Source: Haplodiscus bocki | Taxonomy: Eukaryota | Direction of reading: 5' to 3' | Length of the DNA: 64,000 bases | Assembly: GCA_965655095.1 (NCBI GenBank) | Contig: OZ296649.1 | Span: 108,810,001-108,874,000 of the forward strand | Shown: positions 1 to 64,000 of the stretch, piece after piece | How the letters are laid out: every line of letters starts with the position of its first letter | How positions within the stretch are numbered: position 1 is the stretch's first letter | Notes under the pieces: model-generated | What the model was told of the DNA's origin: nothing | The model's input: the letters and a program-made list of their open reading frames with translations, nothing else | The model's database searches: none | Translations under genes and position numbers: made by a program

Positions 1-299
1 AAACAGTAACCAAGAAGAGATTAGCAAAAAATACAGATCTTCTCCAAACCGTTTTAGTGGCCATACGATCCTTCCAACTACCAGTGCTAACTGCTTCATT
101 ATATAAATGCTTTATTGAAACCTAGGGTGAAGTATCTAATGGAAATTGGCCCAAAAAGCAAGAAATATCTGTTATTTTGTTTTTTTTTTGTCATTGCAAG
201 CAGCAACTCTCACCTTGGTAACTGGTAGAATTCAAATTCAGCGGAATCTAGTGTCCATATTATGGTGTTCGTTAACATTTCTGATGAATATGATGACTG

Positions 300-2900
300 T
301 CTTATTTGAAACGATATTCAACATCCAAAGAAGTCAACGAAATGAAAATAAGACGAAAACTCCTGAGAATTTTGGACAGATTAACAGCTGAATGTGAACT
401 TCGAACCAATGCTACAAGTTTGGTGGCCGGCGTTTTCAGGCGGTTGACTGAGAAACAACGATTACCGAGAGATCATTTAGACAGTCCCGAAGAACGTTTA
501 TAGTTGCCTTTGAAGGACGCAATACAAAGTAGAAGTCATGCTGCGAACCAGGTCAAACGACGACAAAAAAGGGTCCACTTTGCTTTAAAAAATCAAGAAC
601 CTCAGGAAGAAAAACATAAAGTTTGTTGCATATTTCACTTAAGAAATTAAAAAAACTCGGGCATTAAAAGAAGAAAATTTTGCGCAACGACTATAGTTTT
701 CACCCCATACTGGAGAAGTGGTAACAATAGAAACAAAGAGCAAATCCAAGAACTTCAACGAAAGTGTAGGAAAAATTTTTTGGACGGCTCAGAGAAAAGC
801 ACGAACGAAATGACGGATAACGATGTCAAAAAATCTTTTACACTTGCATGAAATATGGAAATAAGTGTCAGGCTACTGTTGATTCGGGCTCACTGGTCAC
901 ATACTTCACAATTCTGGACAACAAATTAACAACGGAACAAAAGTTAATTTACATTCGAACAATGGTGCATATTGAAAACTATACTATGATGACTTCACTT
1001 GAAAGCCATTACACTTGATGGGATATTGTTTGGAATATGTTTTGGTAGGTTGCGGCTGAAGCAAATTAATTGGTGAGAGATTAATCAGTTTGAAAATTGA
1101 CATACTAACATCATTAATTGACCCTTTCTGAATGTTCAGCTCATCAACATTCCAATCTCAAAGACACACTCAAAATTTGTTCCATCTAAAAAACATCCAA
1201 AAAGAGGTCACCGGCAATTCAAACCTTGATAGGCAAAATCAAAAATCTTGTTTTCGCGAAGGTCAACTTGGAATATTAAAATAATTCAACACTAATAGAA
1301 ATTTTGCCACATTTGGTCAATCAGGACTCCAAGTCCAATGCAAAAGACAAATTTTATTAATTTCAGGAATGAACCGTTTGCTTCAAATAAAAAGCTATCG
1401 ATTGACACGTTGAAGGGAAAATGAAGGAGGTACAGCTGAAGAAACATGAGATTGATTTTTGAGGCATGTCAAGACCAACAGCACTTTTTGGCAACTCTGG
1501 TAACTCAGAATTCCACTGAATAGATGAGAAGTAACATTTTTTTGGATAACGGAGTAAAAATAGAAAACTAAAGATTGAGAACTTGAAGACAGAACTCACG
1601 GGAAAAACGTTTATGAAAATCGAGCTGAGTGCAAATTATCAGATTGCAAGATTGTCTTGCGATTTCGTTTCCAACTTTTCAATGCAAGATCAGGGTCAGT
1701 AGTGTTTTAAACCAATTTTCCTCCAAGAATATAGACTTTTCGATTGCGAGCTTTGCAGGAAAAAGTCGAGCCTGTAGATATGAAGATACATGAGTTTGAA
1801 CGAAGAGGTTTTTCAAAATGGGAAATAATTGGGCATTCTCGGACTTTCAGGATTGCCACACAACGACGGAATTCAATACTCATTAAATCGAGTAGTCTAA
1901 GAAAAAATCAAAGAATGAGATCTTTTAGCTGAAAATCGAGTCAGTGATTATGGAGAACTAATAGGTGCAACTGATAAAATATTGGTAAAAACGTTTGCAG
2001 TTGTTTGGCAGTCCTGAGCTAACAATAATCCAATACAAAGAACAGAATGTTTGCCTGCAGCAGAGAAAAAACCTCTGCAGCTAAAGGTCTCCGATTTAGA
2101 CTTCTAGACTTCCATGAAGGAAATTAGATTGGTAGTTAGGGTGAAATAAGTGTATGTGTCTGCTGAAAAATCAGAACTAATAGCGCAACTTGGAATTTTG
2201 GGACTATAACAATTCTAATTTCACGATTCAAGGAACCAAAAAAAACAAATTCTAACTTTACATCGCCTCTATATGTAACGTTTGTTCGATTGACACCTTG
2301 ACGGGAAAAACAAACCTGTAGTTACAGAGAAATTTGATATTCAATTAGGAGATGGAACAAAATCATTAGCTCGTTTGGATTATTCGGACTATCAAAACAC
2401 TGAGGTGAGGATCAAAACGACGTCTTTTCTAACTGAATGTTACTGCAGAAATTTCTAGCTTTTGATTGAGAACTTGCTGGAAGAAACTAAGTCTAAAATA
2501 TTGAGATTGAATATCCACATAAGTCAATAGAAAACAAAGATTCGTTTTTTGGGAGTGACCGGACTTTGATGCAAAAAACCAGCTGACTGAAATTCGAACC
2601 AAACTATCTTCTCTAGGTCTGATGTTGTTGATTATTGCCCTCTTGAAGGAAATAAAACCTGTAGTTACAGATAAAAACCATTTCGATAATCGAGAGGAAT
2701 CATTTTTATTCACAAGTTTCAGGAAACTTTGGACCATCAAGATTTTGATGCAGACATCAAAACCAATGGTTTTTCATTTCAATACACCTCCACAGAAGTG
2801 GTGCCTTTGCCTGAGATTTTCATTGATGAAATCAAACCTAGAGTTGCTGAGAAAATTCAGTTTGAATGATGAATTTTAAAACTCAGGGCATCTCTCAGAA
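300..2900 (+). mobile_element. Probable highly decayed LTR retrotransposon (Gypsy-like) gag/pol remnant
   Basis: About 866-900 translates as CQATVDSGSLV, resembling the retroviral aspartic protease D(S/T)G motif. The surrounding sequence is coding-like but full of stops. No LTRs or RT motif could be identified, and boundaries are approximate. Confidence 0.3.
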
Positions 2901-5900
2901 TTTTTGGACTATGGGGATGGTCACGCAGGATACAAATTCAAAAATTTGTCAAAATAGTATTTTTGGATGTAGAATTCTTCTAGTTGGGGCCTAAAGGAAA
3001 GATATGAGTATTGTTTTTGTGGAGAGAAGTGAGTTGCAACATAGCGGAAATTCAAAACTAATTGCGTTTCTCGGTACTCCCTCAATCTAGGTATCACAGG
3101 ACGACATACTCCAGTAAAAGTGTTTTCGAAGCAACATCGCATTTTCTCGACCAGGGGAAACTAAGATAATGAAAATTACTTATACACAAAAACTGGAAAA
3201 AATTGAAATTTTTACATTATTAGTTAATTTTTTTAACCCCTTTATTATTTTGAAACTTTTATCGGCTTCTCTGGACATCAAAAAAATTTTTGTCAACTTT
3301 CTGAAAAAGTTTCAAAAATCCCAGTTTTTTTTAGTTGGGTCGGAATTGGATACTTTTCTAAAAAAACAGACTCCACTTGTCAAAAAAACTCCAAAATTTG
3401 TCCAAAAAACCCCGTTTTTTGGTATCAAGTGATAATAATTTCATGAGTAAAAAAAAGTAGAAAATATAGCGGTGAGCGATAACTCTCACTCTTGTATTAG
3501 TCAAAGCACTAGCGGCTGTGCATAAAAGTCTGCTCGACTTTGGCTTTTTCAGGAAGAGGAAAAACAACGCAGTTTTCTGAATTGATTTTTTCCTTTCGTA
3601 GAAAAACTTTCGAAGTAAAAAATCTACCAAGTGAAACAGGAAGATCTCGAAAGAAGAAGTTGGTCGGATACCTGTGAAACCTATCGCTATCGCAGAAGCT
3701 CTTTTCTAGCAGGCGGTCAATGGTGGGCAGGCGAGATGAACTTTACAAACTGCCGCCGAGATAGGTAGCGGAAGAAAATGGCAGAAAGTTGTTTTCTGAA
3801 AAGACCATCAGCGATAGAACTAACTGTGAATGTTGGACGAGAACAACACGCGAAAACTCAGTTGAGTACTTTTGCGGTTTCAATTTGCAGTAAGGAAAAA
3901 AAATTGAAGCTATAGAGCTCGGCGCGGGGTTCGTTGGATTCAGCAGCCAGTAAAGCGTGATACAACCAAAGAAAAAAACATTGAAGGCAGCAAAGATGAA
4001 ATGGCACTGCGATCTGCGCGAAAGTGGAAAAACGCCAACCACTGAGATTTCTCGAATTGAAATCACTAGTTTGCTAAGTCAAGCACCGAAACGAACATTG
4101 TTCTGAGTTTATATGCGGCTTCTATTCCATTCATTGATTGATTGCTGGAATGTAAAACGCGATGGCTACCGCTCGGAAGCTCTCCTAATGTCTGGAGTGA
4201 AAGAGTTGAAATAAAATCGACTTCTGATATTCTGCGTTCTGCAAAGTTTTTCAGGAGCCATTTGTGAAGACACCAATAACGGTTCAGACTAAATTTTAAG
4301 GCTTTTCTGCTTTACAAAAAGCAGAAAAAACCAATAATTTCTCGAATTCGTCACCATATTACTGAAAAGATTGTCAAAAATTTTTAATTCATGTTCTTTT
4401 TCCGGAAACTATTGCTAATAGCTCACCCATTTAATCTCCGGAAGTCAAAATCTGAAATAATGGAGGCAGACTTTGTGTTAGCAATGTGGTTCACCACTGT
4501 GCAAACTAGTGGTAATCTTTGACTACTTTGGAGAGCGCCTAATGTCTATTATTTCCAAAAAGAAATCCCAAAACTCAAACTTTTGACTAACGATTACTGT
4601 GGCATTATAAACTGACACAATTGTCAAAAAGAACAACTGCAGTGGAAGCACTGTGTGGATTGCAGTTCAACTACTCCGGCTAGGTCTGGGAAGCCGATGA
4701 GCTGACGATAACATACTTCATCCGAAAATAAAAAAAACCTCTAACAAGGCGCCATTATTCATCAGCAACTTAGGTTTTGGGAAACCCGAAACAAAGTAGC
4801 TTGTAGCTATTAAAACCTTTGAATGCTCAACGGACGGCTCCAGCAGTCAAACGGTTGAGAAAACTAACTTCAGATATCCGGCAAAGACAAAATTTTACTC
4901 AAATGTTATAATTTTCGCTCTTTATTTTGTATACTAACGACCAAAGTATTGAAATTTTTAAGCTTGCTCGCTTTTCCAGACTTGCATAATTTTTGTTGCC
5001 TGTAGGAAATGAAGGTTGAGATCTTTGTGCTAGCATTTAGGCTCTATACGATTTTGCCTCAGAACTTTAGATCAGTCAAGTCAAGCTCCTCAGCTAGAAT
5101 TCAACTGTAGAGAGTAGTCGATTGTGATTGTGAATTGAGACATCCTGATTTGCGTAAAAAGTAATCACAATCGACTAATCTCCCTAGTTCAATTTTACCC
5201 AAATCAGGATGTCTCAGTTTACACAAAACAACAGCCGTTGTGAAGGTCTCTTTCTTTAGTTTCTACCAGAGTGCTCACGTACAAAACAAAAAATGAATGT
5301 TTTTTTTTGGGGATCAGAAAACGACAAGGCCATTTGCTGTCATTAAATTTCTGGAAAGTCGTGATAAAGGTGGAGAGTCATTCATTTAGAAATTCATATT
5401 GATTCAAAGAGTTTCGAAAATGGAACGAAACTATGCTCTCGAAGTTCGAATGGAACACCATTGAGTTGAAATGCGAGTCGGAGTAAATCTATTTGGTCAC
5501 CATTTCTGTAATATCAAAAAAACAGGTAAAAAATGGTTAGTGATAAGAGAACAACTGATCCTTTAAAAAGAACAGTGAGGAATCATTTTCACTACAAATC
5601 AAGTCATGGGTGTTTCGCCTTTTCTGATGGCATAGATTTAGCTATTAAATTAAACAACAACCGAGAAGCCTAATTGTTGTGATAAACTTATTAAATAGAT
5701 CTTTTCAGGGATTTGATGCAGGGGTAGCAGTTGACACCTCCAGATCGTTTGATTCCTAAATTTACTTCTCGGTATTGCCATAGTACTATCGGTATTGCCG
5801 TAGCACTATCGGTATTGGCGTAAAAACCTGGAGAAGTTTCCAATACCCTACTACAATATTCTCAACCTTCAAGACACAAAGTACAACAACAGGCCACCTT

Positions 5901-5960
5901 CTTAGGTTCCAAAAACGTTTTGTATTGATATAAATCGGTTGCAAACATTATTTCTACAAT

Positions 5961-6716
5961 ATGGTCAAAAAAGGCAAAAAAAGTTCAACAAAAACCTGTC
6001 TATGCTCTGAATGCTCTGCTGAATTATCAGACAATTCCAATTCCATATGTTGCCATTCGTGTAATAACTGGCATCATGGGTCTTGTGTGAACTTATCTGC
6101 TGAAAATATTTCTTTCCTTGGGAGTAGTAATAACTTTTTTTGGAAATGCAACAGTTGTATTTCCATTAAGGTTACGCCACTTAAAACACTGGAAGCGAAA
6201 ATTGACTCCCTCCTATTCAAACTAGAAGAACCCAGAACTGAAATACAACCAGCTCGACCCTCAAAACCTATAGAAGTATTACAAAACAATAAATATGATC
6301 ATCACTATAGAGTTCGTATTTCCGGAAACAGTGAAAGCAAAGAAAAATCATTTATTGATAGACAATTTGCTGATAAAGAAAAAGTGGAAGAAGTCTTCAA
6401 AAAACTAAATGTTAATTGTCCAATTATCGAAACAAACAGACGTGGTAAATTCATTGAAGATCGCCAAAGAAAACTAATAGCTACTTTCTCATCACCATGG
6501 GATGCGCGTTTAGTAATATCTAGTGCAATTCAGAAAAAATTATTTGGAACCGATAAAATTCTTATTACAACGGATTTATCACCATCAGATCTTGCAATAG
6601 AAAGAAAACTATTATCAAAGCGCTATGAACTGATATCCAATGGTGTGCTAAAAGAAACTCTGAAAATACGTTACTTGGAACTTTATCAAGGCAAAAAAGA
6701 AGTAAACGTCGACTGA
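5961..6716 (+). CDS. LINE ORF1 protein with N-terminal PHD finger
   Basis: CSEC...CCHSCNNWHHGSCV...WKCNSC gives C4HC3 PHD spacing, followed by an ORF1-like RISG...RKLIATF region. Intact 251-aa ORF directly upstream of ORF2. Confidence 0.85.
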   Translation: MVKKGKKSSTKTCLCSECSAELSDNSNSICCHSCNNWHHGSCVNLSAENISFLGSSNNFFWKCNSCISIKVTPLKTLEAKIDSLLFKLEEPRTEIQPARPSKPIEVLQNNKYDHHYRVRISGNSESKEKSFIDRQFADKEKVEEVFKKLNVNCPIIETNRRGKFIEDRQRKLIATFSSPWDARLVISSAIQKKLFGTDKILITTDLSPSDLAIERKLLSKRYELISNGVLKETLKIRYLELYQGKKEVNVD

Positions 6717-9491
6717 CTAAATAAAGAAGCAAAATGTCTTTTAATCAATTGTCAGAGCCTTCTCTCACTTAATCGTCGCTTATCGTTACTATCAAAGGTA
6801 AATTTATTATCCGCCGACATTGTTTTGTGCACCGAAACTTGGCTCGTTGAAAATTTTACACAAAATATTTTTCCTGACGACAATTATTCAATTATAAATC
6901 GTTCGGACAGATATACTGGTTCACACGGCGGTGTATTGGTTCTGTCTAGAAAATGTTTAAAAGTGCGCAAAGTATCTCTTAATGCCGATTTTATGTGCTC
7001 AGTTATCTATAACAATGTACTTATTATTACCATATACAATCCACCCTTTACCAGTGATTTTCGCATCAAAGATATTATTCTGACAGAGAATATTGATAAA
7101 ACTATTTCCAAAGCCAAATGTGACAACGTTATTATTTGTGGTGATTTTAACATGCCAAAAATCGATTGGAACAGCTTGACTGAAAGCACAACTTCAGAGT
7201 ATCCCTTATTCCTCGAAATGTTAACTAAAAACGGCTATGAACAAATTATTACTTGACCCACCCATCAATCTGGAAATATTCTCGACTGTGTGTTTATAAA
7301 TTATGGGTCAACGCATTTTACCATAGATGAAAATTCATTTTCCGATCACTATTTTGTTGAGTTCGACATTCCGAGAACACACTCTTCATGTGACTCTACA
7401 TCTCAGCCTATACTATCCCTTAAACCAGATTACCCAATAATAAATCAGTGTATCGGATATAATTTATTCTCATTTTTTATACCTGATACGACTGCCTATT
7501 ATTCCCACTGGATTGGAGAATTAACTTCCAATATTCAACCCTTCTTCAAACGTAAGCGGCAACAAAGAACCCAATTTCCTAGCTTTTACAGTTCGCACAC
7601 TATTCACATGCTCAACAAGCTCCGTACCACACACAGAAGAATCAATCGACAACCAACGTATAATCCCACACCATCAGTTCAAATATTAACCACCAATGTA
7701 CAAAAATCTTTTGCTCTTGATACCCATATATTCATTGAAAAATTTGTAGACGCGAATCTGAACGTTAATGATTGCTATAAACTGATCAATTCTTTTCCAG
7801 CGTAGCAATAAATTACCAGCTTGTATGACTCTGAACGATGAAATCCTAATTGATGATCTTAAAAAAGCGAATGGTTTCAACAAACATTTTTGCAGTGTTT
7901 TTAAGAGAGATAGTCTACCATTTTCTGATTTCTCTGAAAATACCCTAAACAATAATGAATTCACAATTCAAGACGTCGATAAGCATCTACGACAAACAAA
8001 ACTTGGTTCTAGTACAGATGCTATTAATGGTGATTTCATCTTACAGACTTCTAATGCACTGGGTATCCATTACCATAATTTATTAAAGAACTTGGTAAAA
8101 CACTCATATTGGCCAAATGAATGGAAGCAAGCTTTAATAAAACCCCTTCATAAATCTGGTAATATCGAATCGATATGTAATTATAGACCAATTTCTTGTT
8201 TATCAAAATTATCATTAGTATTTGAGCGCTTACTGTTCAATAAGTTATATGATTTCTTCTCCCCCCAACTATCCGGCTCCCAATTTGGTTTTATGAGATG
8301 CAAATCCACGGTGCTACAACTAATAATTTATTTGCAGGCTATCTACAATAACGTTGACACAAATTCAGATTGTTATGCACTTTATCTCGATTTCTCAAAA
8401 GCATTTGATAGCGTATCTCACGCGACGCTACTCGAAAAATTACGCCTTTTGGTATTGGAGGATCTTTGCTAAGGTTGCTATCGAGCTACCTAACAAATCG
8501 CGTTCAATGCGTTAAACTCAACAATATTATATCAGCGTCTTTACCAGTCACCAGTGGTGGGCCTCAGGGATCGGTTTTGGGTCCACTCCTTTTTTAGGTT
8601 TTTATCAACGACCTGCCAACCCAAGTATCGCTCTCAAAAACATTCCTGTATGCCGATGATCTTAAGCTTATTCATAACAACCTTCTAGAAATGCAAAATG
8701 ATATTTTAGCACTTTCTCAGTCGTCAAAGGTAAACAAGTTATCATTCAATGCCAAAAAGACACAGCTCATTTCATTCAATTTTCGGTCTCAAGACTGCAT
8801 CACAGATATTCCAGTTCTTATCCTGGATGACCATGAAATATTTCTTCAAAAAAGCGTGGTTGATCTTGGTATATCTTTTTCAAGCAACTTAGCTTGGTCA
8901 AAACTTATATCTGATCGTCTAAAAGCATGTTACATTAGAATTATATCCTTAAGAAGATGTCTACCGCTGCATTTACATAGCCAAATCAAGACTAAATTGT
9001 ATAAGACCTATATTTTGCCAAAATTACTTTACGGGTCACAAGTTTGGTCCCCGAATCGGAAAGACCTATCTAAATTAGAACAGTTCCAGAAAATTGTCTC
9101 AAAGTGGATATGCAAGGGTGCTACATACAAGACTAGATTAATCTCGTCCGGTTTACTTCCTATAAATCTTCTCCTGAAAATAAACGATCTGCTATTTCTC
9201 AACCGAATCCTAAATGGCATGTATGATTTTGTTTTTCATAACTTTTTATCGATCACTCACCCCTGTGACAGTGTTTACTACAACACTAGATCTACCCTGA
9301 AGCCCGTTCTCAAGGTTAAATCAACTCGTACAAAACAGGCCGACAATCACTTTTTCCAGCGAATTGTTCCCCTGTCAAACTGGTTGTTGAAGGAGCACAA
9401 TGTCGACTCTTTCGTTGAGCGTAACATCTTCAAACCTCGAGTGAAACAGTTGTTCAAACGCTTATTTGCATCAGATGAATTTGTTTTATAA
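6717..9491 (+). pseudogene. LINE ORF2 (AP endonuclease plus reverse transcriptase), broken by stops and a frameshift
   Basis: APE motifs TETW, GGV, IYNPP, GDFN, SDH. RT motifs NYRPIS, QFGF, LDFSKAFDSV, GPQGSVLGP and YADD (about 8649). Split into ORFs 6825-7256, 7290-7805, 7825-8472 and 8691-9491. Confidence 0.9.
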
Positions 9492-11533
9492 TTTTTAGTT
9501 TGTCATATTGTTTAATTTTTAGTCCTTACGAATAGTAATAAAGTCTTACATACATACATACATTCTGTGTAGTCACTTCAGTATGCTAGTTCAAATCAAA
9601 GTCATAAATGAGTTCTAAAACTCATAAGAGTTTTATTGTAACTGAGGTAAGTTGTATTCCTGTGAAAAAGTTAAAGACGTCGCAGTTATTCGTATCCCCA
9701 ATGTGCTCGTTAACCAAATTGATATCAATAAAGAGTTGAAAGAGACAAGGTCGAATGGCAACCAAGCCTAAATGGTTGGTAGAATTTTTAGGAGGCCGGT
9801 AGAAGACAACAAAGGAGCCAGATGGGAAATAAATGGGAAATTTTCCGAAAATTTTCCAAAACACTGAGTTGACGAAGTCCAGTGTCAGTATTCACGACAG
9901 ACCCGTGTTGACATTTTGCATGATCACAACAAGCAAAAACTTTCAATTTCGGGTCCAAAAACAGTTCATCGCTTCCATTGGAGGAATTCAATCAGGTTTC
10001 AGTGGAGAGTACGAGGGAGCAAGAAAGGCAGTTTATAGTGAAAAGCAGGTTATGTCGCTTGGAAAGGCCGTATATGGATTGGCAACTCGTAAGAAGCGTT
10101 TTTTTGTTAGTCGAGATGCCGAAGTCAGTATCAGGTCATCGTTGTGAAAGAGTTTGCGTTTTCTAATGCAAAAGTTTGAACGTAGTTTTCATACTTTTTC
10201 ACTGAGTTCGTTTCGCTTAGACAACAGTGCTCATGAACTTTTCACTGTGGAGGGGCATTTTGAAAACTTTTAAACGGTGAGACACGATTAAAGCAGCGAT
10301 CGAGAAAATTTTTTCATAATCAGCAACATTGGAGGACATTTTCTGCATTCTGATTCGGTATCAAGAAGGTTTTCCTCTCAGTGGAGAATTGAAACAGTGT
10401 TACTTTCAGCTTTTAATCCCATATGTTGAACTTTTATCAACAAAGCTTAGGTTATAATCCCTTCTTGTATAAATTTGTCATTTTCCATCAATTCAAATAA
10501 TGACAATTGCATATTTTTCAGTAGATCTGCGCTTCCATGTTGAATTTTTCCTTGTTGAAGGCTCGTGAAAAGATGGAATAAACATAGCAGCTTCAACATT
10601 ATCATCATTTGCGGCAAAACCTGCTAAATAACTTTAGGGGAACTATTTTTGAAGTAGTTGATGAGGCATCGTTTCATGAAGAGAATAAAAGTAACAACTT
10701 AGCTCCGGATTTAAGTGGATGACTACCTTCAATGCAATTGGCAAAGATCCAGGCGCAGTTTTCATTTGTACCAAACTATTTCACCTCTTAGATCGTCAAG
10801 GCGACACAGGGTCCATGGACCCCGTTTCTAAATGAATGAAGAAAATCTGTGCCAGAATTACAATCTTTCAAACATGGAGCATTTTTTCTTGCACGTGGAG
10901 TTTCTAAAAGCTTGATGGCCGCTGCGAAAAATAGAGTATTTGAAACTATTTAGTGGTTCAGAGTCTTCAATTTCTGTATTATATTGAATTACATATTGGT
11001 TGTTTCGGCTAAATAATGGATTACATAATGGTTGTGTTGGGGTAAATAATTGTTCAGAATCGGACTTTTTTCTGTTTACCATAATGGATTCCATAATGGC
11101 CATTATGGATGGCACTGGCTTTAAAAATGGCCGAATTGGGGGTATGTTTTTCAAAGGGACTTTAAATGTGGTCATACCATTTTTCCTATCCCTGCCTAAA
11201 ATGCCGAAATCCAAAATACCAAAAATCTGCATTTTTTCCAAAACCATGTACCAAAATTTTTAGTGATACAGCCCTAGATATGTTGAACCGTCCGGGCAGC
11301 GGCGTCTTGGGCCGTTCTCGTCTTGTAACTGTGTCATAAAGATTCCCGGATGTTAGGCTGGGAAGTTTTTCTGGATCAAAGGCGTTTTCAACAGATTTTA
11401 CCAAAGTGAATGTTTGCACTACCCAGAGACTTAGTTGATCCAACTCTCGTATTAGATTATTTTTTCAGAGACGTCACAATGTGTTAGAGGTATCGGAACC
11501 TAGCGTTTATTTCTGAGATTGCACAAGACGAAT

Positions 11534-11875
11534 ATGGGGAAGGCTTCTGATTCAAAAATACCAAATTCGAAAGTAAAACGAATCATGTTGCAGAATGAGG
11601 ATGTCGGACGGATCGATTCGGTGTGCCCAGTCGTAATGTCGAAAGCGGCCGAAGTTCTTTTGACTCAAGTTTTGAAAGATGCAATGATACAAGCTTCGAA
11701 AGAAGGTAGGAAAGTCCTCTCCAAAAGTGATATCGAAAAAGCCTATGAGTGCTATTTGCATGGCACATCATATCAAAGTCAAACATTTAGTCAATCCCGA
11801 AAGCGGAAACGAAAGCATTTATTCCTTGACGACGAAAATGGCAATATCCCAATAGACAACGGATCTCCATTGTAA
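11534..11875 (+). CDS. DRAP1: Histone-fold protein, DRAP1/NC2-alpha-like (single exon)
   Basis: KIPNSKVKRIMLQNEDVGRIDSVCPVVMSKAAEVLL...KVLSKSDI resembles the NC2-alpha/NF-YC histone fold (P..RIKKIMQ.DE.VG....P..IS.A.E.F). ATG at 11534. A paralogue such as POLE4 or NF-YC is not excluded. Confidence 0.7.
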   Translation: MGKASDSKIPNSKVKRIMLQNEDVGRIDSVCPVVMSKAAEVLLTQVLKDAMIQASKEGRKVLSKSDIEKAYECYLHGTSYQSQTFSQSRKRKRKHLFLDDENGNIPIDNGSPL

Positions 11876-12936
11876 CAGAAGAATCTTGTACTTGATAGCG
11901 ATAAAATGTTAGCATCAACGTGTTATCCCTGGCTAGAACAGAGCTGTTCATTTATTTCTGAAAACTGTGTCAGTTTTTGCAAATTCTTATGTCAGATTTT
12001 TTTATAAAGCATGATTCGATTTCATTGAGTTTTACTTTCCACATTTTGCTAAAATACTGAATTCCTTTTTTAAACTAAATATTTTTCGACAGTATACTCA
12101 CACAGGGACCGGCAATTCTTTATTGCACTTGCGATTATTGCAATATAGTTGCAGTTTTCATTGAATTTCCTAAATTGCAAGCATCAATTAATATGAGAAA
12201 AATTTGTTTCAAATATAAGACATATTTAACAAAAAAAAATAGAACAAGTATTCAAGCATTTTCCTTAGTCAATTCTCAAAATCTCTGAAAAGCAGCACCA
12301 ATGAGGTTTAAGAATTGCTTAACTATAATTTAGTATAGTGTTGTTTAATGTAATTGCTTAACTTGACAGACATATATCAAAGAAAAAGAACGATTTAGTT
12401 TTTCATGAGAACTTAAACATTTGGTAAATGCTTGCAAAAATGCCTATTGAGAATTATATACAAGAGTTGTTTTTTTGTTCAATTGATTTTCGACGTCAGC
12501 AAGCATATAGCTCAAAGTTGGCGATATTGATTGAGTCCAAATAGGGAATGGGCTTGCATTTGAAAAGCATGATTGTACATAGCATGAATGTAGAAAATAT
12601 GATGGGTGTCAGGAAACATTAGATAACAGGGCCCATTTTATTATCATATTAATAGCCAAGAGTTTTGAAAAAAGGGTGGACCAAATAGTTTCACGTTCCA
12701 ACTTCGGTGTGCTTTTGCACTTTGGAATCGGGCTATTTTGAACAAGGCGCTGAAAAACCTAACAACAGATTCTGTATCATATTTATTTATTGCTCGCTAT
12801 TTTGTGTTTTTAATTGTTTCCAAATCAAATAAGTTGCCCTATAAACAATTTGGCGTCTCAGAAATAAGCCACCGTTCAATCAAAACGTTTTCTTCTTTTC
12901 AGTCATCAGTGAAAAATTGGTGTCTTTTCAGAACCG

Positions 12937-15900
12937 ATGATGAAAAGTCCTGAAAAAGTGTTGTCGCTATACCAGAAAATTTGTGTTGAGAAAAACGTAT
13001 CCACACAACAATGTATCATGGAACAACTGAAAGCGTTTGCAAGAAAGTCCACTGAGCTGCTGTCTTTCCGTGGATACTCACTGACGCTTGACTCCTGCGC
13101 AGTGTTGGGCGAATTGCTCAATGCCGATAATTTCACGGCTTTGGATTTCTCTGATTGTGTTCTAACTGACGATGGCGCAAAACTGATTATTAATGGTTTG
13201 ATCAACAACAAAACTGTTCACACATTAAATCTCAAGGTATTGATTCGTTTTTTTTCTGATTCCCCCTTAACCTTGAAAGTGTATTCGCTGGCTACAAACT
13301 AAACTATTCAGAGGTGTTCAGAGATTCCTTTTTCGTTATTGTTGGTTTATTTCCATGTCCGAATTTGCCTTTTATTTTCAAAAATGATTTGTATTGATTA
13401 ACAAGTCGGGAATGGTCCAAGCCGCTCACTGCCCTCATGGCTCAAGATATATAAGGGTGTATCACAAAAATTTTTGGTATTTAGTTTTTTTTTAGTTTTT
13501 TTGAAATGGGTTTTTAGGACTGTGGAAAATTTGAAGCACTGTCAGTGTTTCCCGTTCTGGTTTGTTTAAAACGGTTTTTCGTGCGGCATTTTGCAAAATT
13601 TTGATTTTTTTCCTAAACGCAGCACAGCTTGTTCCCCAGTCAATGCAGTTGCAAAAGTGTAAACCCTGTGACATTTTATGTTCATCTATCCCAATTGGCG
13701 GGAAAACGGAGTAAGGGTTAAAGGAGACCCTGTGGTTATCCTAAATATTTTCTGAAGTCTTATCCGCCTTGGGCGGCTATGCTTTGTATTCTTGTACATA
13801 CTATACTGTGTTTCCAGGCTTTGGGTTGTCCCTTCCAGGACGACTGAAGACCTAGGAATTCATTGCTGAACTGTAGATTTTTTTTGATTTCGATGATCTT
13901 AAAAAACAAAATTCACTGCAACAGTTGAGCGCTTTTTTTAAAAAGCGCCGACTAAAAAGGACTACTCGATCTATTTCATTTTATGCCCTAATGGCTAATG
14001 GGCAACGTTTTTGTTGGCAGGGAAATAATCTGAGGTCTGCATCTGCTGAAGCTCTTGGAAGACTGCTGCGTCACAATCAAGCAATAGAGAAGTACGCTCA
14101 TACTTTCAAATTTCTATTTTTCGATTTCCTAAAAGTATCTGAAAGAATAAAATTGATGAAAAAGACTACTTATCAATTCGTTTTAACATTAATGGAAAAT
14201 TCTGCAGATTTATCTTGTCCGCGACAGAAGTGAATTCTGTGAAAAACAAGTTGAGAACAGCTCAAAGGCGGAGCTACACATCTGTCGGGCTCGAAAAAGA
14301 TGTCAAAATTTTTTTGTCTCTGAAAAGTTGCACAGAAGGTACTTTTTGGTGTTTTTGAGTACTTGACCGTGCTTGTTATAGACTGTATTTGCATGCTTTA
14401 AAATAATGTGCCAGGGAAAAAGTAAACAATTCGTTGTGATCTTCTTGAAAAACGTAATTACAGGAGTCGGCTTTTTACTATTAATTTGAAAACTTCCGAC
14501 TAAAAATAGCTTCCAGGAGATCGGAAAATTTTCAAAACGCCGTCTTGGAAAAGAGCGCTGAATGAAAAAATCTTTACGTAGTAAATGTTTGCAGTTTAAT
14601 CCTGGAGTGGAATAGCCTTGGAATGTGGGATGCCTCCTTTTCGGTGCTAGCTCATGGGATCGCTGCCAATAGATGTCTCAAACGAGTTGATCTCAGATCC
14701 AATCAAGTGTCACACGATGGGGCCACAGAGCTCAGTGTTGCAGTGAAACAGAACCACTCTTTAGATCATCTAGGTTGGTGTTTTACGAATTGATTCAAAA
14801 TTGTTACAAGTATTGAATGAAGCGTTCCTTTGACTCTTCAAATTTCAATTAGCTGCAAGCTTTCACAATCTAAAAACGAAACATTTATTTTCAGACTTTG
14901 ATTTGCCATAGAGTTGTAGTTTGTGATGATTGAAAAGTTGAATGGGATGATCTGATGGCGTTCCGCGCGTCCTTATAAGTATCAGCTAATCTGGGTGCAT
15001 GAAAGTTACCGTGTATCGCTCTTTCGGGTCAATTTGTCTGTCAAATGCCGTTAATTTAGCGCTGTAGAGCCATGCAACTGAACAAAAAGCAGCTAAGATC
15101 TAAAATAAGCACGATTAAATTTGGCTCTATCACAGAATTTTTCGGTGAGAATGCAAGATTTTCCATTCCTTTAATGCTTATTGCTGAAATACTAGCAGAA
15201 ACAAACCGAATGGATACTTTTTCTTGGAAATCTTTAAATTGGACGAGACAATTACCATTTCTTGAACGAACCGCGAGCTGTATTCAAATGTGAAATGAAT
15301 ATCTTCGAAGAACACCATATTACTGATTGTATTGTACTGCCAGGTAAGTAATTCAATTACAAGTTATAACAGACCGGGAACGGCCCAAGGCGGCGCCGTT
15401 CGTATGGCTCCAAATACTTGTAGGAAGGAGTTGATTTTGATATTTGAAAAAAAAATGAGATCCGAACCCGCTACCTGTTGATTTTGTAGATTTTATAAAG
15501 GGGGTAGCACGAAACAATTCTGAACCGAAGCTCTACAAGTATTTCGATAATAGTTAGGTTTTTGATATGTTTCTTGGTATCAAATGCAAAAAATTTTATA
15601 GCCTATACAAGGGGATCGAACCCACGACATGTGGATTGGGAACTCTTTTGTCCAATGGGCCATCTAAAATGTGAAAAAATATAGCCTATACCAGGGTTCG
15701 AACCTGTGGCTTCCGAACCGTTTTTTCCAACCCACTTGGACATACAAAGTATAAATAAAATTATAGCCTATACTGCAGTTCGAACTCGCGACTTGGCCTC
15801 GGAATGCTTTTGTCCTACCCTCTAGACTAGTGGGTTTTTTCTAGAGTGCTAATCGCTTTGGGTTGGGTGTGTAGAATTTCTTCAAATTTAGGTCCTCAAA

Positions 15901-18900
15901 AACAAAAAAGACACAAGTAGTTGATTATTTTTCTAAAAAGCGCAGACTAAAAAAACCAACAGTACTTCTAGGGTATGTAGATGATACACTATTATCATCT
16001 AGTCATAAAATCAACCTCCAGAGTGATACTAACTGATTGATTGTTCACTTTAAGCTCCAAAGACTAACTAATTCATACAATGACGAAATATTACCATATC
16101 TAAAAACCACTACCCAGAAAGTTCAACCGGAAATTCCACTCAATATTAACAACAAACAAGGCCATTCCAAATAGAAAAGTCAAAGTACTTGGCCAGCTTC
16201 AAAAAGAACTGCTCTGAGCATCACACCTTCGGATTAATATCGTCTTTTGGAAAGGATTTCAAAACAAGAAGCGAAGTCGCACTGCAATATTTCCCGTCAA
16301 AGGCTCGCAGAAATGACCTATGGAACATACTACTAAAGGTTTCGACACAGAGATCTATATTTGACAAAACAAAAAGTTGTCGAATGAGACCTGTTTAGAA
16401 AAATTGAAGCCTGTAGCTTTGGACAGTTATGAGTTTGAATATCGACAAATTTATGACAATGATTCAAGCTTTTGTGGTCATCGGTCTATCAGGTTTCTGA
16501 TGCTTGTAAGAAACCTAAAGATTTTCATTTGAAAGACTTCCTTCAGATAGAAAGCTGTCAATTAATAACTTGATGGAGGAAATCAAAACGGTAGTTTCGG
16601 AGAAGTTGAGATTTAAATATCGGGATTTGTCCGTACTAATAGCACGTCTCGCCATCAAAATCTCGATGTGAGAAACAAAAATCATGGATGCATTATCAAG
16701 TAGTCCTCAAGTAAATTGATGTCGATTTGGAAACTGACGGAAAAATGAAACGGACAGTGTTGGAAAAATTTTTTTTTGAACATCATTACGAGTCATACAA
16801 GGATGCTTTTTTTTTTAGAAATTTCCGTCTATCAAAGTTTGGGTTACACGAAGGTAAGCCGATTTGTTACTTTCACGCGACCTATAAGAAGAAAATGTGC
16901 GATCGCAGAAAGAAAAATTAGTTCCAATGCCAATATCTCTAAACATGACTCGCAAATTTAGGCATTTTCGTCGTGTCCGGAGTCCAATTTAATCAAAGTG
17001 ACGGTTTTTCATTTACATAGTCTTGCACAGAAAGCTGCTGATTCAGAGCTGGATGTAACAAATTGAGCCATTAGTAATGGAGCAAAATGATTTCGAAGGT
17101 CGAGATTACAATAGTTTTTGGCGTTCTCGGACTGAAAGGATTCCAACGCAATGAACGAAATCAGTGATTTTTCAATGGAGTAGCCTTCCATAGGTAGTAA
17201 AATGTTAGTAGTATAGGTTTGGGGGGGTTAACCGAACACTTTCGTGCTCCCTACAGTGTTATAGCAATTCGATGTTCCTTTTCTATATCTGTGGAACCAT
17301 TTCACGGTCACAGTGTTTAATTTCATTTCTTCTTGATATAGTATTACAAATCAAATACTGCGTGAATACTTAAAGTTTATGTAGCCGCTACATAAGCCCT
17401 AAAGATATTCTTTGTGATTGCAGTTCAGTTATTTTCTTTCATACGCTATTCTACTTAATACAGTTGAGCTATTAAACGGTGCTGTTACCCAGATGAGCTG
17501 TATATATAATCGGTTAGTTTCATTATACATCAATGGTGCCTCTAGCCTGGTGATTTATTCCACTGGGATTTCATGTAAGTCACGAATTCTGGACCAAATG
17601 GTTGGGCGCGCTAGAGTTGGCGGGCTTCTGAAGCAAAATTGGAAGGGGTTTTGAACTTCTGAAATTTTCTGCCTGTTTCATTTTCTCATCCATTGAGTCT
17701 TATATTCGAATATCAGCTCGGAAATTGAACTGAAATTCAACTCTTCGCATTTCAGAGGATCAAAGCCAACCGATGTCATAAAATACTACTTTTGTTCTCG
17801 GTAATTTTTCGCGATCCCTTTGCAGTTCAACGGCTCTTCTCTCAATTTTTCGACAATAACTTTTGCTAATTCGATTTTTTTTCGCCAGAAAAGATAATTT
17901 TACCTTATAAGTTCTTGTTTGGTATTTTGGAAATGAAATGGAGATTATTTGTATAGACCATTAACCAACTCCAATATAATCAGAATTATAAATAGTTGAT
18001 TTTGTTACAATAAATTTGATTGAATTGTTCATTCACTGTCGTCCAAGAGAGACGATTGCTGTCTCTGACTTTGCGATTGCTCGCTTTGCTGACTTGAAGC
18101 GAGACAGAGGCGCGTCTTCATCGGTGATGTTTTCTTCAGCCGCTTCCCTCTTGTATGCAATTTTTGATACTTGTTCAGTTGAACTTGAAGAACCTTGTTG
18201 CGGCTGGTTATGCTGGATACGATCTAGATATCTGTTATAATCCATGACATTTTTCATTACTTCACAGTGGTGTATCGTTATGCCCTCGCCGTCTCTTTCG
18301 AATGTCCCATTCTGTTTGTTCGTCTAGTATTTTCGGAGTGTAATGTACACGGCCTTTCGAATGTGTACATTTGAATTATATACGTACATTGACACACGGA
18401 AAGCTGTATTCGTAGCTAGAACAAATATCCAAATTAAAACTTCTTCTAATCGTCTCGCAGACATTCACCTCCATAGCAAATCTAACAAACATAGTTAATA
18501 CATCCAGATTTCAATGAGTGGTCATATTAATAAGTTAATACTAACTTTGCTCGTTGAGAATGATTGACTAAAATCGAGAATCATTCAGTAGTCCTGAATC
18601 CTCGTTTGCTCGCAGCGGCACCAAGACGTCTCGTGGGGCGATGTTGTTTCCCAGCAAGCTGAAGAGTATTCTTGTCCAGTTGAGTTGGGTCAACTTTGTG
18701 AAATGTTGACCGTTAATTACCATATCCTGGCTGCCTGTATCTGACATTTCGCCAAATTCGTCGAAACGCTTCTTCGTGAAAGCCAGGTGGGCTTTCCCGG
18801 CAAACATCCGCACCCTCAGCTCTCGCGGTTCGTGCAGCATCATTGTTGAGAAGTTTTCATTGTTTTCAGCCACAGCGATTATGAAGCGGAAATTTTAAAA

Positions 18901-21900
18901 AATTATGGGAAGAATTTAGATCTCTTTGATGCCTAAGCTAGTTTGACAATGACTTTAGTTGAGTTTGTTCTCGCTTTCGATAACTCCCAACTGTTAGATA
19001 CAAGTTATCGTTGGCTGACCACCGACTTTTACTGTCATGCCATGGACATTTTGATGGTAAGTCTATTGATGTTGGTGAAAAGCTCAATTGTATTGATAGC
19101 TATCTGATTGTTTTGTGCATTCTTGTGTGAAATGTGTCGGTTATAAGTTTGGTCTCGCGCCTATTTGGGATGTCGCCCTGATGAGTAGAGGTCTCTTGGA
19201 GTGACTGGCGAGAGATTAAGTAAATAATCAGATGAAACCTTTCTTAATTCATTTGGTCCCAAACTTTTGATACTTACTGTATCATCAAGTCCATTATCGG
19301 AGAGTATTTTAGAAAGCTCAACTCTCGAAGAACTTTGTTGGGATGGAAACGCAGAAAAATGATAAGTCAATCTACGTTGCTTTCATGTTTCCACCCTAGG
19401 TGAAAATGGTTTATACATGTTTCCATCCCAACTGGTACTGTGTTCAGCTACAAAATCAGCTCTTCGATTATTTCCCTTTTGGTGGGACTGTTAGAGATCT
19501 TTCCAAAAATGCCGAGCTGTAATGATTGTAATAAAGGATTCGACACAAAACGACAACGTTATAAACATGTCCGACTGGTCCACAAAAAAGACCCGATCCC
19601 TCGCAACTTCGAATGCGGGCACTGTCATCAAATTTTTACGCGTCTCAACAATCTTTTAAGACATTTGCGTTCTTTTCACAAGTTTTTCAACTTCCAATGT
19701 AAGAGTTTGCGCTCAAGTTTTTGGTTCGCAATCATCATTAAAGAATCATAATGATTTTTTCATCTGGAGTTCGAAAAGAAGACGTCCAGAGCGCTCCATA
19801 TAGAACTCCGGTTTTATCACTTCACGAAAGCGCTGCTATCAAATCTCATTTCCAAATTTTTGCATAGCCCTCGCAGAAGATCTTGTTGATCCATTCGCCT
19901 TTCTGCTGGATAACAAGGATCATCTGAAAACATTTTTAGTTGAGAAAATTCAGGGGCAGGGACATTCGAGAGTGGGTTTATATTTGCAATTGCAACTGAT
20001 GAAACCCCTCGAGGAACAAAGTGTTACTCCGTACTTCAATTCTAGCCTTTTGCGTGTTGTTGGCATAATTGATGATGATGATGATTGGTTTGAAACTATT
20101 GCGCAAGTAATTTGCCAAATCAATATTTTGCACAGGTGGATCTGGATGGGTAGTGCAGAAGCTGATGAATGTTGACTTGGAAGTTTGCAAAGGCAGAGCC
20201 CTCTCTGGGTCGTCATATATTCCAACACCTCCGAAGATTGAGAAACTGAAAAAAGGTTTACTGAATATCAAAAACGTTTACGACGACTTTTGTTTCCTCT
20301 ACTGTGTTGCTGCAGGCTTGTTCCCATTGACACATAATCGATGCCGTTCAAGTACTCGAGCCGTCTGCCTGAACTGATATTCGATCCGAACAACGTGCCA
20401 ATGAAAATCGAGCACATTCCTAAATTTGAGCACGATAATCTTTCCACTACCGTGAAGATGGCGTTCTCACTACGTGCTATTGGAGGAAGAGGTAGAAAAT
20501 GTTCGGAAGAAGATCAACGTTGTGCTGCTGACGAACACAGAAACGTCCCACTATTGTCTCATCACCAACTTTCAGAACTCCATGCACAAAATGTGTTGAT
20601 CCTATAAAAAGAGCGTGAAGGGAAATAAAACGAAATTTTGTGCGAACTATATGCAATCCGTGTTGAAAAAAAATTCAAAGATCACACAGTGTCTTCCGAG
20701 AATACACCTTTACGAATTGAAATGCCCTCTCCGGAAACGAAATTAAAGTTCTGCAATTGGCAGAAAACACAGCGTTGCGCCTTTATTGTGTACGCTGATT
20801 TGGAAGCACTGCTGGTCCCGAGCAAAAAAACATCGGTCGGTCTACAATCGTTATCGAGAATCAATTTCCAGCCAGCTATGGTGCAGTACTTGTTGACTCC
20901 CGCTCAAGTAGTGTTGTCAAAGAGTCTTTTTTTTGTCGTGAGGAGAACAGTATCAACAAACTGGTCGATTGCCTCAGAAGATGGTTGAAATTTTGTGATG
21001 GAGAAAACCAAAAATATCGTGATCTGAAGAAAGTCTTGGGCACAAAAGAGCGGGAGCAGCTTCTACGGTCCAGTGCGAAGAAATGTTGTTTATGCAAAAG
21101 CGAAATTGAAAGTGATGCGGTCATCCATCATAATCATGCGACAGACGAGGTGTATGGACTCGCTCACTCGAATTGTAATTTAAAAGAAAGGACCGTTAAG
21201 TTCTTGCATGTTTTCTTCCACAACCTGGCTAGGTATGATGCGCATCACATCCTGAAATACCTTTAATTACGACCCAACGAAATCCTTTCAGCAATAGCAC
21301 GTATCGGAGACACTTTTATATCTTTCAGTTTAAAAATTCAAACATCAAAGTACACTACAAAACAAGGCGTCAAAAAGCCTATCTCTAGTGAAATACGATT
21401 CTTTCCAGTTCATGTCCCAAGGACTAGATGGCCTAGCTAAAACGATGGAATTGGGTGATCTAAAGCATTTACGATCAAAATTCAGCTATTTGTCCGACAA
21501 AAACTTTTCAAAACTTAGGGGTAAATCAGCCTTCCCCTATTGTTATCTTGATAGTCTTTCCTCCTTTTGGAAATGACTGGAAAAATAGTCTTTCGGGTAA
21601 AATAGATATCGATGCAAAAGACTACCAAAGAGCGATTGAAATATACCATATTTTCTCCTGTACAACTTTCGGAGAGTACCATGACATTTACCTGACTGTT
21701 GATGTCTACCTCCTAGCTGCTATTTTGGAGAAGTGTCGAAATGTTTTTATGTCAGTCGACGAGCTTGATCCTGTTCATTTTTTCTCTGCTCCCAGTCTAA
21801 GTTGGGAGGCGATGTTGATCACAACGAAATTCGAAATCGAGTTACTTCCGGACATCGATATGCTTCTGTTTTTTGAAAATGCTATTCGCGGTGGCATCAA

Positions 21901-24900
21901 TGGAATAGGTGCGCTTCGGACCTTCAGCGCAAACAATAAGTCTATGCAAAACTATAAAGCAAATGAAGATTCAGTGTTTGGGGCTTTCTTCGATGTAACA
22001 TCGTTGTATGCTGGAACTTTGGAGCAACCGCTTCCTCTGGGCGATTACGTTTGGAGATCTGACCTCACCCTGAATGATATTCTTTCTGCGGACCCTTTCG
22101 GTGATATTGGATATATGGTTGAAATAGACTTACATTATCCTTCTTTTCTTCATTCTTCGCACAACGATCTACCCCTCGCGCTCCAGAAACTTCAAATTAC
22201 TCCGGATTGGCTGTCATCTTATGCGTTGTCCTTTGGACTAAAACCTTCTGTTACTGCTAAACTAGTGGAAACTTTATTCGACAAACTGAACTATGTTTGC
22301 CATTTCCGAAATTTACAATTTTACGTTCAGCAAGGTTTAGAGGTAAAAGCTCCTCATAAGTGTTGCAGTTCAAACAAAGCAGTTGGCTAGGAAAATACAT
22401 TTCTAAAAACACTTCAATGAGGAAGCGTGCAACCTCAGACTTCGAGAAAAACTTCTACAAGTTAATGTCCAATGCATGTTTCGGGAGAATCTCAGGAATC
22501 GACGTGTCATCAAGTTCGTTGTGAATGAGATGCAGGTCAAAAAAGTCATCTTGAAACCCAACTTCAAGTCATTCAACATCATTCAACATCAAGATCTAGT
22601 ATCCGTGCACCTCACAAATACTTTCATTTTGTGGATCAAAGCTAAGCCAGTTGGAGCTTCAATTTTGGACTTGTCAAAGCTCGTTTTATATAAATTCCAC
22701 TACTGTGAAATGAAACCCAGATATAGCGATTCATTGACTGTTGTTTATAAGGACACCGACTCACTACTGTATCGTATAGAAACCGATGATTTGTAGATCG
22801 ATGTGAAGAATTTCGCTCATCTACTGGACCTGTCTGAATACCCGAAGAATCAAAAACTTTATGAGCCGACAAATAAAAAAGTTCTTTTGACAATGAAAGA
22901 TGAGCTTAATGGCCTTATACTGGAAGAAGTTGTTTGCCTCAGATCAAAACTTCATAGTATCAAGTTCAGTGGTGGTGTCAAGCAGAGTGCCAAAAGTGTT
23001 CAGCGCTCGGTGAAAAAGGCTTTGAACCATGTTCCAACATGTTTTATCCTCTGGCACTAGCATTCACAAAAAAATGACCCAGATAAGATCGCTGAATCAT
23101 CAACTATTTGTCGCTCAACTGAATAAGGTTGCTCTCAGTGCCTTTGATGACAAACGATTTTTACTCGACTGTGGCATAAAGTCTTTGGCGTATGGCCATT
23201 CGAGCCTCCAGCAAAAATGTAATCACTTTCGCTTGTTGTTTCACTTGTTCCGTCTTGTTTAGTAACTATAATGCATAGAGAAGACTGTATTTAGCATCTA
23301 TTTGATCCCTTAGCCGTTTTGTTTCTTTAGTTTTTCTGACTGATATCAAGATTTTTTCCAGGTACCCCAGCATTGCGTCACGAAAATCCTGTGCTTTCGG
23401 GAAATGAGGACTGCGACGAGAAACAAATGCTTGACGATGATGAGGACGAATTATTTAGTGACGACCGCAGCCTGGACTGTGCTTCTTCGTCAACATCGGT
23501 TGTTTCGATGCACTCAAAGATTACAATGGAGAGTTACGTATGGTTTTTTTTCACTTCTGCGTCCCAAAATTTGGAAAAGTTTTGAGTGTGTTGTTGACTG
23601 TATTGCACTTTTTCAGCTTCAATTGATCCCGGTTTTATTCCTCGCTCTGAGGACGACACTGCCGACATGGACACATCAGACGTTTGCGATTTTGAGAACC
23701 TAACAGATATTTAAGAGAGTAGTGGAGATGAACAGCAGCGTCAAAACACAAAAATCAATTGTTCCTTTATTGACTTTGAAGCAATTGAAGAACCCACTAC
23801 TTCTTCTGCGCTTTAATAATACAGCACTGGAGATTACCTAATGCTAATTCAGTGGCTCGAAAAGGTTCGAAAAAATAGATTTTTGACTTAACAGCTATTT
23901 TATTTTTTACAAAAGGTTAGTATTACAGTATTCATTGCAAAACAAAACCAAATCTATGTCCTGTAAGTTCTTTAGTGGTTGAAAAACAGGCAAAATGAAA
24001 CAATCGAAGTCGGAATAACGTACAGATTTTTGTTCAATTTTTTGAATCAAATAATGCGCGATGTAGAGGCAACAGAGACCGCAAGTGTTTGAATATGGAG
24101 ACTGGATTGGTAATCTAACGTCGCGAATTTTTATAATTTGTTTTTTTTTCCGAAATTTTTATCAAGTGATCAAAGAATAACTGATACCGTTCTACGGGCT
24201 GACCCAACGGATCCCAAACACAGAAAGAGAAACCTCCTGTCTCTCGTCAGTTGTTCTGTTGTTGTTGTTGTTGTTATCATATAAAAGAAGTAAAAGAAGC
24301 CAATGTACTCCAGCAGATCCAGCACTCGACGTGTTTACAATAAATTAGGTTTGAACATGTAGAATTGAATCGTGTTCGCTCTTTTCTTGTTTGTTTTGCT
24401 GCTTCGTGAAATTTTGTCGATGTCTTGGCAAGGAGAAAATCAATCCAAAATTGTCGGCTGACCATACTCCGCCACACGTTTGGGCTACTTCAGCTAGGGT
24501 TATGTTATCCATTGATCAGACTGTTTTTTAAATGTTGCGCGTGGCGTCAGTAAAGGTTTGGCTGAAGCGTTCACCAACTAAAAGTAATTCTACGGAATGA
24601 GTCAGGGCTTCTGTAAAACTCAACTTCAATGTAATACTGGCTCCCGTGAGCTCTGGAAATAAGGTGAGGTCTTTACCGGGCTCTCTCGACGAAGTCAAAT
24701 CGAATACTAGAAAAGAGTGATTTTCTTCGAAATCACTCATTTCTATACCGTTGCCACCTTTTGTGAAACCAAGAGCACAAATTGTGTTGTAAAACAAACG
24801 AGTGTTTTTGGTCGTGTCAATTGGTGTTCCGGCAATTGGAACGCCATTGCCCCGCTGAATTTCAATTGTACTCAATTGAAATTTATTGTATTGGAACGGC

Positions 24901-27900
24901 GTGCATTCAATTGTTGATCCGCGAAAAAAATTGTTTCTGACCATACAGAGAGTTAATCTTCGCACAGGTTCGGTGCCGAAAATATTTTCCCTGAAAAAAC
25001 AATTTTGTCCAGCCTGAATGATGAAACTTTTGTTTAGACTTTCAATATATGGTTAAACTGCTGGGCTTTTTGTCAAGGCTCTTTCAATGCTGACTGTGAC
25101 AGCATCGGACAAGACAACTTTGTTGACAAACAAAGAATCTCTTTCAATTACTACTGCGTACTTGTCTGGTCAACTCGTTTGATGTCTGCTGCCTCCCATG
25201 TTCCCACCCTCTCGACTGCGCAGTTGCTTGGTGATCGGTAAAAGCGCAAATGGAGTGTAACACCCGGCAGCAAAAGCCGGTCACTGTCCGAAAAGTCTAC
25301 GTGTGGTGCTCCATACAACTCAAGATTGAATTGTTCGCCCTTTCTGATATCGTTCATCTCCTTGTCTTTTGCTTCTGCATTTGCCTTGTCATTCGCTCTA
25401 TACCTGTAACCTTGACCGGGGGCCCACGTTCGTTTACTGTCAATGTCTGTGGTCAATTCTGTTTCAATAACTGCTAAGTGATGATTGTTGTTGTTGCTGC
25501 TAGAAATCAACTTCCTATTCAGGAACATCTCTACGTGTGAAAACAAAGAATGTAACGTGTTGTTTGCGAATGTCAGCTCTACATCTCCTGGTTTGACTTT
25601 TTCTGTGCCACCAGGTTGGTATAGGCACACTTCTAGAGATAGGCAAATGCGGTTCAAATCGATAGTTATTGTTTTCTGCGGTTACAAAAAAATCCAACTG
25701 GGGTCCGCGGCAGCCCACATGGAGAAAAACTTCTTGATCAAAAGAGCCTTCGTAATTAACCAAAACACTTGGTCTCTCGAAAAAGTCAAGCGCACTATGT
25801 GTCACCGGATTGGCAATCTATGTTGATCGACCGAATAAAGCTGTTGCATTGTTGTTGTTGCTCGTTGCCATCGAGCTAACTCCGGTAAGTCCTTCTTATT
25901 ATACCATCAACTAAAGTTCATTTTGGATAATACGTCAGACCGACTTCTCTTGGCGGGAATTTTTTCAGAATGACTTCTTTTGTGGCTGAGGGGTGGTGGT
26001 GGTGGGGCACGACAACATGGACTGGCGAAGTTTTGACACTTGTTGAACGTTTTCTAGCCGGGGTGCCCGCCCAGCCGGCCGCCCGCAGCGATTCGCGCGC
26101 CCACCCGCCGCTCCGCCGATATCGGCGACAACTGATCCGGCGCCCGCCTCGGCGGCGCATCCCGGTAGCCTTGGCGATGGTTTTGGTAGCTGATTTTTTT
26201 CAAAACTTCTCGGACAGCTTTACGCGTTCTCTTCTTGCCAGAAACAATGTTCGCCAATTCGGGAACAAAGGAAGAGACCAAGTTTCTGCCAAACTCTTTG
26301 GCCACAGGCAAAACATATTTTTTCATCAAAGGCATCGCCACTCGGCCAATTCGCATGGCAAACGCACTCATTCCACCAGAGCCAAACTGTCGCGCTGGTC
26401 CGTGGAATGTTGATGGCTGATGTTGCTGTCGAATTTGAAAATCATAATGAGCATCCATTTGAGAACTAGTAGTAGTAGTAGATTTAGTTGCAGCAGCAGT
26501 AACCAGTAACACCTTTTTGCGACTTTTATTACCTTTGCAAAAGAATGATGATGATGATGATGATGATGCTCTTGGTACTGACACGTTTTGGTTGGTGACG
26601 ACAAATATGGTGATCGAATAGTGTTTTTTCTAGCCTTTTGCTCTATGCGTTGTCGGAAGTGTAAAGTAAGGTTAGTCCGACCGCGACTGAGAAACGGAAC
26701 CAATTGACTAGTTTCATTGCGAGGCGATACTGGAATAGACTCTGCTAGACTTTACGATGCGGCGCCATTGAAGATTGTTAAATGTCCGATAATTCTGCTG
26801 TTGATTGTTGACAGTAGTCGATCGTTCTGTCAGCGGAATGGCTCTCATCAGGGCAGTACGGTTATCTCACAAGTTTTCATTATGCACCTGATCGCAATAC
26901 AGAAAAATTGTGTTGCAGCTGCCACTGAGTTCTGTTGGAAACTTTCCCTCGTTCTTTGATATAACTTGCCTATTGTTGCCCTATTTTGTTGATTTGTCGT
27001 TTTCAGAGCAGTCATTGAGTGTTTTCATGCCTAAAACGTTCTGTAAGTCTTGGGATATGGTTTCCAAAAACACTCTTGCTTGTTGCCTTCATAGTAGACT
27101 TCCAGAGCTTCTGATGGTGCATCCAGTTTCCACGAGAGGAGAAACTTGTCGACCTCTGTTCTTACGAAAATTTTCTTGCAAATCGAAAGCAAAATTTGAT
27201 CAACGCCAATGTAGACACCGGGTTTGATATTTGTAATGTTTTTGACAAACGTCTCCTGAACAGATCGTATTAGTGGCTGGTACATTGTAACCATTCCGTA
27301 GGGCCTTTGGCTTAGTTTTCTTTTTCGATTTTCGGAGCTATCGCCACCGCCATAATTTTGTGACTTATCTGCTGCGACGCGATACTTGAACTGGCCGTTT
27401 GTTTTGTTTTGAATTGCCGCGGGCCATGCAATTTCGGCCAGTGCCACTTCCCAAAAACCAGATAGGTTAAGTTGTTGAGGTAAAAGAGTTGTGAACTGGG
27501 ACAATGTGTTTTCGGGGAATGTGGTCATCGATGCGTTGGATACCAAATTTTTAGTGAATTCTCTCAATGACATTTGATTCGTGTTTTAGTGTAGAACAAA
27601 TTGGAAACTAATTTTCGAAGGGAGTCAATTCGGCTTCGTAAAATTTGCCCTGAATCAACTGATTGTTGGCGTCTTCAATGGTGTATGTGGGCGGGTTCCT
27701 TGTTTGAACTGCGGCAATGAACACCTCCTCTGTAAACTGAATTCGATGACCCCGATGAAATGTTTCAATTTTTCGTTTTATTCTCACTTGCTGGCCCGTT
27801 TTGTATTTGGGCTGGCGAATTTGATTGCAACACTGAAGTGAAATCAAATAAGGAACATCATTTTTTCCAACGTCTTTTGGCGCTTACTTTGTGATCCGAT

Positions 27901-30900
27901 TCACTCTGCAATCAATCACATTTACGAATTGCTGCAAATTTTCAATATACGTATCTGTTTTGTTTTCGTGCAGAAATTTGAAAATTATTGCCTTCAAAGA
28001 TCGATGTTTCGTTCCGCAAACGCCGATTTGGTTTCGCTATGTGTTGAGTACAGACCGATGTCATTTTCTCAGCAGAATTGAGAAAATTCACCGGCGAACT
28101 CTCGACCTTTATCCACCCAAATCTTTTCCGGTTTCAGCAGAGTATTTGACTTGGACGGACAAAACATCGGTTTCATCATCATCATTGTCTTCGAACTGAC
28201 TCTTTTTCAACGAAGTAATTCCATGATTTTCTGCAATGCATCTTTACATTCTGCAGTAGTCTTTTTTTTCTATGGTAACGCCCAAACAAAGCGGCTCAGT
28301 GTGTCTACCGCGACAAAAACGAAATTGATTCCATGGTTGTATCGAGACAATTTTTGCATATCTGCCAAATCGATGGACCAAATTTCATTTAATCGAAAAC
28401 TCAACCTTCAATCTAGGAAAGCGGTTTCTGGTTTGTTTAAATTTGGTGTGAGTCTCGCTGCGATTTAGATAACTGTCAACTTTTCGGTATCTGCAATTCG
28501 ACGTTTTCTTGAGAGCATTTCTACCGGCAAAAGCAGCCGGATTGTTGCAAGATGTATAAAATGTATGTATTCTGCTGTAGGCTAAGGCTCCCGCTGTGGG
28601 GTTGACAATTTTTCGTGTCACCGCACATTTTGACCCGAAAAAGTCTGCGGATTTTTTCTAGTCGTTGACGCATTTAAGACCACTGCAGGTGAAGTGTACC
28701 CAACCACAAATGTTGCACCATATCGAAGGTTTCTGACGTGAACCTTTGCCCAGCACCTTGGCGCACTTTCCACAGTGGTATTTTGGTTTGACTTTTGAGT
28801 TCCCACCACTTTTTCTGTGCCTCATTATTGTGTCCCCGAAACAATCAACTGTTTAAGGAAGAATGCCTTGTTGTAAATGAATTGCCAACAAGTATCTGAT
28901 TCGCTCAGTATAGTCGCAGCCACTTCGCTGTAGAACAACCTCCAATTTCCTCTTTGTCATTGCTGTCATACGCCGCCACTTCTGTTGCTACGCGCTTTGC
29001 ATGTGTGTTTGCGAGTTAAAAGTTTGGCAGTTTCAACTGTCTCACTAGATCTAGCGTTCCTTCGTTCAAGTTTTTTGTCGTTGTTTGTAAGTCATTCAAA
29101 AAGTCAAAAACCGTCAGACCGAGATCTCGGTCATGAAGCATCAGTCGACCGGAGTTACCATCGATCGATACGACACTGCATTGATCAACCTTCTGAAGGA
29201 TTTGCCTTGCCCGCTCAACTTTGCCTCCAATAAGTCCCGAGGACAATAAATCGAGGACTATTTTGTCAGTCTTCGCTGTTGTTTTGGTTCTGTCGGCTAG
29301 CGTGTCATCGGGAGTTGCGTCTTTCCAACTTTGCGCCTGTGTAAGTCTGGAATTCAAGTTTAATTGGGTGCAAAGTTTTTTGTCGTCGTTCTCGGAATTA
29401 CTCTTGTCTTGCGTATCAATTTGAGAGTTCTTGATGTCTTCTGATTTGGTGCTTTGTACCAGTGTGTCCTTTGATTCCGAACCCAGTTTTTTTTCGTGGT
29501 TGAATGAATTTCTGGAGGAAAGGAGGGACGTGTGTTCGTCCAACGTTATCTGCACAAGTTCTTTCATGCTACTGTTTGATGTCGAGTCGTTTCCTCAAAT
29601 CATTGAGAACAGATGGCTCGATGAGTTTCAGAAGCTTGGTACCATTCTTGGTAGCTAGAAGTTGACGCTTTCTCCTAATCCTACATTTGTTTTTACAAAG
29701 GGTTTCAATATTGGACTGATGCCTCTTCAGTTTTTTAACCGATACGTTCGCAGTCATTCTAATTCCACCATGTAGAACATTAAACATACAGTTGCAGAAA
29801 AACTTAATCAGCTCAGTGGGACAGTCTAAAAGAAAAGACTGTTTCAAAATTGGTTTAATTTTACTGAAAATTGGTTTAATTTTACTGAAAAGCTCGAGAG
29901 TATAAAAGTCGCGTTGACTCATCATTCAATATCTCTTTTGTTTGAGTTGTAGAGATATAAAAAACACTAGGCTGGGAGCCGCTACAGTTTGAACAGTAGT
30001 TCAATTTTTGATGTTTGTGGATCCAAATCTATCAATTAATGACCAAAATGTTTCCGCGTAGCTCTTTTATAGGCCCCTAAAAGGAGTTTTCTGTCTCCCA
30101 GTTGTCTACCCAACACTCCAATTTGTTCGACATCTCAGTGGACTTTTGAAAAGAATCATCTGCGTTACGTTGAGATCAGTCGTTTTCGAGTTTTTGGCGG
30201 GTCGGTAAATGTTGTCTCAAAGTCATCAGATGTATATTTCGATGCCTTCCAGCAACAACCAAATTGAGAAACATTCCATCTTCACAAGCGTCTTGATACA
30301 GGTCGTCAATAACTACTAGTGTTCTTAGCTTCTCGGCCTCGCTCCTGTCCACTGCTGCCCATTGAAGTCCTTGATGAAACTCAATTGGTAGTTTTTCCTG
30401 CGTGCATCCCAACAAAAGCGATTCGTAATCAGATTGGAAATGCTTATAAAAGTACAGAATTTTCTCAAAGCAAGGTCAATATGATCTTTTGATTGAGAAT
30501 TATTTGAGAAACCAGTTTAGTTTTTCCGCATCCACCAGGACCAATGATTGATATGAAGGAATGTGGATGGGTATTATTTTTTTTGTTCATGCTTTTGGAC
30601 CAGGAATGATGTATCAAATGCAAGTCGATAGTAATGCATCCGGAATGATGCTTAGTTTGAGAACTGAAAGTCAAGAAAACAATACTGAATGAAACCACGA
30701 GAAAAATGATTGAATAGTTCAATGTCGAAATGAAAAACGCTGTTGCATGTAATCGCTTTGAGGCAGCATAAATTATCTTCGAAAGGGGACCTTTCTCTCT
30801 TTTGGTGGTCAAAAATAACGTTTTCAATGTTGATCGAGTCGCGGAAATCGTCAGTGCTAACGCGCGCTGTCATACTTGTTGATCAAGGCTAGACTGATAA

Positions 30901-33900
30901 CCCGCCAAATATAATAAATCACTGAGACTTTGCTGAAGCCGTTGAAGTTCAGTCAGATCCAAATTGATTCGATTTAGGTTGTATCGATTTTTCGAAGTGG
31001 AAAGTGTTGCCTGCTCTAAACAGATCAAAGATGTTTTGGAATTCACTCGACCAGTGAGGTTTGTTGTATTAGAAATGGGAATGGAAATGGATGTCTCGAC
31101 GTAAGAACGCACGACTGACATCTGTGGAACTGTAGTAAAAATGATTAAACCGAAAACTCTTGGTAAATCGAGTTCTTGTCGAGTTTCAGTACAATCCAAT
31201 AGGTGAGGCCAGTGATATGTCCGAGAAGCATACTGTTTGCGAAAAATGGTTTCTCAGATAGTGCGTAAAGGTAACCGGGATCAACATTGTAAGTACTTCT
31301 CATGAACCCAAACGCATCATGGAAAATTGCATGAAGCCGAAATATTTTAAGGCATTTGAAAAAGTGATGCAATTTGTTTTCACCGGGGCCTATGAGACCT
31401 CCGAACTTGTCGAACTGATTGACGAACTGCAAATTGATCTCGTTGTTTATACTGTAACAAACCGCTAAAAATGCCTTATTGCGTTGAGTGTTTTTCGGAA
31501 ACAGATACGTTATCATTTTTAGGGTATCATTTAATTCTCGCGGAGTTACAATACTGTGCATGATGATCTAGTTTAGGTAAAAAAAACTGTTTTGAATGAA
31601 ATTTCAATTGAAAATGGTTTAGGGAAATTGAATATTTTCATCAAAAGGGAATAAGTTTGAATGGTAGTTCAAATCGTCTCTATCAAGTAGTGGAATACTA
31701 GAGTTTTGCGCTTCAAAACATTCAAGGCTTTAGCACTGAGCACTGTAACAACCTAAGTTCACTTTCAACATGTTGTTATGATGTCAAGCCTCCATTGTCC
31801 CAAAACCACGCATTAGAATGTCGATAAAATCTGCAAGCGAATCTTTGAAAACTGCGTCAGATTTTTGTAGTTCTTGTAGCTTCTTACACAGGTGAGCAAC
31901 TTTTTCTGCGTCGTCTATCCCACCGAATGGTGAATAGCATTCTCGTTGATACTCCCCGATTACTTTAAATTGACAACCCAAATCGATCGTTGCCTGAGAT
32001 GTCAAAATCTTCCTCAGCCTCTCACCATAAATTCGAAGTGTTTGATGATATCGTCATTTCCACCTTCAAACAGTTTTCAGGATACGTGACTTTGAACAGT
32101 ATGGCCTTACAATCCTTTAGTCCACTTTTATTCCCTAGGGTTATTGCTAGTGTGTTTTTAAAATACTTTTCGGCTCCAACAAAACTCTTGATGTAGAACA
32201 GCAAATGAAAATGCGGTTGCGCTATCTCTGAGCATATATCTTCACAGCCATGTGCATGACGTCTTATAGTGTATTCAAAGTTTGTTGAAGCTGAGAGCGT
32301 TTTTGAGGAACTCAGTCAGCGTTTTTGGTAATTCGATTCCATTCGTTTCAGCTTATGTTTTTGCTATCTTTGAAGGTGGTGGAATTGGGTCTCCTTCAAA
32401 ATCCTCTTTGCAATAAAATATCAGATAATAAAAGTTGCTGGGAACTTCACGGAAGATACTTGTTAGGGCGGAGGAGTTGGACTAAATGACTACTCACCGC
32501 TACCTAAATTATCAGCTAAAACTTTTACTCTGTTACGCAATCTTTCCTTTCCTGGTTTGTGGAATATTCTTTTGAAGTGTAGTCACCTCAAGTGAACCTT
32601 CGAACATTCACAAAACCTTCTTTAATATTTACCGATTTCAATAATATTTGTAAAGAAAGTTTCCTCTTCTTTGGAGCAGGAACTGTTTCCTAGGAAAATT
32701 CCAATCAGCTTCCTATGAACACAGTACTGATGTTTTCCTTTTCATGTCTTTGATAGTTGGCTTTTCCGTTGACGCCTCAAATTCCACATATATGTAATAC
32801 TCTCTTTATTTAACTTCTGCACATTTGCGTCTTCAATTCCTTCTATTACAACCTACTGTTGCATAAAAGTTGGTATATTTTTATGTTTCAACTACGAAAT
32901 TTGGGATGAAATCAAGTTTCTTATTTGCACAGTGTTTCGATTCAAAAGGGTAGTGAAGCGCAGGTGGTTACGAAGAGCCTCGATCCTAGAAACTGTGTGC
33001 TCTTGCTGCAGGCTTAAGCACTTGTGCCACACTGCCTGTTCAGACGGATGTATCCTTTTGGTTTTCTTGAAAAATCGCGAATTTAGGTCAAATTTCATGA
33101 CTTTTTGCCACAGTATATATATGGCTAACTGTTAGAATAGAAGTTTGCTCATACGAATTTCATATTTGTTCAGTCAACAAGGAAACTAGAGTGCGATACT
33201 GAACTTTGACCGTGAAATTGTTCCACAGATATCGAATAGGAACATCGACTTGCTATACTACTGTAAGGAGCACGAAAGTGTTCGGTAACCCCCCGCCCAA
33301 CCTATCCTACTAACGTTGCTGAGACTTTGATGTAAAAGTTGAAAACAATAGTTATTAAGAAACATGCCATTTCAATATCCAGATAATTCAACGTTAGTAG
33401 CGTTTTTGGTACCTCTGGACTAACAGGATTCTTGTTCCAGGAACTAAACCTATGACTTTCCAATGAAATACTCATCCAGAAAATGCTGCTGATTGAAACT
33501 TTTTTGAAACAACTCAAGCCAGTAGGTATTGAAAAATAGCAATCTGAAGATCGAGATAAGTCAATGTTTTTAGCAAAGGAGCAGTTTCTTTGCTATTTCG
33601 AAGGTTTCCAACGGAAGGAGCAAGATCGATTTTTCGATTTATTAGTCCCCCAATAGTCGAAAGCTGCTGATTGATACCTTCATGAAAGAAAGCAAGCCAC
33701 TGGTGATGGAAAAATAAGACTTTCAATACGGAGTTTTGTCAATATTAATATCAGTTTTTGGCATTTTCAGACTTCCCAATTTGAGTACTTAGTCGATGTT
33801 TTCTAAATTCCAGTGGTGCTCCTCAAGTGAAAAGTTGTTGATCGAGATCTTCACTGAAGAATTGAGCCCTGTTGTGGTGGAGGAAAGTGAGTTTCGATGT

Positions 33901-36900
33901 GGAAGAAAATTAAGGCTAATTGTCCTTTTTGGCACTTCTGTTCGCAATGTAGGGATCACTGACCGAGATGTTCCAACAAAAACAGTTTCAAAGTCAATTT
34001 GTTTTTGATAATGCAGAGAAACCAGGATTAGGAAGAAAAACTGATACGTAGAAGCAGAAATAAGTTCCATTATTCATGTTACTTTTTAATTTCTTTCCAA
34101 AAAATAATTATACTTTTTTCGGCTTTTTAGGAAAATCAAAAGTTTATCCGAAATTATACAAAAAGTATTGAGAATGAGCGATGTTTCCAGATATGTATAA
34201 AAATAGACAATTTTTTAAAAAGTAATAAGATCCAACGTATCAAAAAATCCTCAATTTCATTTTTTTAAAAAAACCTGTTTTCTGCTATTAAAGAGTGCAA
34301 TTGTAAACAAGTATCTGGAAACCTTTATAAAAATTAACCGGTGGAGGGATTCGAACCACCTACCTGATGGCCACCTAGCCCGGTGACCTCGCGTCTTTGT
34401 ATTGTTCAAGTCATTAACTTATGCAAAAGAAAAAAACTCCGTGGAATATGTTCCTTTCGAAATTTTTTTTGACGGAAAATAAATTAATAACAATCATCAG
34501 CAATAAAAACAATTCCATTTTCAAACTAAAATGTTTTCCAAACTGAAATTGTGCTGGCTAGCAGTGTTGTTTTACTCTAAGAATGGATGTTTTTTTTTAA
34601 TTCTATTACTCAGATGAACCCAGTTCACCAGAATTTGGTATTTGGAAGTATTATAAAGCTCTTTGTTATTAGATTTGAGATGGAACAACGTGGGCGTGAT
34701 TGGCGCCCGGAGTCTTTTGAGTGTTCTGCCCTTCAATAACACTTTAATGGAGCTGGAGCTCTGTGGAAACAACATTCCTGACGACCTCATGAAAGCTATT
34801 GGTATGATTGCTTGATTTCCGACTTCTTTTATTGAAAACACTAGAAATGCTCTTCATATCAACGTCCATCGTGCTAATAATGCAAGTGCTTTTGTCTTAG
34901 AAAATGGAATGAAGCGGAACGCAGATAGCAAAACTTTAAAGGAAGATTATGAATCAAAAGCTCAAGTTTTGACAAAAGAAGTGCGACATTTGCAAGCTGA
35001 GAAAGACTGCCAGGTAAGCAGATTTGTCACTTGCAGGTGTTCCTGATTCGAAAGTAAACACTGGGCTGTCCTTCATATAAACTCTTGTAATTTTAGCTGA
35101 ACTATTGGGATCAATGATTCGCTTTTCCAGGGAAACTTTCTTGTTACTTGAAAGCGCCTAATATTAAGGTACTATAAAAATAGCATTTTCCGCATAATCA
35201 TTTTACCTCATTCATAGTAAAAGTTGATACCAGCGGAACACTATGGCACAATATGATCGATAATAGTTTATGAACTAATATAAGATTACATAATTTGTGA
35301 ATCTTAAACTAGTTTTAGTTCATCATAGTTTATCTGATCATTTTTGTGGATAGCTCAAGTTATTGAAACTTTATTTCCATTTTTTATTCAGATGAAGGAA
35401 CTTGTAGGGCAGGTAGAAAAAACTGAATCACGGTACAAAAAAGAGTGTGCTGATTATGCCCACAAGATAGGCCGATTGCAAGAGACCATAGTGCAGCGGA
35501 AGACACAATTGGCTCAATCTGTGGCTAAGCTGAGATTGGTGGAAGCAGAGTTGTCGATATCCAATCAGAAAATAGACGAGTATCAGCAGTTGGTTGAACG
35601 CATACAGGCTGAGTCTAAAGATCACGCCAATAGACTTGAGGAAGAAATGAGACTTGAGCGTGCGGATCGATCTGAATATGAGCAAAAATTAGTCCGCGAA
35701 TTGGCTCAAAGTCGAGCGGAGATGACAGCTTTCGATATCAAGGTTACTTTATTTCACGTTTTCTATAATGCGCAAATTAGCTTCCTACTCTGGAATATTT
35801 TCGAAAAATCCGGTCATGTTGTTACGTTTTGTGTGAAGAAACTTGTTCAATTGCTCAGGTTTGTGCTTAGATATCGGATCTGGGGAGAAAGAATGACACA
35901 TTGGAACTTCAGCTGCGGGAATCTCAAGAGCTGCAAGCAAAGCTTCAAACTGAAATCAAAATTAAAACGGTGCAGCTTGATGGTTCGTAAACATATGCTT
36001 GTTCGCTTTATTGACCATTACTAAAACATTAATTTTGTTGAATTCAGCTCAAATATGGTCTAACTTACGACCAGTGGCTGGCCTTGTTTAAATACGTATA
36101 ACAGGCCTGACTTTGGGTCACCTTGAGACCGAAATTGGTATCATTTTTTCCAAAATTCAATTTTCCAAAAATAATTGGAAATCAAGATCGGGCATGATGT
36201 TTTAGAGCAACTGTCGATTGAAAAGCAGAAATGCAGGGAATCTGTTCGAAACATTGAGGACTCAACTGAGAAGGAAATCTTTAAACTGCGTCACGAGAAC
36301 GAAGAAAATGTCCGCAAAATGCAAGAGAAGTAAACAAACATATTGAATAATTGATTCTCTCTTTAGCTGATGAAAATCATTTGCCAAAATGATACAATGG
36401 CATCTCTTTTGAATCGACGCGGCTCATTCTTATATTCAAGAATCACTGGATCGAACGCTTTTGTTCTGTGACAACGTTAGTTTGGGAAGACTGAATAACC
36501 GAGCATTTTCAGCCGATATACGGAATTTAAAATCTAAGTGCATACTTATCTCTGTTTTATATAATTAAGTAACAGGCCGAGAACGGCGTAAGTCGGAGCT
36601 GCTGGTAAGGACCAAAATATCTCTCTATAATGGTCGTTTTGGTGTTGCTGCCCTGCAATATTAGTCCCGAAATTGATTTGTGCCTGAAAATTTTGATGCA
36701 TGAACACTTCGTAGTTTTTTTACACTGTGGAAAAAAAGCCACTAAAGTTGATCATGCCACTGTAAAAACGCTGCTCAACAACCTGCAATTCTCTGAATAA
36801 AATTGCAAACGTATATTCGAGCAGTCTTTCGATGAAGTGAACAAGACGCCCGGCTAAATCCGGGATCTTTTTCGCCTTCTAAATTCGGGAAGAAGCGTTC

Positions 36901-39900
36901 GAAACTAGTAATTTTAACGAAAAAATTTTTGTGCAATGTGCAAAATTACATCAAAACTTTTCGATTTTTTTGTGGCAAAAACCGAAGTTCTGGCAAGTAA
37001 AAGTTTTTTTGAAAGAATACTGTATTAGACAAGTTCTGCTGCGACTATGGAAAAGAATCACGAAATAAAATTTTTCGGCTTCATCGTGCGATTGGCAAAA
37101 TTCTTGTTAATAAAACCTGAATGTTGAGCTAATGATATTCCTTTCATACATGAGATATGAACGGAAAGTAAAAAATAATAAATATGGGCATAACGAGCTT
37201 AGAACCTGGGCTTCGAGTACAGGCGCCTCATAAATCAAGAGCGTTCCAAACGCTTCGCAGAAAGGCGCGTTCCTCCAGCGGTTGAATTGTAGCTGAAAGA
37301 AGTTATACAATGAAAGTTGTCATCTGGGAATCAAATTTTGTAGCCGTTCTCTCCTGAACAGCAACCCAATGGACGGATAAGCAGAAAACGCAACTTGATA
37401 CGTTTTAAAATTAGAAAAAAAACAATCAAAGTCTGACGGGACGATGATACTTGAAAAGCATCGGCTTTAGCTAGAAAACATTCAGAGAAAACAAACCTGC
37501 ATCAAACTTTTAGCCGTCGGGAAATGTTTCGCAACTTCCCATAATCCCTTGGAAGCTGTAGGAAGTCATTTGAGCTCGTTCAAGAAGTTTACAGGGCATT
37601 GAGGCAGCGCTCGCATGTACTAGATGTGCAAAATTACCATTAAGTAGTAAAGTTTCCGACTTTTTACGTTGACGGCAAAATAATTTCGGCAAATTTTTCA
37701 GGCAAAAATGTCGCCAAGTGTCTTCTCGAGTTGATTCAACTAAAATTAATCCGCTAGTTGTCATCGCCGGTGAAATATTGCATCTTGCTAAAATTTTGTC
37801 AAGATGTCAAAGTCTGTGATCAATAAAATGAAAAAGCATTGGCGCAAAGTGCTTTTCGCTAGGCTCGCAGAGAGCAGAAGACGTGTCGAAGGTCAACGCA
37901 GCACCTGTTGAAACCTCTACTGCAAGCGTAGATGAGTCGTCGCTACAATCTATCGCCCCAGAATCAAATGAGCACCTGGCGAAAAACTAGATCTTCCTGG
38001 CATTTCTTGCACATTCATCTGCCGAAGAAAAAAAATGCTTTTTCTCTCAAATGCACTGCCTAGCAATGCTTGTCCATCTGCTTCACCTTAGAATGCCACA
38101 ATGAGCTACAGAAAACCAAAGAAGGATCTAGCGAAAAGATGAACATTCACACGAAAAAAGCTTTCAATAATTTTTTTGCTAATCTTTGCAAAGTTATGTT
38201 TACACCCCCAAAAAATTAATCCAAGCGCCACGATGTCTCTGGACAACTTTTTCAATAGGGAATTGGTGTTGCAGTGTCTAATCATTTGAAAACGTTCCAA
38301 GTTGCTCAAAATCTCCAAATAGTAAGATTGAAAAACGACTCACGATCTTTTGCAACAGAAAATTATCAAAGAAAGCTCGTAAATTTTACTTGATCTGCCA
38401 TATTCTCTACTGGTTTCACGAGGTTCAAAAAAGGTATGAGAAAAAACCAATCAAGCTATTGTCAGGCCTCCGCGGTGGTTAGAAATTGAAATCCCAAAGT
38501 TTTTGCTGAAAGAAAACAGCGAAAAATCTGACGGGCCATAAGGTATACTTGAACTCTAATAGTTTATCAACGAGTGATTCAAATCAACTAACGTACTCGC
38601 ACGCCTTGCAGGCTCTGGAAATGTCGGGAAACATGAATATTTGACTCCTTCCAAATCTTCCGTTAGAACTCCTCCGAGAAATTTTTCCGACGTAGGGCAT
38701 CGAGAAGGGTTGAATTTGTATCAAGTCGACCAATCTAGGAACCCTTCGTATGCGTATGGTACTGCTGCTGGTCAAGTTTGTCAATTTTCCCTAATTTTTT
38801 TTGGCGTTTCCAGCCTTTTTCCGCTAAGAACTCCTCAGCGAGAAATTTTCGGACGCCGAATGTTTGGGACATGGTCATTTGCGGCCTGGCCGTAGAGGTA
38901 TTCAAAAAACTGGAACGCTACAACCAATACGCTCTGAGATATAACGCTTCAAAGACGATTAACGCAACGGGCATATCACAAATTGTCATTAGAAGTGAAC
39001 AAATTTTCAGTAGAAGTGAGAATTTTCAACTGGCAAAATGTGTCTGAATAAACAGAAAAAAAAACGACACTAGCCATTGGGTAATTTTCGTTTTTATATA
39101 AAATATGGAGGCGAAAATTAGTAATGATAAGGTCTATCGTCTTATCTAACGCTGAGTGACTTCTTTCGTAGGTTAATGAAAATTGAACAAGCGAAAATGT
39201 TAGTTGAAGAGGAGCTGAGTCGGGCCAAGTCGCAGGCGATGCAAGATCGGGTTGCGTTCGAAGATGAATTAACGGAAGCGCGACAGAGAGTTCGTTTGGA
39301 GGAAGAACAGAAGTCGAGACATGTTGAAGACAAACTGAAATTAGCGAATAAGTCGAAAGAAGATTTGCAACAATATGCCAACCAGCAAACGAACTTAGTC
39401 AACCAATTACAATCTAATGTTAGCAGTTTGACCATTGAGAATGAGGCCCTCAAGCGTCGACAAGAGGAGTTGACACAAGAGATTGCTGCAAAGGCGGCTG
39501 AAATCAGCGTGGCTGTGATGAAGACTAAGACGGAGTATGCGAATCAAATAATTCGGCTGGAATCAGAGAATTCCTCCTACCAAGAATTGAAGGAGCAGAA
39601 CCTGCAGCTAGATAAGAGGTTGCAAGGTGGGTGATTATTTTTATTTTCCGCCCGGTATTTCATGATTGGAAGAAAAATCATTCAATCGACATTCAGATTT
39701 TAATTTCACCAATTTTTCCAAATTTCCAATTGAGTGCGTGTAGCATAGTGGTCTTTCCCAAAGAATAGTTTCTGTTGCCAGAATTTACTTTTGCGAAAAA
39801 AGTAAAAACCGATTTTCGATGCAATTACAGCCTTTGAACATTTCTTCCGCCAACTGGAAGGCGGAAAATAGCCTTGAGTTTGCCGAGCGTCTTCTTTTTT

Positions 39901-40354
39901 TGTTCTTTCTGTATCTTTGTTGACTAAGAGTGTGCGAAACTTGGAAGAAAATTTATTTTATCCCTCCTACCCTTGCATCGTTCAAAGTATTTGGGTACCC
40001 TTCAATTTTTCAAATTGGATCTTCAACATCTCCTCAATCAGTTGTGAAATATTGAATTAAATTTTCCTCACGTTAAAAATTTGACGGTTTTCTATTGAAT
40101 TTTGGAAAAAAAATGACGAACAGGAATTAAAGAAAATCTTTTAATTTTCCTAACTTAGTCATTTACCGAGGACTTTTGAACTGTCGATGTTAATTCTTTT
40201 AGAAAAAGGCAAAGAAATTCGGAGCTTGAATGAACAAATAGAATCTCTGCAGATGCAAATTAGTCGAATGCAAGATGATGAGAAACAAAGAGTCTCGGTT
40301 TTGCAATCAGCCATACAGAATTACGTTCAGACTTCGGCTGTCAACCGGCGATGA
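12937..40354 (+). CDS. LRRC45: Leucine-rich repeat plus coiled-coil centrosomal protein LRRC45, 10 coding exons: 12937-13236, 14021-14091, 14595-14773, 34673-34801, 34901-35013, 35392-35742, 35871-35982, 36206-36329, 39172-39626, 40203-40354
   Basis: All junctions are GT-AG with consistent phases. The spliced product reads [20 protein letters not shown]...[10 protein letters not shown]...[12 protein letters not shown]...[13 protein letters not shown]...GNNIPDD, then a coiled coil ending ...[11 protein letters not shown], matching my recollection of LRRC45. Confidence 0.9.
13400..13958 (+). repeat. Intronic non-autonomous repeat, same family as 15368-15955
   Basis: Both copies start AACA(A/G)..CGGGAA(T/C)GG(T/C)CCAAG and end AAAAAGCGC(C/A)GACTAAAAA. 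Confidence 0.5.
15368..15955 (+). repeat. Intronic non-autonomous repeat with internal ~85-bp units carrying tRNA B-box-like TCGAAC motifs
   Basis: Three units TATAGCCTATA...(G/T)TCGAAC at about 15597, 15682 and 15762. Termini are shared with 13400-13958. Confidence 0.5.
17207..17314 (+). repeat. Left TIR of old Polinton
   Basis: Diverged reverse complement of 33203-33311; shared blocks include ccgaacactttcgtgctcc and tatctgtggaa..atttcacggtca. Confidence 0.9.
18033..18873 (-). pseudogene. Tandem PC4-like ssDNA-binding domain protein (old Polinton)
   Basis: [16 protein letters not shown] in ORF 18568-18873. In frame with ORF 18033-18257: [25 protein letters not shown], compared with PC4 VLIDIREYW...KGISL; the stop TAG lies where W (TGG) is expected. 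Confidence 0.6.
19509..23262 (+). pseudogene. polB: Protein-primed family B DNA polymerase with C2H2 fingers, OTU-like domain and HNH/EndoVII-like insert (old Polinton)
   Basis: C2H2 fingers CNDC..HVRLVH and [30 protein letters not shown]. ExoI VYADLE; [17 protein letters not shown]; Exo[12 protein letters not shown]; motif A DVTSLY; motif [10 protein letters not shown]; motif C YKDTDSL; C-terminal DDKR..AYGH. Many frameshifts. Confidence 0.93.
23362..23816 (+). pseudogene. Acidic coding segments, probably spliced to the pPolB C-terminus
   Basis: [24 protein letters not shown] and [10 protein letters not shown] segments are bounded by GT-AG intron candidates at 23219-23361 and 23538-23616. 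Confidence 0.45.
23900..24512 (-). pseudogene. Adenain-type (C5) maturation cysteine protease (old Polinton)
   Basis: MDNITL start at 24512; GVHWLLL, WDPLGQP and [12 protein letters not shown] motifs in shifting frames. 3' end approximate. Confidence 0.8.
24528..25871 (-). pseudogene. Major capsid protein (double jelly-roll, hexon-like) (old Polinton)
   Basis: [32 protein letters not shown] and [18 protein letters not shown] are homologous to the MCP at 60945-62315. Confidence 0.88.
25918..26458 (-). pseudogene. Basic amphipathic core/membrane-lytic protein (old Polinton)
   Basis: [48 protein letters not shown] is homologous to 60583-60948. Confidence 0.7.
26630..27573 (-). pseudogene. Minor capsid protein (penton-like) (old Polinton)
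   Basis: [39 protein letters not shown] at the N-terminus; [16 protein letters not shown] at the C-terminus. Confidence 0.85.
27608..28621 (-). pseudogene. Retroviral-type DDE integrase (old Polinton)
   Basis: Fragments [21 protein letters not shown] and [39 protein letters not shown], colinear with 58820-59758. Confidence 0.88.
29016..29567 (-). CDS. Hypothetical Polinton protein (counterpart of 58453-58866)
   Basis: MKELVQI start and [17 protein letters not shown] resemble MEQFVLV and LDGRDTGVSLTNFAQTL. Same gene position. Confidence 0.6.
   Translation of the reverse strand: MKELVQITLDEHTSLLSSRNSFNHEKKLGSESKDTLVQSTKSEDIKNSQIDTQDKSNSENDDKKLCTQLNLNSRLTQAQSWKDATPDDTLADRTKTTAKTDKIVLDLLSSGLIGGKVERARQILQKVDQCSVVSIDGNSGRLMLHDRDLGLTVFDFLNDLQTTTKNLNEGTLDLVRQLKLPNF
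29569..29925 (-). CDS. Small basic conserved Polinton protein (counterpart of 58149-58451)
   Basis: [36 protein letters not shown] resembles SPKEFIRFLSECIVNLLHG..RRRILSTKKGLLLIKTI. Confidence 0.7.
   Translation of the reverse strand: MMSQRDFYTLELFSKIKPIFSKIKPILKQSFLLDCPTELIKFFCNCMFNVLHGGIRMTANVSVKKLKRHQSNIETLCKNKCRIRRKRQLLATKNGTKLLKLIEPSVLNDLRKRLDIKQ
29882..30590 (-). pseudogene. A32/FtsK-like genome packaging ATPase (old Polinton)
   Basis: Walker A GPGGCGKT, Walker B LVVIDD and arginine-finger AGRHRNI; frameshifted. Confidence 0.9.
30587..30873 (-). pseudogene. Small membrane protein (counterpart of 57237-57497)
   Basis: [14 protein letters not shown] resembles QINLDKTVFD..ERKS; the hydrophobic segment follows after a frameshift. 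Confidence 0.55.
30870..31199 (-). CDS. Hypothetical protein, possibly PC4-like (old Polinton)
   Basis: Beta-rich segment followed by [12 protein letters not shown], the strand-helix pattern seen in the other PC4-like ORFs. Confidence 0.35.
   Translation of the reverse strand: MDCTETRQELDLPRVFGLIIFTTVPQMSVVRSYVETSISIPISNTTNLTGRVNSKTSLICLEQATLSTSKNRYNLNRINLDLTELQRLQQSLSDLLYLAGYQSSLDQQV
31145..31561 (-). CDS. Phospholipase A2-like protein (parvovirus VP1u-type motifs) (old Polinton)
   Basis: GGLIGPG calcium-loop-like motif and RLHAIFHDA catalytic HD motif; homologous to 56603-57034. Confidence 0.65.
   Translation of the reverse strand: MHSIVTPRELNDTLKMITYLFPKNTQRNKAFLAVCYSINNEINLQFVNQFDKFGGLIGPGENKLHHFFKCLKIFRLHAIFHDAFGFMRSTYNVDPGYLYALSEKPFFANSMLLGHITGLTYWIVLKLDKNSIYQEFSV
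31784..32315 (-). pseudogene. HUH-motif protein, counterpart of 54386-55132 (old Polinton)
   Basis: [24 protein letters not shown] (HFH at 32205-32213). C-terminal [21 protein letters not shown] resembles FELELMKIIDCFLDGYGGYES. Confidence 0.5.
33203..33311 (-). repeat. Right TIR of old Polinton
   Basis: Reverse complement of 17207-17314 with roughly a dozen differences. Confidence 0.9.
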
Positions 40355-42069
40355 AGAATTAATATTGAACCCAAATCTTAAATTTTTGTCGACATTTTTA
40401 GGGGTACAGTTAGAAAATAATGAAATGTGTCAATGTCGTCTTAAAGCAACTGATAGATAGTCTAGTTGTCTTTGTTAAAACCAATACTATCTTTGTTTCT
40501 TATGGATTGATGCTGAAATCAACTTCGGTGTATTGTTATTTTTGTAGAATTGTTTATACTGTAAATATTTTTTCTAACTTCGGGTGCACATAATTAAATT
40601 GTTTCGAATGAGGTTATTTGAATCCAAGTAGAAATTTTCCATTTGACAGCTGTCGGGGCTACCTGGAGACCTTCTCTGGGACCTTTGAACTGGTTGGATT
40701 CTATCGAAATGCGCACGCCCTGTGGTGTGTCGGATTGCGAGTTTTGTTTTCCCCATTGTTTTTTAAACACGTTCAAGCTTCTCGAATAAAGAGAATTATT
40801 GAAATATTCACACAACCATTCTAGAATACTCGTTCTATAATCAATTATTATTTTTCAATGTGGGAGGAAAATCATCCTCTCGCCGCGGGCATAATTCACG
40901 TTTACTTGCCAAGTATAGGATTTTGAGCTTGAACTAAATCGAAGCAAATTTGGCGCACAATGCGAATGAAATAGTTTTATATTTCGTATAAATGTACGAG
41001 AGTAGGTCATTTTGAAAGAACTTGGTGCAGAATGTAAATAAAGTTTTGAATTTTGTAAAATAATTTTCCGACTATAACTTGGCGTTTTTTTTAAAAATAA
41101 TAAAAATTTGGAAAATGGCGAGAAAATGTAAGAAGCGTTGTAGAAGGCAGACAACTAAATGGTATTTTTTCTGAGAAACGCTTTCCCGGCAGATGGAAGG
41201 CGGAAAACGTCCCGGTGGTAGTCGGGCGTCTTGTTCATACTATGCTAAGGGGCTAGCTTTGGAGGGTAAGTGCATGTTGTTAGCCCTCGGTTGGATTAAA
41301 AGCTGACAAATTGTGGAATTTAAGTGGAATCGATTTCGCGTTTTGTTTTGTTAAGATGAGGGTCCAAACATGTCTTAAAGCATCCGATGTTGATTTTATT
41401 CTGTTTTTAAATGTTTTTCTCTTCAACTACCCAATCAATTGCTTCCATCTAGCGTCTAATCGAAAGCTTATTGTATGTAAAATGATTTTCGCGGTGAATT
41501 TTCGCAGAAATACGAAATTCAAAAGATGATACTTCATAAAGTTTTTCGAAATGTCGAGGTGCTGCATAGAAATTTGGTTATTCGTTCACTTTTAATGCTA
41601 AAGGTGGAAGGAAATGTTTTTGCTGTCAAAACATTTTTGTTTGCTTGATAATTGATAACTCGAAGAAATAGTCTACACATTTGTGCAAAAAATGTATCTT
41701 TGATTTTGAATGTTGTGATGTGAAAGCTGCACATCTGACTGTATGCTCATGAAGCAAATGAAACTCAGATGCGATATAGGCGGAATGTTTTCAAAAGACA
41801 AAGTGACAAAAGCGTCGTCAATTTTTGTTTGCTTGGCTCTTTCAGACAATATTTTGACGTCTAATTTTTGTTTCTCCTTTGCTTAAAATTTGTTAGTATG
41901 AGTTCTGAATTTTAGTTGCTTAATGTTGGTTCATTTCCTAATATTTGGCTTTTTTTCACTACTCAATTTCGCAACCTTTTTAATTTTTCGCCGCATATGT
42001 AATATGCAAGAAAAATTCATTCAGTAGGGTCGTTTTTCTTTCTTTTTTCAGACCAAAATTGCCAACTCT

Positions 42070-42582
42070 TTTTATTCAAAAATAAATGACAGCTGTAGGC
42101 TTAGGACAGCAAGCTTCTCAAGCAGTAGGTTCGGGGTTCGAGTCACTGCCCTGCCAAAATTTTTTACGATTTATCCCTAACATTTTTCGATACCCGAAAT
42201 TAGTGAAACACTAAGGGGTTCCCCTACGAAATTTTTCGGCACTGTGAGACAAAAAATTTTTGACAGAAAATCGTGATACTCCCTCCCTCCTCCCCCTCCT
42301 CCCACACCCTCTTATCCATAAATTTTTTCGATACGAGAAATTTTCTGAAACACAAAAGGGTTCCTCTACGAATTTTTTTGGCACTGTGAGACAAAAAAGT
42401 TTTAACGGAAAATTGTGATACCCTGCATAAAGTACAGAAATCAGTGGTGGAATTTGATGTTTGTGAAAAACCTTTGAAAACTAAATTCAAAACAGTAGCT
42501 TCGTTTCTAACCGTTTGCAAAAGTTGATCAAAAATTTGCAGTTGGGCAAAAATTATGCCGGTGCTAGCCGGCCGGCTTGTTC
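42070..42582. repeat. Interspersed repeat with tRNA-like head and two internal related units
   Basis: GGTTCGAGTC B-box-like motif at about 42133; TTTTCGATAC..GAAACAC..GGGTTCC.CTACGAA..GGCACTGTGAGACAAAAAA occurs twice. Confidence 0.55.
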
Positions 42583-45220
42583 TTCAATTCTCTTAGTGTC
42601 TGTTACTACCTTCCTCGAAGAGCCTGTTGTTCCGGTGAAAAATAAACATCGATTGGTTTTGATAACTTTGAGAAGCAAGTTTTCGTGACTCCCCTCTTAC
42701 CACATACAAAAAAATAGAAAAAAAAACGAAAAACCAACTTATGAAAATGGAAAACATATGCTGAGGGGTTTAGCTGTACGAAATTTTTGGCGACTAAGGA
42801 AAAAAGACCGAGAGATTAGGGCTGATGCGCAGTTTATTACCCGCGATCAGTATGCCAATGAGGATTATCCTGAAAGACTAGATATAAATTAACTTAAGAG
42901 AAACTATTTTTACGTTTTCGAATCTTTCCAGGCATACGCGTTAGCTTGAAGGCCATAGTTTGTACTTTCTTCTGTGCTTCAAATTCTGAAGTCTCGAACT
43001 CAAGATGACAACTGTGAATGACCGCGAAAGGGGGGCAGAAGATTTGAATTAGGCGCAAAAAAATAATCTGTGAATGCATCCGAATATGAATTTCATTATT
43101 TTCCGTTCATATTTGCTGCATGTGCTCTCAAGTTATCAGTGAGCAAAAGCCATCTACAACAGATTTTGTAAATTGTGATAGATTTCCAAAACAGTATTTA
43201 TCATTGGCTGCACTTCGATTTTGTTCATCTCGTACGTAATCAAAAGCGTTACATAAAATGGTTTGGATCTTTTCTGTTAACTCCCCCACCCCACTGATTT
43301 AACTTGCACCCCCCCCCCCCCCCACGCACACACACACACACAGTAATGGATATGCGAAATAATAGGCTGCGTCATGTTTTGACTGACGTGCCAGTGAATT
43401 TCAGCCAATCAGAGACGAGTTCGTTTCTGCGTGGGGGGGGGGGGGGGGTGGATCAATAAAACATCTAATGGTTGCTGCGAAACAAAAATTTTTGCATTTC
43501 CTTCCACTTCATGTGAAATTTTGTCCTAAATAACCAATTTTGTAAACATTCGCGGATTTTCAAGTTTTTCTCAGTAAATATTGATTCATCGAGCGCGGAA
43601 TCCAGTATTGGTGATATCCATAAAGGATGTCTGAACAATTTGGGCTCTACACTTCCTTTTCCATTGCCAAATTGATTAAAAATGCGGAAAACCCAGCTTT
43701 TGCTGTAGACTTTGGTTGATATTCGAAAGCTTTGTGGGTCCATTTTTTCCATAGTGCATTCATTCAAAAGCTAATGTTTTCTAAAGTGGATATCTCTTAA
43801 CAAAAATTAGCTTCACATTTCAATTTCCAGTGAAAATTTTCTCAAAGTTGCCTAAAACTCAAAATTTTGTAGAATTTGGTGGATTTTCTTAGTAACTAAT
43901 TTTCGACTTTGCTCATTGAACGCCTACTAAAACACCTTACCATCTTTAAAATGAATATTGAGCCACAGAATTCCCCGTTTTTTCCAGTGCAGTTTGAAAA
44001 GTAGTCAAAAACATATTTATTGCAACAGATTGGGCGATCTTCGGAACGCCTTTTCTGAGTGAATTTCGAGCTATTAATGTTGACGATAAGGCGAAAATCG
44101 GAAAGAAAAATGAAGATTTCAAGAATTTGTTACTTTGAATTTTGTTTCTATCAAACTTCTTTTCGAAGTGTTTTGTCACAAAAAGTCATTTTTACAAGAA
44201 AAGATGTATCTGCAATTGATTGTAAACAACTAGAATTAGTAGGTTATCCTACGGGTCTGGGGAAAAGTTGACTATTCAGTTCTTGATGGATGCTTACTTC
44301 CTGACACAATCTTCATTTCTTGGGTGCAGGTTGTCAAAGTTGAAGGTTAGAGTTAACGGTAGTATTGGTAGGCCGGGCAGGTACTTGGTTTCAGTTCAAT
44401 TCATCTTTGTTGCTTGAATTGAGAGGTTGCTTTGTTGGCTGCTGCTGTTACTGATGCTGTTGTTACCGAGGCCAACAAACTTGCAAATATCTCGGTGAGT
44501 GAACAGTTTCATTGATCGTTAACAATTAATAGAAGGCTAGCTTATATTATAATGGTCCGATATTAAGAGATAATATTTGAAGACTTATAATTATTTAAAC
44601 TGAGTTAAGCTAAGTTAATTTTGCGCGTTAGTTTCATTTCGCAAACAAAATCGGTATAGGTAACTTTTTTGCGTCGATAGTAAAGCCCTACTGGAGCCTA
44701 TTTTTTTTTTACAAAATTGTGAGTCAGTTTACGTGGAAATAGCTTACTTCCTATTCTGACTGTTCAAATTTCTTAGCGCTTAATGTCTAGCATCCTTAAT
44801 GGTCATGTTTAAAAATGATAGTCTAAAAATGGCAAAAGTCGAAAAACATCAGTTAGAGCTTGTTACTTTCTAGTCGGCGCGTGTAAACAAACCCGAATAT
44901 AGCCGTGAGTTTCGAGCCGCTTGTGTTGGCAGATTCGATTCGCCACTGCGTAACTGCTTTTGCTTACATGTGATGTACGTGTAATAAACTGCGCCGACTT
45001 GCCGTTCCCGGCTTGGCTTGTTCATCATTTGGTTTTGTTGAAAAAGCCATTTCTAGAATAGTTCTATTGGTCATGTGCAAAGATATCTTTTCCTCCAGTT
45101 CGGCATTGTGAGACAATTTTTTTGCCGACAAAAAGATATCCCCCTTGGTGTAACGAAACTGTTGCCTTCGATTGATGGACAACGCTTAGTCTGTTAAGCA
45201 GTTTATCGAATAGCTACCTC

Positions 45221-45710
45221 AGTAGTATATAGGCGAGCAAGACAGCCAGGAGGGGGTGAAGACCCTCATGTTTTAACATAGCCTATAGCACCCGAGAGCC
45301 GAGAAGGGTCTTCACCCCCTGTTTTGATATTTTCCAGGGGCCCCGAGGCGGCCGGCGGAGACTTTATTAGGTAATTTTTCGGCATAGGCCGAGGCGGGCG
45401 GCGGAAGCGTCGAGGCGGGCGGCAGCGACGGAGACTTTATTAGGTAATTTTTCGGCATAGGCCGAGACGGGCGGCGGACGGCGGAAAATCGAGGCGGAGA
45501 CTTTATCATATAAGAATATTGTTCATCCTATGGCGTTTTAACTCCGCGTCCAATAGGAATAGGGAAAGATTCCCAGTATTATACAAATATATTAACAGAC
45601 AATACGAACATGAATGAAGTTGTTCAGAGAAACACACGTGCACACGAATGCGAACATCATTTAGTAGTCGTCTTTGTTTTACGAGAGCTGGAATTGATGG
45701 ACGATATCGC
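45221..45710 (+). repeat. Left TIR (490 bp) of young Polinton
   Basis: Reverse complement of 62880-63369; only 2 mismatches noticed. Confidence 0.96.
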
Positions 45711-45825
45711 GGAACGATAACATACAGCATTGTAATTGGACGGCAGCTCACGTTATTATGTGGCGGTGTTGCATTGAACGAGTTGTTGAAAATAACGACT
45801 GAATACACAATACTCAAGTCATTCT

Positions 45826-46208
45826 TTTTGCATTCACGCTACAATCAACATACGCCATTCCATTTCACATTTTCCGGACTTAAAATTATGAGTTCAGATT
45901 CCCGAACTTAAAATTATGAGTTCAGATTCCTGAACTTAAAATATGAGTTCAGTTTTCCGGACTTAAAATTCAGATTTTGCATTCACGCTACCGTCAACAT
46001 ACGCAATTCCATTTCAGATTTTCTGGACTTAAAGTTATGAGTTCAGATTCCCGAACTTAAAAATATGAGTTCAGTTTTCCGGACTTAAAATTATGAGTTC
46101 AGATTCCCTAACTTAAAAAGGTGAGTTCAGTTTTTCCTGACTTAAACTTATGAGTTCAGATTCCCGAACTTAAAAATATGAGTTCAGTTTTCCGGACTTA
46201 AAATATGA
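45826..46208. repeat. Subterminal ~28-bp tandem array
   Basis: About 11 copies of ACTTAAAATTATGAGTTCAG(A/T)TT(C/T)CCG(A/G), interrupted by a duplicated TTTTGCATTCACGCTAC block at 45826 and 45975. Confidence 0.9.
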
Positions 46209-46213
46209 GGTAG

Positions 46214-46985
46214 AGACTTGGAAAAATTTTTTCAAAAAATCAAAAAATTTTAAAAATTCCAAAAATGCCCAAAATTGTTCCCAAAAGTGTCCAAACGTGT
46301 TTTGAACATGTTTTGGGGTAATTTTTTCGAAAAAAATTTTTTGCTCACTGTTCCATGGAGGGTCGAGTCTTCGAAAATTTTTCAAATCAAAAAATTTTAA
46401 AAATTCCAAAAATGCCCAAAATTGTTCCCAAAAGTGTCCAAACGTGTTTTGAACATGTTTTGGGGTAATTTTTTCGAAAAAATTTTTTTGCCCAGTGTTC
46501 CATGGAGGGTCCAGTCTTCGAAAATTTTTCAAAAAATCAAAAAATTTTAGAAATTCCAAAAATGCCCAAAATCGTTCCCAAAAGTGTCCAAACGTGTTTT
46601 GAACATGTTTTGGGGTAATTTTTTCGAAAAAAATTTTTTGTCCACTGTTCCATGGAGGGTCGAGTCTTCGAAAATTTTTCAAAAAATCAAAAAATTTTAA
46701 ATATTACAAAAATGTCCAAAATCGTTCCCAAAAGTGTCCAAACGTGTTTTGAACATGTTTTGGGGTAATTTTTTCGAAAAATTTTTTTTGCCCAGTGTTC
46801 CATGGAGGGTCCAGTCTTCGAAAATATTTCAAACAATCAAAAAATTTTCAAAATTCCAAAAATGCCCAAAATCGTTCCCAAAAGTGTCCAAACGTGTTTT
46901 GAACATGTTTTGGGGTAATTTTTTCGAAGAAAATTTTTTGCCCAGTATTCCATGAAGAGTCGAGACTTCGAAAATTTTCAAAAAA
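46214..46985. repeat. Subterminal ~150-bp tandem array (5 full units plus a partial one)
   Basis: Unit ..GTCTTCGAAAATTTTTCAAAAAATC..CCCAAAAGTGTCCAAACGTGTTTTGAACATGTTTTGGGGTAA..GTTCCATGGAGGGTC starts at about 46214, 46365, 46512, 46662, 46812 and 46962. Confidence 0.93.
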
Positions 46986-47101
46986 AATCCGACCAATCAA
47001 AATTAGTACGACTACCCACTAAGCGCTATGTAAAATGTTGAATGAAAAATTATATTTGGAAAGTATCAAACAAAGTTATAATGATAATACTGTCATTTCA
47101 T

Positions 47102-50100
47102 TTACAAAAGAAGTGGTTTCGTGTGAATGCCATCATTGAGTACAATTCTTTTAGGATAAAAGTATGATAACCCTCTTTTAGTTTGTTCGTACGTGCAGAC
47201 TGAATGTTGGATAGTTCTGAAGCCTCGATTAGTTGACTGCTCATTTATTTTCTCGTCCAGTACGCACCTGTACTTTTCCAGAGGTCCAGTTCCAGATTCC
47301 TCCAACGTTCTTTTGTTGAGCCCTTTGCTACTGAACTTGATTTTGTCTGTGCTCTGATCGAAGCAGCAATAGGTTTTACTGCACAAACAGATCATTTCAG
47401 TGCAACGAAATTCCTCCTTAAATAATCCAGGCTCTCGTTTATCATGTTTGATATGTTTGGAACAACAAGTGCGAGGAAAAAAATTGTTGCTGGAATCTGC
47501 AGCAAAGGTATTGCTACAGTCATTCATTCTGATGTTGTTCCAAACTTCTCTCATGTCCGGTTTGATGCAATCTTCAAGCGAATCATGAGCCAGTGCTAGG
47601 TATAGGGAGTCTGTATCCATTTCCATTTCTTCGAAGGAGTTAAAATCACAAAACTTTTGGAAAAAATTGTAATACAATTCAAGCATTCGGAGTTTTGCAT
47701 ACTGTAGGATGAAAAATCCCACAATGATGGGTTCTTTGTGTTCTACATCTGCCTTCGCTGACTCGATCTCGTACAAGTTATCATTCAGATGGTTAAGTTT
47801 TTTGAAGAACTTGCTGTTGATAGCTTTGTGCGCTTTTTCATCATTCAGATACCTAGTTATAGTGTGTCGACTTCTATCCATAATTTGATAACCGTAGGAA
47901 CTATTCGCTAACAGCTTCATAGTCTCAGCTACTACACTCGAGTGTGGATTTTCATCACCTTTTCGCCGAGCATCCACTGCAGACTGAACAAAACTATTAA
48001 AGCATTTCATTGGAGTGTACTGAACAAAGCGATAAATTCGGTCACATTCTAATCCAAGATCCAAATAAAAGTTTAAGAGCGGTGTGATAATTGTACCGTT
48101 TATGATATGAAAACTGGATATTAACATTCTCCGGGGTTGAGTCATCAGTTTGTTTTCCTCTGCGTATTTTTTCATGAAGTCACCAATATCTGAGCGTGAA
48201 ACGAATATATTTTTGAAAATGGGTGGAAAAGATTCGAATTTCTCTCTCAAGTTTTCTGGTACTCTAAGATCACATTGTACGTAACCAAACAACTCTCCTT
48301 TCCGAATGCGAGAAAGTAGGTTCTCAAAGCTCAGAGGACGCTTGTAGGGAAATGTTGATCTGACAAAAGACTTTATCTCATGATTCTCGCGCATGTGAAG
48401 CTTCCACTGACACTCCCACATCTCAATGATAGAGTAATGTTTTTCTAGCAAGTAAGATCGACGTAATTCGTCCATTTCTCTTTTCCTTTGTCCCTTCACA
48501 ATGTCTTCATCTGTAAGACAAGGTTGCCCTTCTTGACTTTCGCAAAAGTGATAGAAGCAACCCAAAGCTTCAAAAATCGTGTTACAGTGACTGCAAAACC
48601 CATCAACGCTAAAGCAGTCAATCTTTCGCTGGGTTCCGGTTGTGTAGAAGCTCTCAATATTACATTCCGGTCGCGAGTTCTGGAAGAAAGCCATAACCAT
48701 GTTCTCAAAGGATCTGGTTTTATTGGATCGAGGTTTGAAACGCTGCAAGTCGGCATCAAATTCCCAACGTGTGTAAAGTCCAGTCGGCATCGGCTGACAC
48801 ATGGCATAGGGATATAGCTGACTAGCATCGATACCTACTATCGATTTGCAAGTGTTTGAAGATGAACGAATACATGTCTGTCCCACCACTGCTTTTCTAG
48901 TGAAAACAATGGAAGGACCGCCAACCATGTCTTCTCTTATTTTTTCAAGCAAGTCTTTGTCTCCTTCTGGGAATGGGTAAAACTTGACATTCGTGGAGCT
49001 ATGAAGACAAATGTTTGCGAGATTTGGTAATGTACAACCCAGCTTCAACATATCAATTCGCTTACTATGATAAAACTCAATCATTTTTTTCATCGCCTCA
49101 AGCGTTGGCACAACATCCTTGTTATTGTACCATCGAAGAAAATCTTTGAATGATTGCATGTCGTGGTTTTTCCATACTTGCTGTAAATATGCATAATTCT
49201 CTTGTCCTGTGGGAGGAATTGAAGAAACTCGAAGTTTTTTCAGCGCTTCTTCACTGCTGCATCCAGAGTTGACGAAACTTTGATAATCAGAGTAGGCTTT
49301 ATCCAGCGGGTTGCAATTACGCAATCGGCTGAAAAACTCGTCGTACGGTGGAAGTGTCGGATACGTGAGTTTTTCGGGACTATCAAACCATTCGTACGGG
49401 AAAAACCCTTTCGTTTCGGTAGTCTTGTAAGCCTTCAAGAAGGAATCAAGACTAGTTGCACCACCGAGAAAGTTCATAATGTCGAGGAATTGCACGTTTC
49501 CAAATTTGAAAGATATATATTGGTTTGCTTTTTTGATAACTGTTGGTTCAATCTCCCTTTCATTCACAAGAAGAGGAATCAAGTAAGCTTTTATCAGATT
49601 CAAATCATATTTGGCACTGTTGAAGCCGAAAACTGGAAAGGTATTAACATATCTCTCAAAATGTAGTTGAAGCTCAATTAGCTTGTTTTTCTGAGTCAAC
49701 AAAAACTGTGTGGAGACGCTAATTTCATCTTCATCATCGTCACCCATATCCACCAAGCGTTCGTGCGGTTCGTTTCCATTCGATAACTGTCTCCTCTTCG
49801 TGTTGATGGCTGACAACACACGTTCCAGTTTTTCTTTTATCCTCGTGGCAATATCATGAAATTTGAGGTTCATCTCCAGTTTATTTTTCTCTGCCAAGCT
49901 TTCCACAGAGTTTACGAATGCTGAGACTAGTGAATGGGGCTCAGAGTTGCAGATAAATATAGGTTCTTCGAGTAGATTTGACGTTATTGACACTGAAATG
50001 GGTTCGTGTTTACCAACCCACGTTGTAGTCTCGGTGTCAACGAGTTTACTGCTTTTGACACAAACTGATTCGAAGTCAAAGACTGCAAAATTGTTGAAAA

Positions 50101-50758
50101 GCGTATCACCGTCTGCCACCTCGATATCGAATGCCCTCAGTTTGTCAAAAAGAGTTTCTCGAAGTTGATAAACGGATTTTGGATAAATGTTTTTAACCAA
50201 CTCTTCACATTTCGGCATATGACGTTGTAAATTGGAGCTCCTTGTGAAAAAAGTATTGCATGTAGAACACCGAAAAGATTTAAATACCTTGTTCACATCA
50301 GTAACATAACAGATATGGTTGTTATATCTCAAGAGAGTTGCTGTGGAATTGAATCGTCGCAAAGAACGCTCAGCAAGTTCTCCAATAATTCCACCATCCG
50401 AAACTTCAATGTCATACACCAAAATGTTCACCTCTGCCAGTCGTTCAACAATATGAAGATCTTCTAACCCAACACCTCGAAAATTTTGAACTGATAAATG
50501 TGGGTTGGCTGTGAGATAGGCATTGAGTAGTTTCTTTGTCTCTTCCTCCACCCTTTCGTTTCCTGTTTTGTGCATACACACAGCCCTTAGCAAGCAAAGG
50601 TTGTCATTGTAACGTTCTTTGTTGGACTTGTAAGTGAGGCAGTTAACATCGCTTCGTTTAACTAGGTTGGGAGGAAGTAAAATATCCTTACAACCAACAG
50701 GAACACTCTTCAGCAATGCAGCAAAAATGGTTACATTTGTAGTAAAAAGAACTTCCAT
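47102..50758 (-). CDS. polB: Protein-primed family B DNA polymerase with OTU-like domain, C2H2 finger and Vsr-like nuclease insert
   Basis: OTU-like DNLCLLRAV..RYNNHIC; CSTC..QRHMPKC; ExoI VFDFES; ExoII FNSAKYD; ExoIII YNNKDV; motif A DASQLYP; Vsr-like VDGF..FEALGCFYHFC..MWECQW; motif B KLLANSSYG; motif C MDTDS. Confidence 0.96.
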   Translation of the reverse strand: MEVLFTTNVTIFAALLKSVPVGCKDILLPPNLVKRSDVNCLTYKSNKERYNDNLCLLRAVCMHKTGNERVEEETKKLLNAYLTANPHLSVQNFRGVGLEDLHIVERLAEVNILVYDIEVSDGGIIGELAERSLRRFNSTATLLRYNNHICYVTDVNKVFKSFRCSTCNTFFTRSSNLQRHMPKCEELVKNIYPKSVYQLRETLFDKLRAFDIEVADGDTLFNNFAVFDFESVCVKSSKLVDTETTTWVGKHEPISVSITSNLLEEPIFICNSEPHSLVSAFVNSVESLAEKNKLEMNLKFHDIATRIKEKLERVLSAINTKRRQLSNGNEPHERLVDMGDDDEDEISVSTQFLLTQKNKLIELQLHFERYVNTFPVFGFNSAKYDLNLIKAYLIPLLVNEREIEPTVIKKANQYISFKFGNVQFLDIMNFLGGATSLDSFLKAYKTTETKGFFPYEWFDSPEKLTYPTLPPYDEFFSRLRNCNPLDKAYSDYQSFVNSGCSSEEALKKLRVSSIPPTGQENYAYLQQVWKNHDMQSFKDFLRWYNNKDVVPTLEAMKKMIEFYHSKRIDMLKLGCTLPNLANICLHSSTNVKFYPFPEGDKDLLEKIREDMVGGPSIVFTRKAVVGQTCIRSSSNTCKSIVGIDASQLYPYAMCQPMPTGLYTRWEFDADLQRFKPRSNKTRSFENMVMAFFQNSRPECNIESFYTTGTQRKIDCFSVDGFCSHCNTIFEALGCFYHFCESQEGQPCLTDEDIVKGQRKREMDELRRSYLLEKHYSIIEMWECQWKLHMRENHEIKSFVRSTFPYKRPLSFENLLSRIRKGELFGYVQCDLRVPENLREKFESFPPIFKNIFVSRSDIGDFMKKYAEENKLMTQPRRMLISSFHIINGTIITPLLNFYLDLGLECDRIYRFVQYTPMKCFNSFVQSAVDARRKGDENPHSSVVAETMKLLANSSYGYQIMDRSRHTITRYLNDEKAHKAINSKFFKKLNHLNDNLYEIESAKADVEHKEPIIVGFFILQYAKLRMLELYYNFFQKFCDFNSFEEMEMDTDSLYLALAHDSLEDCIKPDMREVWNNIRMNDCSNTFAADSSNNFFPRTCCSKHIKHDKREPGLFKEEFRCTEMICLCSKTYCCFDQSTDKIKFSSKGLNKRTLEESGTGPLEKYRCVLDEKINEQSTNRGFRTIQHSVCTYEQTKRGLSYFYPKRIVLNDGIHTKPLLL

Positions 50759-51459
50759 TTGGTTGAAGATCTTTCTCTTGTACTCAATTCCACAATGTTC
50801 AAATCATCCAGTCTCTGCTGAAATTCCGTCATATCTTCTTTGTTAGCTATGAGAAGTGACCTTTCTAGAAGTAAACTATTCTCGTGCGCATAGAAATAAC
50901 GATAACTTCCATCTTCGACATTACGAAGAACGAAACCCAGTGCTAAATTAACTTTAGCTGCACAGAGCAAACTTTCGAAAACTTGTTGAATTTTCTCTCG
51001 CAGGAACTTTGGTGTAATATTTGTTGAGGCAAAATTGAAAACATGCTGTCTACCTCTGACGAATTCGGAATCAACCAAAAAGTGTTGACAGGCTGTGAGC
51101 TCCTGACGAAGAGCTTGATCGTCGTAATCGCCCATAAATGCGTCCAGGTTCGCAATAACATTTTGTATTCTTGACGTTGTACCATGTACCGATTTCTTGT
51201 GCCTTTGCAGTGAATAGAAGCTGGGGTATTCTTCCTCGCAAATATTGCATTTTGTTTTTGCTATCATGGAGGGTATTGCATGCTTTGTAGCAGTGTGATG
51301 ATCCATCTCAGTTTGAGTCTTGCAGAAAAAGTTGGGACATTGTGGACAAGATTTTGTTCCAGAGGTGCACGATTTCTTATGCCGTGATAAATTCACTTTT
51401 TTCACCTTCTTTCCACAGTAATTGCAGGTTGTTTGTTGATTATGATCGAGAGATGGCAT
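50731..51459 (-). CDS. Zinc-finger plus putative terminal-protein region, probably the N-terminal part of pPolB separated by a 1-nt frame offset
   Basis: Three fingers (CNYC..HKKSC, CPQC..HTATKH, CNIC..HKKSVH), then KVNLALGFVLRN..YRYFYAHEN..STKWKF. Overlaps the polB ORF by 28 nt. The old element has fingers at the start of its polB. Confidence 0.8.
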   Translation of the reverse strand: MPSLDHNQQTTCNYCGKKVKKVNLSRHKKSCTSGTKSCPQCPNFFCKTQTEMDHHTATKHAIPSMIAKTKCNICEEEYPSFYSLQRHKKSVHGTTSRIQNVIANLDAFMGDYDDQALRQELTACQHFLVDSEFVRGRQHVFNFASTNITPKFLREKIQQVFESLLCAAKVNLALGFVLRNVEDGSYRYFYAHENSLLLERSLLIANKEDMTEFQQRLDDLNIVELSTRERSSTKWKFFLLQM

Positions 51460-51678
51460 CTTTCCTTCAGTTAGATTAAGTTAGATTATGGGAGAGTTCA
51501 AAAATACTTGAATCAACTTGATAGTCACTAAGCAAAGTTTAAAGTAAATTGAAAAACGAACTATTTCGTAATCAATCATTATTCCATAAAAGGATAGAAC
51601 GAATCAACTAACAAATATGATGAAAGAACGAAGTCAACGCAGCAACTCGTATCATTCGTTTATTGATTTCGTTTATAC

Positions 51679-52010
51679 TCTGCTACAAAATTATTGAAGT
51701 GGAACGCTTTTCCTCCAGTGAAGACTGAATGTCTGCAGGAGTTAATCAAGTGGATCAGTTCATTCTTACACCTACCACAATTTGTATGCTATGTTCACTC
51801 ATTCGGAACACTTCCCTTCCAAATACAGACAGTTAGTCTGAGAAAATTGATCGAGTGGAACATTGCCGCTCCAAATAGAGACAGTAAATCTGAGAAAATT
51901 GATTAATTGCAACGGTTCCCCGCACAGTTGAGGACGGGTTGTCTGAGAAAATTGATCAACTGTAATTTTTTTCTCCGCCGGTTATGAAGAAGCTCCTGAG
52001 ATAATTATTT
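51679..52010. repeat. Degenerate ~53-bp tandem array in the divergent intergenic region
   Basis: TCTGAGAAAATTGAT at 51837, 51889 and 51942; weaker copies in register at 51679, 51732, 51785 and 51995. Confidence 0.7.
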
Positions 52011-52298
52011 CTTTCCGTCATGCTTTTCTCCTCTGCTGACGTTGTTACACAAGAATTCAATGGAGCGTAACAAAATATAAAACTAATCGAACATGCGTGG
52101 GATTGGTTGTTTTTCGCCTACACTTACTTTAAAAGAAAAAAATAAAATCTTTTTATCAAGATATTCTATTTTTTTGCAGAGTATAAACCAATAAAAATTC
52201 AACACGATAGCACTACTTTTTCATTGGATGTAACACGAGCTCAAATTTTCTTGTCATATTTTGTTTCTTCTGCATTCAGTAATTCTAAAGACAAGTAG

Positions 52299-52907
52299 AT
52301 GCCTATCAAGAATCAACTACCCACGCTCTCTAAACTCTACTCAATTTACGAGGAGATTCCTGAAGACTTATTGGATGAAGCTGACATTGATTCTTATTTC
52401 TACCACAGCATTTTAAACATTACCAAAAAAGAAAATCGTCTTGTTCGTCTCAGCAAAACATCGAACAAAAATTCCTTCAACTTTAAAGTTTTTAAATTCG
52501 ACTGCTCCACAATACAACAAAAATATTCCTTGAGCGAAGAAATTACTTTGACAAGACGAGAATTGGGAGTAGTTCTGGATTGTTTGAACGATTTCTTACT
52601 ACAATTCGAAGCAGCTAGACAATCTAATTATTACTCTTTACCAACACCGAAAGCTCCCATTGGCTACACGTTTCTGAAAGACGATCTTTTTTGTCAACAT
52701 ATACACGAGATCACAGAACATTCAAAACGGCACATACGACTCTCGTTTGGACTCGAATTGAACAAGGACTGGATATTTTCTTTTAAAAAATTTACTCTGA
52801 CTGACAGCGAGTTTCTCCTCGAGGAAATTATCGATTTGCGTCACTCCGAAGTAAAAAGCCTCTTATCTAATCGAAAATTTATTAGATCCACGTGTTTTCT
52901 CACGTGA
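52299..52907 (+). CDS. Hypothetical protein with two putative PC4-like repeats
   Basis: RLVRLS..FNFKVFKF..EEITLTRREL and RHIRLSF..IFSFKKF..EEIIDLRHSEV show an internal duplication with a strands-then-helix pattern. Confidence 0.6.
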   Translation: MPIKNQLPTLSKLYSIYEEIPEDLLDEADIDSYFYHSILNITKKENRLVRLSKTSNKNSFNFKVFKFDCSTIQQKYSLSEEITLTRRELGVVLDCLNDFLLQFEAARQSNYYSLPTPKAPIGYTFLKDDLFCQHIHEITEHSKRHIRLSFGLELNKDWIFSFKKFTLTDSEFLLEEIIDLRHSEVKSLLSNRKFIRSTCFLT

Positions 52908-53053
52908 ATTTTGCTGCAATTTTGATTGGTTGATCATATTCCCCAAGAGAAATTTTTTTACAAATTCATACAGAATTCATTTCTCATTTTGTCTCAATTC
53001 AAAACAGTTATCACTTACCGATCTTTCTATCTCGCTTCCCAACCTTACTCAAC

Positions 53054-53713
53054 ATGATTTTTTCCGTGTCGAACAACAACATGAACTGGTCTCTGGAATT
53101 TGGACCAGATACTGTCTCACTAGAAGTGCAAAATTTCGCGGACCAGGCAGTTCTGAATTCAATTGAGATTCCATTAGCTGTGTGGAATCTACTCGAAAGT
53201 CAAAGACTGCGATTTTTGGAGGATGCAATTAGTGGCGCACCTCTAACAGAAGATGAGCAGGCGAGACCCTATGAAGTGCACGAGCAAGCAAATGTACCCA
53301 ACCTACTCCCCAATCATGCAATGCGACAAGATGCTCTTCGAGGCTGGGAGGGACAAGAAATTGTAATCGATAACGGTTCAACAACAGATTCAGGCGTAGT
53401 CACTATGTCTCCTGGAACCAGTACGGTCACAGAGACATCAAATGTTTCTCCCAGCATCTTCGATCTGGCTATTGATCGCTACGGATTCGATTATCCGGTG
53501 TGGACAGACAACTCTGGAGATGATGTTGATGTGCATGGACAGGAGCATTTCGACGATGATGAAGAAGACGAGGAAGATAGGGAGAATACTCCACCTGCAG
53601 GAGTCCATGACAATGACGACAACCAACCTCAACGTCTCAGACGCAGCAATGGAGTACCTTTTCAAAGAGTTGAAAACATAACTAATTCCGTAATCAGATC
53701 ATTGTTTGAATAG
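53054..53713 (+). CDS. Acidic, largely disordered accessory protein
   Basis: Intact 219-aa ORF; FDDDEEDEEDRENTPP, RLRRSNG and C-terminal VIRSLFE. Confidence 0.75.
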   Translation: MIFSVSNNNMNWSLEFGPDTVSLEVQNFADQAVLNSIEIPLAVWNLLESQRLRFLEDAISGAPLTEDEQARPYEVHEQANVPNLLPNHAMRQDALRGWEGQEIVIDNGSTTDSGVVTMSPGTSTVTETSNVSPSIFDLAIDRYGFDYPVWTDNSGDDVDVHGQEHFDDDEEDEEDRENTPPAGVHDNDDNQPQRLRRSNGVPFQRVENITNSVIRSLFE

Positions 53714-53769
53714 TGTTTATAATATTTTTTTCACCATCGTACAAATTTATTCATCTCACTTAATATCTG

Positions 53770-54114
53770 ATGTTCTCTGTTTCTAAATTCAACTTTTCGA
53801 AATTGTTTTTCTTTTCATTCCGCAAAATGTGCTTGTTAGATAAGGTTGTATGCATTAGTTTAGTTCTAGTATTGGTAATCGCGTTTCTGGTTGCTACGAT
53901 AGTTATGTACGAAGCGAATCGTGTCTTGGTACACAATGATACTACTACGTCTTTCACGTTCCAAACGTTATGTAAAGAAGACTACCATGAATATTGTCTT
54001 AACGGAGGAGAATGTTATGTTGTATCAACGAAAGATGAAGAGGAAGCTGTAGCCTGTATGTGTACATCTTTTTATGGAGGTGGTAGATGTGAAAAATATA
54101 TGTGGTGGACGTAA
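53770..54114 (+). CDS. EGF-like growth factor with N-terminal signal/anchor helix (likely start ATG 53827)
   Basis: Hydrophobic VVCISLVLVLVIAFLVATIVMY, an NDT sequon, then C-x7-C-x5-C-x13-C-x-C-x8-C (CKEDYHEYCLNGGECYVVSTKDEEEAVACMCTSFYGGGRC). Confidence 0.9.
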   Translation: MFSVSKFNFSKLFFFSFRKMCLLDKVVCISLVLVLVIAFLVATIVMYEANRVLVHNDTTTSFTFQTLCKEDYHEYCLNGGECYVVSTKDEEEAVACMCTSFYGGGRCEKYMWWT

Positions 54115-54385
54115 AATCACAACAAAACAACCTGACAGAAGTTACTAAATAGGTAAGTAACGATATCTTTTTGAAACAGATCATGAAAAACTGAACAAAA
54201 AACGTGACGCGTCAGAAATTTTAACTGTTTTTTTTCTAACATGTTTGAAATTAATAATGAAATTTTCACAACAGTTGACGAATACAAATATCACAAAACA
54301 TTGAAAAGTTGAAGAATATTAAACGTAATATTAATCAAACTAAAGTTCTTGATATACAGTCATCCTTTCCATCTTAGAAAAAGTA

Positions 54386-55132
54386 TTAATTGGAAGGTTT
54401 TATTTTGAACGATACTAAATTACTTTCATAACCACCGTATCCATCAAGGAAACAGTCAATGATTTTCATTAGTTCCAGTTCAAATTTTGTTTTTCTCCTC
54501 ACACTCTCGACTCTCTCCACAAAAACTGATCCGGTTGTTTGAACTGAAATTGACCTTTGAACTGATGTCAGCATGTGTTTTTTGAACTTCTTTCTGAGTA
54601 GTCGCTTTTTTGCAATGCTGGGCATCTTATCCACTCCTTTATTGAGTTTGTTGAACGAAACGGCTCTTTCCACACTATCGAATATTTCTCCATTTTTCTC
54701 CAACACCTTGCCGCTGAATCTGAACTTGAATAGAGTGTAGAAACAATCAACGTGTTGATATGTGAAGCAAACACGGTCCAGTTTGACGAGTAGGTCATTC
54801 AAATCTTTGTCTGCAAGGAGAAGAACGTGGAATTTGCAGTTTTTCAAATAACAGAATGCAGGATCGTGGACTGCTACACAATAGTCACGACAGAATAGGA
54901 ATTTCTCGTAGTCATCGGTTGAAATAAACAAAGATGTCTCGGAAAATTTTTGGAAAAAGCTTGGAATTACCTGCAACATAACTGCAGCCATTGCTTCGCT
55001 TGCTAAATGACAGAATGGAACGTTGTAAACTTTTACTTTACTAAATGATAGAATGGAACGTTGTACACTTTTACTTTTCAGATCAGTTAGGTTGTTTTTC
55101 ATCCAATAGAAACTTGATTTGCTTTTGACCAA
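54386..55132 (-). CDS. Hypothetical protein with degenerate HUH-like motif (true start probably MAAVML near 54991)
   Basis: YCVAVHDPAFCYLKNCKFHVLLL and C-terminal IIDCFLDGYG; homologous segments at 31784-32315. Confidence 0.65.
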   Translation of the reverse strand: MVKSKSSFYWMKNNLTDLKSKSVQRSILSFSKVKVYNVPFCHLASEAMAAVMLQVIPSFFQKFSETSLFISTDDYEKFLFCRDYCVAVHDPAFCYLKNCKFHVLLLADKDLNDLLVKLDRVCFTYQHVDCFYTLFKFRFSGKVLEKNGEIFDSVERAVSFNKLNKGVDKMPSIAKKRLLRKKFKKHMLTSVQRSISVQTTGSVFVERVESVRRKTKFELELMKIIDCFLDGYGGYESNLVSFKIKPSN

Positions 55133-55409
55133 AAAACAACCATTTCGTTAGCCAATGAAATTTCAACACACCACTTGCTACTGTTTCTCAACACCTTACT
55201 CTCGTAAATTAGAAGGAAGCTTATATGGAAATGTGTTCCAAAAAAGGAATAGATTATTCACAATGCAACCAAAAAATCACTTTTGACCAAACACAGTCAT
55301 TTCGTTAACCAATGAAGTTTGGACACACTACTTGTTACTGTTTATCAATAGCCTATTCTCGTAGGTTAGAAGGAACCATATATGGAAAAGAGTTCCTAAA
55401 AAGGAAATA
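55122..55409. promoter_or_regulatory. Duplicated ~130-bp putative promoter module with CCAAT and GGAA-CArG motifs
   Basis: Copies at about 55122-55251 and 55280-55409. Each has CCAAT and AGGAA followed by GCTTATATGG (55219-55228) or CCATATATGG (55376-55385). Lies between divergent genes. Confidence 0.5.
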
Positions 55410-55551
55410 AAGGCAAATGCGAATGAGAAGCCAAAAAATAACCTCTTCGGTTGTTGTAAACTCAACTCCAATAATCATTTCATCCCGATTCTGTTTCAAA
55501 TACACTCGCTCTAACTTCAATTTCAACAAAAATAATTCATTTTAAAAAAAG

Positions 55552-56139
55552 ATGATTTTCAATATTACTTCAGCACTCGACAAAACGTCTTGTACGGACT
55601 ATGTTGATTTCGGCAAAAATGCGGACCGATTTGGGAGAATTTCTTGGTCCCAAATCGAAAAAGACAATCAGAAGTATCTGGACATCCAACTGAAAGTTTT
55701 CCGAAAAGATGACAAGGGAGACTTCCGCAGACATCAGCAGATAAAGTTGGGGGTATTCGATTTCAAACAACTCCTCTGTTTGCGGAACCCAATTGTTCTG
55801 GCTGTTAGAGAGTTTTCTACAGACGAGACGCTTAAAGAAGTTGTCACTTCACCCCTTTCCAAAGATTTGGATGAACAGCTAAAACATGTTCAAAAGGCTA
55901 TCACAATTGTGGATCGACCCAAAAGGAAGATAATTGCTACCATGAAGAAATACTGCATGGATAAACCGGAAAGCACATACGTGCAACTCCGTCTTTTCAC
56001 GAGAAATAGTCAACATGATAAATTTCAGCAGCTAGTTTTTGTTAACTATAAATATGATGAATTTTTGTGTTTGTTAGATGTTATTAATTCTATATCTGAT
56101 CAAGTGTTGTCGAATCAGTCTCTATGTAACATTGTTTAA
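55552..56139 (+). CDS. Hypothetical protein with two putative PC4-like repeats
   Basis: KYLDIQLKVFRKDDKGDFRRHQQIKLGVFDFKQL and TYVQLRLFTRN..QQLVFVNYKYDEFLCL. Confidence 0.65.
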   Translation: MIFNITSALDKTSCTDYVDFGKNADRFGRISWSQIEKDNQKYLDIQLKVFRKDDKGDFRRHQQIKLGVFDFKQLLCLRNPIVLAVREFSTDETLKEVVTSPLSKDLDEQLKHVQKAITIVDRPKRKIIATMKKYCMDKPESTYVQLRLFTRNSQHDKFQQLVFVNYKYDEFLCLLDVINSISDQVLSNQSLCNIV

Positions 56140-56186
56140 TTCAGGTTATTTCTGTCGAATCATTTTTTTGAATAGAGAGTGTCGAG

Positions 56187-56606
56187 ATGAGTTGGAACAT
56201 TGGAGATAACCGAAATGTTTTCCTAAAATTGAGAACAAAATTGGGGCTTTATCATGTACTTTTAACTTCATCGGAACAAACTCCCAAAAAAGTAAATCTC
56301 ACAATTGTTGAGATGCAACAATTACCAGAAGTCGGAAAGTTCGATTCTGAAAACGAAATCTCTTGTCTCAGGTGGATAATCTTCAACGGAAGACGAAAAA
56401 TTTGTGTCTTTTACAAAAGCGATACCGATTATGTAGCAATTACGGTATATCGATACCGCAATAACATGTATATGAAAGATTCGGATATTGAGCTCAAATT
56501 AACCGAATACAACACACTTTTGGAAAAGAAAAAGTATCTTTTAAGTTATCTCGAAACCTTCTCCAAAAAATTTATCGTAGTGGAGGAGTCAACTTATCAC
56601 AATTGA
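56187..56606 (+). CDS. Hypothetical protein with two short putative PC4-like repeats
   Basis: WNIGDNRNV..KKVNLTIVEMQQL and YVAITVYRYRNNMYMKDSDIELKLTEYNTL. Confidence 0.6.
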   Translation: MSWNIGDNRNVFLKLRTKLGLYHVLLTSSEQTPKKVNLTIVEMQQLPEVGKFDSENEISCLRWIIFNGRRKICVFYKSDTDYVAITVYRYRNNMYMKDSDIELKLTEYNTLLEKKKYLLSYLETFSKKFIVVEESTYHN

Positions 56607-57034
56607 TATTATTTTGCTGGGAGATGGACGTCTTCTTTGTTGTTGCTGTTATTCAATCTTACGCGGGATTGAAACTTTGTTCCCCATTCAAAAAAAACAC
56701 AGTGAGGAAAAATTTATTTTTGAGTGTTTGTCACTGCTTGGATCCAAAAATCTCCTTGCGTGAGATGAATGATTTGTACCCTCACGGTGGACTTATTGGT
56801 TATGGTGATTCATACCTGGACAGTGTGTTACGTTACTCGAAAGTATTTCGTCTACATGCAATTTTGCACGATGCTGCTGGTGCTGTGTATACAGAGAAGA
56901 GGAAAGGACCGGGTTATTGCTATATTATTGGACGTGGACCAAACTCGTGTTTGTTTGGTCATATTACAGGACTTCTTTTTTGTCTCTATTTGAAATTTTT
57001 TGTACCCTCCATATTCAACCGATTCAACTGTTGA
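56603..57034 (+). CDS. Phospholipase A2-like protein
   Basis: GGLIGYGDS..RLHAILHDAAG..GPGYCY; homologous to 31145-31561. True start uncertain. Confidence 0.68.
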   Translation: MILFCWEMDVFFVVAVIQSYAGLKLCSPFKKNTVRKNLFLSVCHCLDPKISLREMNDLYPHGGLIGYGDSYLDSVLRYSKVFRLHAILHDAAGAVYTEKRKGPGYCYIIGRGPNSCLFGHITGLLFCLYLKFFVPSIFNRFNC

Positions 57035-57236
57035 CCAAAATACCATGAGTTACGATAGTGATAATGTTTGTCAGATAACATTTTTAACGATGTAATTTGA
57101 TAAGTTGCGATTTTGTAAGTTTGTATTTTTTATGTGTCCAATTTCTTATATGTTTATGAAATCGAATTGAAGTTTTTCATTGTGTCTCATTTTTGTTCCA
57201 CTGAAACATTACATAACTTTGCACTTTGAGAATCGG

Positions 57237-57497
57237 ATGGCTAACCAAGCAGATCAGATCAACTTAGATAAAACTGTATTCGACGAAAACAATTCAGAAA
57301 GAAAATCCTGGAGTTGTATTGGACATTCTTGTTCAAGATCGCTAATAGTGTTTTTGTCCCAATTTTTCGTCATATTGTTAGTTATCCTGGGCAGTTGTTG
57401 GAGAATACATTTATCAAAATCTTGCGACGAGAGTACAGTTTGGGTGGGAATTTTGTGTAGTGCTGCTGGAATCATTGTTCCTACTCCAAGACTATGA
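57237..57497 (+). CDS. Small two-helix membrane protein
   Basis: MANQ start; hydrophobic LIVFLSQFFVILLVILGSCW and VWVGILCSAAGIIVPTP. Stop overlaps the ATPase start (ATGA). Confidence 0.75.
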   Translation: MANQADQINLDKTVFDENNSERKSWSCIGHSCSRSLIVFLSQFFVILLVILGSCWRIHLSKSCDESTVWVGILCSAAGIIVPTPRL

Positions 57498-58438
57498 ATA
57501 AACTTATTTCTACAAAAAATAGAGTTTTCATCTCTTTAGTGGGACCCGGTGAATCAGGGAAATCTCAACTTATCTATCAATGGTTAAGAAACGACACCTT
57601 CCAACCAAAGTTTGGAAAATTTTTGTTTTTCTACCAGCACTTCCAACCGCTTTACGATGTAATGCTGAAGGAAATCGAAAACATTGAATTTGTTCAGGGT
57701 GTCAATTTTGACTTTATTGATTCTCTGGAGAACAATGGAACTAAATACCTACTAATTTTTGATGACTCTTGTCAAGAAATTTGTAACTCCAGGGAATTCG
57801 AGAAAATTGCTGTAGCAGGAAGACATCGCGGACTAAGTACTATTTACATAAAGCACAATTTATTCCACAAGAGTAAATTGGGAAGAGATATCGAGCTTCA
57901 AAATACTCATATTGTTCTATTCAAGTCACCGCGAGATGTATTACAAGTTGGTAGGCTCAGTGTTCAGTTGGGGCTAGGTTTGTCGCTTGTGGATTGGTAT
58001 AAAGATGCAACATCCGTACCATTTGGTCATTTATTAATTGACTGGTCTCCCCGAACGGATGATCGTTTACGATACTGTACAAACAGTGGAACAAAACCCT
58101 CAAAATTTTACATACCTGAACAGTTGAAACATTTGAGAATTTTGGACGATGACCATACAAAATCTCTCTATTCTCCAAGCATTCCAACACTTTTCCCCCA
58201 AGTGCAAAATACAATTTCTCCAAAACTCCCCGAAAGAATTCATTCGGTTCCTAAGCGAATGTATAGTGAACCTGCTCCACGGAAATTTGCAAGATTTGAA
58301 AAAAGAGCAAGTAATAAAATATCGAAAACAAATCCACGCACTTTCTCTGGTAAGAACAACTTGGAAAGAAAGACGAAGAATTTTGTCAACAAAAAAAGGA
58401 CTGTTACTAATAAAAACAATATCCCCATTCGTCATTAG
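57494..58438 (+). CDS. A32/FtsK-HerA family genome packaging ATPase
   Basis: Walker A GPGESGKS, Walker B LLIFDD, AGRHRGLS, HNLF and PFGHLLID. Confidence 0.95.
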   Translation: MNKLISTKNRVFISLVGPGESGKSQLIYQWLRNDTFQPKFGKFLFFYQHFQPLYDVMLKEIENIEFVQGVNFDFIDSLENNGTKYLLIFDDSCQEICNSREFEKIAVAGRHRGLSTIYIKHNLFHKSKLGRDIELQNTHIVLFKSPRDVLQVGRLSVQLGLGLSLVDWYKDATSVPFGHLLIDWSPRTDDRLRYCTNSGTKPSKFYIPEQLKHLRILDDDHTKSLYSPSIPTLFPQVQNTISPKLPERIHSVPKRMYSEPAPRKFARFEKRASNKISKTNPRTFSGKNNLERKTKNFVNKKRTVTNKNNIPIRH

Positions 58439-58451
58439 TCATTTATCTTGA
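58149..58451 (+). CDS. Small basic conserved Polinton protein, overlapping the ATPase tail
   Basis: ECIVNLLHGNL motif; homologue in the old element at 29569-29925. Confidence 0.8.
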   Translation: MTIQNLSILQAFQHFSPKCKIQFLQNSPKEFIRFLSECIVNLLHGNLQDLKKEQVIKYRKQIHALSLVRTTWKERRRILSTKKGLLLIKTISPFVISHLS

Positions 58452-58452
58452 C

Positions 58453-58866
58453 ATGGAACAGTTCGTGCTTGTACCAATTTCCGTGTATAACAGTAACAAA
58501 ACAAAACCAACCCTTGTTACAAAGAAGGAACTAACAACTTATCAGAGCGAAGAAAAACCCACGTACCAGATTGAATCTGTAAAGAAAGAAATCAATAAAA
58601 ACCTTTTTGCTAAAGCTGATTCTCTCGTTGATAAAGTTTTGTCTTCACCTCGCATAAAACTTTCGACCTCGAACTTTTTAATTTTGGATGGAAGGGATAC
58701 TGGAGTTTCTCTGACAAACTTTGCCCAGACATTGAAACTTAAAAAGGCGGAGGTACCAGATATTTATTTTACTTTACTTGATGCTGCGGATATTACACCC
58801 AGCTTGGTTCTGAATAATCATGCCAAAGAAAAAGAGAGAGGGAGCTGGGTTCCTTTCAAGATCTGA
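58453..58866 (+). CDS. Hypothetical conserved Polinton protein
   Basis: Intact 137-aa ORF packed between its neighbours; homologue at 29016-29567. Confidence 0.75.
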   Translation: MEQFVLVPISVYNSNKTKPTLVTKKELTTYQSEEKPTYQIESVKKEINKNLFAKADSLVDKVLSSPRIKLSTSNFLILDGRDTGVSLTNFAQTLKLKKAEVPDIYFTLLDAADITPSLVLNNHAKEKERGSWVPFKI

Positions 58867-59758
58867 GAAACAAAAACTGCAAAAGTTGTACAGCGAAGGT
58901 CCTGCAGCTTATGGTTCAGTCAAAAACTTGACAAAGGCAAGCAAACTCCCAGTTTCAAAAGTGCAGTATTTTCTTCATTCAAAGTCCTCCTACACGAGAT
59001 TTAACCAAGCAACCAGAAAATTCCGGAGAATGAGAGCTTTCGCTAGATTCAAAAACGAAATTTGGTGTATGGACTTGGCATTTGTCGACAAATTAGCCAA
59101 AGACAACAATGGAGTAAAATATTTGCTCGTTCGTCAAGACATGTTTGACAGAACGGTGGATGCAAAAGGAATGAAAACAAAGGATTCAAAAGAAACCGTT
59201 AAAAGTTTTTCCAAAATGATTACAAAAAAGATTCGACCAAAAAAGATTTGGGTAGACCAAGGTACAGAATTTGCCGGAGATTTCAAAAAGTTCTGTAATG
59301 CTGAGGGAATACATGTTTACTCCACAATGAGTGAAACAAAGGCAACTTTTGCAGAGAGAACAATCAGGTCACTCAAAAAAATCTTATACAGATATATGGA
59401 GGAACATGGATACAAATATATTCACAAATTGTCTCAATTTGTCAGGATTTTGAATTCGAGAAAAACTCGCATGATAAACATGATACCAAACAAAGTCAAG
59501 AATTCCGATTTTATGTCAATTCTTTATGGCCAACCTATAAGAGAATTCACTCCACCCAAATTGGCCATAGGCGATAAAGTTCGGATTTCCAAGATTGATT
59601 TACCCTTCAGAAAAGGTTATAAACCTCAGTTTACGGAAGAAATTTTTGAGATTGTTGCCCTTGCTAGCAGAAAACCTCCGACATACACTATAAAAGACAA
59701 TCAGAATTTGGTTATACGTGGTAAATTTTACGAAAAGGAAATGATTAGAGTCATTTGA
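58820..59758 (+). CDS. Retroviral-type DDE integrase
   Basis: WCMDL (D), WVDQGTEF (D), AERTIRSLK (E), GDKVRISK..FRKGYKPQFTEEIF, GKFYEKE. Confidence 0.96.
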   Translation: MPKKKREGAGFLSRSEKQKLQKLYSEGPAAYGSVKNLTKASKLPVSKVQYFLHSKSSYTRFNQATRKFRRMRAFARFKNEIWCMDLAFVDKLAKDNNGVKYLLVRQDMFDRTVDAKGMKTKDSKETVKSFSKMITKKIRPKKIWVDQGTEFAGDFKKFCNAEGIHVYSTMSETKATFAERTIRSLKKILYRYMEEHGYKYIHKLSQFVRILNSRKTRMINMIPNKVKNSDFMSILYGQPIREFTPPKLAIGDKVRISKIDLPFRKGYKPQFTEEIFEIVALASRKPPTYTIKDNQNLVIRGKFYEKEMIRVI

Positions 59759-59760
59759 GA

Positions 59761-60564
59761 ATGGATTCCTTCACAATAGAGTTGGTTTCAAACGCATCCT
59801 CCGAATTGTTTCCGGATAATACTTTGATTCCTTTCACGAACTTCCTTCCCGAACAAGTCAACTTAGAAGGTCAATGGGAGGTCGCAGTATCAGAGATTTC
59901 GTATCCCTCAATGTACCAGAATGTAACGGAAGGAAAATTCTTATTTCACGACAATGAATTATCAAAAACAAAAGATTACTACTATCTTGAACCAGGATTA
60001 TATCATTCTATTACCGACATAGTAGAAGCGATGAACTCACTCATTCAGAATAGAAACAATCACAACACGACCTGCATCGGCTTGAAAGTTGACCGTAGAT
60101 CTCAGAAAGTGACTTTTTCGCTTGTTAATGATAAATCTAGTTTGGTGATATCTAGTATCGACTTGGGTCACATTTTTGGAGGTGACGTCCGGAACGATCG
60201 GGGGATTTTGATGCTTGGTAAGGGACCACACAAACCGTTGTTTGCATACGACATTGTTCGAATTCATTCGCTCATGATTTACACTGATATTGTAGAGTAC
60301 AACATAGTCGGAGATACGAAAGCACCCTTATTGCGATGCTTTCCTTTCATATCAAAGGTAAAGTCCGGTGATGTCATTACCACGGGACAGTACATGAATT
60401 ATCAGACTTTCAGTAATCTACAATTCCGTAGGTTGTTGAAAAACTCCTTTCATAGTGTACAAATTGATTTGCGTGACACGTCTGGGGAGCAAATTCCTTT
60501 TGTTTCTGTGGGAATAACCAGACTTGTTCTCATGTTCAGAAAAGTGTCTGATTTTCATTTTTAA
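59761..60564 (+). CDS. Minor capsid protein (penton-like)
   Basis: LVSNAS.LFPDNT..FTNFLP..LEGQWEVAVSEISYP; IYTDIVEYNIVGDTKAPLLR; IDLRDTSGEQIPF. Confidence 0.9.
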   Translation: MDSFTIELVSNASSELFPDNTLIPFTNFLPEQVNLEGQWEVAVSEISYPSMYQNVTEGKFLFHDNELSKTKDYYYLEPGLYHSITDIVEAMNSLIQNRNNHNTTCIGLKVDRRSQKVTFSLVNDKSSLVISSIDLGHIFGGDVRNDRGILMLGKGPHKPLFAYDIVRIHSLMIYTDIVEYNIVGDTKAPLLRCFPFISKVKSGDVITTGQYMNYQTFSNLQFRRLLKNSFHSVQIDLRDTSGEQIPFVSVGITRLVLMFRKVSDFHF

Positions 60565-60582
60565 ACGAAAAACGTGTACCAA

Positions 60583-60948
60583 ATGGTCGCTTCAAGAGAA
60601 GTAGAACTTCCCTATTACAAAGGAGTGGGAAGACAACGAGGACGAGGGTTTGGCGCTCTCGCTCAAGTTATTGGGAGAACTGCTATTCCTTTCTTGAAAA
60701 AATATGTTGTCCCAGCTGCTAGACGTATCGGTGCTGATATGTTCGGGTTCGCAGTACCTGAAATTGCTGACGTTGTCAGTGGAAAACAAAATTTCAAAGC
60801 AGCTGCTAAAAACGTGGGAAGGCAAACTCTAAAAAAACAACTCGGTGGTGGAAGTAGGAAACGCTCCGCGAGCAAAGTCATTCAGTCTAAATCCAAGAAG
60901 CGGAACAGTCGGTCACGCAGAGATATATTCACTAACGTTGCGACGTGA
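60583..60948 (+). CDS. Basic amphipathic core/membrane-lytic protein with candidate protease cleavage sites
   Basis: RQRGRGFGALAQVIGRTAIPFLKK amphipathic helix, QLGGG site and an Arg/Lys-rich tail; lies between penton and MCP. Confidence 0.75.
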   Translation: MVASREVELPYYKGVGRQRGRGFGALAQVIGRTAIPFLKKYVVPAARRIGADMFGFAVPEIADVVSGKQNFKAAAKNVGRQTLKKQLGGGSRKRSASKVIQSKSKKRNSRSRRDIFTNVAT

Positions 60949-62315
60949 AAATGACTTCACAAAATAACTTTCGGTACCACCCATATGTGGCAGTTTCTGG
61001 CAATCTTGGTGGTAAAGTCCCAGTTGTAGATGATGTCCTATCATCTCATGAACAACAAATTTACCCCACCACGTCGCTGGATGAAAACAGCATTGAATTT
61101 GAGTTTCAAACAGATCGTAACTATTACGTTGATTTGCGTCAGTCTTATTTAGCTCTTAAAGTTAAATTAGTCAAAGGACGTGGTTATGACACACACAAAT
61201 CGAAAGAAGCTAAGAAAGAACACAAAAACGAAGAACAGCCAACAGATGCAGCAGCCAATGATGAAGAGGATGATACTAACTCGGTACCCCTTCTTACATA
61301 TGTAAACAATATTATGCATTCTATTTTTTCTAATGTGGAGGTGTATATAAACAATCAGCAAATATACAACTCAAATGGACTCTATGCTCACAAGTCGTAT
61401 ATTTCCAACAACTTTAAGGGAGCGATCTCTGAGTACAAAGGTGTTTTGCATTGTGAAGGTTATGACTTCGAAGAGAATCCTGATGACATTCAAGACTCGC
61501 TCCTGTCTGATCCCTTCTTTTCAAGAAGAATGAAAATGCTACTGAGAAGTGACGGATTTGCGTTATACGGAAAATTGGGTGTTGATTTTTTCACAACCTC
61601 TGAATTACTTTATCCAAATATGAAAGTTAGATTACGATTAATCAGAGCGAGACCTAACTTTTACATGATTAGCGACAACCCTAATGTTAGTTTAGGAATT
61701 GTAGACTGTACGTTGTACACACGTCGCATTGGACTAAAGGAGGATTATCACAAGAAAAGAATGGACATGCTTGCATATGCTCCGGTGGAATACAACTATA
61801 TGGAAACGTTGGCAAAGACATTTATCATTCCATCCAGTCAAAATCAATTCATTCAAGAAAATATTTTCAACAATGCTCCCATTCGTCGAATCGCGATAGC
61901 CATGAATACAAACTCCGCTTTCACTGGTTCTTTCACTGAAAACCCGTTTTGGTATCAACAATTCGATCTCAGACAAATTAGAATACTTAGGGGAGGCCAA
62001 CCAATTGTAGATTATGACACTTCCGATAATTGTCGCCTATACGTAACTACGATGAAAGCAATGAACTTCCAAGACGACATACCATCGATTCCTATTGATA
62101 ATTTTCAAGACCATTACGTTCTAGTATTTGATTTGACGTCAATGCAGGATGCCACCGAACATTGTCATTATCCAGAGTTGGTTGGAGAACCGTTGAGATT
62201 GGAGCTTAACTTTAACACTGCTCTGGAACATGTTACTGAAGTCATTGTATTAGGAGAACGAATGTCTTCAGTTGCAGTCGACAAGTTTGGAGTTGTTGGT
62301 AAAAATATTCAGTAA
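60945..62315 (+). CDS. Major capsid protein (double jelly-roll, hexon-like)
   Basis: IEFEF..YVDLRQSYL, NNIMHSIFSNVEVYIN, NPFWYQQFDL, VFDLT, LRLELNF; 456 aa, intact. Confidence 0.93.
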   Translation: MKMTSQNNFRYHPYVAVSGNLGGKVPVVDDVLSSHEQQIYPTTSLDENSIEFEFQTDRNYYVDLRQSYLALKVKLVKGRGYDTHKSKEAKKEHKNEEQPTDAAANDEEDDTNSVPLLTYVNNIMHSIFSNVEVYINNQQIYNSNGLYAHKSYISNNFKGAISEYKGVLHCEGYDFEENPDDIQDSLLSDPFFSRRMKMLLRSDGFALYGKLGVDFFTTSELLYPNMKVRLRLIRARPNFYMISDNPNVSLGIVDCTLYTRRIGLKEDYHKKRMDMLAYAPVEYNYMETLAKTFIIPSSQNQFIQENIFNNAPIRRIAIAMNTNSAFTGSFTENPFWYQQFDLRQIRILRGGQPIVDYDTSDNCRLYVTTMKAMNFQDDIPSIPIDNFQDHYVLVFDLTSMQDATEHCHYPELVGEPLRLELNFNTALEHVTEVIVLGERMSSVAVDKFGVVGKNIQ

Positions 62316-62321
62316 ACTTTC

Positions 62322-62714
62322 ATGGATAACGTTGCTCTTCGTCAAATAATAAACCGCATTCCACTTCTCAAGTATCGGTACAATGGTTCTTTTCCTTGCG
62401 ATTATGTTCCAACACTCCCAAATGATACGTTTGCCATTATCAACACACAACCGAGCAACATGCAAGGTGAGCATTGGATTATGATAGCAAGGCTTCGTCA
62501 TCTGTTATATTTTGCTGATTCTCTTGGTCGCAAAGACTACAACTTCCTCAGGAGAAACTACAAACGGATGATCCCAGAACGGTTGCAGCTTCATCAGAGC
62601 CTTTGTGGATTTTATACAATATATGCGGCTTTTCTGCTCTTCAAGTTTGGACAAGAAGAAATTACTGGTGTTCACGATTTAAATGTACTCTCTTTTATTA
62701 GTAATTATATGTAG
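62322..62714 (+). CDS. Adenain-type (C5) maturation cysteine protease
   Basis: IINT..GEHW (His), YFADSLG (Asp), LQ...SLCGFY (oxyanion Gln and catalytic Cys). Confidence 0.93.
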   Translation: MDNVALRQIINRIPLLKYRYNGSFPCDYVPTLPNDTFAIINTQPSNMQGEHWIMIARLRHLLYFADSLGRKDYNFLRRNYKRMIPERLQLHQSLCGFYTIYAAFLLFKFGQEEITGVHDLNVLSFISNYM

Positions 62715-62879
62715 TGCTCCATAAAATTTAATGTTAGTATGCAGTGTATACATTTCACTTGTTCCTTTTTGTACTTCTAATTAACATTTTTCAACTTAAA
62801 ATCAACCTTTTTTTTACATAACAACTAGTTCTAAGCACGGTCGGAAAAGTTTATTCAACCTTTTTACATAGCACTAAGT

Positions 62880-63369
62880 GCGATGTCGTCCATCAATTCC
62901 AGCTCTCGTAAAACAAAGACGACTACTAAATGATGTTCGCATTCGTGTGCACGTGTGTTTCTCTGAACAACTTCATTCATGTTCGTATTGTCTGTTAATA
63001 TATTTGTATAATACTGGGAATCTTTCCCTATTCCTATTGGACGCGGAGTTAAAACGCCATAGGATGAACAATATTCTTATATGATAAAGTCTCCGCCTCG
63101 ATTTTCCGCCGTCCGCCGCCCGTCTCGGCCTATGCCGAAAAATTACCTAATAAAGTCTCCGTCGCTGCCGCCCGCCTCGACGCTTCCGCCGCCCGCCTCG
63201 GCCTATGCCGAAAAATTACCTAATAAAGTCTCCGCCGACCGCCTCGGGGCCCCTGGAAAATATCAAAACAGGGGGTGAAGACCCTTCTCGGCTCTCGGGT
63301 GCTATAGGCTATGTTAAAACATGAGGGTCTTCACCCCCTCCTGGCTGTCTTGCTCGCCTATATACTACT
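62880..63369 (-). repeat. Right TIR (490 bp) of young Polinton
   Basis: Reverse complement of 45221-45710. Confidence 0.96.
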
Positions 63370-63507
63370 TACCTCTTCCTTTGATACAATAAATTACTTT
63401 TGATTTATTTGCTGAGATTTTCCAGCCACCTCACGGGAAATTGCGGGATAACTACTCGGATCGTTTCCGTTCAACTCTTCAGTGGTCTGTCTTTTTCAGA
63501 ATAGTTG

Positions 63508-64000
63508 ATGGTTGCAGAAACAACTCCCCAGTCTTTGATTTCTTCAGAACCTGAAGTTTCTGTCAGCAGTGAGTGTTAATATTTTTATTGAATATTTGCT
63601 TCCTTCTAGTTTTTTGGCTAAAGATTTTGCAAAAATTCGCGATTGAATGGTTTTCGAATTCCTTAAATTCGAGTAAAGATTTTTCTGTGCTTAATGTGCA
63701 CAATATGATTGCAAAGCATCGTTTTCAGGTTCAAAACATCACGATGTGCCTATTGAACACTTGGATTACGGGTATATTGCAGGATGTTCAGACATAAAGT
63801 ACATTGAAAAGTTGCTGAAAGTTCTACGTTCGGGGAAAGAAGGCCTCTTCCCGGATTTGATAGGATTCACTGAAAATCGGCTACGATTGTTATCCCCGTC
63901 CAGCAAACTCCTTAATGTCGCTCAGCCAATCAAAAAGAAGGAAGCTCTGGGCGCCGAAGAGAAGCAGAGCCTTGTCAATGACTTGAACGAGTTCCTTAAA
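63508..64000 (+). CDS. SPAG1: SPAG1 (dynein assembly TPR co-chaperone), 5' coding exons 63508-63568 and 63729 to the window end
   Basis: Phase-consistent GT-AG intron. Product VPIEHLDYGYIAGCSDIKYIEKLLKVLRSGKEGLFPDL matches my recollection of the SPAG1 N-terminus IPIEHLDFKYIEKCSDVKHLEKILCVLRSGEEGYYPEL. Not in the ORF track. Confidence 0.88.

What the first reader, a model, noticed from the sequence alone, without database searches (positions are those of the whole stretch)
17207..63369. Two neighbouring Polintons share one virion/integration chassis but carry different polymerase types
Seen: both have the colinear block PLA2, 2TM, ATPase, basic ORF, hypothetical ORF, INT, penton, core protein, MCP, protease, with recognisable similarity and AGTAGTATA termini. 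The old pPolB has an HNH/EndoVII-like zinc insert in the exonuclease region (about 21080-21185) and a DDKR..AYGH end. The young pPolB has a Vsr-like insert after motif A (about 48370-48730) and a YFYPKR end. The polymerase also lies at opposite ends of the block: downstream and convergent in the old element, upstream and divergent in the young one. Established: Polinton pPolBs fall into distinct groups and polymerase replacement has been reported. Inference: a replication-module swap within one host lineage, with a nuclease fused to the polymerase in both states.
Basis: partly seen in the sequence, partly recalled or inferred. Interest (0 to 1): 0.72.

Follow-up and report, generated by a model that had tools for sequence, protein, structure and literature searches.

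The report
Two Polintons with unrelated DNA polymerases
Two virus-like jumping elements sit side by side in what is probably a marine acoel worm genome; they share the usual capsid gene block but carry two long-known, unrelated types of DNA polymerase, the trace of an ancient gene replacement of a kind already described.

Summary
Both Polintons are real: a decayed one (17207-33311) and a recent one (45221-63369), each with terminal inverted repeats and a 6-bp target duplication. The gene block is colinear, the polymerases are only about 22% identical and lie at opposite ends, and both nuclease inserts are present.

They are not one chassis with a fresh swap. Chassis proteins are 29-52% identical, the gene order is the one published for vertebrate Mavericks, and a capsid tree rejects the two as sisters (AU p = 9e-6). 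Each nuclease is a fixed trait of its polymerase class (44 of 45, and 47 of 47, relatives).

A replacement did happen, long ago. A third lineage with the Vsr polymerase has a capsid about equally far from both elements, while its polymerase is about seven times closer to the young one. Most likely the old lineage took an EndoVII-type (Alpha) polymerase onto a Beta-type capsid module, a known chimera. 'Within one host lineage' is untested.

New details: a likely acoel host for the Vsr class, a probable second swap in the old copy's own line, and a neuregulin-like gene in the young element.

The parts
17207..33311 (.). Old, decayed Polinton (16,105 bp); about 108-bp terminal inverted repeats; TSD AATGTT/AACGTT
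19509..23214 (+). Old pPolB, EndoVII/DDKR type (zinc fingers, vOTU-like region, Exo, palm), broken by several frameshifts and stops
   Evidence: tblastn of unbroken relatives; Pfam DNA_pol_B_2 weak; motifs; vOTU label from recalled motif
21084..21179 (+). HNH / endonuclease VII zinc insert between ExoI and ExoII
   Evidence: Pfam PF02945 E 1e-5; coordinates
23910..24344 (-). Old protease remnants
   Evidence: open stretches; 20-aa match to young protease
24525..25817 (-). Old major capsid protein gene, in three pieces
   Evidence: 90% to P0365 family
26204..26407 (-). Old core protein (PW-like), matched part
   Evidence: 43% to young
26744..27573 (-). Old penton (minor capsid), broken
   Evidence: 31-52% to young
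27611..28657 (-). Old rve integrase, broken
   Evidence: 29-39% to young
29016..29567 (-). Old hypothetical ORF (PZ position)
   Evidence: ORF; weak match E 0.23
29569..29925 (-). Old basic ORF (PM position)
   Evidence: 30% over 91 aa, E 7e-13
29897..30590 (-). Old packaging ATPase, broken
   Evidence: 32-51% to young
31145..31561 (-). Old PLA2-like ORF
   Evidence: 42% to young; PLA2 label by recalled motif only
45221..63369 (.). Young Polinton (18,149 bp); 490-bp identical inverted repeats; TSD TACCTC
45826..46985 (.). Tandem arrays (28-bp and 150-bp units) between left repeat and polymerase end
47102..51459 (-). Young pPolB, Vsr type; one gene broken by a frameshift near 50740
48370..48730 (-). 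Vsr-like (DUF559-like) insert between motifs A and B
52299..56606 (.). Accessory ORFs of the young element, with no match in the old element
53770..54114 (+). Membrane-anchored neuregulin-like EGF ORF
   Evidence: PDB neuregulin-1 E 2e-6; Pfam EGF E 0.002, below cut-off
56624..57034 (+). Young PLA2-like ORF
   Evidence: no Pfam hit
57237..57497 (+). Two-transmembrane ORF
   Evidence: hydrophobic stretches read from the sequence
57494..58438 (+). Packaging ATPase
   Evidence: Pfam Pox_A32 E 0.008
58149..58451 (+). Basic ORF (PM position), overlapping the ATPase tail
58453..58866 (+). Hypothetical ORF (PZ position)
58820..59758 (+). rve integrase
   Evidence: Pfam rve E 7e-9
59761..60564 (+). 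Penton (minor capsid)
   Evidence: position and match to old; name from gene order, fold not tested
60583..60948 (+). Core protein (PW position)
60951..62315 (+). Double jelly-roll major capsid protein
   Evidence: model pLDDT 80; Foldseek to PBCV-1, Sputnik and mavirus MCPs
62322..62714 (+). Adenovirus-like maturation protease
   Evidence: Pfam Peptidase_C5 E 0.007

Best explanation
These are two independent insertions from two long-separated Polinton families. Each copies itself with its own protein-primed polymerase and integrates with its rve integrase (6-bp target duplication). Both descend from the same broad capsid-module class, with the vertebrate-type order ATPase-PM-PZ-INT-penton-PW-MCP-protease (order and MCP distance shown; class label inferred). 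The polymerase is a loosely coupled module. Deep in the past, before the old clade spread (its MCPs now range from about 54% to 90% identity), the ancestor of the old family acquired an EndoVII/DDKR polymerase of the other Polinton group and placed it downstream of the protease. The young family kept a Vsr-type polymerase upstream. The replacement is shown by distance discordance; its direction, and the route (recombination between two co-resident element genomes), are inferred. Each nuclease came with its polymerase class and is most likely a domesticated helper domain that nicks or resolves branched replication intermediates (inferred, untested).
For: MCP trees put old and young on opposite sides of several starred branches; AU test of old+young as one clade, p = 9.3e-6 on 20 rows. 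Matching polymerases to capsids by identical record length gave 9 links on 8 records among 276 x 219 entries, about 0.4 expected by chance: old-type polymerase with old-clade MCP on 5 of 5 records, Vsr-type with the P0432 MCP cluster on 3 of 3. One link is in Convolutriloba macropyga (LOC142335839 and LOC142335841 on one record). Discordance: P0432 MCP is 1.80 from young and 1.95-2.36 from old-type MCPs, but its linked polymerase is 0.68 from young and about 4.95 from old-type; identities 39% versus 40-43% for MCP, 56% versus 20-22% for polymerase. The old polymerase is nearer a Sycon ciliatum (sponge) polymerase (2.16) than its neighbour's (4.78). Inserts are class-wide and mutually exclusive. 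Literature passages: VSR insert defines group I (PMC10328495); insect Maverick PolB has a weak EndoVII hit and strong bidnavirus similarity (PMC5803895); Alpha PolB with Beta virion chimeras are known (PMC8502044; PMC11071296); gene order (PMC8097293).
Against: Only the MCP was put in trees; integrase and ATPase relatives were not fetched. Links rest on record length, and 4 of the 8 records are long enough to hold several elements. The polymerase distance of about 5 is saturated and rests on a hard alignment. The Alpha/Beta labels were not tested against the reference sequences. Both elements carry a PLA2-like ORF, which Starrett et al. call typical of Alpha, not Beta, virion modules. The trees have no root, so direction is inferred.
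Confidence: 0.7

Rival explanations
1. One reading: a swap within one host lineage between otherwise closely related elements, as in Caenorhabditis.
For: Colinear block and shared AGTAGTATA ends. Both polymerase types occur in one named acoel species. Sampled MCPs on the path between the two include an acoel one (P0575), so a broad acoel radiation is possible.
Against: Chassis identity 29-52% against 66-92% in the nematode case. Sister grouping rejected. No linked record among 8 shows a young-clade MCP with an old-type polymerase, or the reverse. Inverted repeats unrelated past 9 bases.
Confidence: 0.12
2. No replacement at all: two ancient Polinton groups, each fully vertical, that merely share the family-wide gene order.
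For: All 9 links sort polymerase type and MCP side congruently. Co-existence of two groups in one genome is reported as common (PMC5803895; PMC8097293).
Against: Among linked elements the MCP changes about two to two-and-a-half times as fast as the polymerase core (1.80 versus 0.68; 1.28 versus 0.70), yet across the divide the ratio reverses (about 2.0-2.4 versus about 5).
Confidence: 0.1
3. Same replacement, opposite direction, or two replacements: the ancestral partner of this capsid module was a third polymerase (pPolB1 type), and both present polymerases are incomers.
For: Jeong et al. list 28 pPolB1 and 0 pPolB2 in 2 xenacoelomorph genomes (supplementary table 2 row) and treat pPolB2-VSR as an incomer in nematodes. 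The middle MCP clade (P0420, P0445) has no link to either polymerase type in my tables.
Against: No third polymerase was seen here, but none was searched for. The missing link may reflect sampling (15 members listed per cluster).
Confidence: 0.08

Closest known systems
Adintoviruses with Alpha PolB and Beta-class virion module (Starrett et al. 2021, PMC8502044; AB/BA pairings in Buck et al. 2024, PMC11071296)
   Same: Old element: pfam03175-type polymerase with an EndoVII insert on a capsid block with the vertebrate-type gene order; chimera of replication and virion modules.
   Different: Probable acoel host; a PLA2-like ORF where Starrett et al. report gasdermin-X for Beta modules; class labels not tested directly here.
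VSR-bearing pPolB2 Polintons of molluscs and the marine nematode Trissonchulus (Jeong et al. 2023, PMC10748475)
   Same: Young element: Vsr-like insert between Pol A and Pol B (their supplementary label order); top Atlas cluster for the insert region is mostly molluscan.
   Different: Their survey lists no pPolB2 in Xenacoelomorpha. Their swap joins near-identical chassis; here the chassis are far apart. Their HNH label follows ExoIII; the old element's lies between ExoI and ExoII.
Vertebrate (group I) Mavericks (Barreat and Katzourakis 2021, PMC8097293)
   Same: Gene order ATPase-PM-PZ and INT-minor capsid-PW-MCP-protease; (AGT)2 ends; 6-bp TSD; module orientation varies between species.
   Different: Here all eight block genes form one run on one strand, with the polymerase separate at either end.
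Spodoptera Sf Maverick 1 and 2 (PMC5803895)
   Same: Two lineages in one genome, same small-ORF order, polymerase on opposite strands, weak EndoVII domain in POLB.
   Different: Their two polymerases are 52% identical (one class); here they are about 22%.

Membership tests
Polinton/Maverick | 13-25 kb, terminal inverted repeats, 5-8 bp TSD, (AGT)2 ends | tested here: met
   16.1 and 18.1 kb; definition
Polinton/Maverick | pPolB plus rve integrase | tested here: met
   rve E 7e-9; PF03175 in relatives of both polymerases; motifs A, B, C
Polinton/Maverick | Double jelly-roll MCP, packaging ATPase, adenovirus-like protease | tested here: met
   (MCP); weak Pfam hits for ATPase and protease; old copies by homology
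pPolB2, VSR subgroup (Jeong 2023) - young element | VSR-like domain between Pol A and Pol B | tested here: met
   A-B distance 304 versus median 156 in old type; DUF559 above cut-off in P0040; position in the paper read from label order
pPolB2, VSR subgroup (Jeong 2023) - young element | Groups with mollusc pPolB2 in a tree | not testable with these tools
   Reference sequences not available as tool input; Atlas lead only
Alpha PolB / group II - old element | pfam03175 type, no VSR insert, EndoVII domain | tested here: met
   descriptions
Alpha PolB / group II - old element | Strong BLASTP hit to bidnavirus PolB | not testable with these tools
   No bidnavirus sequence reached; the phage collection gave no match
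Beta (Terrapene-class) virion module | Vertebrate-type gene order | tested here: met
   PM, PZ and PW names assigned by position
Beta (Terrapene-class) virion module | Hexon clusters with the Terrapene reference | tested here: inconclusive
   BFVD search gave no close adintovirus hexon (best 22% identity); relatives are named F54H12.2-like
Beta (Terrapene-class) virion module | GasderminX and cupiennin-like genes rather than PLA2X | tested here: inconclusive
   A PLA2-like ORF is present by recalled motif, with no Pfam hit; gasdermin and cupiennin likeness not examined
Nematode-type recent pPolB swap (Jeong 2023) | Non-polymerase proteins stay closely similar (66-92%) and intermix in trees | tested here: not met
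   29-52%; AU p = 9.3e-6

The most novel reading that the evidence does not exclude
Polymerase-nuclease fusion genes act as selfish, homing-like modules that keep displacing one another among co-resident acoel Polintons: the fused nuclease cuts a rival element genome and repair copies in the cutter's polymerase. The window would record two nested events, the ancient class-level replacement and a later one inside the old family. The old copy's capsid is 90% identical to the P0365 family, yet its polymerase is at most 62% identical to any of 50 old-type polymerases tested and is rejected as a member of that family's linked polymerase clade (AU p = 1e-5).
Probability: 0.15. Interest if true: 0.7.

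Novelty: new member of a known kind. Interest (0 to 1): 0.36.

Why it matters
Polymerase and capsid modules of Polintons are known to reassort, so the pair itself is ordinary. What it adds: (1) a probable acoel host for the Vsr-type polymerase class, which a broad survey did not list for that phylum; (2) a high-copy radiation in which polymerase turnover can be counted element by element, which would test whether the fused nucleases drive the turnover; (3) a neuregulin-like gene in the young element, of interest because neuregulin-EGFR signalling gathers stem cells in the acoel Hofstenia (PMC13046036, abstract).

Tried and rejected
No whole genome is held, so copies could not be mapped. Scans of viral contigs with six single proteins found no relative. 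The metagenome scan gave 3 contigs of 1.1-1.6 kb, too short to link genes. The genome-contig scan gave one weak 68-aa match, L004, not followed up. The phage collection had no match to either polymerase type. A single-sequence fold of the young polymerase failed (pLDDT 31), and its fold search is meaningless; so the Vsr fold was not shown by structure. PDB sequence searches gave nothing for the Vsr insert, for P0040 or for the MCP profile, and only zinc fingers among the 60 of 126 rows shown for P0124. No RNA holder was listed. Contigs of four runs laid on 47140-62720 cover all 30 bins in three runs and 24 in the fourth, but cannot rank genes. Starrett's supplement was cut when stored and held none of the motifs searched; its sequence files and Jeong's alignment figures, which I could not see, bear on the class labels. 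The careful 32-row MCP tree did not finish; the quick tree was used. P0554 was dropped from the polymerase tree for low coverage. Rejected: nuclease fusion as a peculiarity of this pair; identity of the old HNH with Jeong's oomycete/nematode HNH (different position, read from label order only). Searches for prior print: Polinton with acoel terms, with endonuclease VII and with EGF-like or growth factor showed no paper on acoel Polintons or on a Polinton EGF gene in the listings. Earlier scan notes near this place, or on look-alikes: none.
Full report
What is there. The window holds two Polintons about 12 kb apart. The young one spans 45221-63369, with 490-bp inverted repeats that are 100% complementary and the target duplication TACCTC. 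The old one spans 17207-33311, with about 108-bp repeats (97 of 107 bases identical) and the duplication AATGTT/AACGTT. No whole genome is held. The only animal names among close relatives are from the acoel Convolutriloba macropyga, so an acoel host is likely but inferred.

The block. Young proteins match the old element in reverse order on the minus strand for 7 of 10 block genes, at 29-52% identity. The 2TM, hypothetical and protease genes match only weakly. The young MCP folds as a double jelly roll (pLDDT 80; PBCV-1, Sputnik and mavirus hits). The order ATPase, PM, PZ, integrase, minor capsid, PW, MCP, protease is the one described for vertebrate Mavericks, where module orientation also varies (PMC8097293, section read; my PM, PZ and PW names are positional). 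Colinearity is therefore family-wide and is not evidence of close kinship. The young accessory ORFs have no match in the old element.

The polymerases. The young protein gives no tblastn hit to the old gene at E < 0.01 and is 22-26% identical to unbroken old-type relatives over parts of its length. It is itself broken by one frameshift near 50740; full-length relatives are about 1,446 aa. Its insert lies between motifs A and B. The A-B distance is 301-306 in all 47 of 120 listed relatives that span it, 36 of the 47 keep the DG..E..GC..H motif, and old-type proteins have a median of 156. The Vsr-like family DUF559 passes its cut-off in P0040, and DUF559 or MTES_1575 hits weakly in 8 more of 10 relatives scanned. 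The old gene carries Pfam Endonuclease_7 between ExoI and ExoII, and 44 of the 45 relatives that cover this region (of 57 found) carry it too. None of 57 old-type proteins has the Vsr motif and none of 120 young-type has the HNH motif. So each nuclease is an inherited class trait. A VSR insert is the published mark of group I Mavericks (PMC10328495, passages) and of marine pPolB2 (PMC10748475, parts 1-4 of 7 read). A weak EndoVII hit is reported for insect Maverick POLB, which is strongly bidnavirus-like (PMC5803895, passages), the mark of Alpha PolB (PMC8502044, section 3.1 and passages). Group numbers differ between papers: Jeong et al. place their pPolB1 and pPolB2 in 'Group 2'.

Is it one chassis? 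Not closely. In MCP trees of 32, 20 and 97 rows the two elements lie on opposite sides of several starred branches. Holding old and young together is rejected (AU p = 9.3e-6; 6 rows against 14; LG+G4). In the nematode swap, by contrast, non-polymerase proteins are 66-92% identical. To see which polymerase goes with which capsid elsewhere, I paired proteins by identical record length: 9 links on 8 records among 276 polymerase and 219 capsid entries, about 0.4 expected by chance. All 5 old-type records pair with old-clade MCPs, including neighbouring loci in C. macropyga. All 3 Vsr-type records pair with the P0432 cluster, which lies on the young side. No cross-pairing was seen. Four of the 8 records are long enough to hold several elements, which weakens those links.

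Was there a swap? Yes, but an old one. The P0432 capsid is 1.80 substitutions per site from the young MCP and 1.95-2.36 from old-type MCPs, while its linked polymerase is 0.68 from the young and about 4.95 from old-type ones. Within each class the MCP changes roughly two to two-and-a-half times as fast as the polymerase core; across the divide the ratio reverses. The old polymerase is closer to one from the sponge Sycon ciliatum (2.16) than to its neighbour's (4.78). The simplest reading is one replacement on the path to the old clade: an EndoVII (Alpha) polymerase entered a Beta-type module and came to lie downstream of the protease. This is the chimera described by Starrett et al.; both mixed pairings are reported by Buck et al. 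(PMC11071296, passages), and frequent reassortment by a 2026 preprint (10.64898/2026.10.13.758929, passages). Against this reading: the trees are unrooted, only the MCP was tested, the large distances are saturated, the class labels were not checked against reference sequences, and both elements carry a PLA2-like ORF that Starrett et al. tie to Alpha modules. Whether the event took place inside acoels is open. One intermediate MCP clade includes a C. macropyga member, but most intermediates have no host name.

A second, later discordance. The old copy's MCP is 90% identical to the 49-member P0365 family, yet its polymerase is at most 62% identical to 50 old-type polymerases tested. The capsid tree nests it with the 249-kb and 17-kb linked elements; the polymerase tree places it outside. 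Forcing it in with the 249-kb element's polymerase is rejected (p = 1e-5), and so is forcing the capsid out. Matching end repeats and target duplication argue that this predates insertion. The caveats are real: the key link is on a long record, and the search took only proteins of 540 aa or more. I put this at about 60%.

How it most likely works. From established knowledge: the integrase excises and inserts the element, the polymerase primes on its own terminal-protein domain after vOTU cleavage (PMC11161782, passages), and the capsid genes allow particles. Inferred: the polymerase needs only its own terminal protein and the genome ends, so it can be exchanged when two element genomes meet in one nucleus. 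The nucleases are kept in almost every relative, which fits a domesticated role in nicking or resolving branched strand-displacement intermediates (my best guess, about 65%). A homing-like role that drives polymerase replacement (about 15%) or an inactive structural relic (about 20%) are not excluded. Krupovic et al. suggest intein invasions as the origin of such inserts. No activity was tested.

What is new. Jeong's supplementary table lists 28 pPolB1 and no pPolB2 in 2 xenacoelomorph genomes (row seen), so a large Vsr-type family in a probable acoel extends the known range, if the class assignment holds. The young element also encodes a membrane-anchored EGF domain whose best PDB matches are neuregulin-1 (Pfam EGF below cut-off). 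Neuregulin-EGFR signalling gathers stem cells in Hofstenia (PMC13046036, abstract). Listings showed no paper on acoel Polintons or on such a gene; the library lacks most subscription papers. Earlier scan notes describe Vsr-type polymerases in other genomes; one led me to the group I definition, which I then read.

Verdict. It is a new member of a known kind; interest 0.36.

Noticed in passing
window 53770-54114 (+): 114-aa ORF with an N-terminal hydrophobic anchor and an ErbB-ligand-type EGF domain; best PDB hits are neuregulin-1 (E 2e-6). A possible viral growth-factor mimic, like poxvirus growth factors (recalled). Neuregulin-EGFR gathers neoblasts in Hofstenia (PMC13046036, abstract).
   Followed up: partly
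window 19509-23214 versus 24525-25817: The old copy's MCP is 90% identical to the P0365 family, but its polymerase is at most 62% identical to 50 old-type polymerases and falls outside the linked clade: a probable later, within-class polymerase swap.
   Followed up: partly
window 45826-46985, 51805-51961, 55000-55077: Tandem arrays of 28-bp and 150-bp units past the polymerase 3' end, three 52-bp repeats upstream of it, and two 38-bp repeats; they are not copies of each other.
   Followed up: no
window 52299-52907, 55552-56139, 56187-56606 (+), 30873-31253 (-): Small ORFs that by eye recall PC4-like single-strand DNA-binding domains (recalled); no Pfam support and no mutual BLAST match.
   Followed up: partly
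window 28661-28852 (-): Cys/His-rich, PHD-like stretch between the hypothetical ORF and the integrase of the old element; no counterpart seen in the young one; no Pfam PHD hit.
   Followed up: partly
window 21126-21140: The acoel-associated old-type clade has His-His where more distant relatives have Asp-His at the start of the HNH motif.
   Followed up: no
window 18036-18894 (-): Two open stretches between the old left repeat and the polymerase start, without Pfam hits; probably accessory gene remnants.
   Followed up: partly
window 5961-10147 (+): Broken non-LTR retroelement: PHD finger ORF and reverse transcriptase.
   Followed up: no
window 11534-11875 and 12937-13302 (+): Probable host gene pieces: NF-Y-like histone-fold ORF (E 3e-10) and a weak leucine-rich repeat.
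   Followed up: no
proteins P0420, P0445: A third, abundant MCP clade (131 and 60 members; one member named from Convolutriloba macropyga) lies between the two families and has no linked polymerase in my tables.
   Followed up: partly
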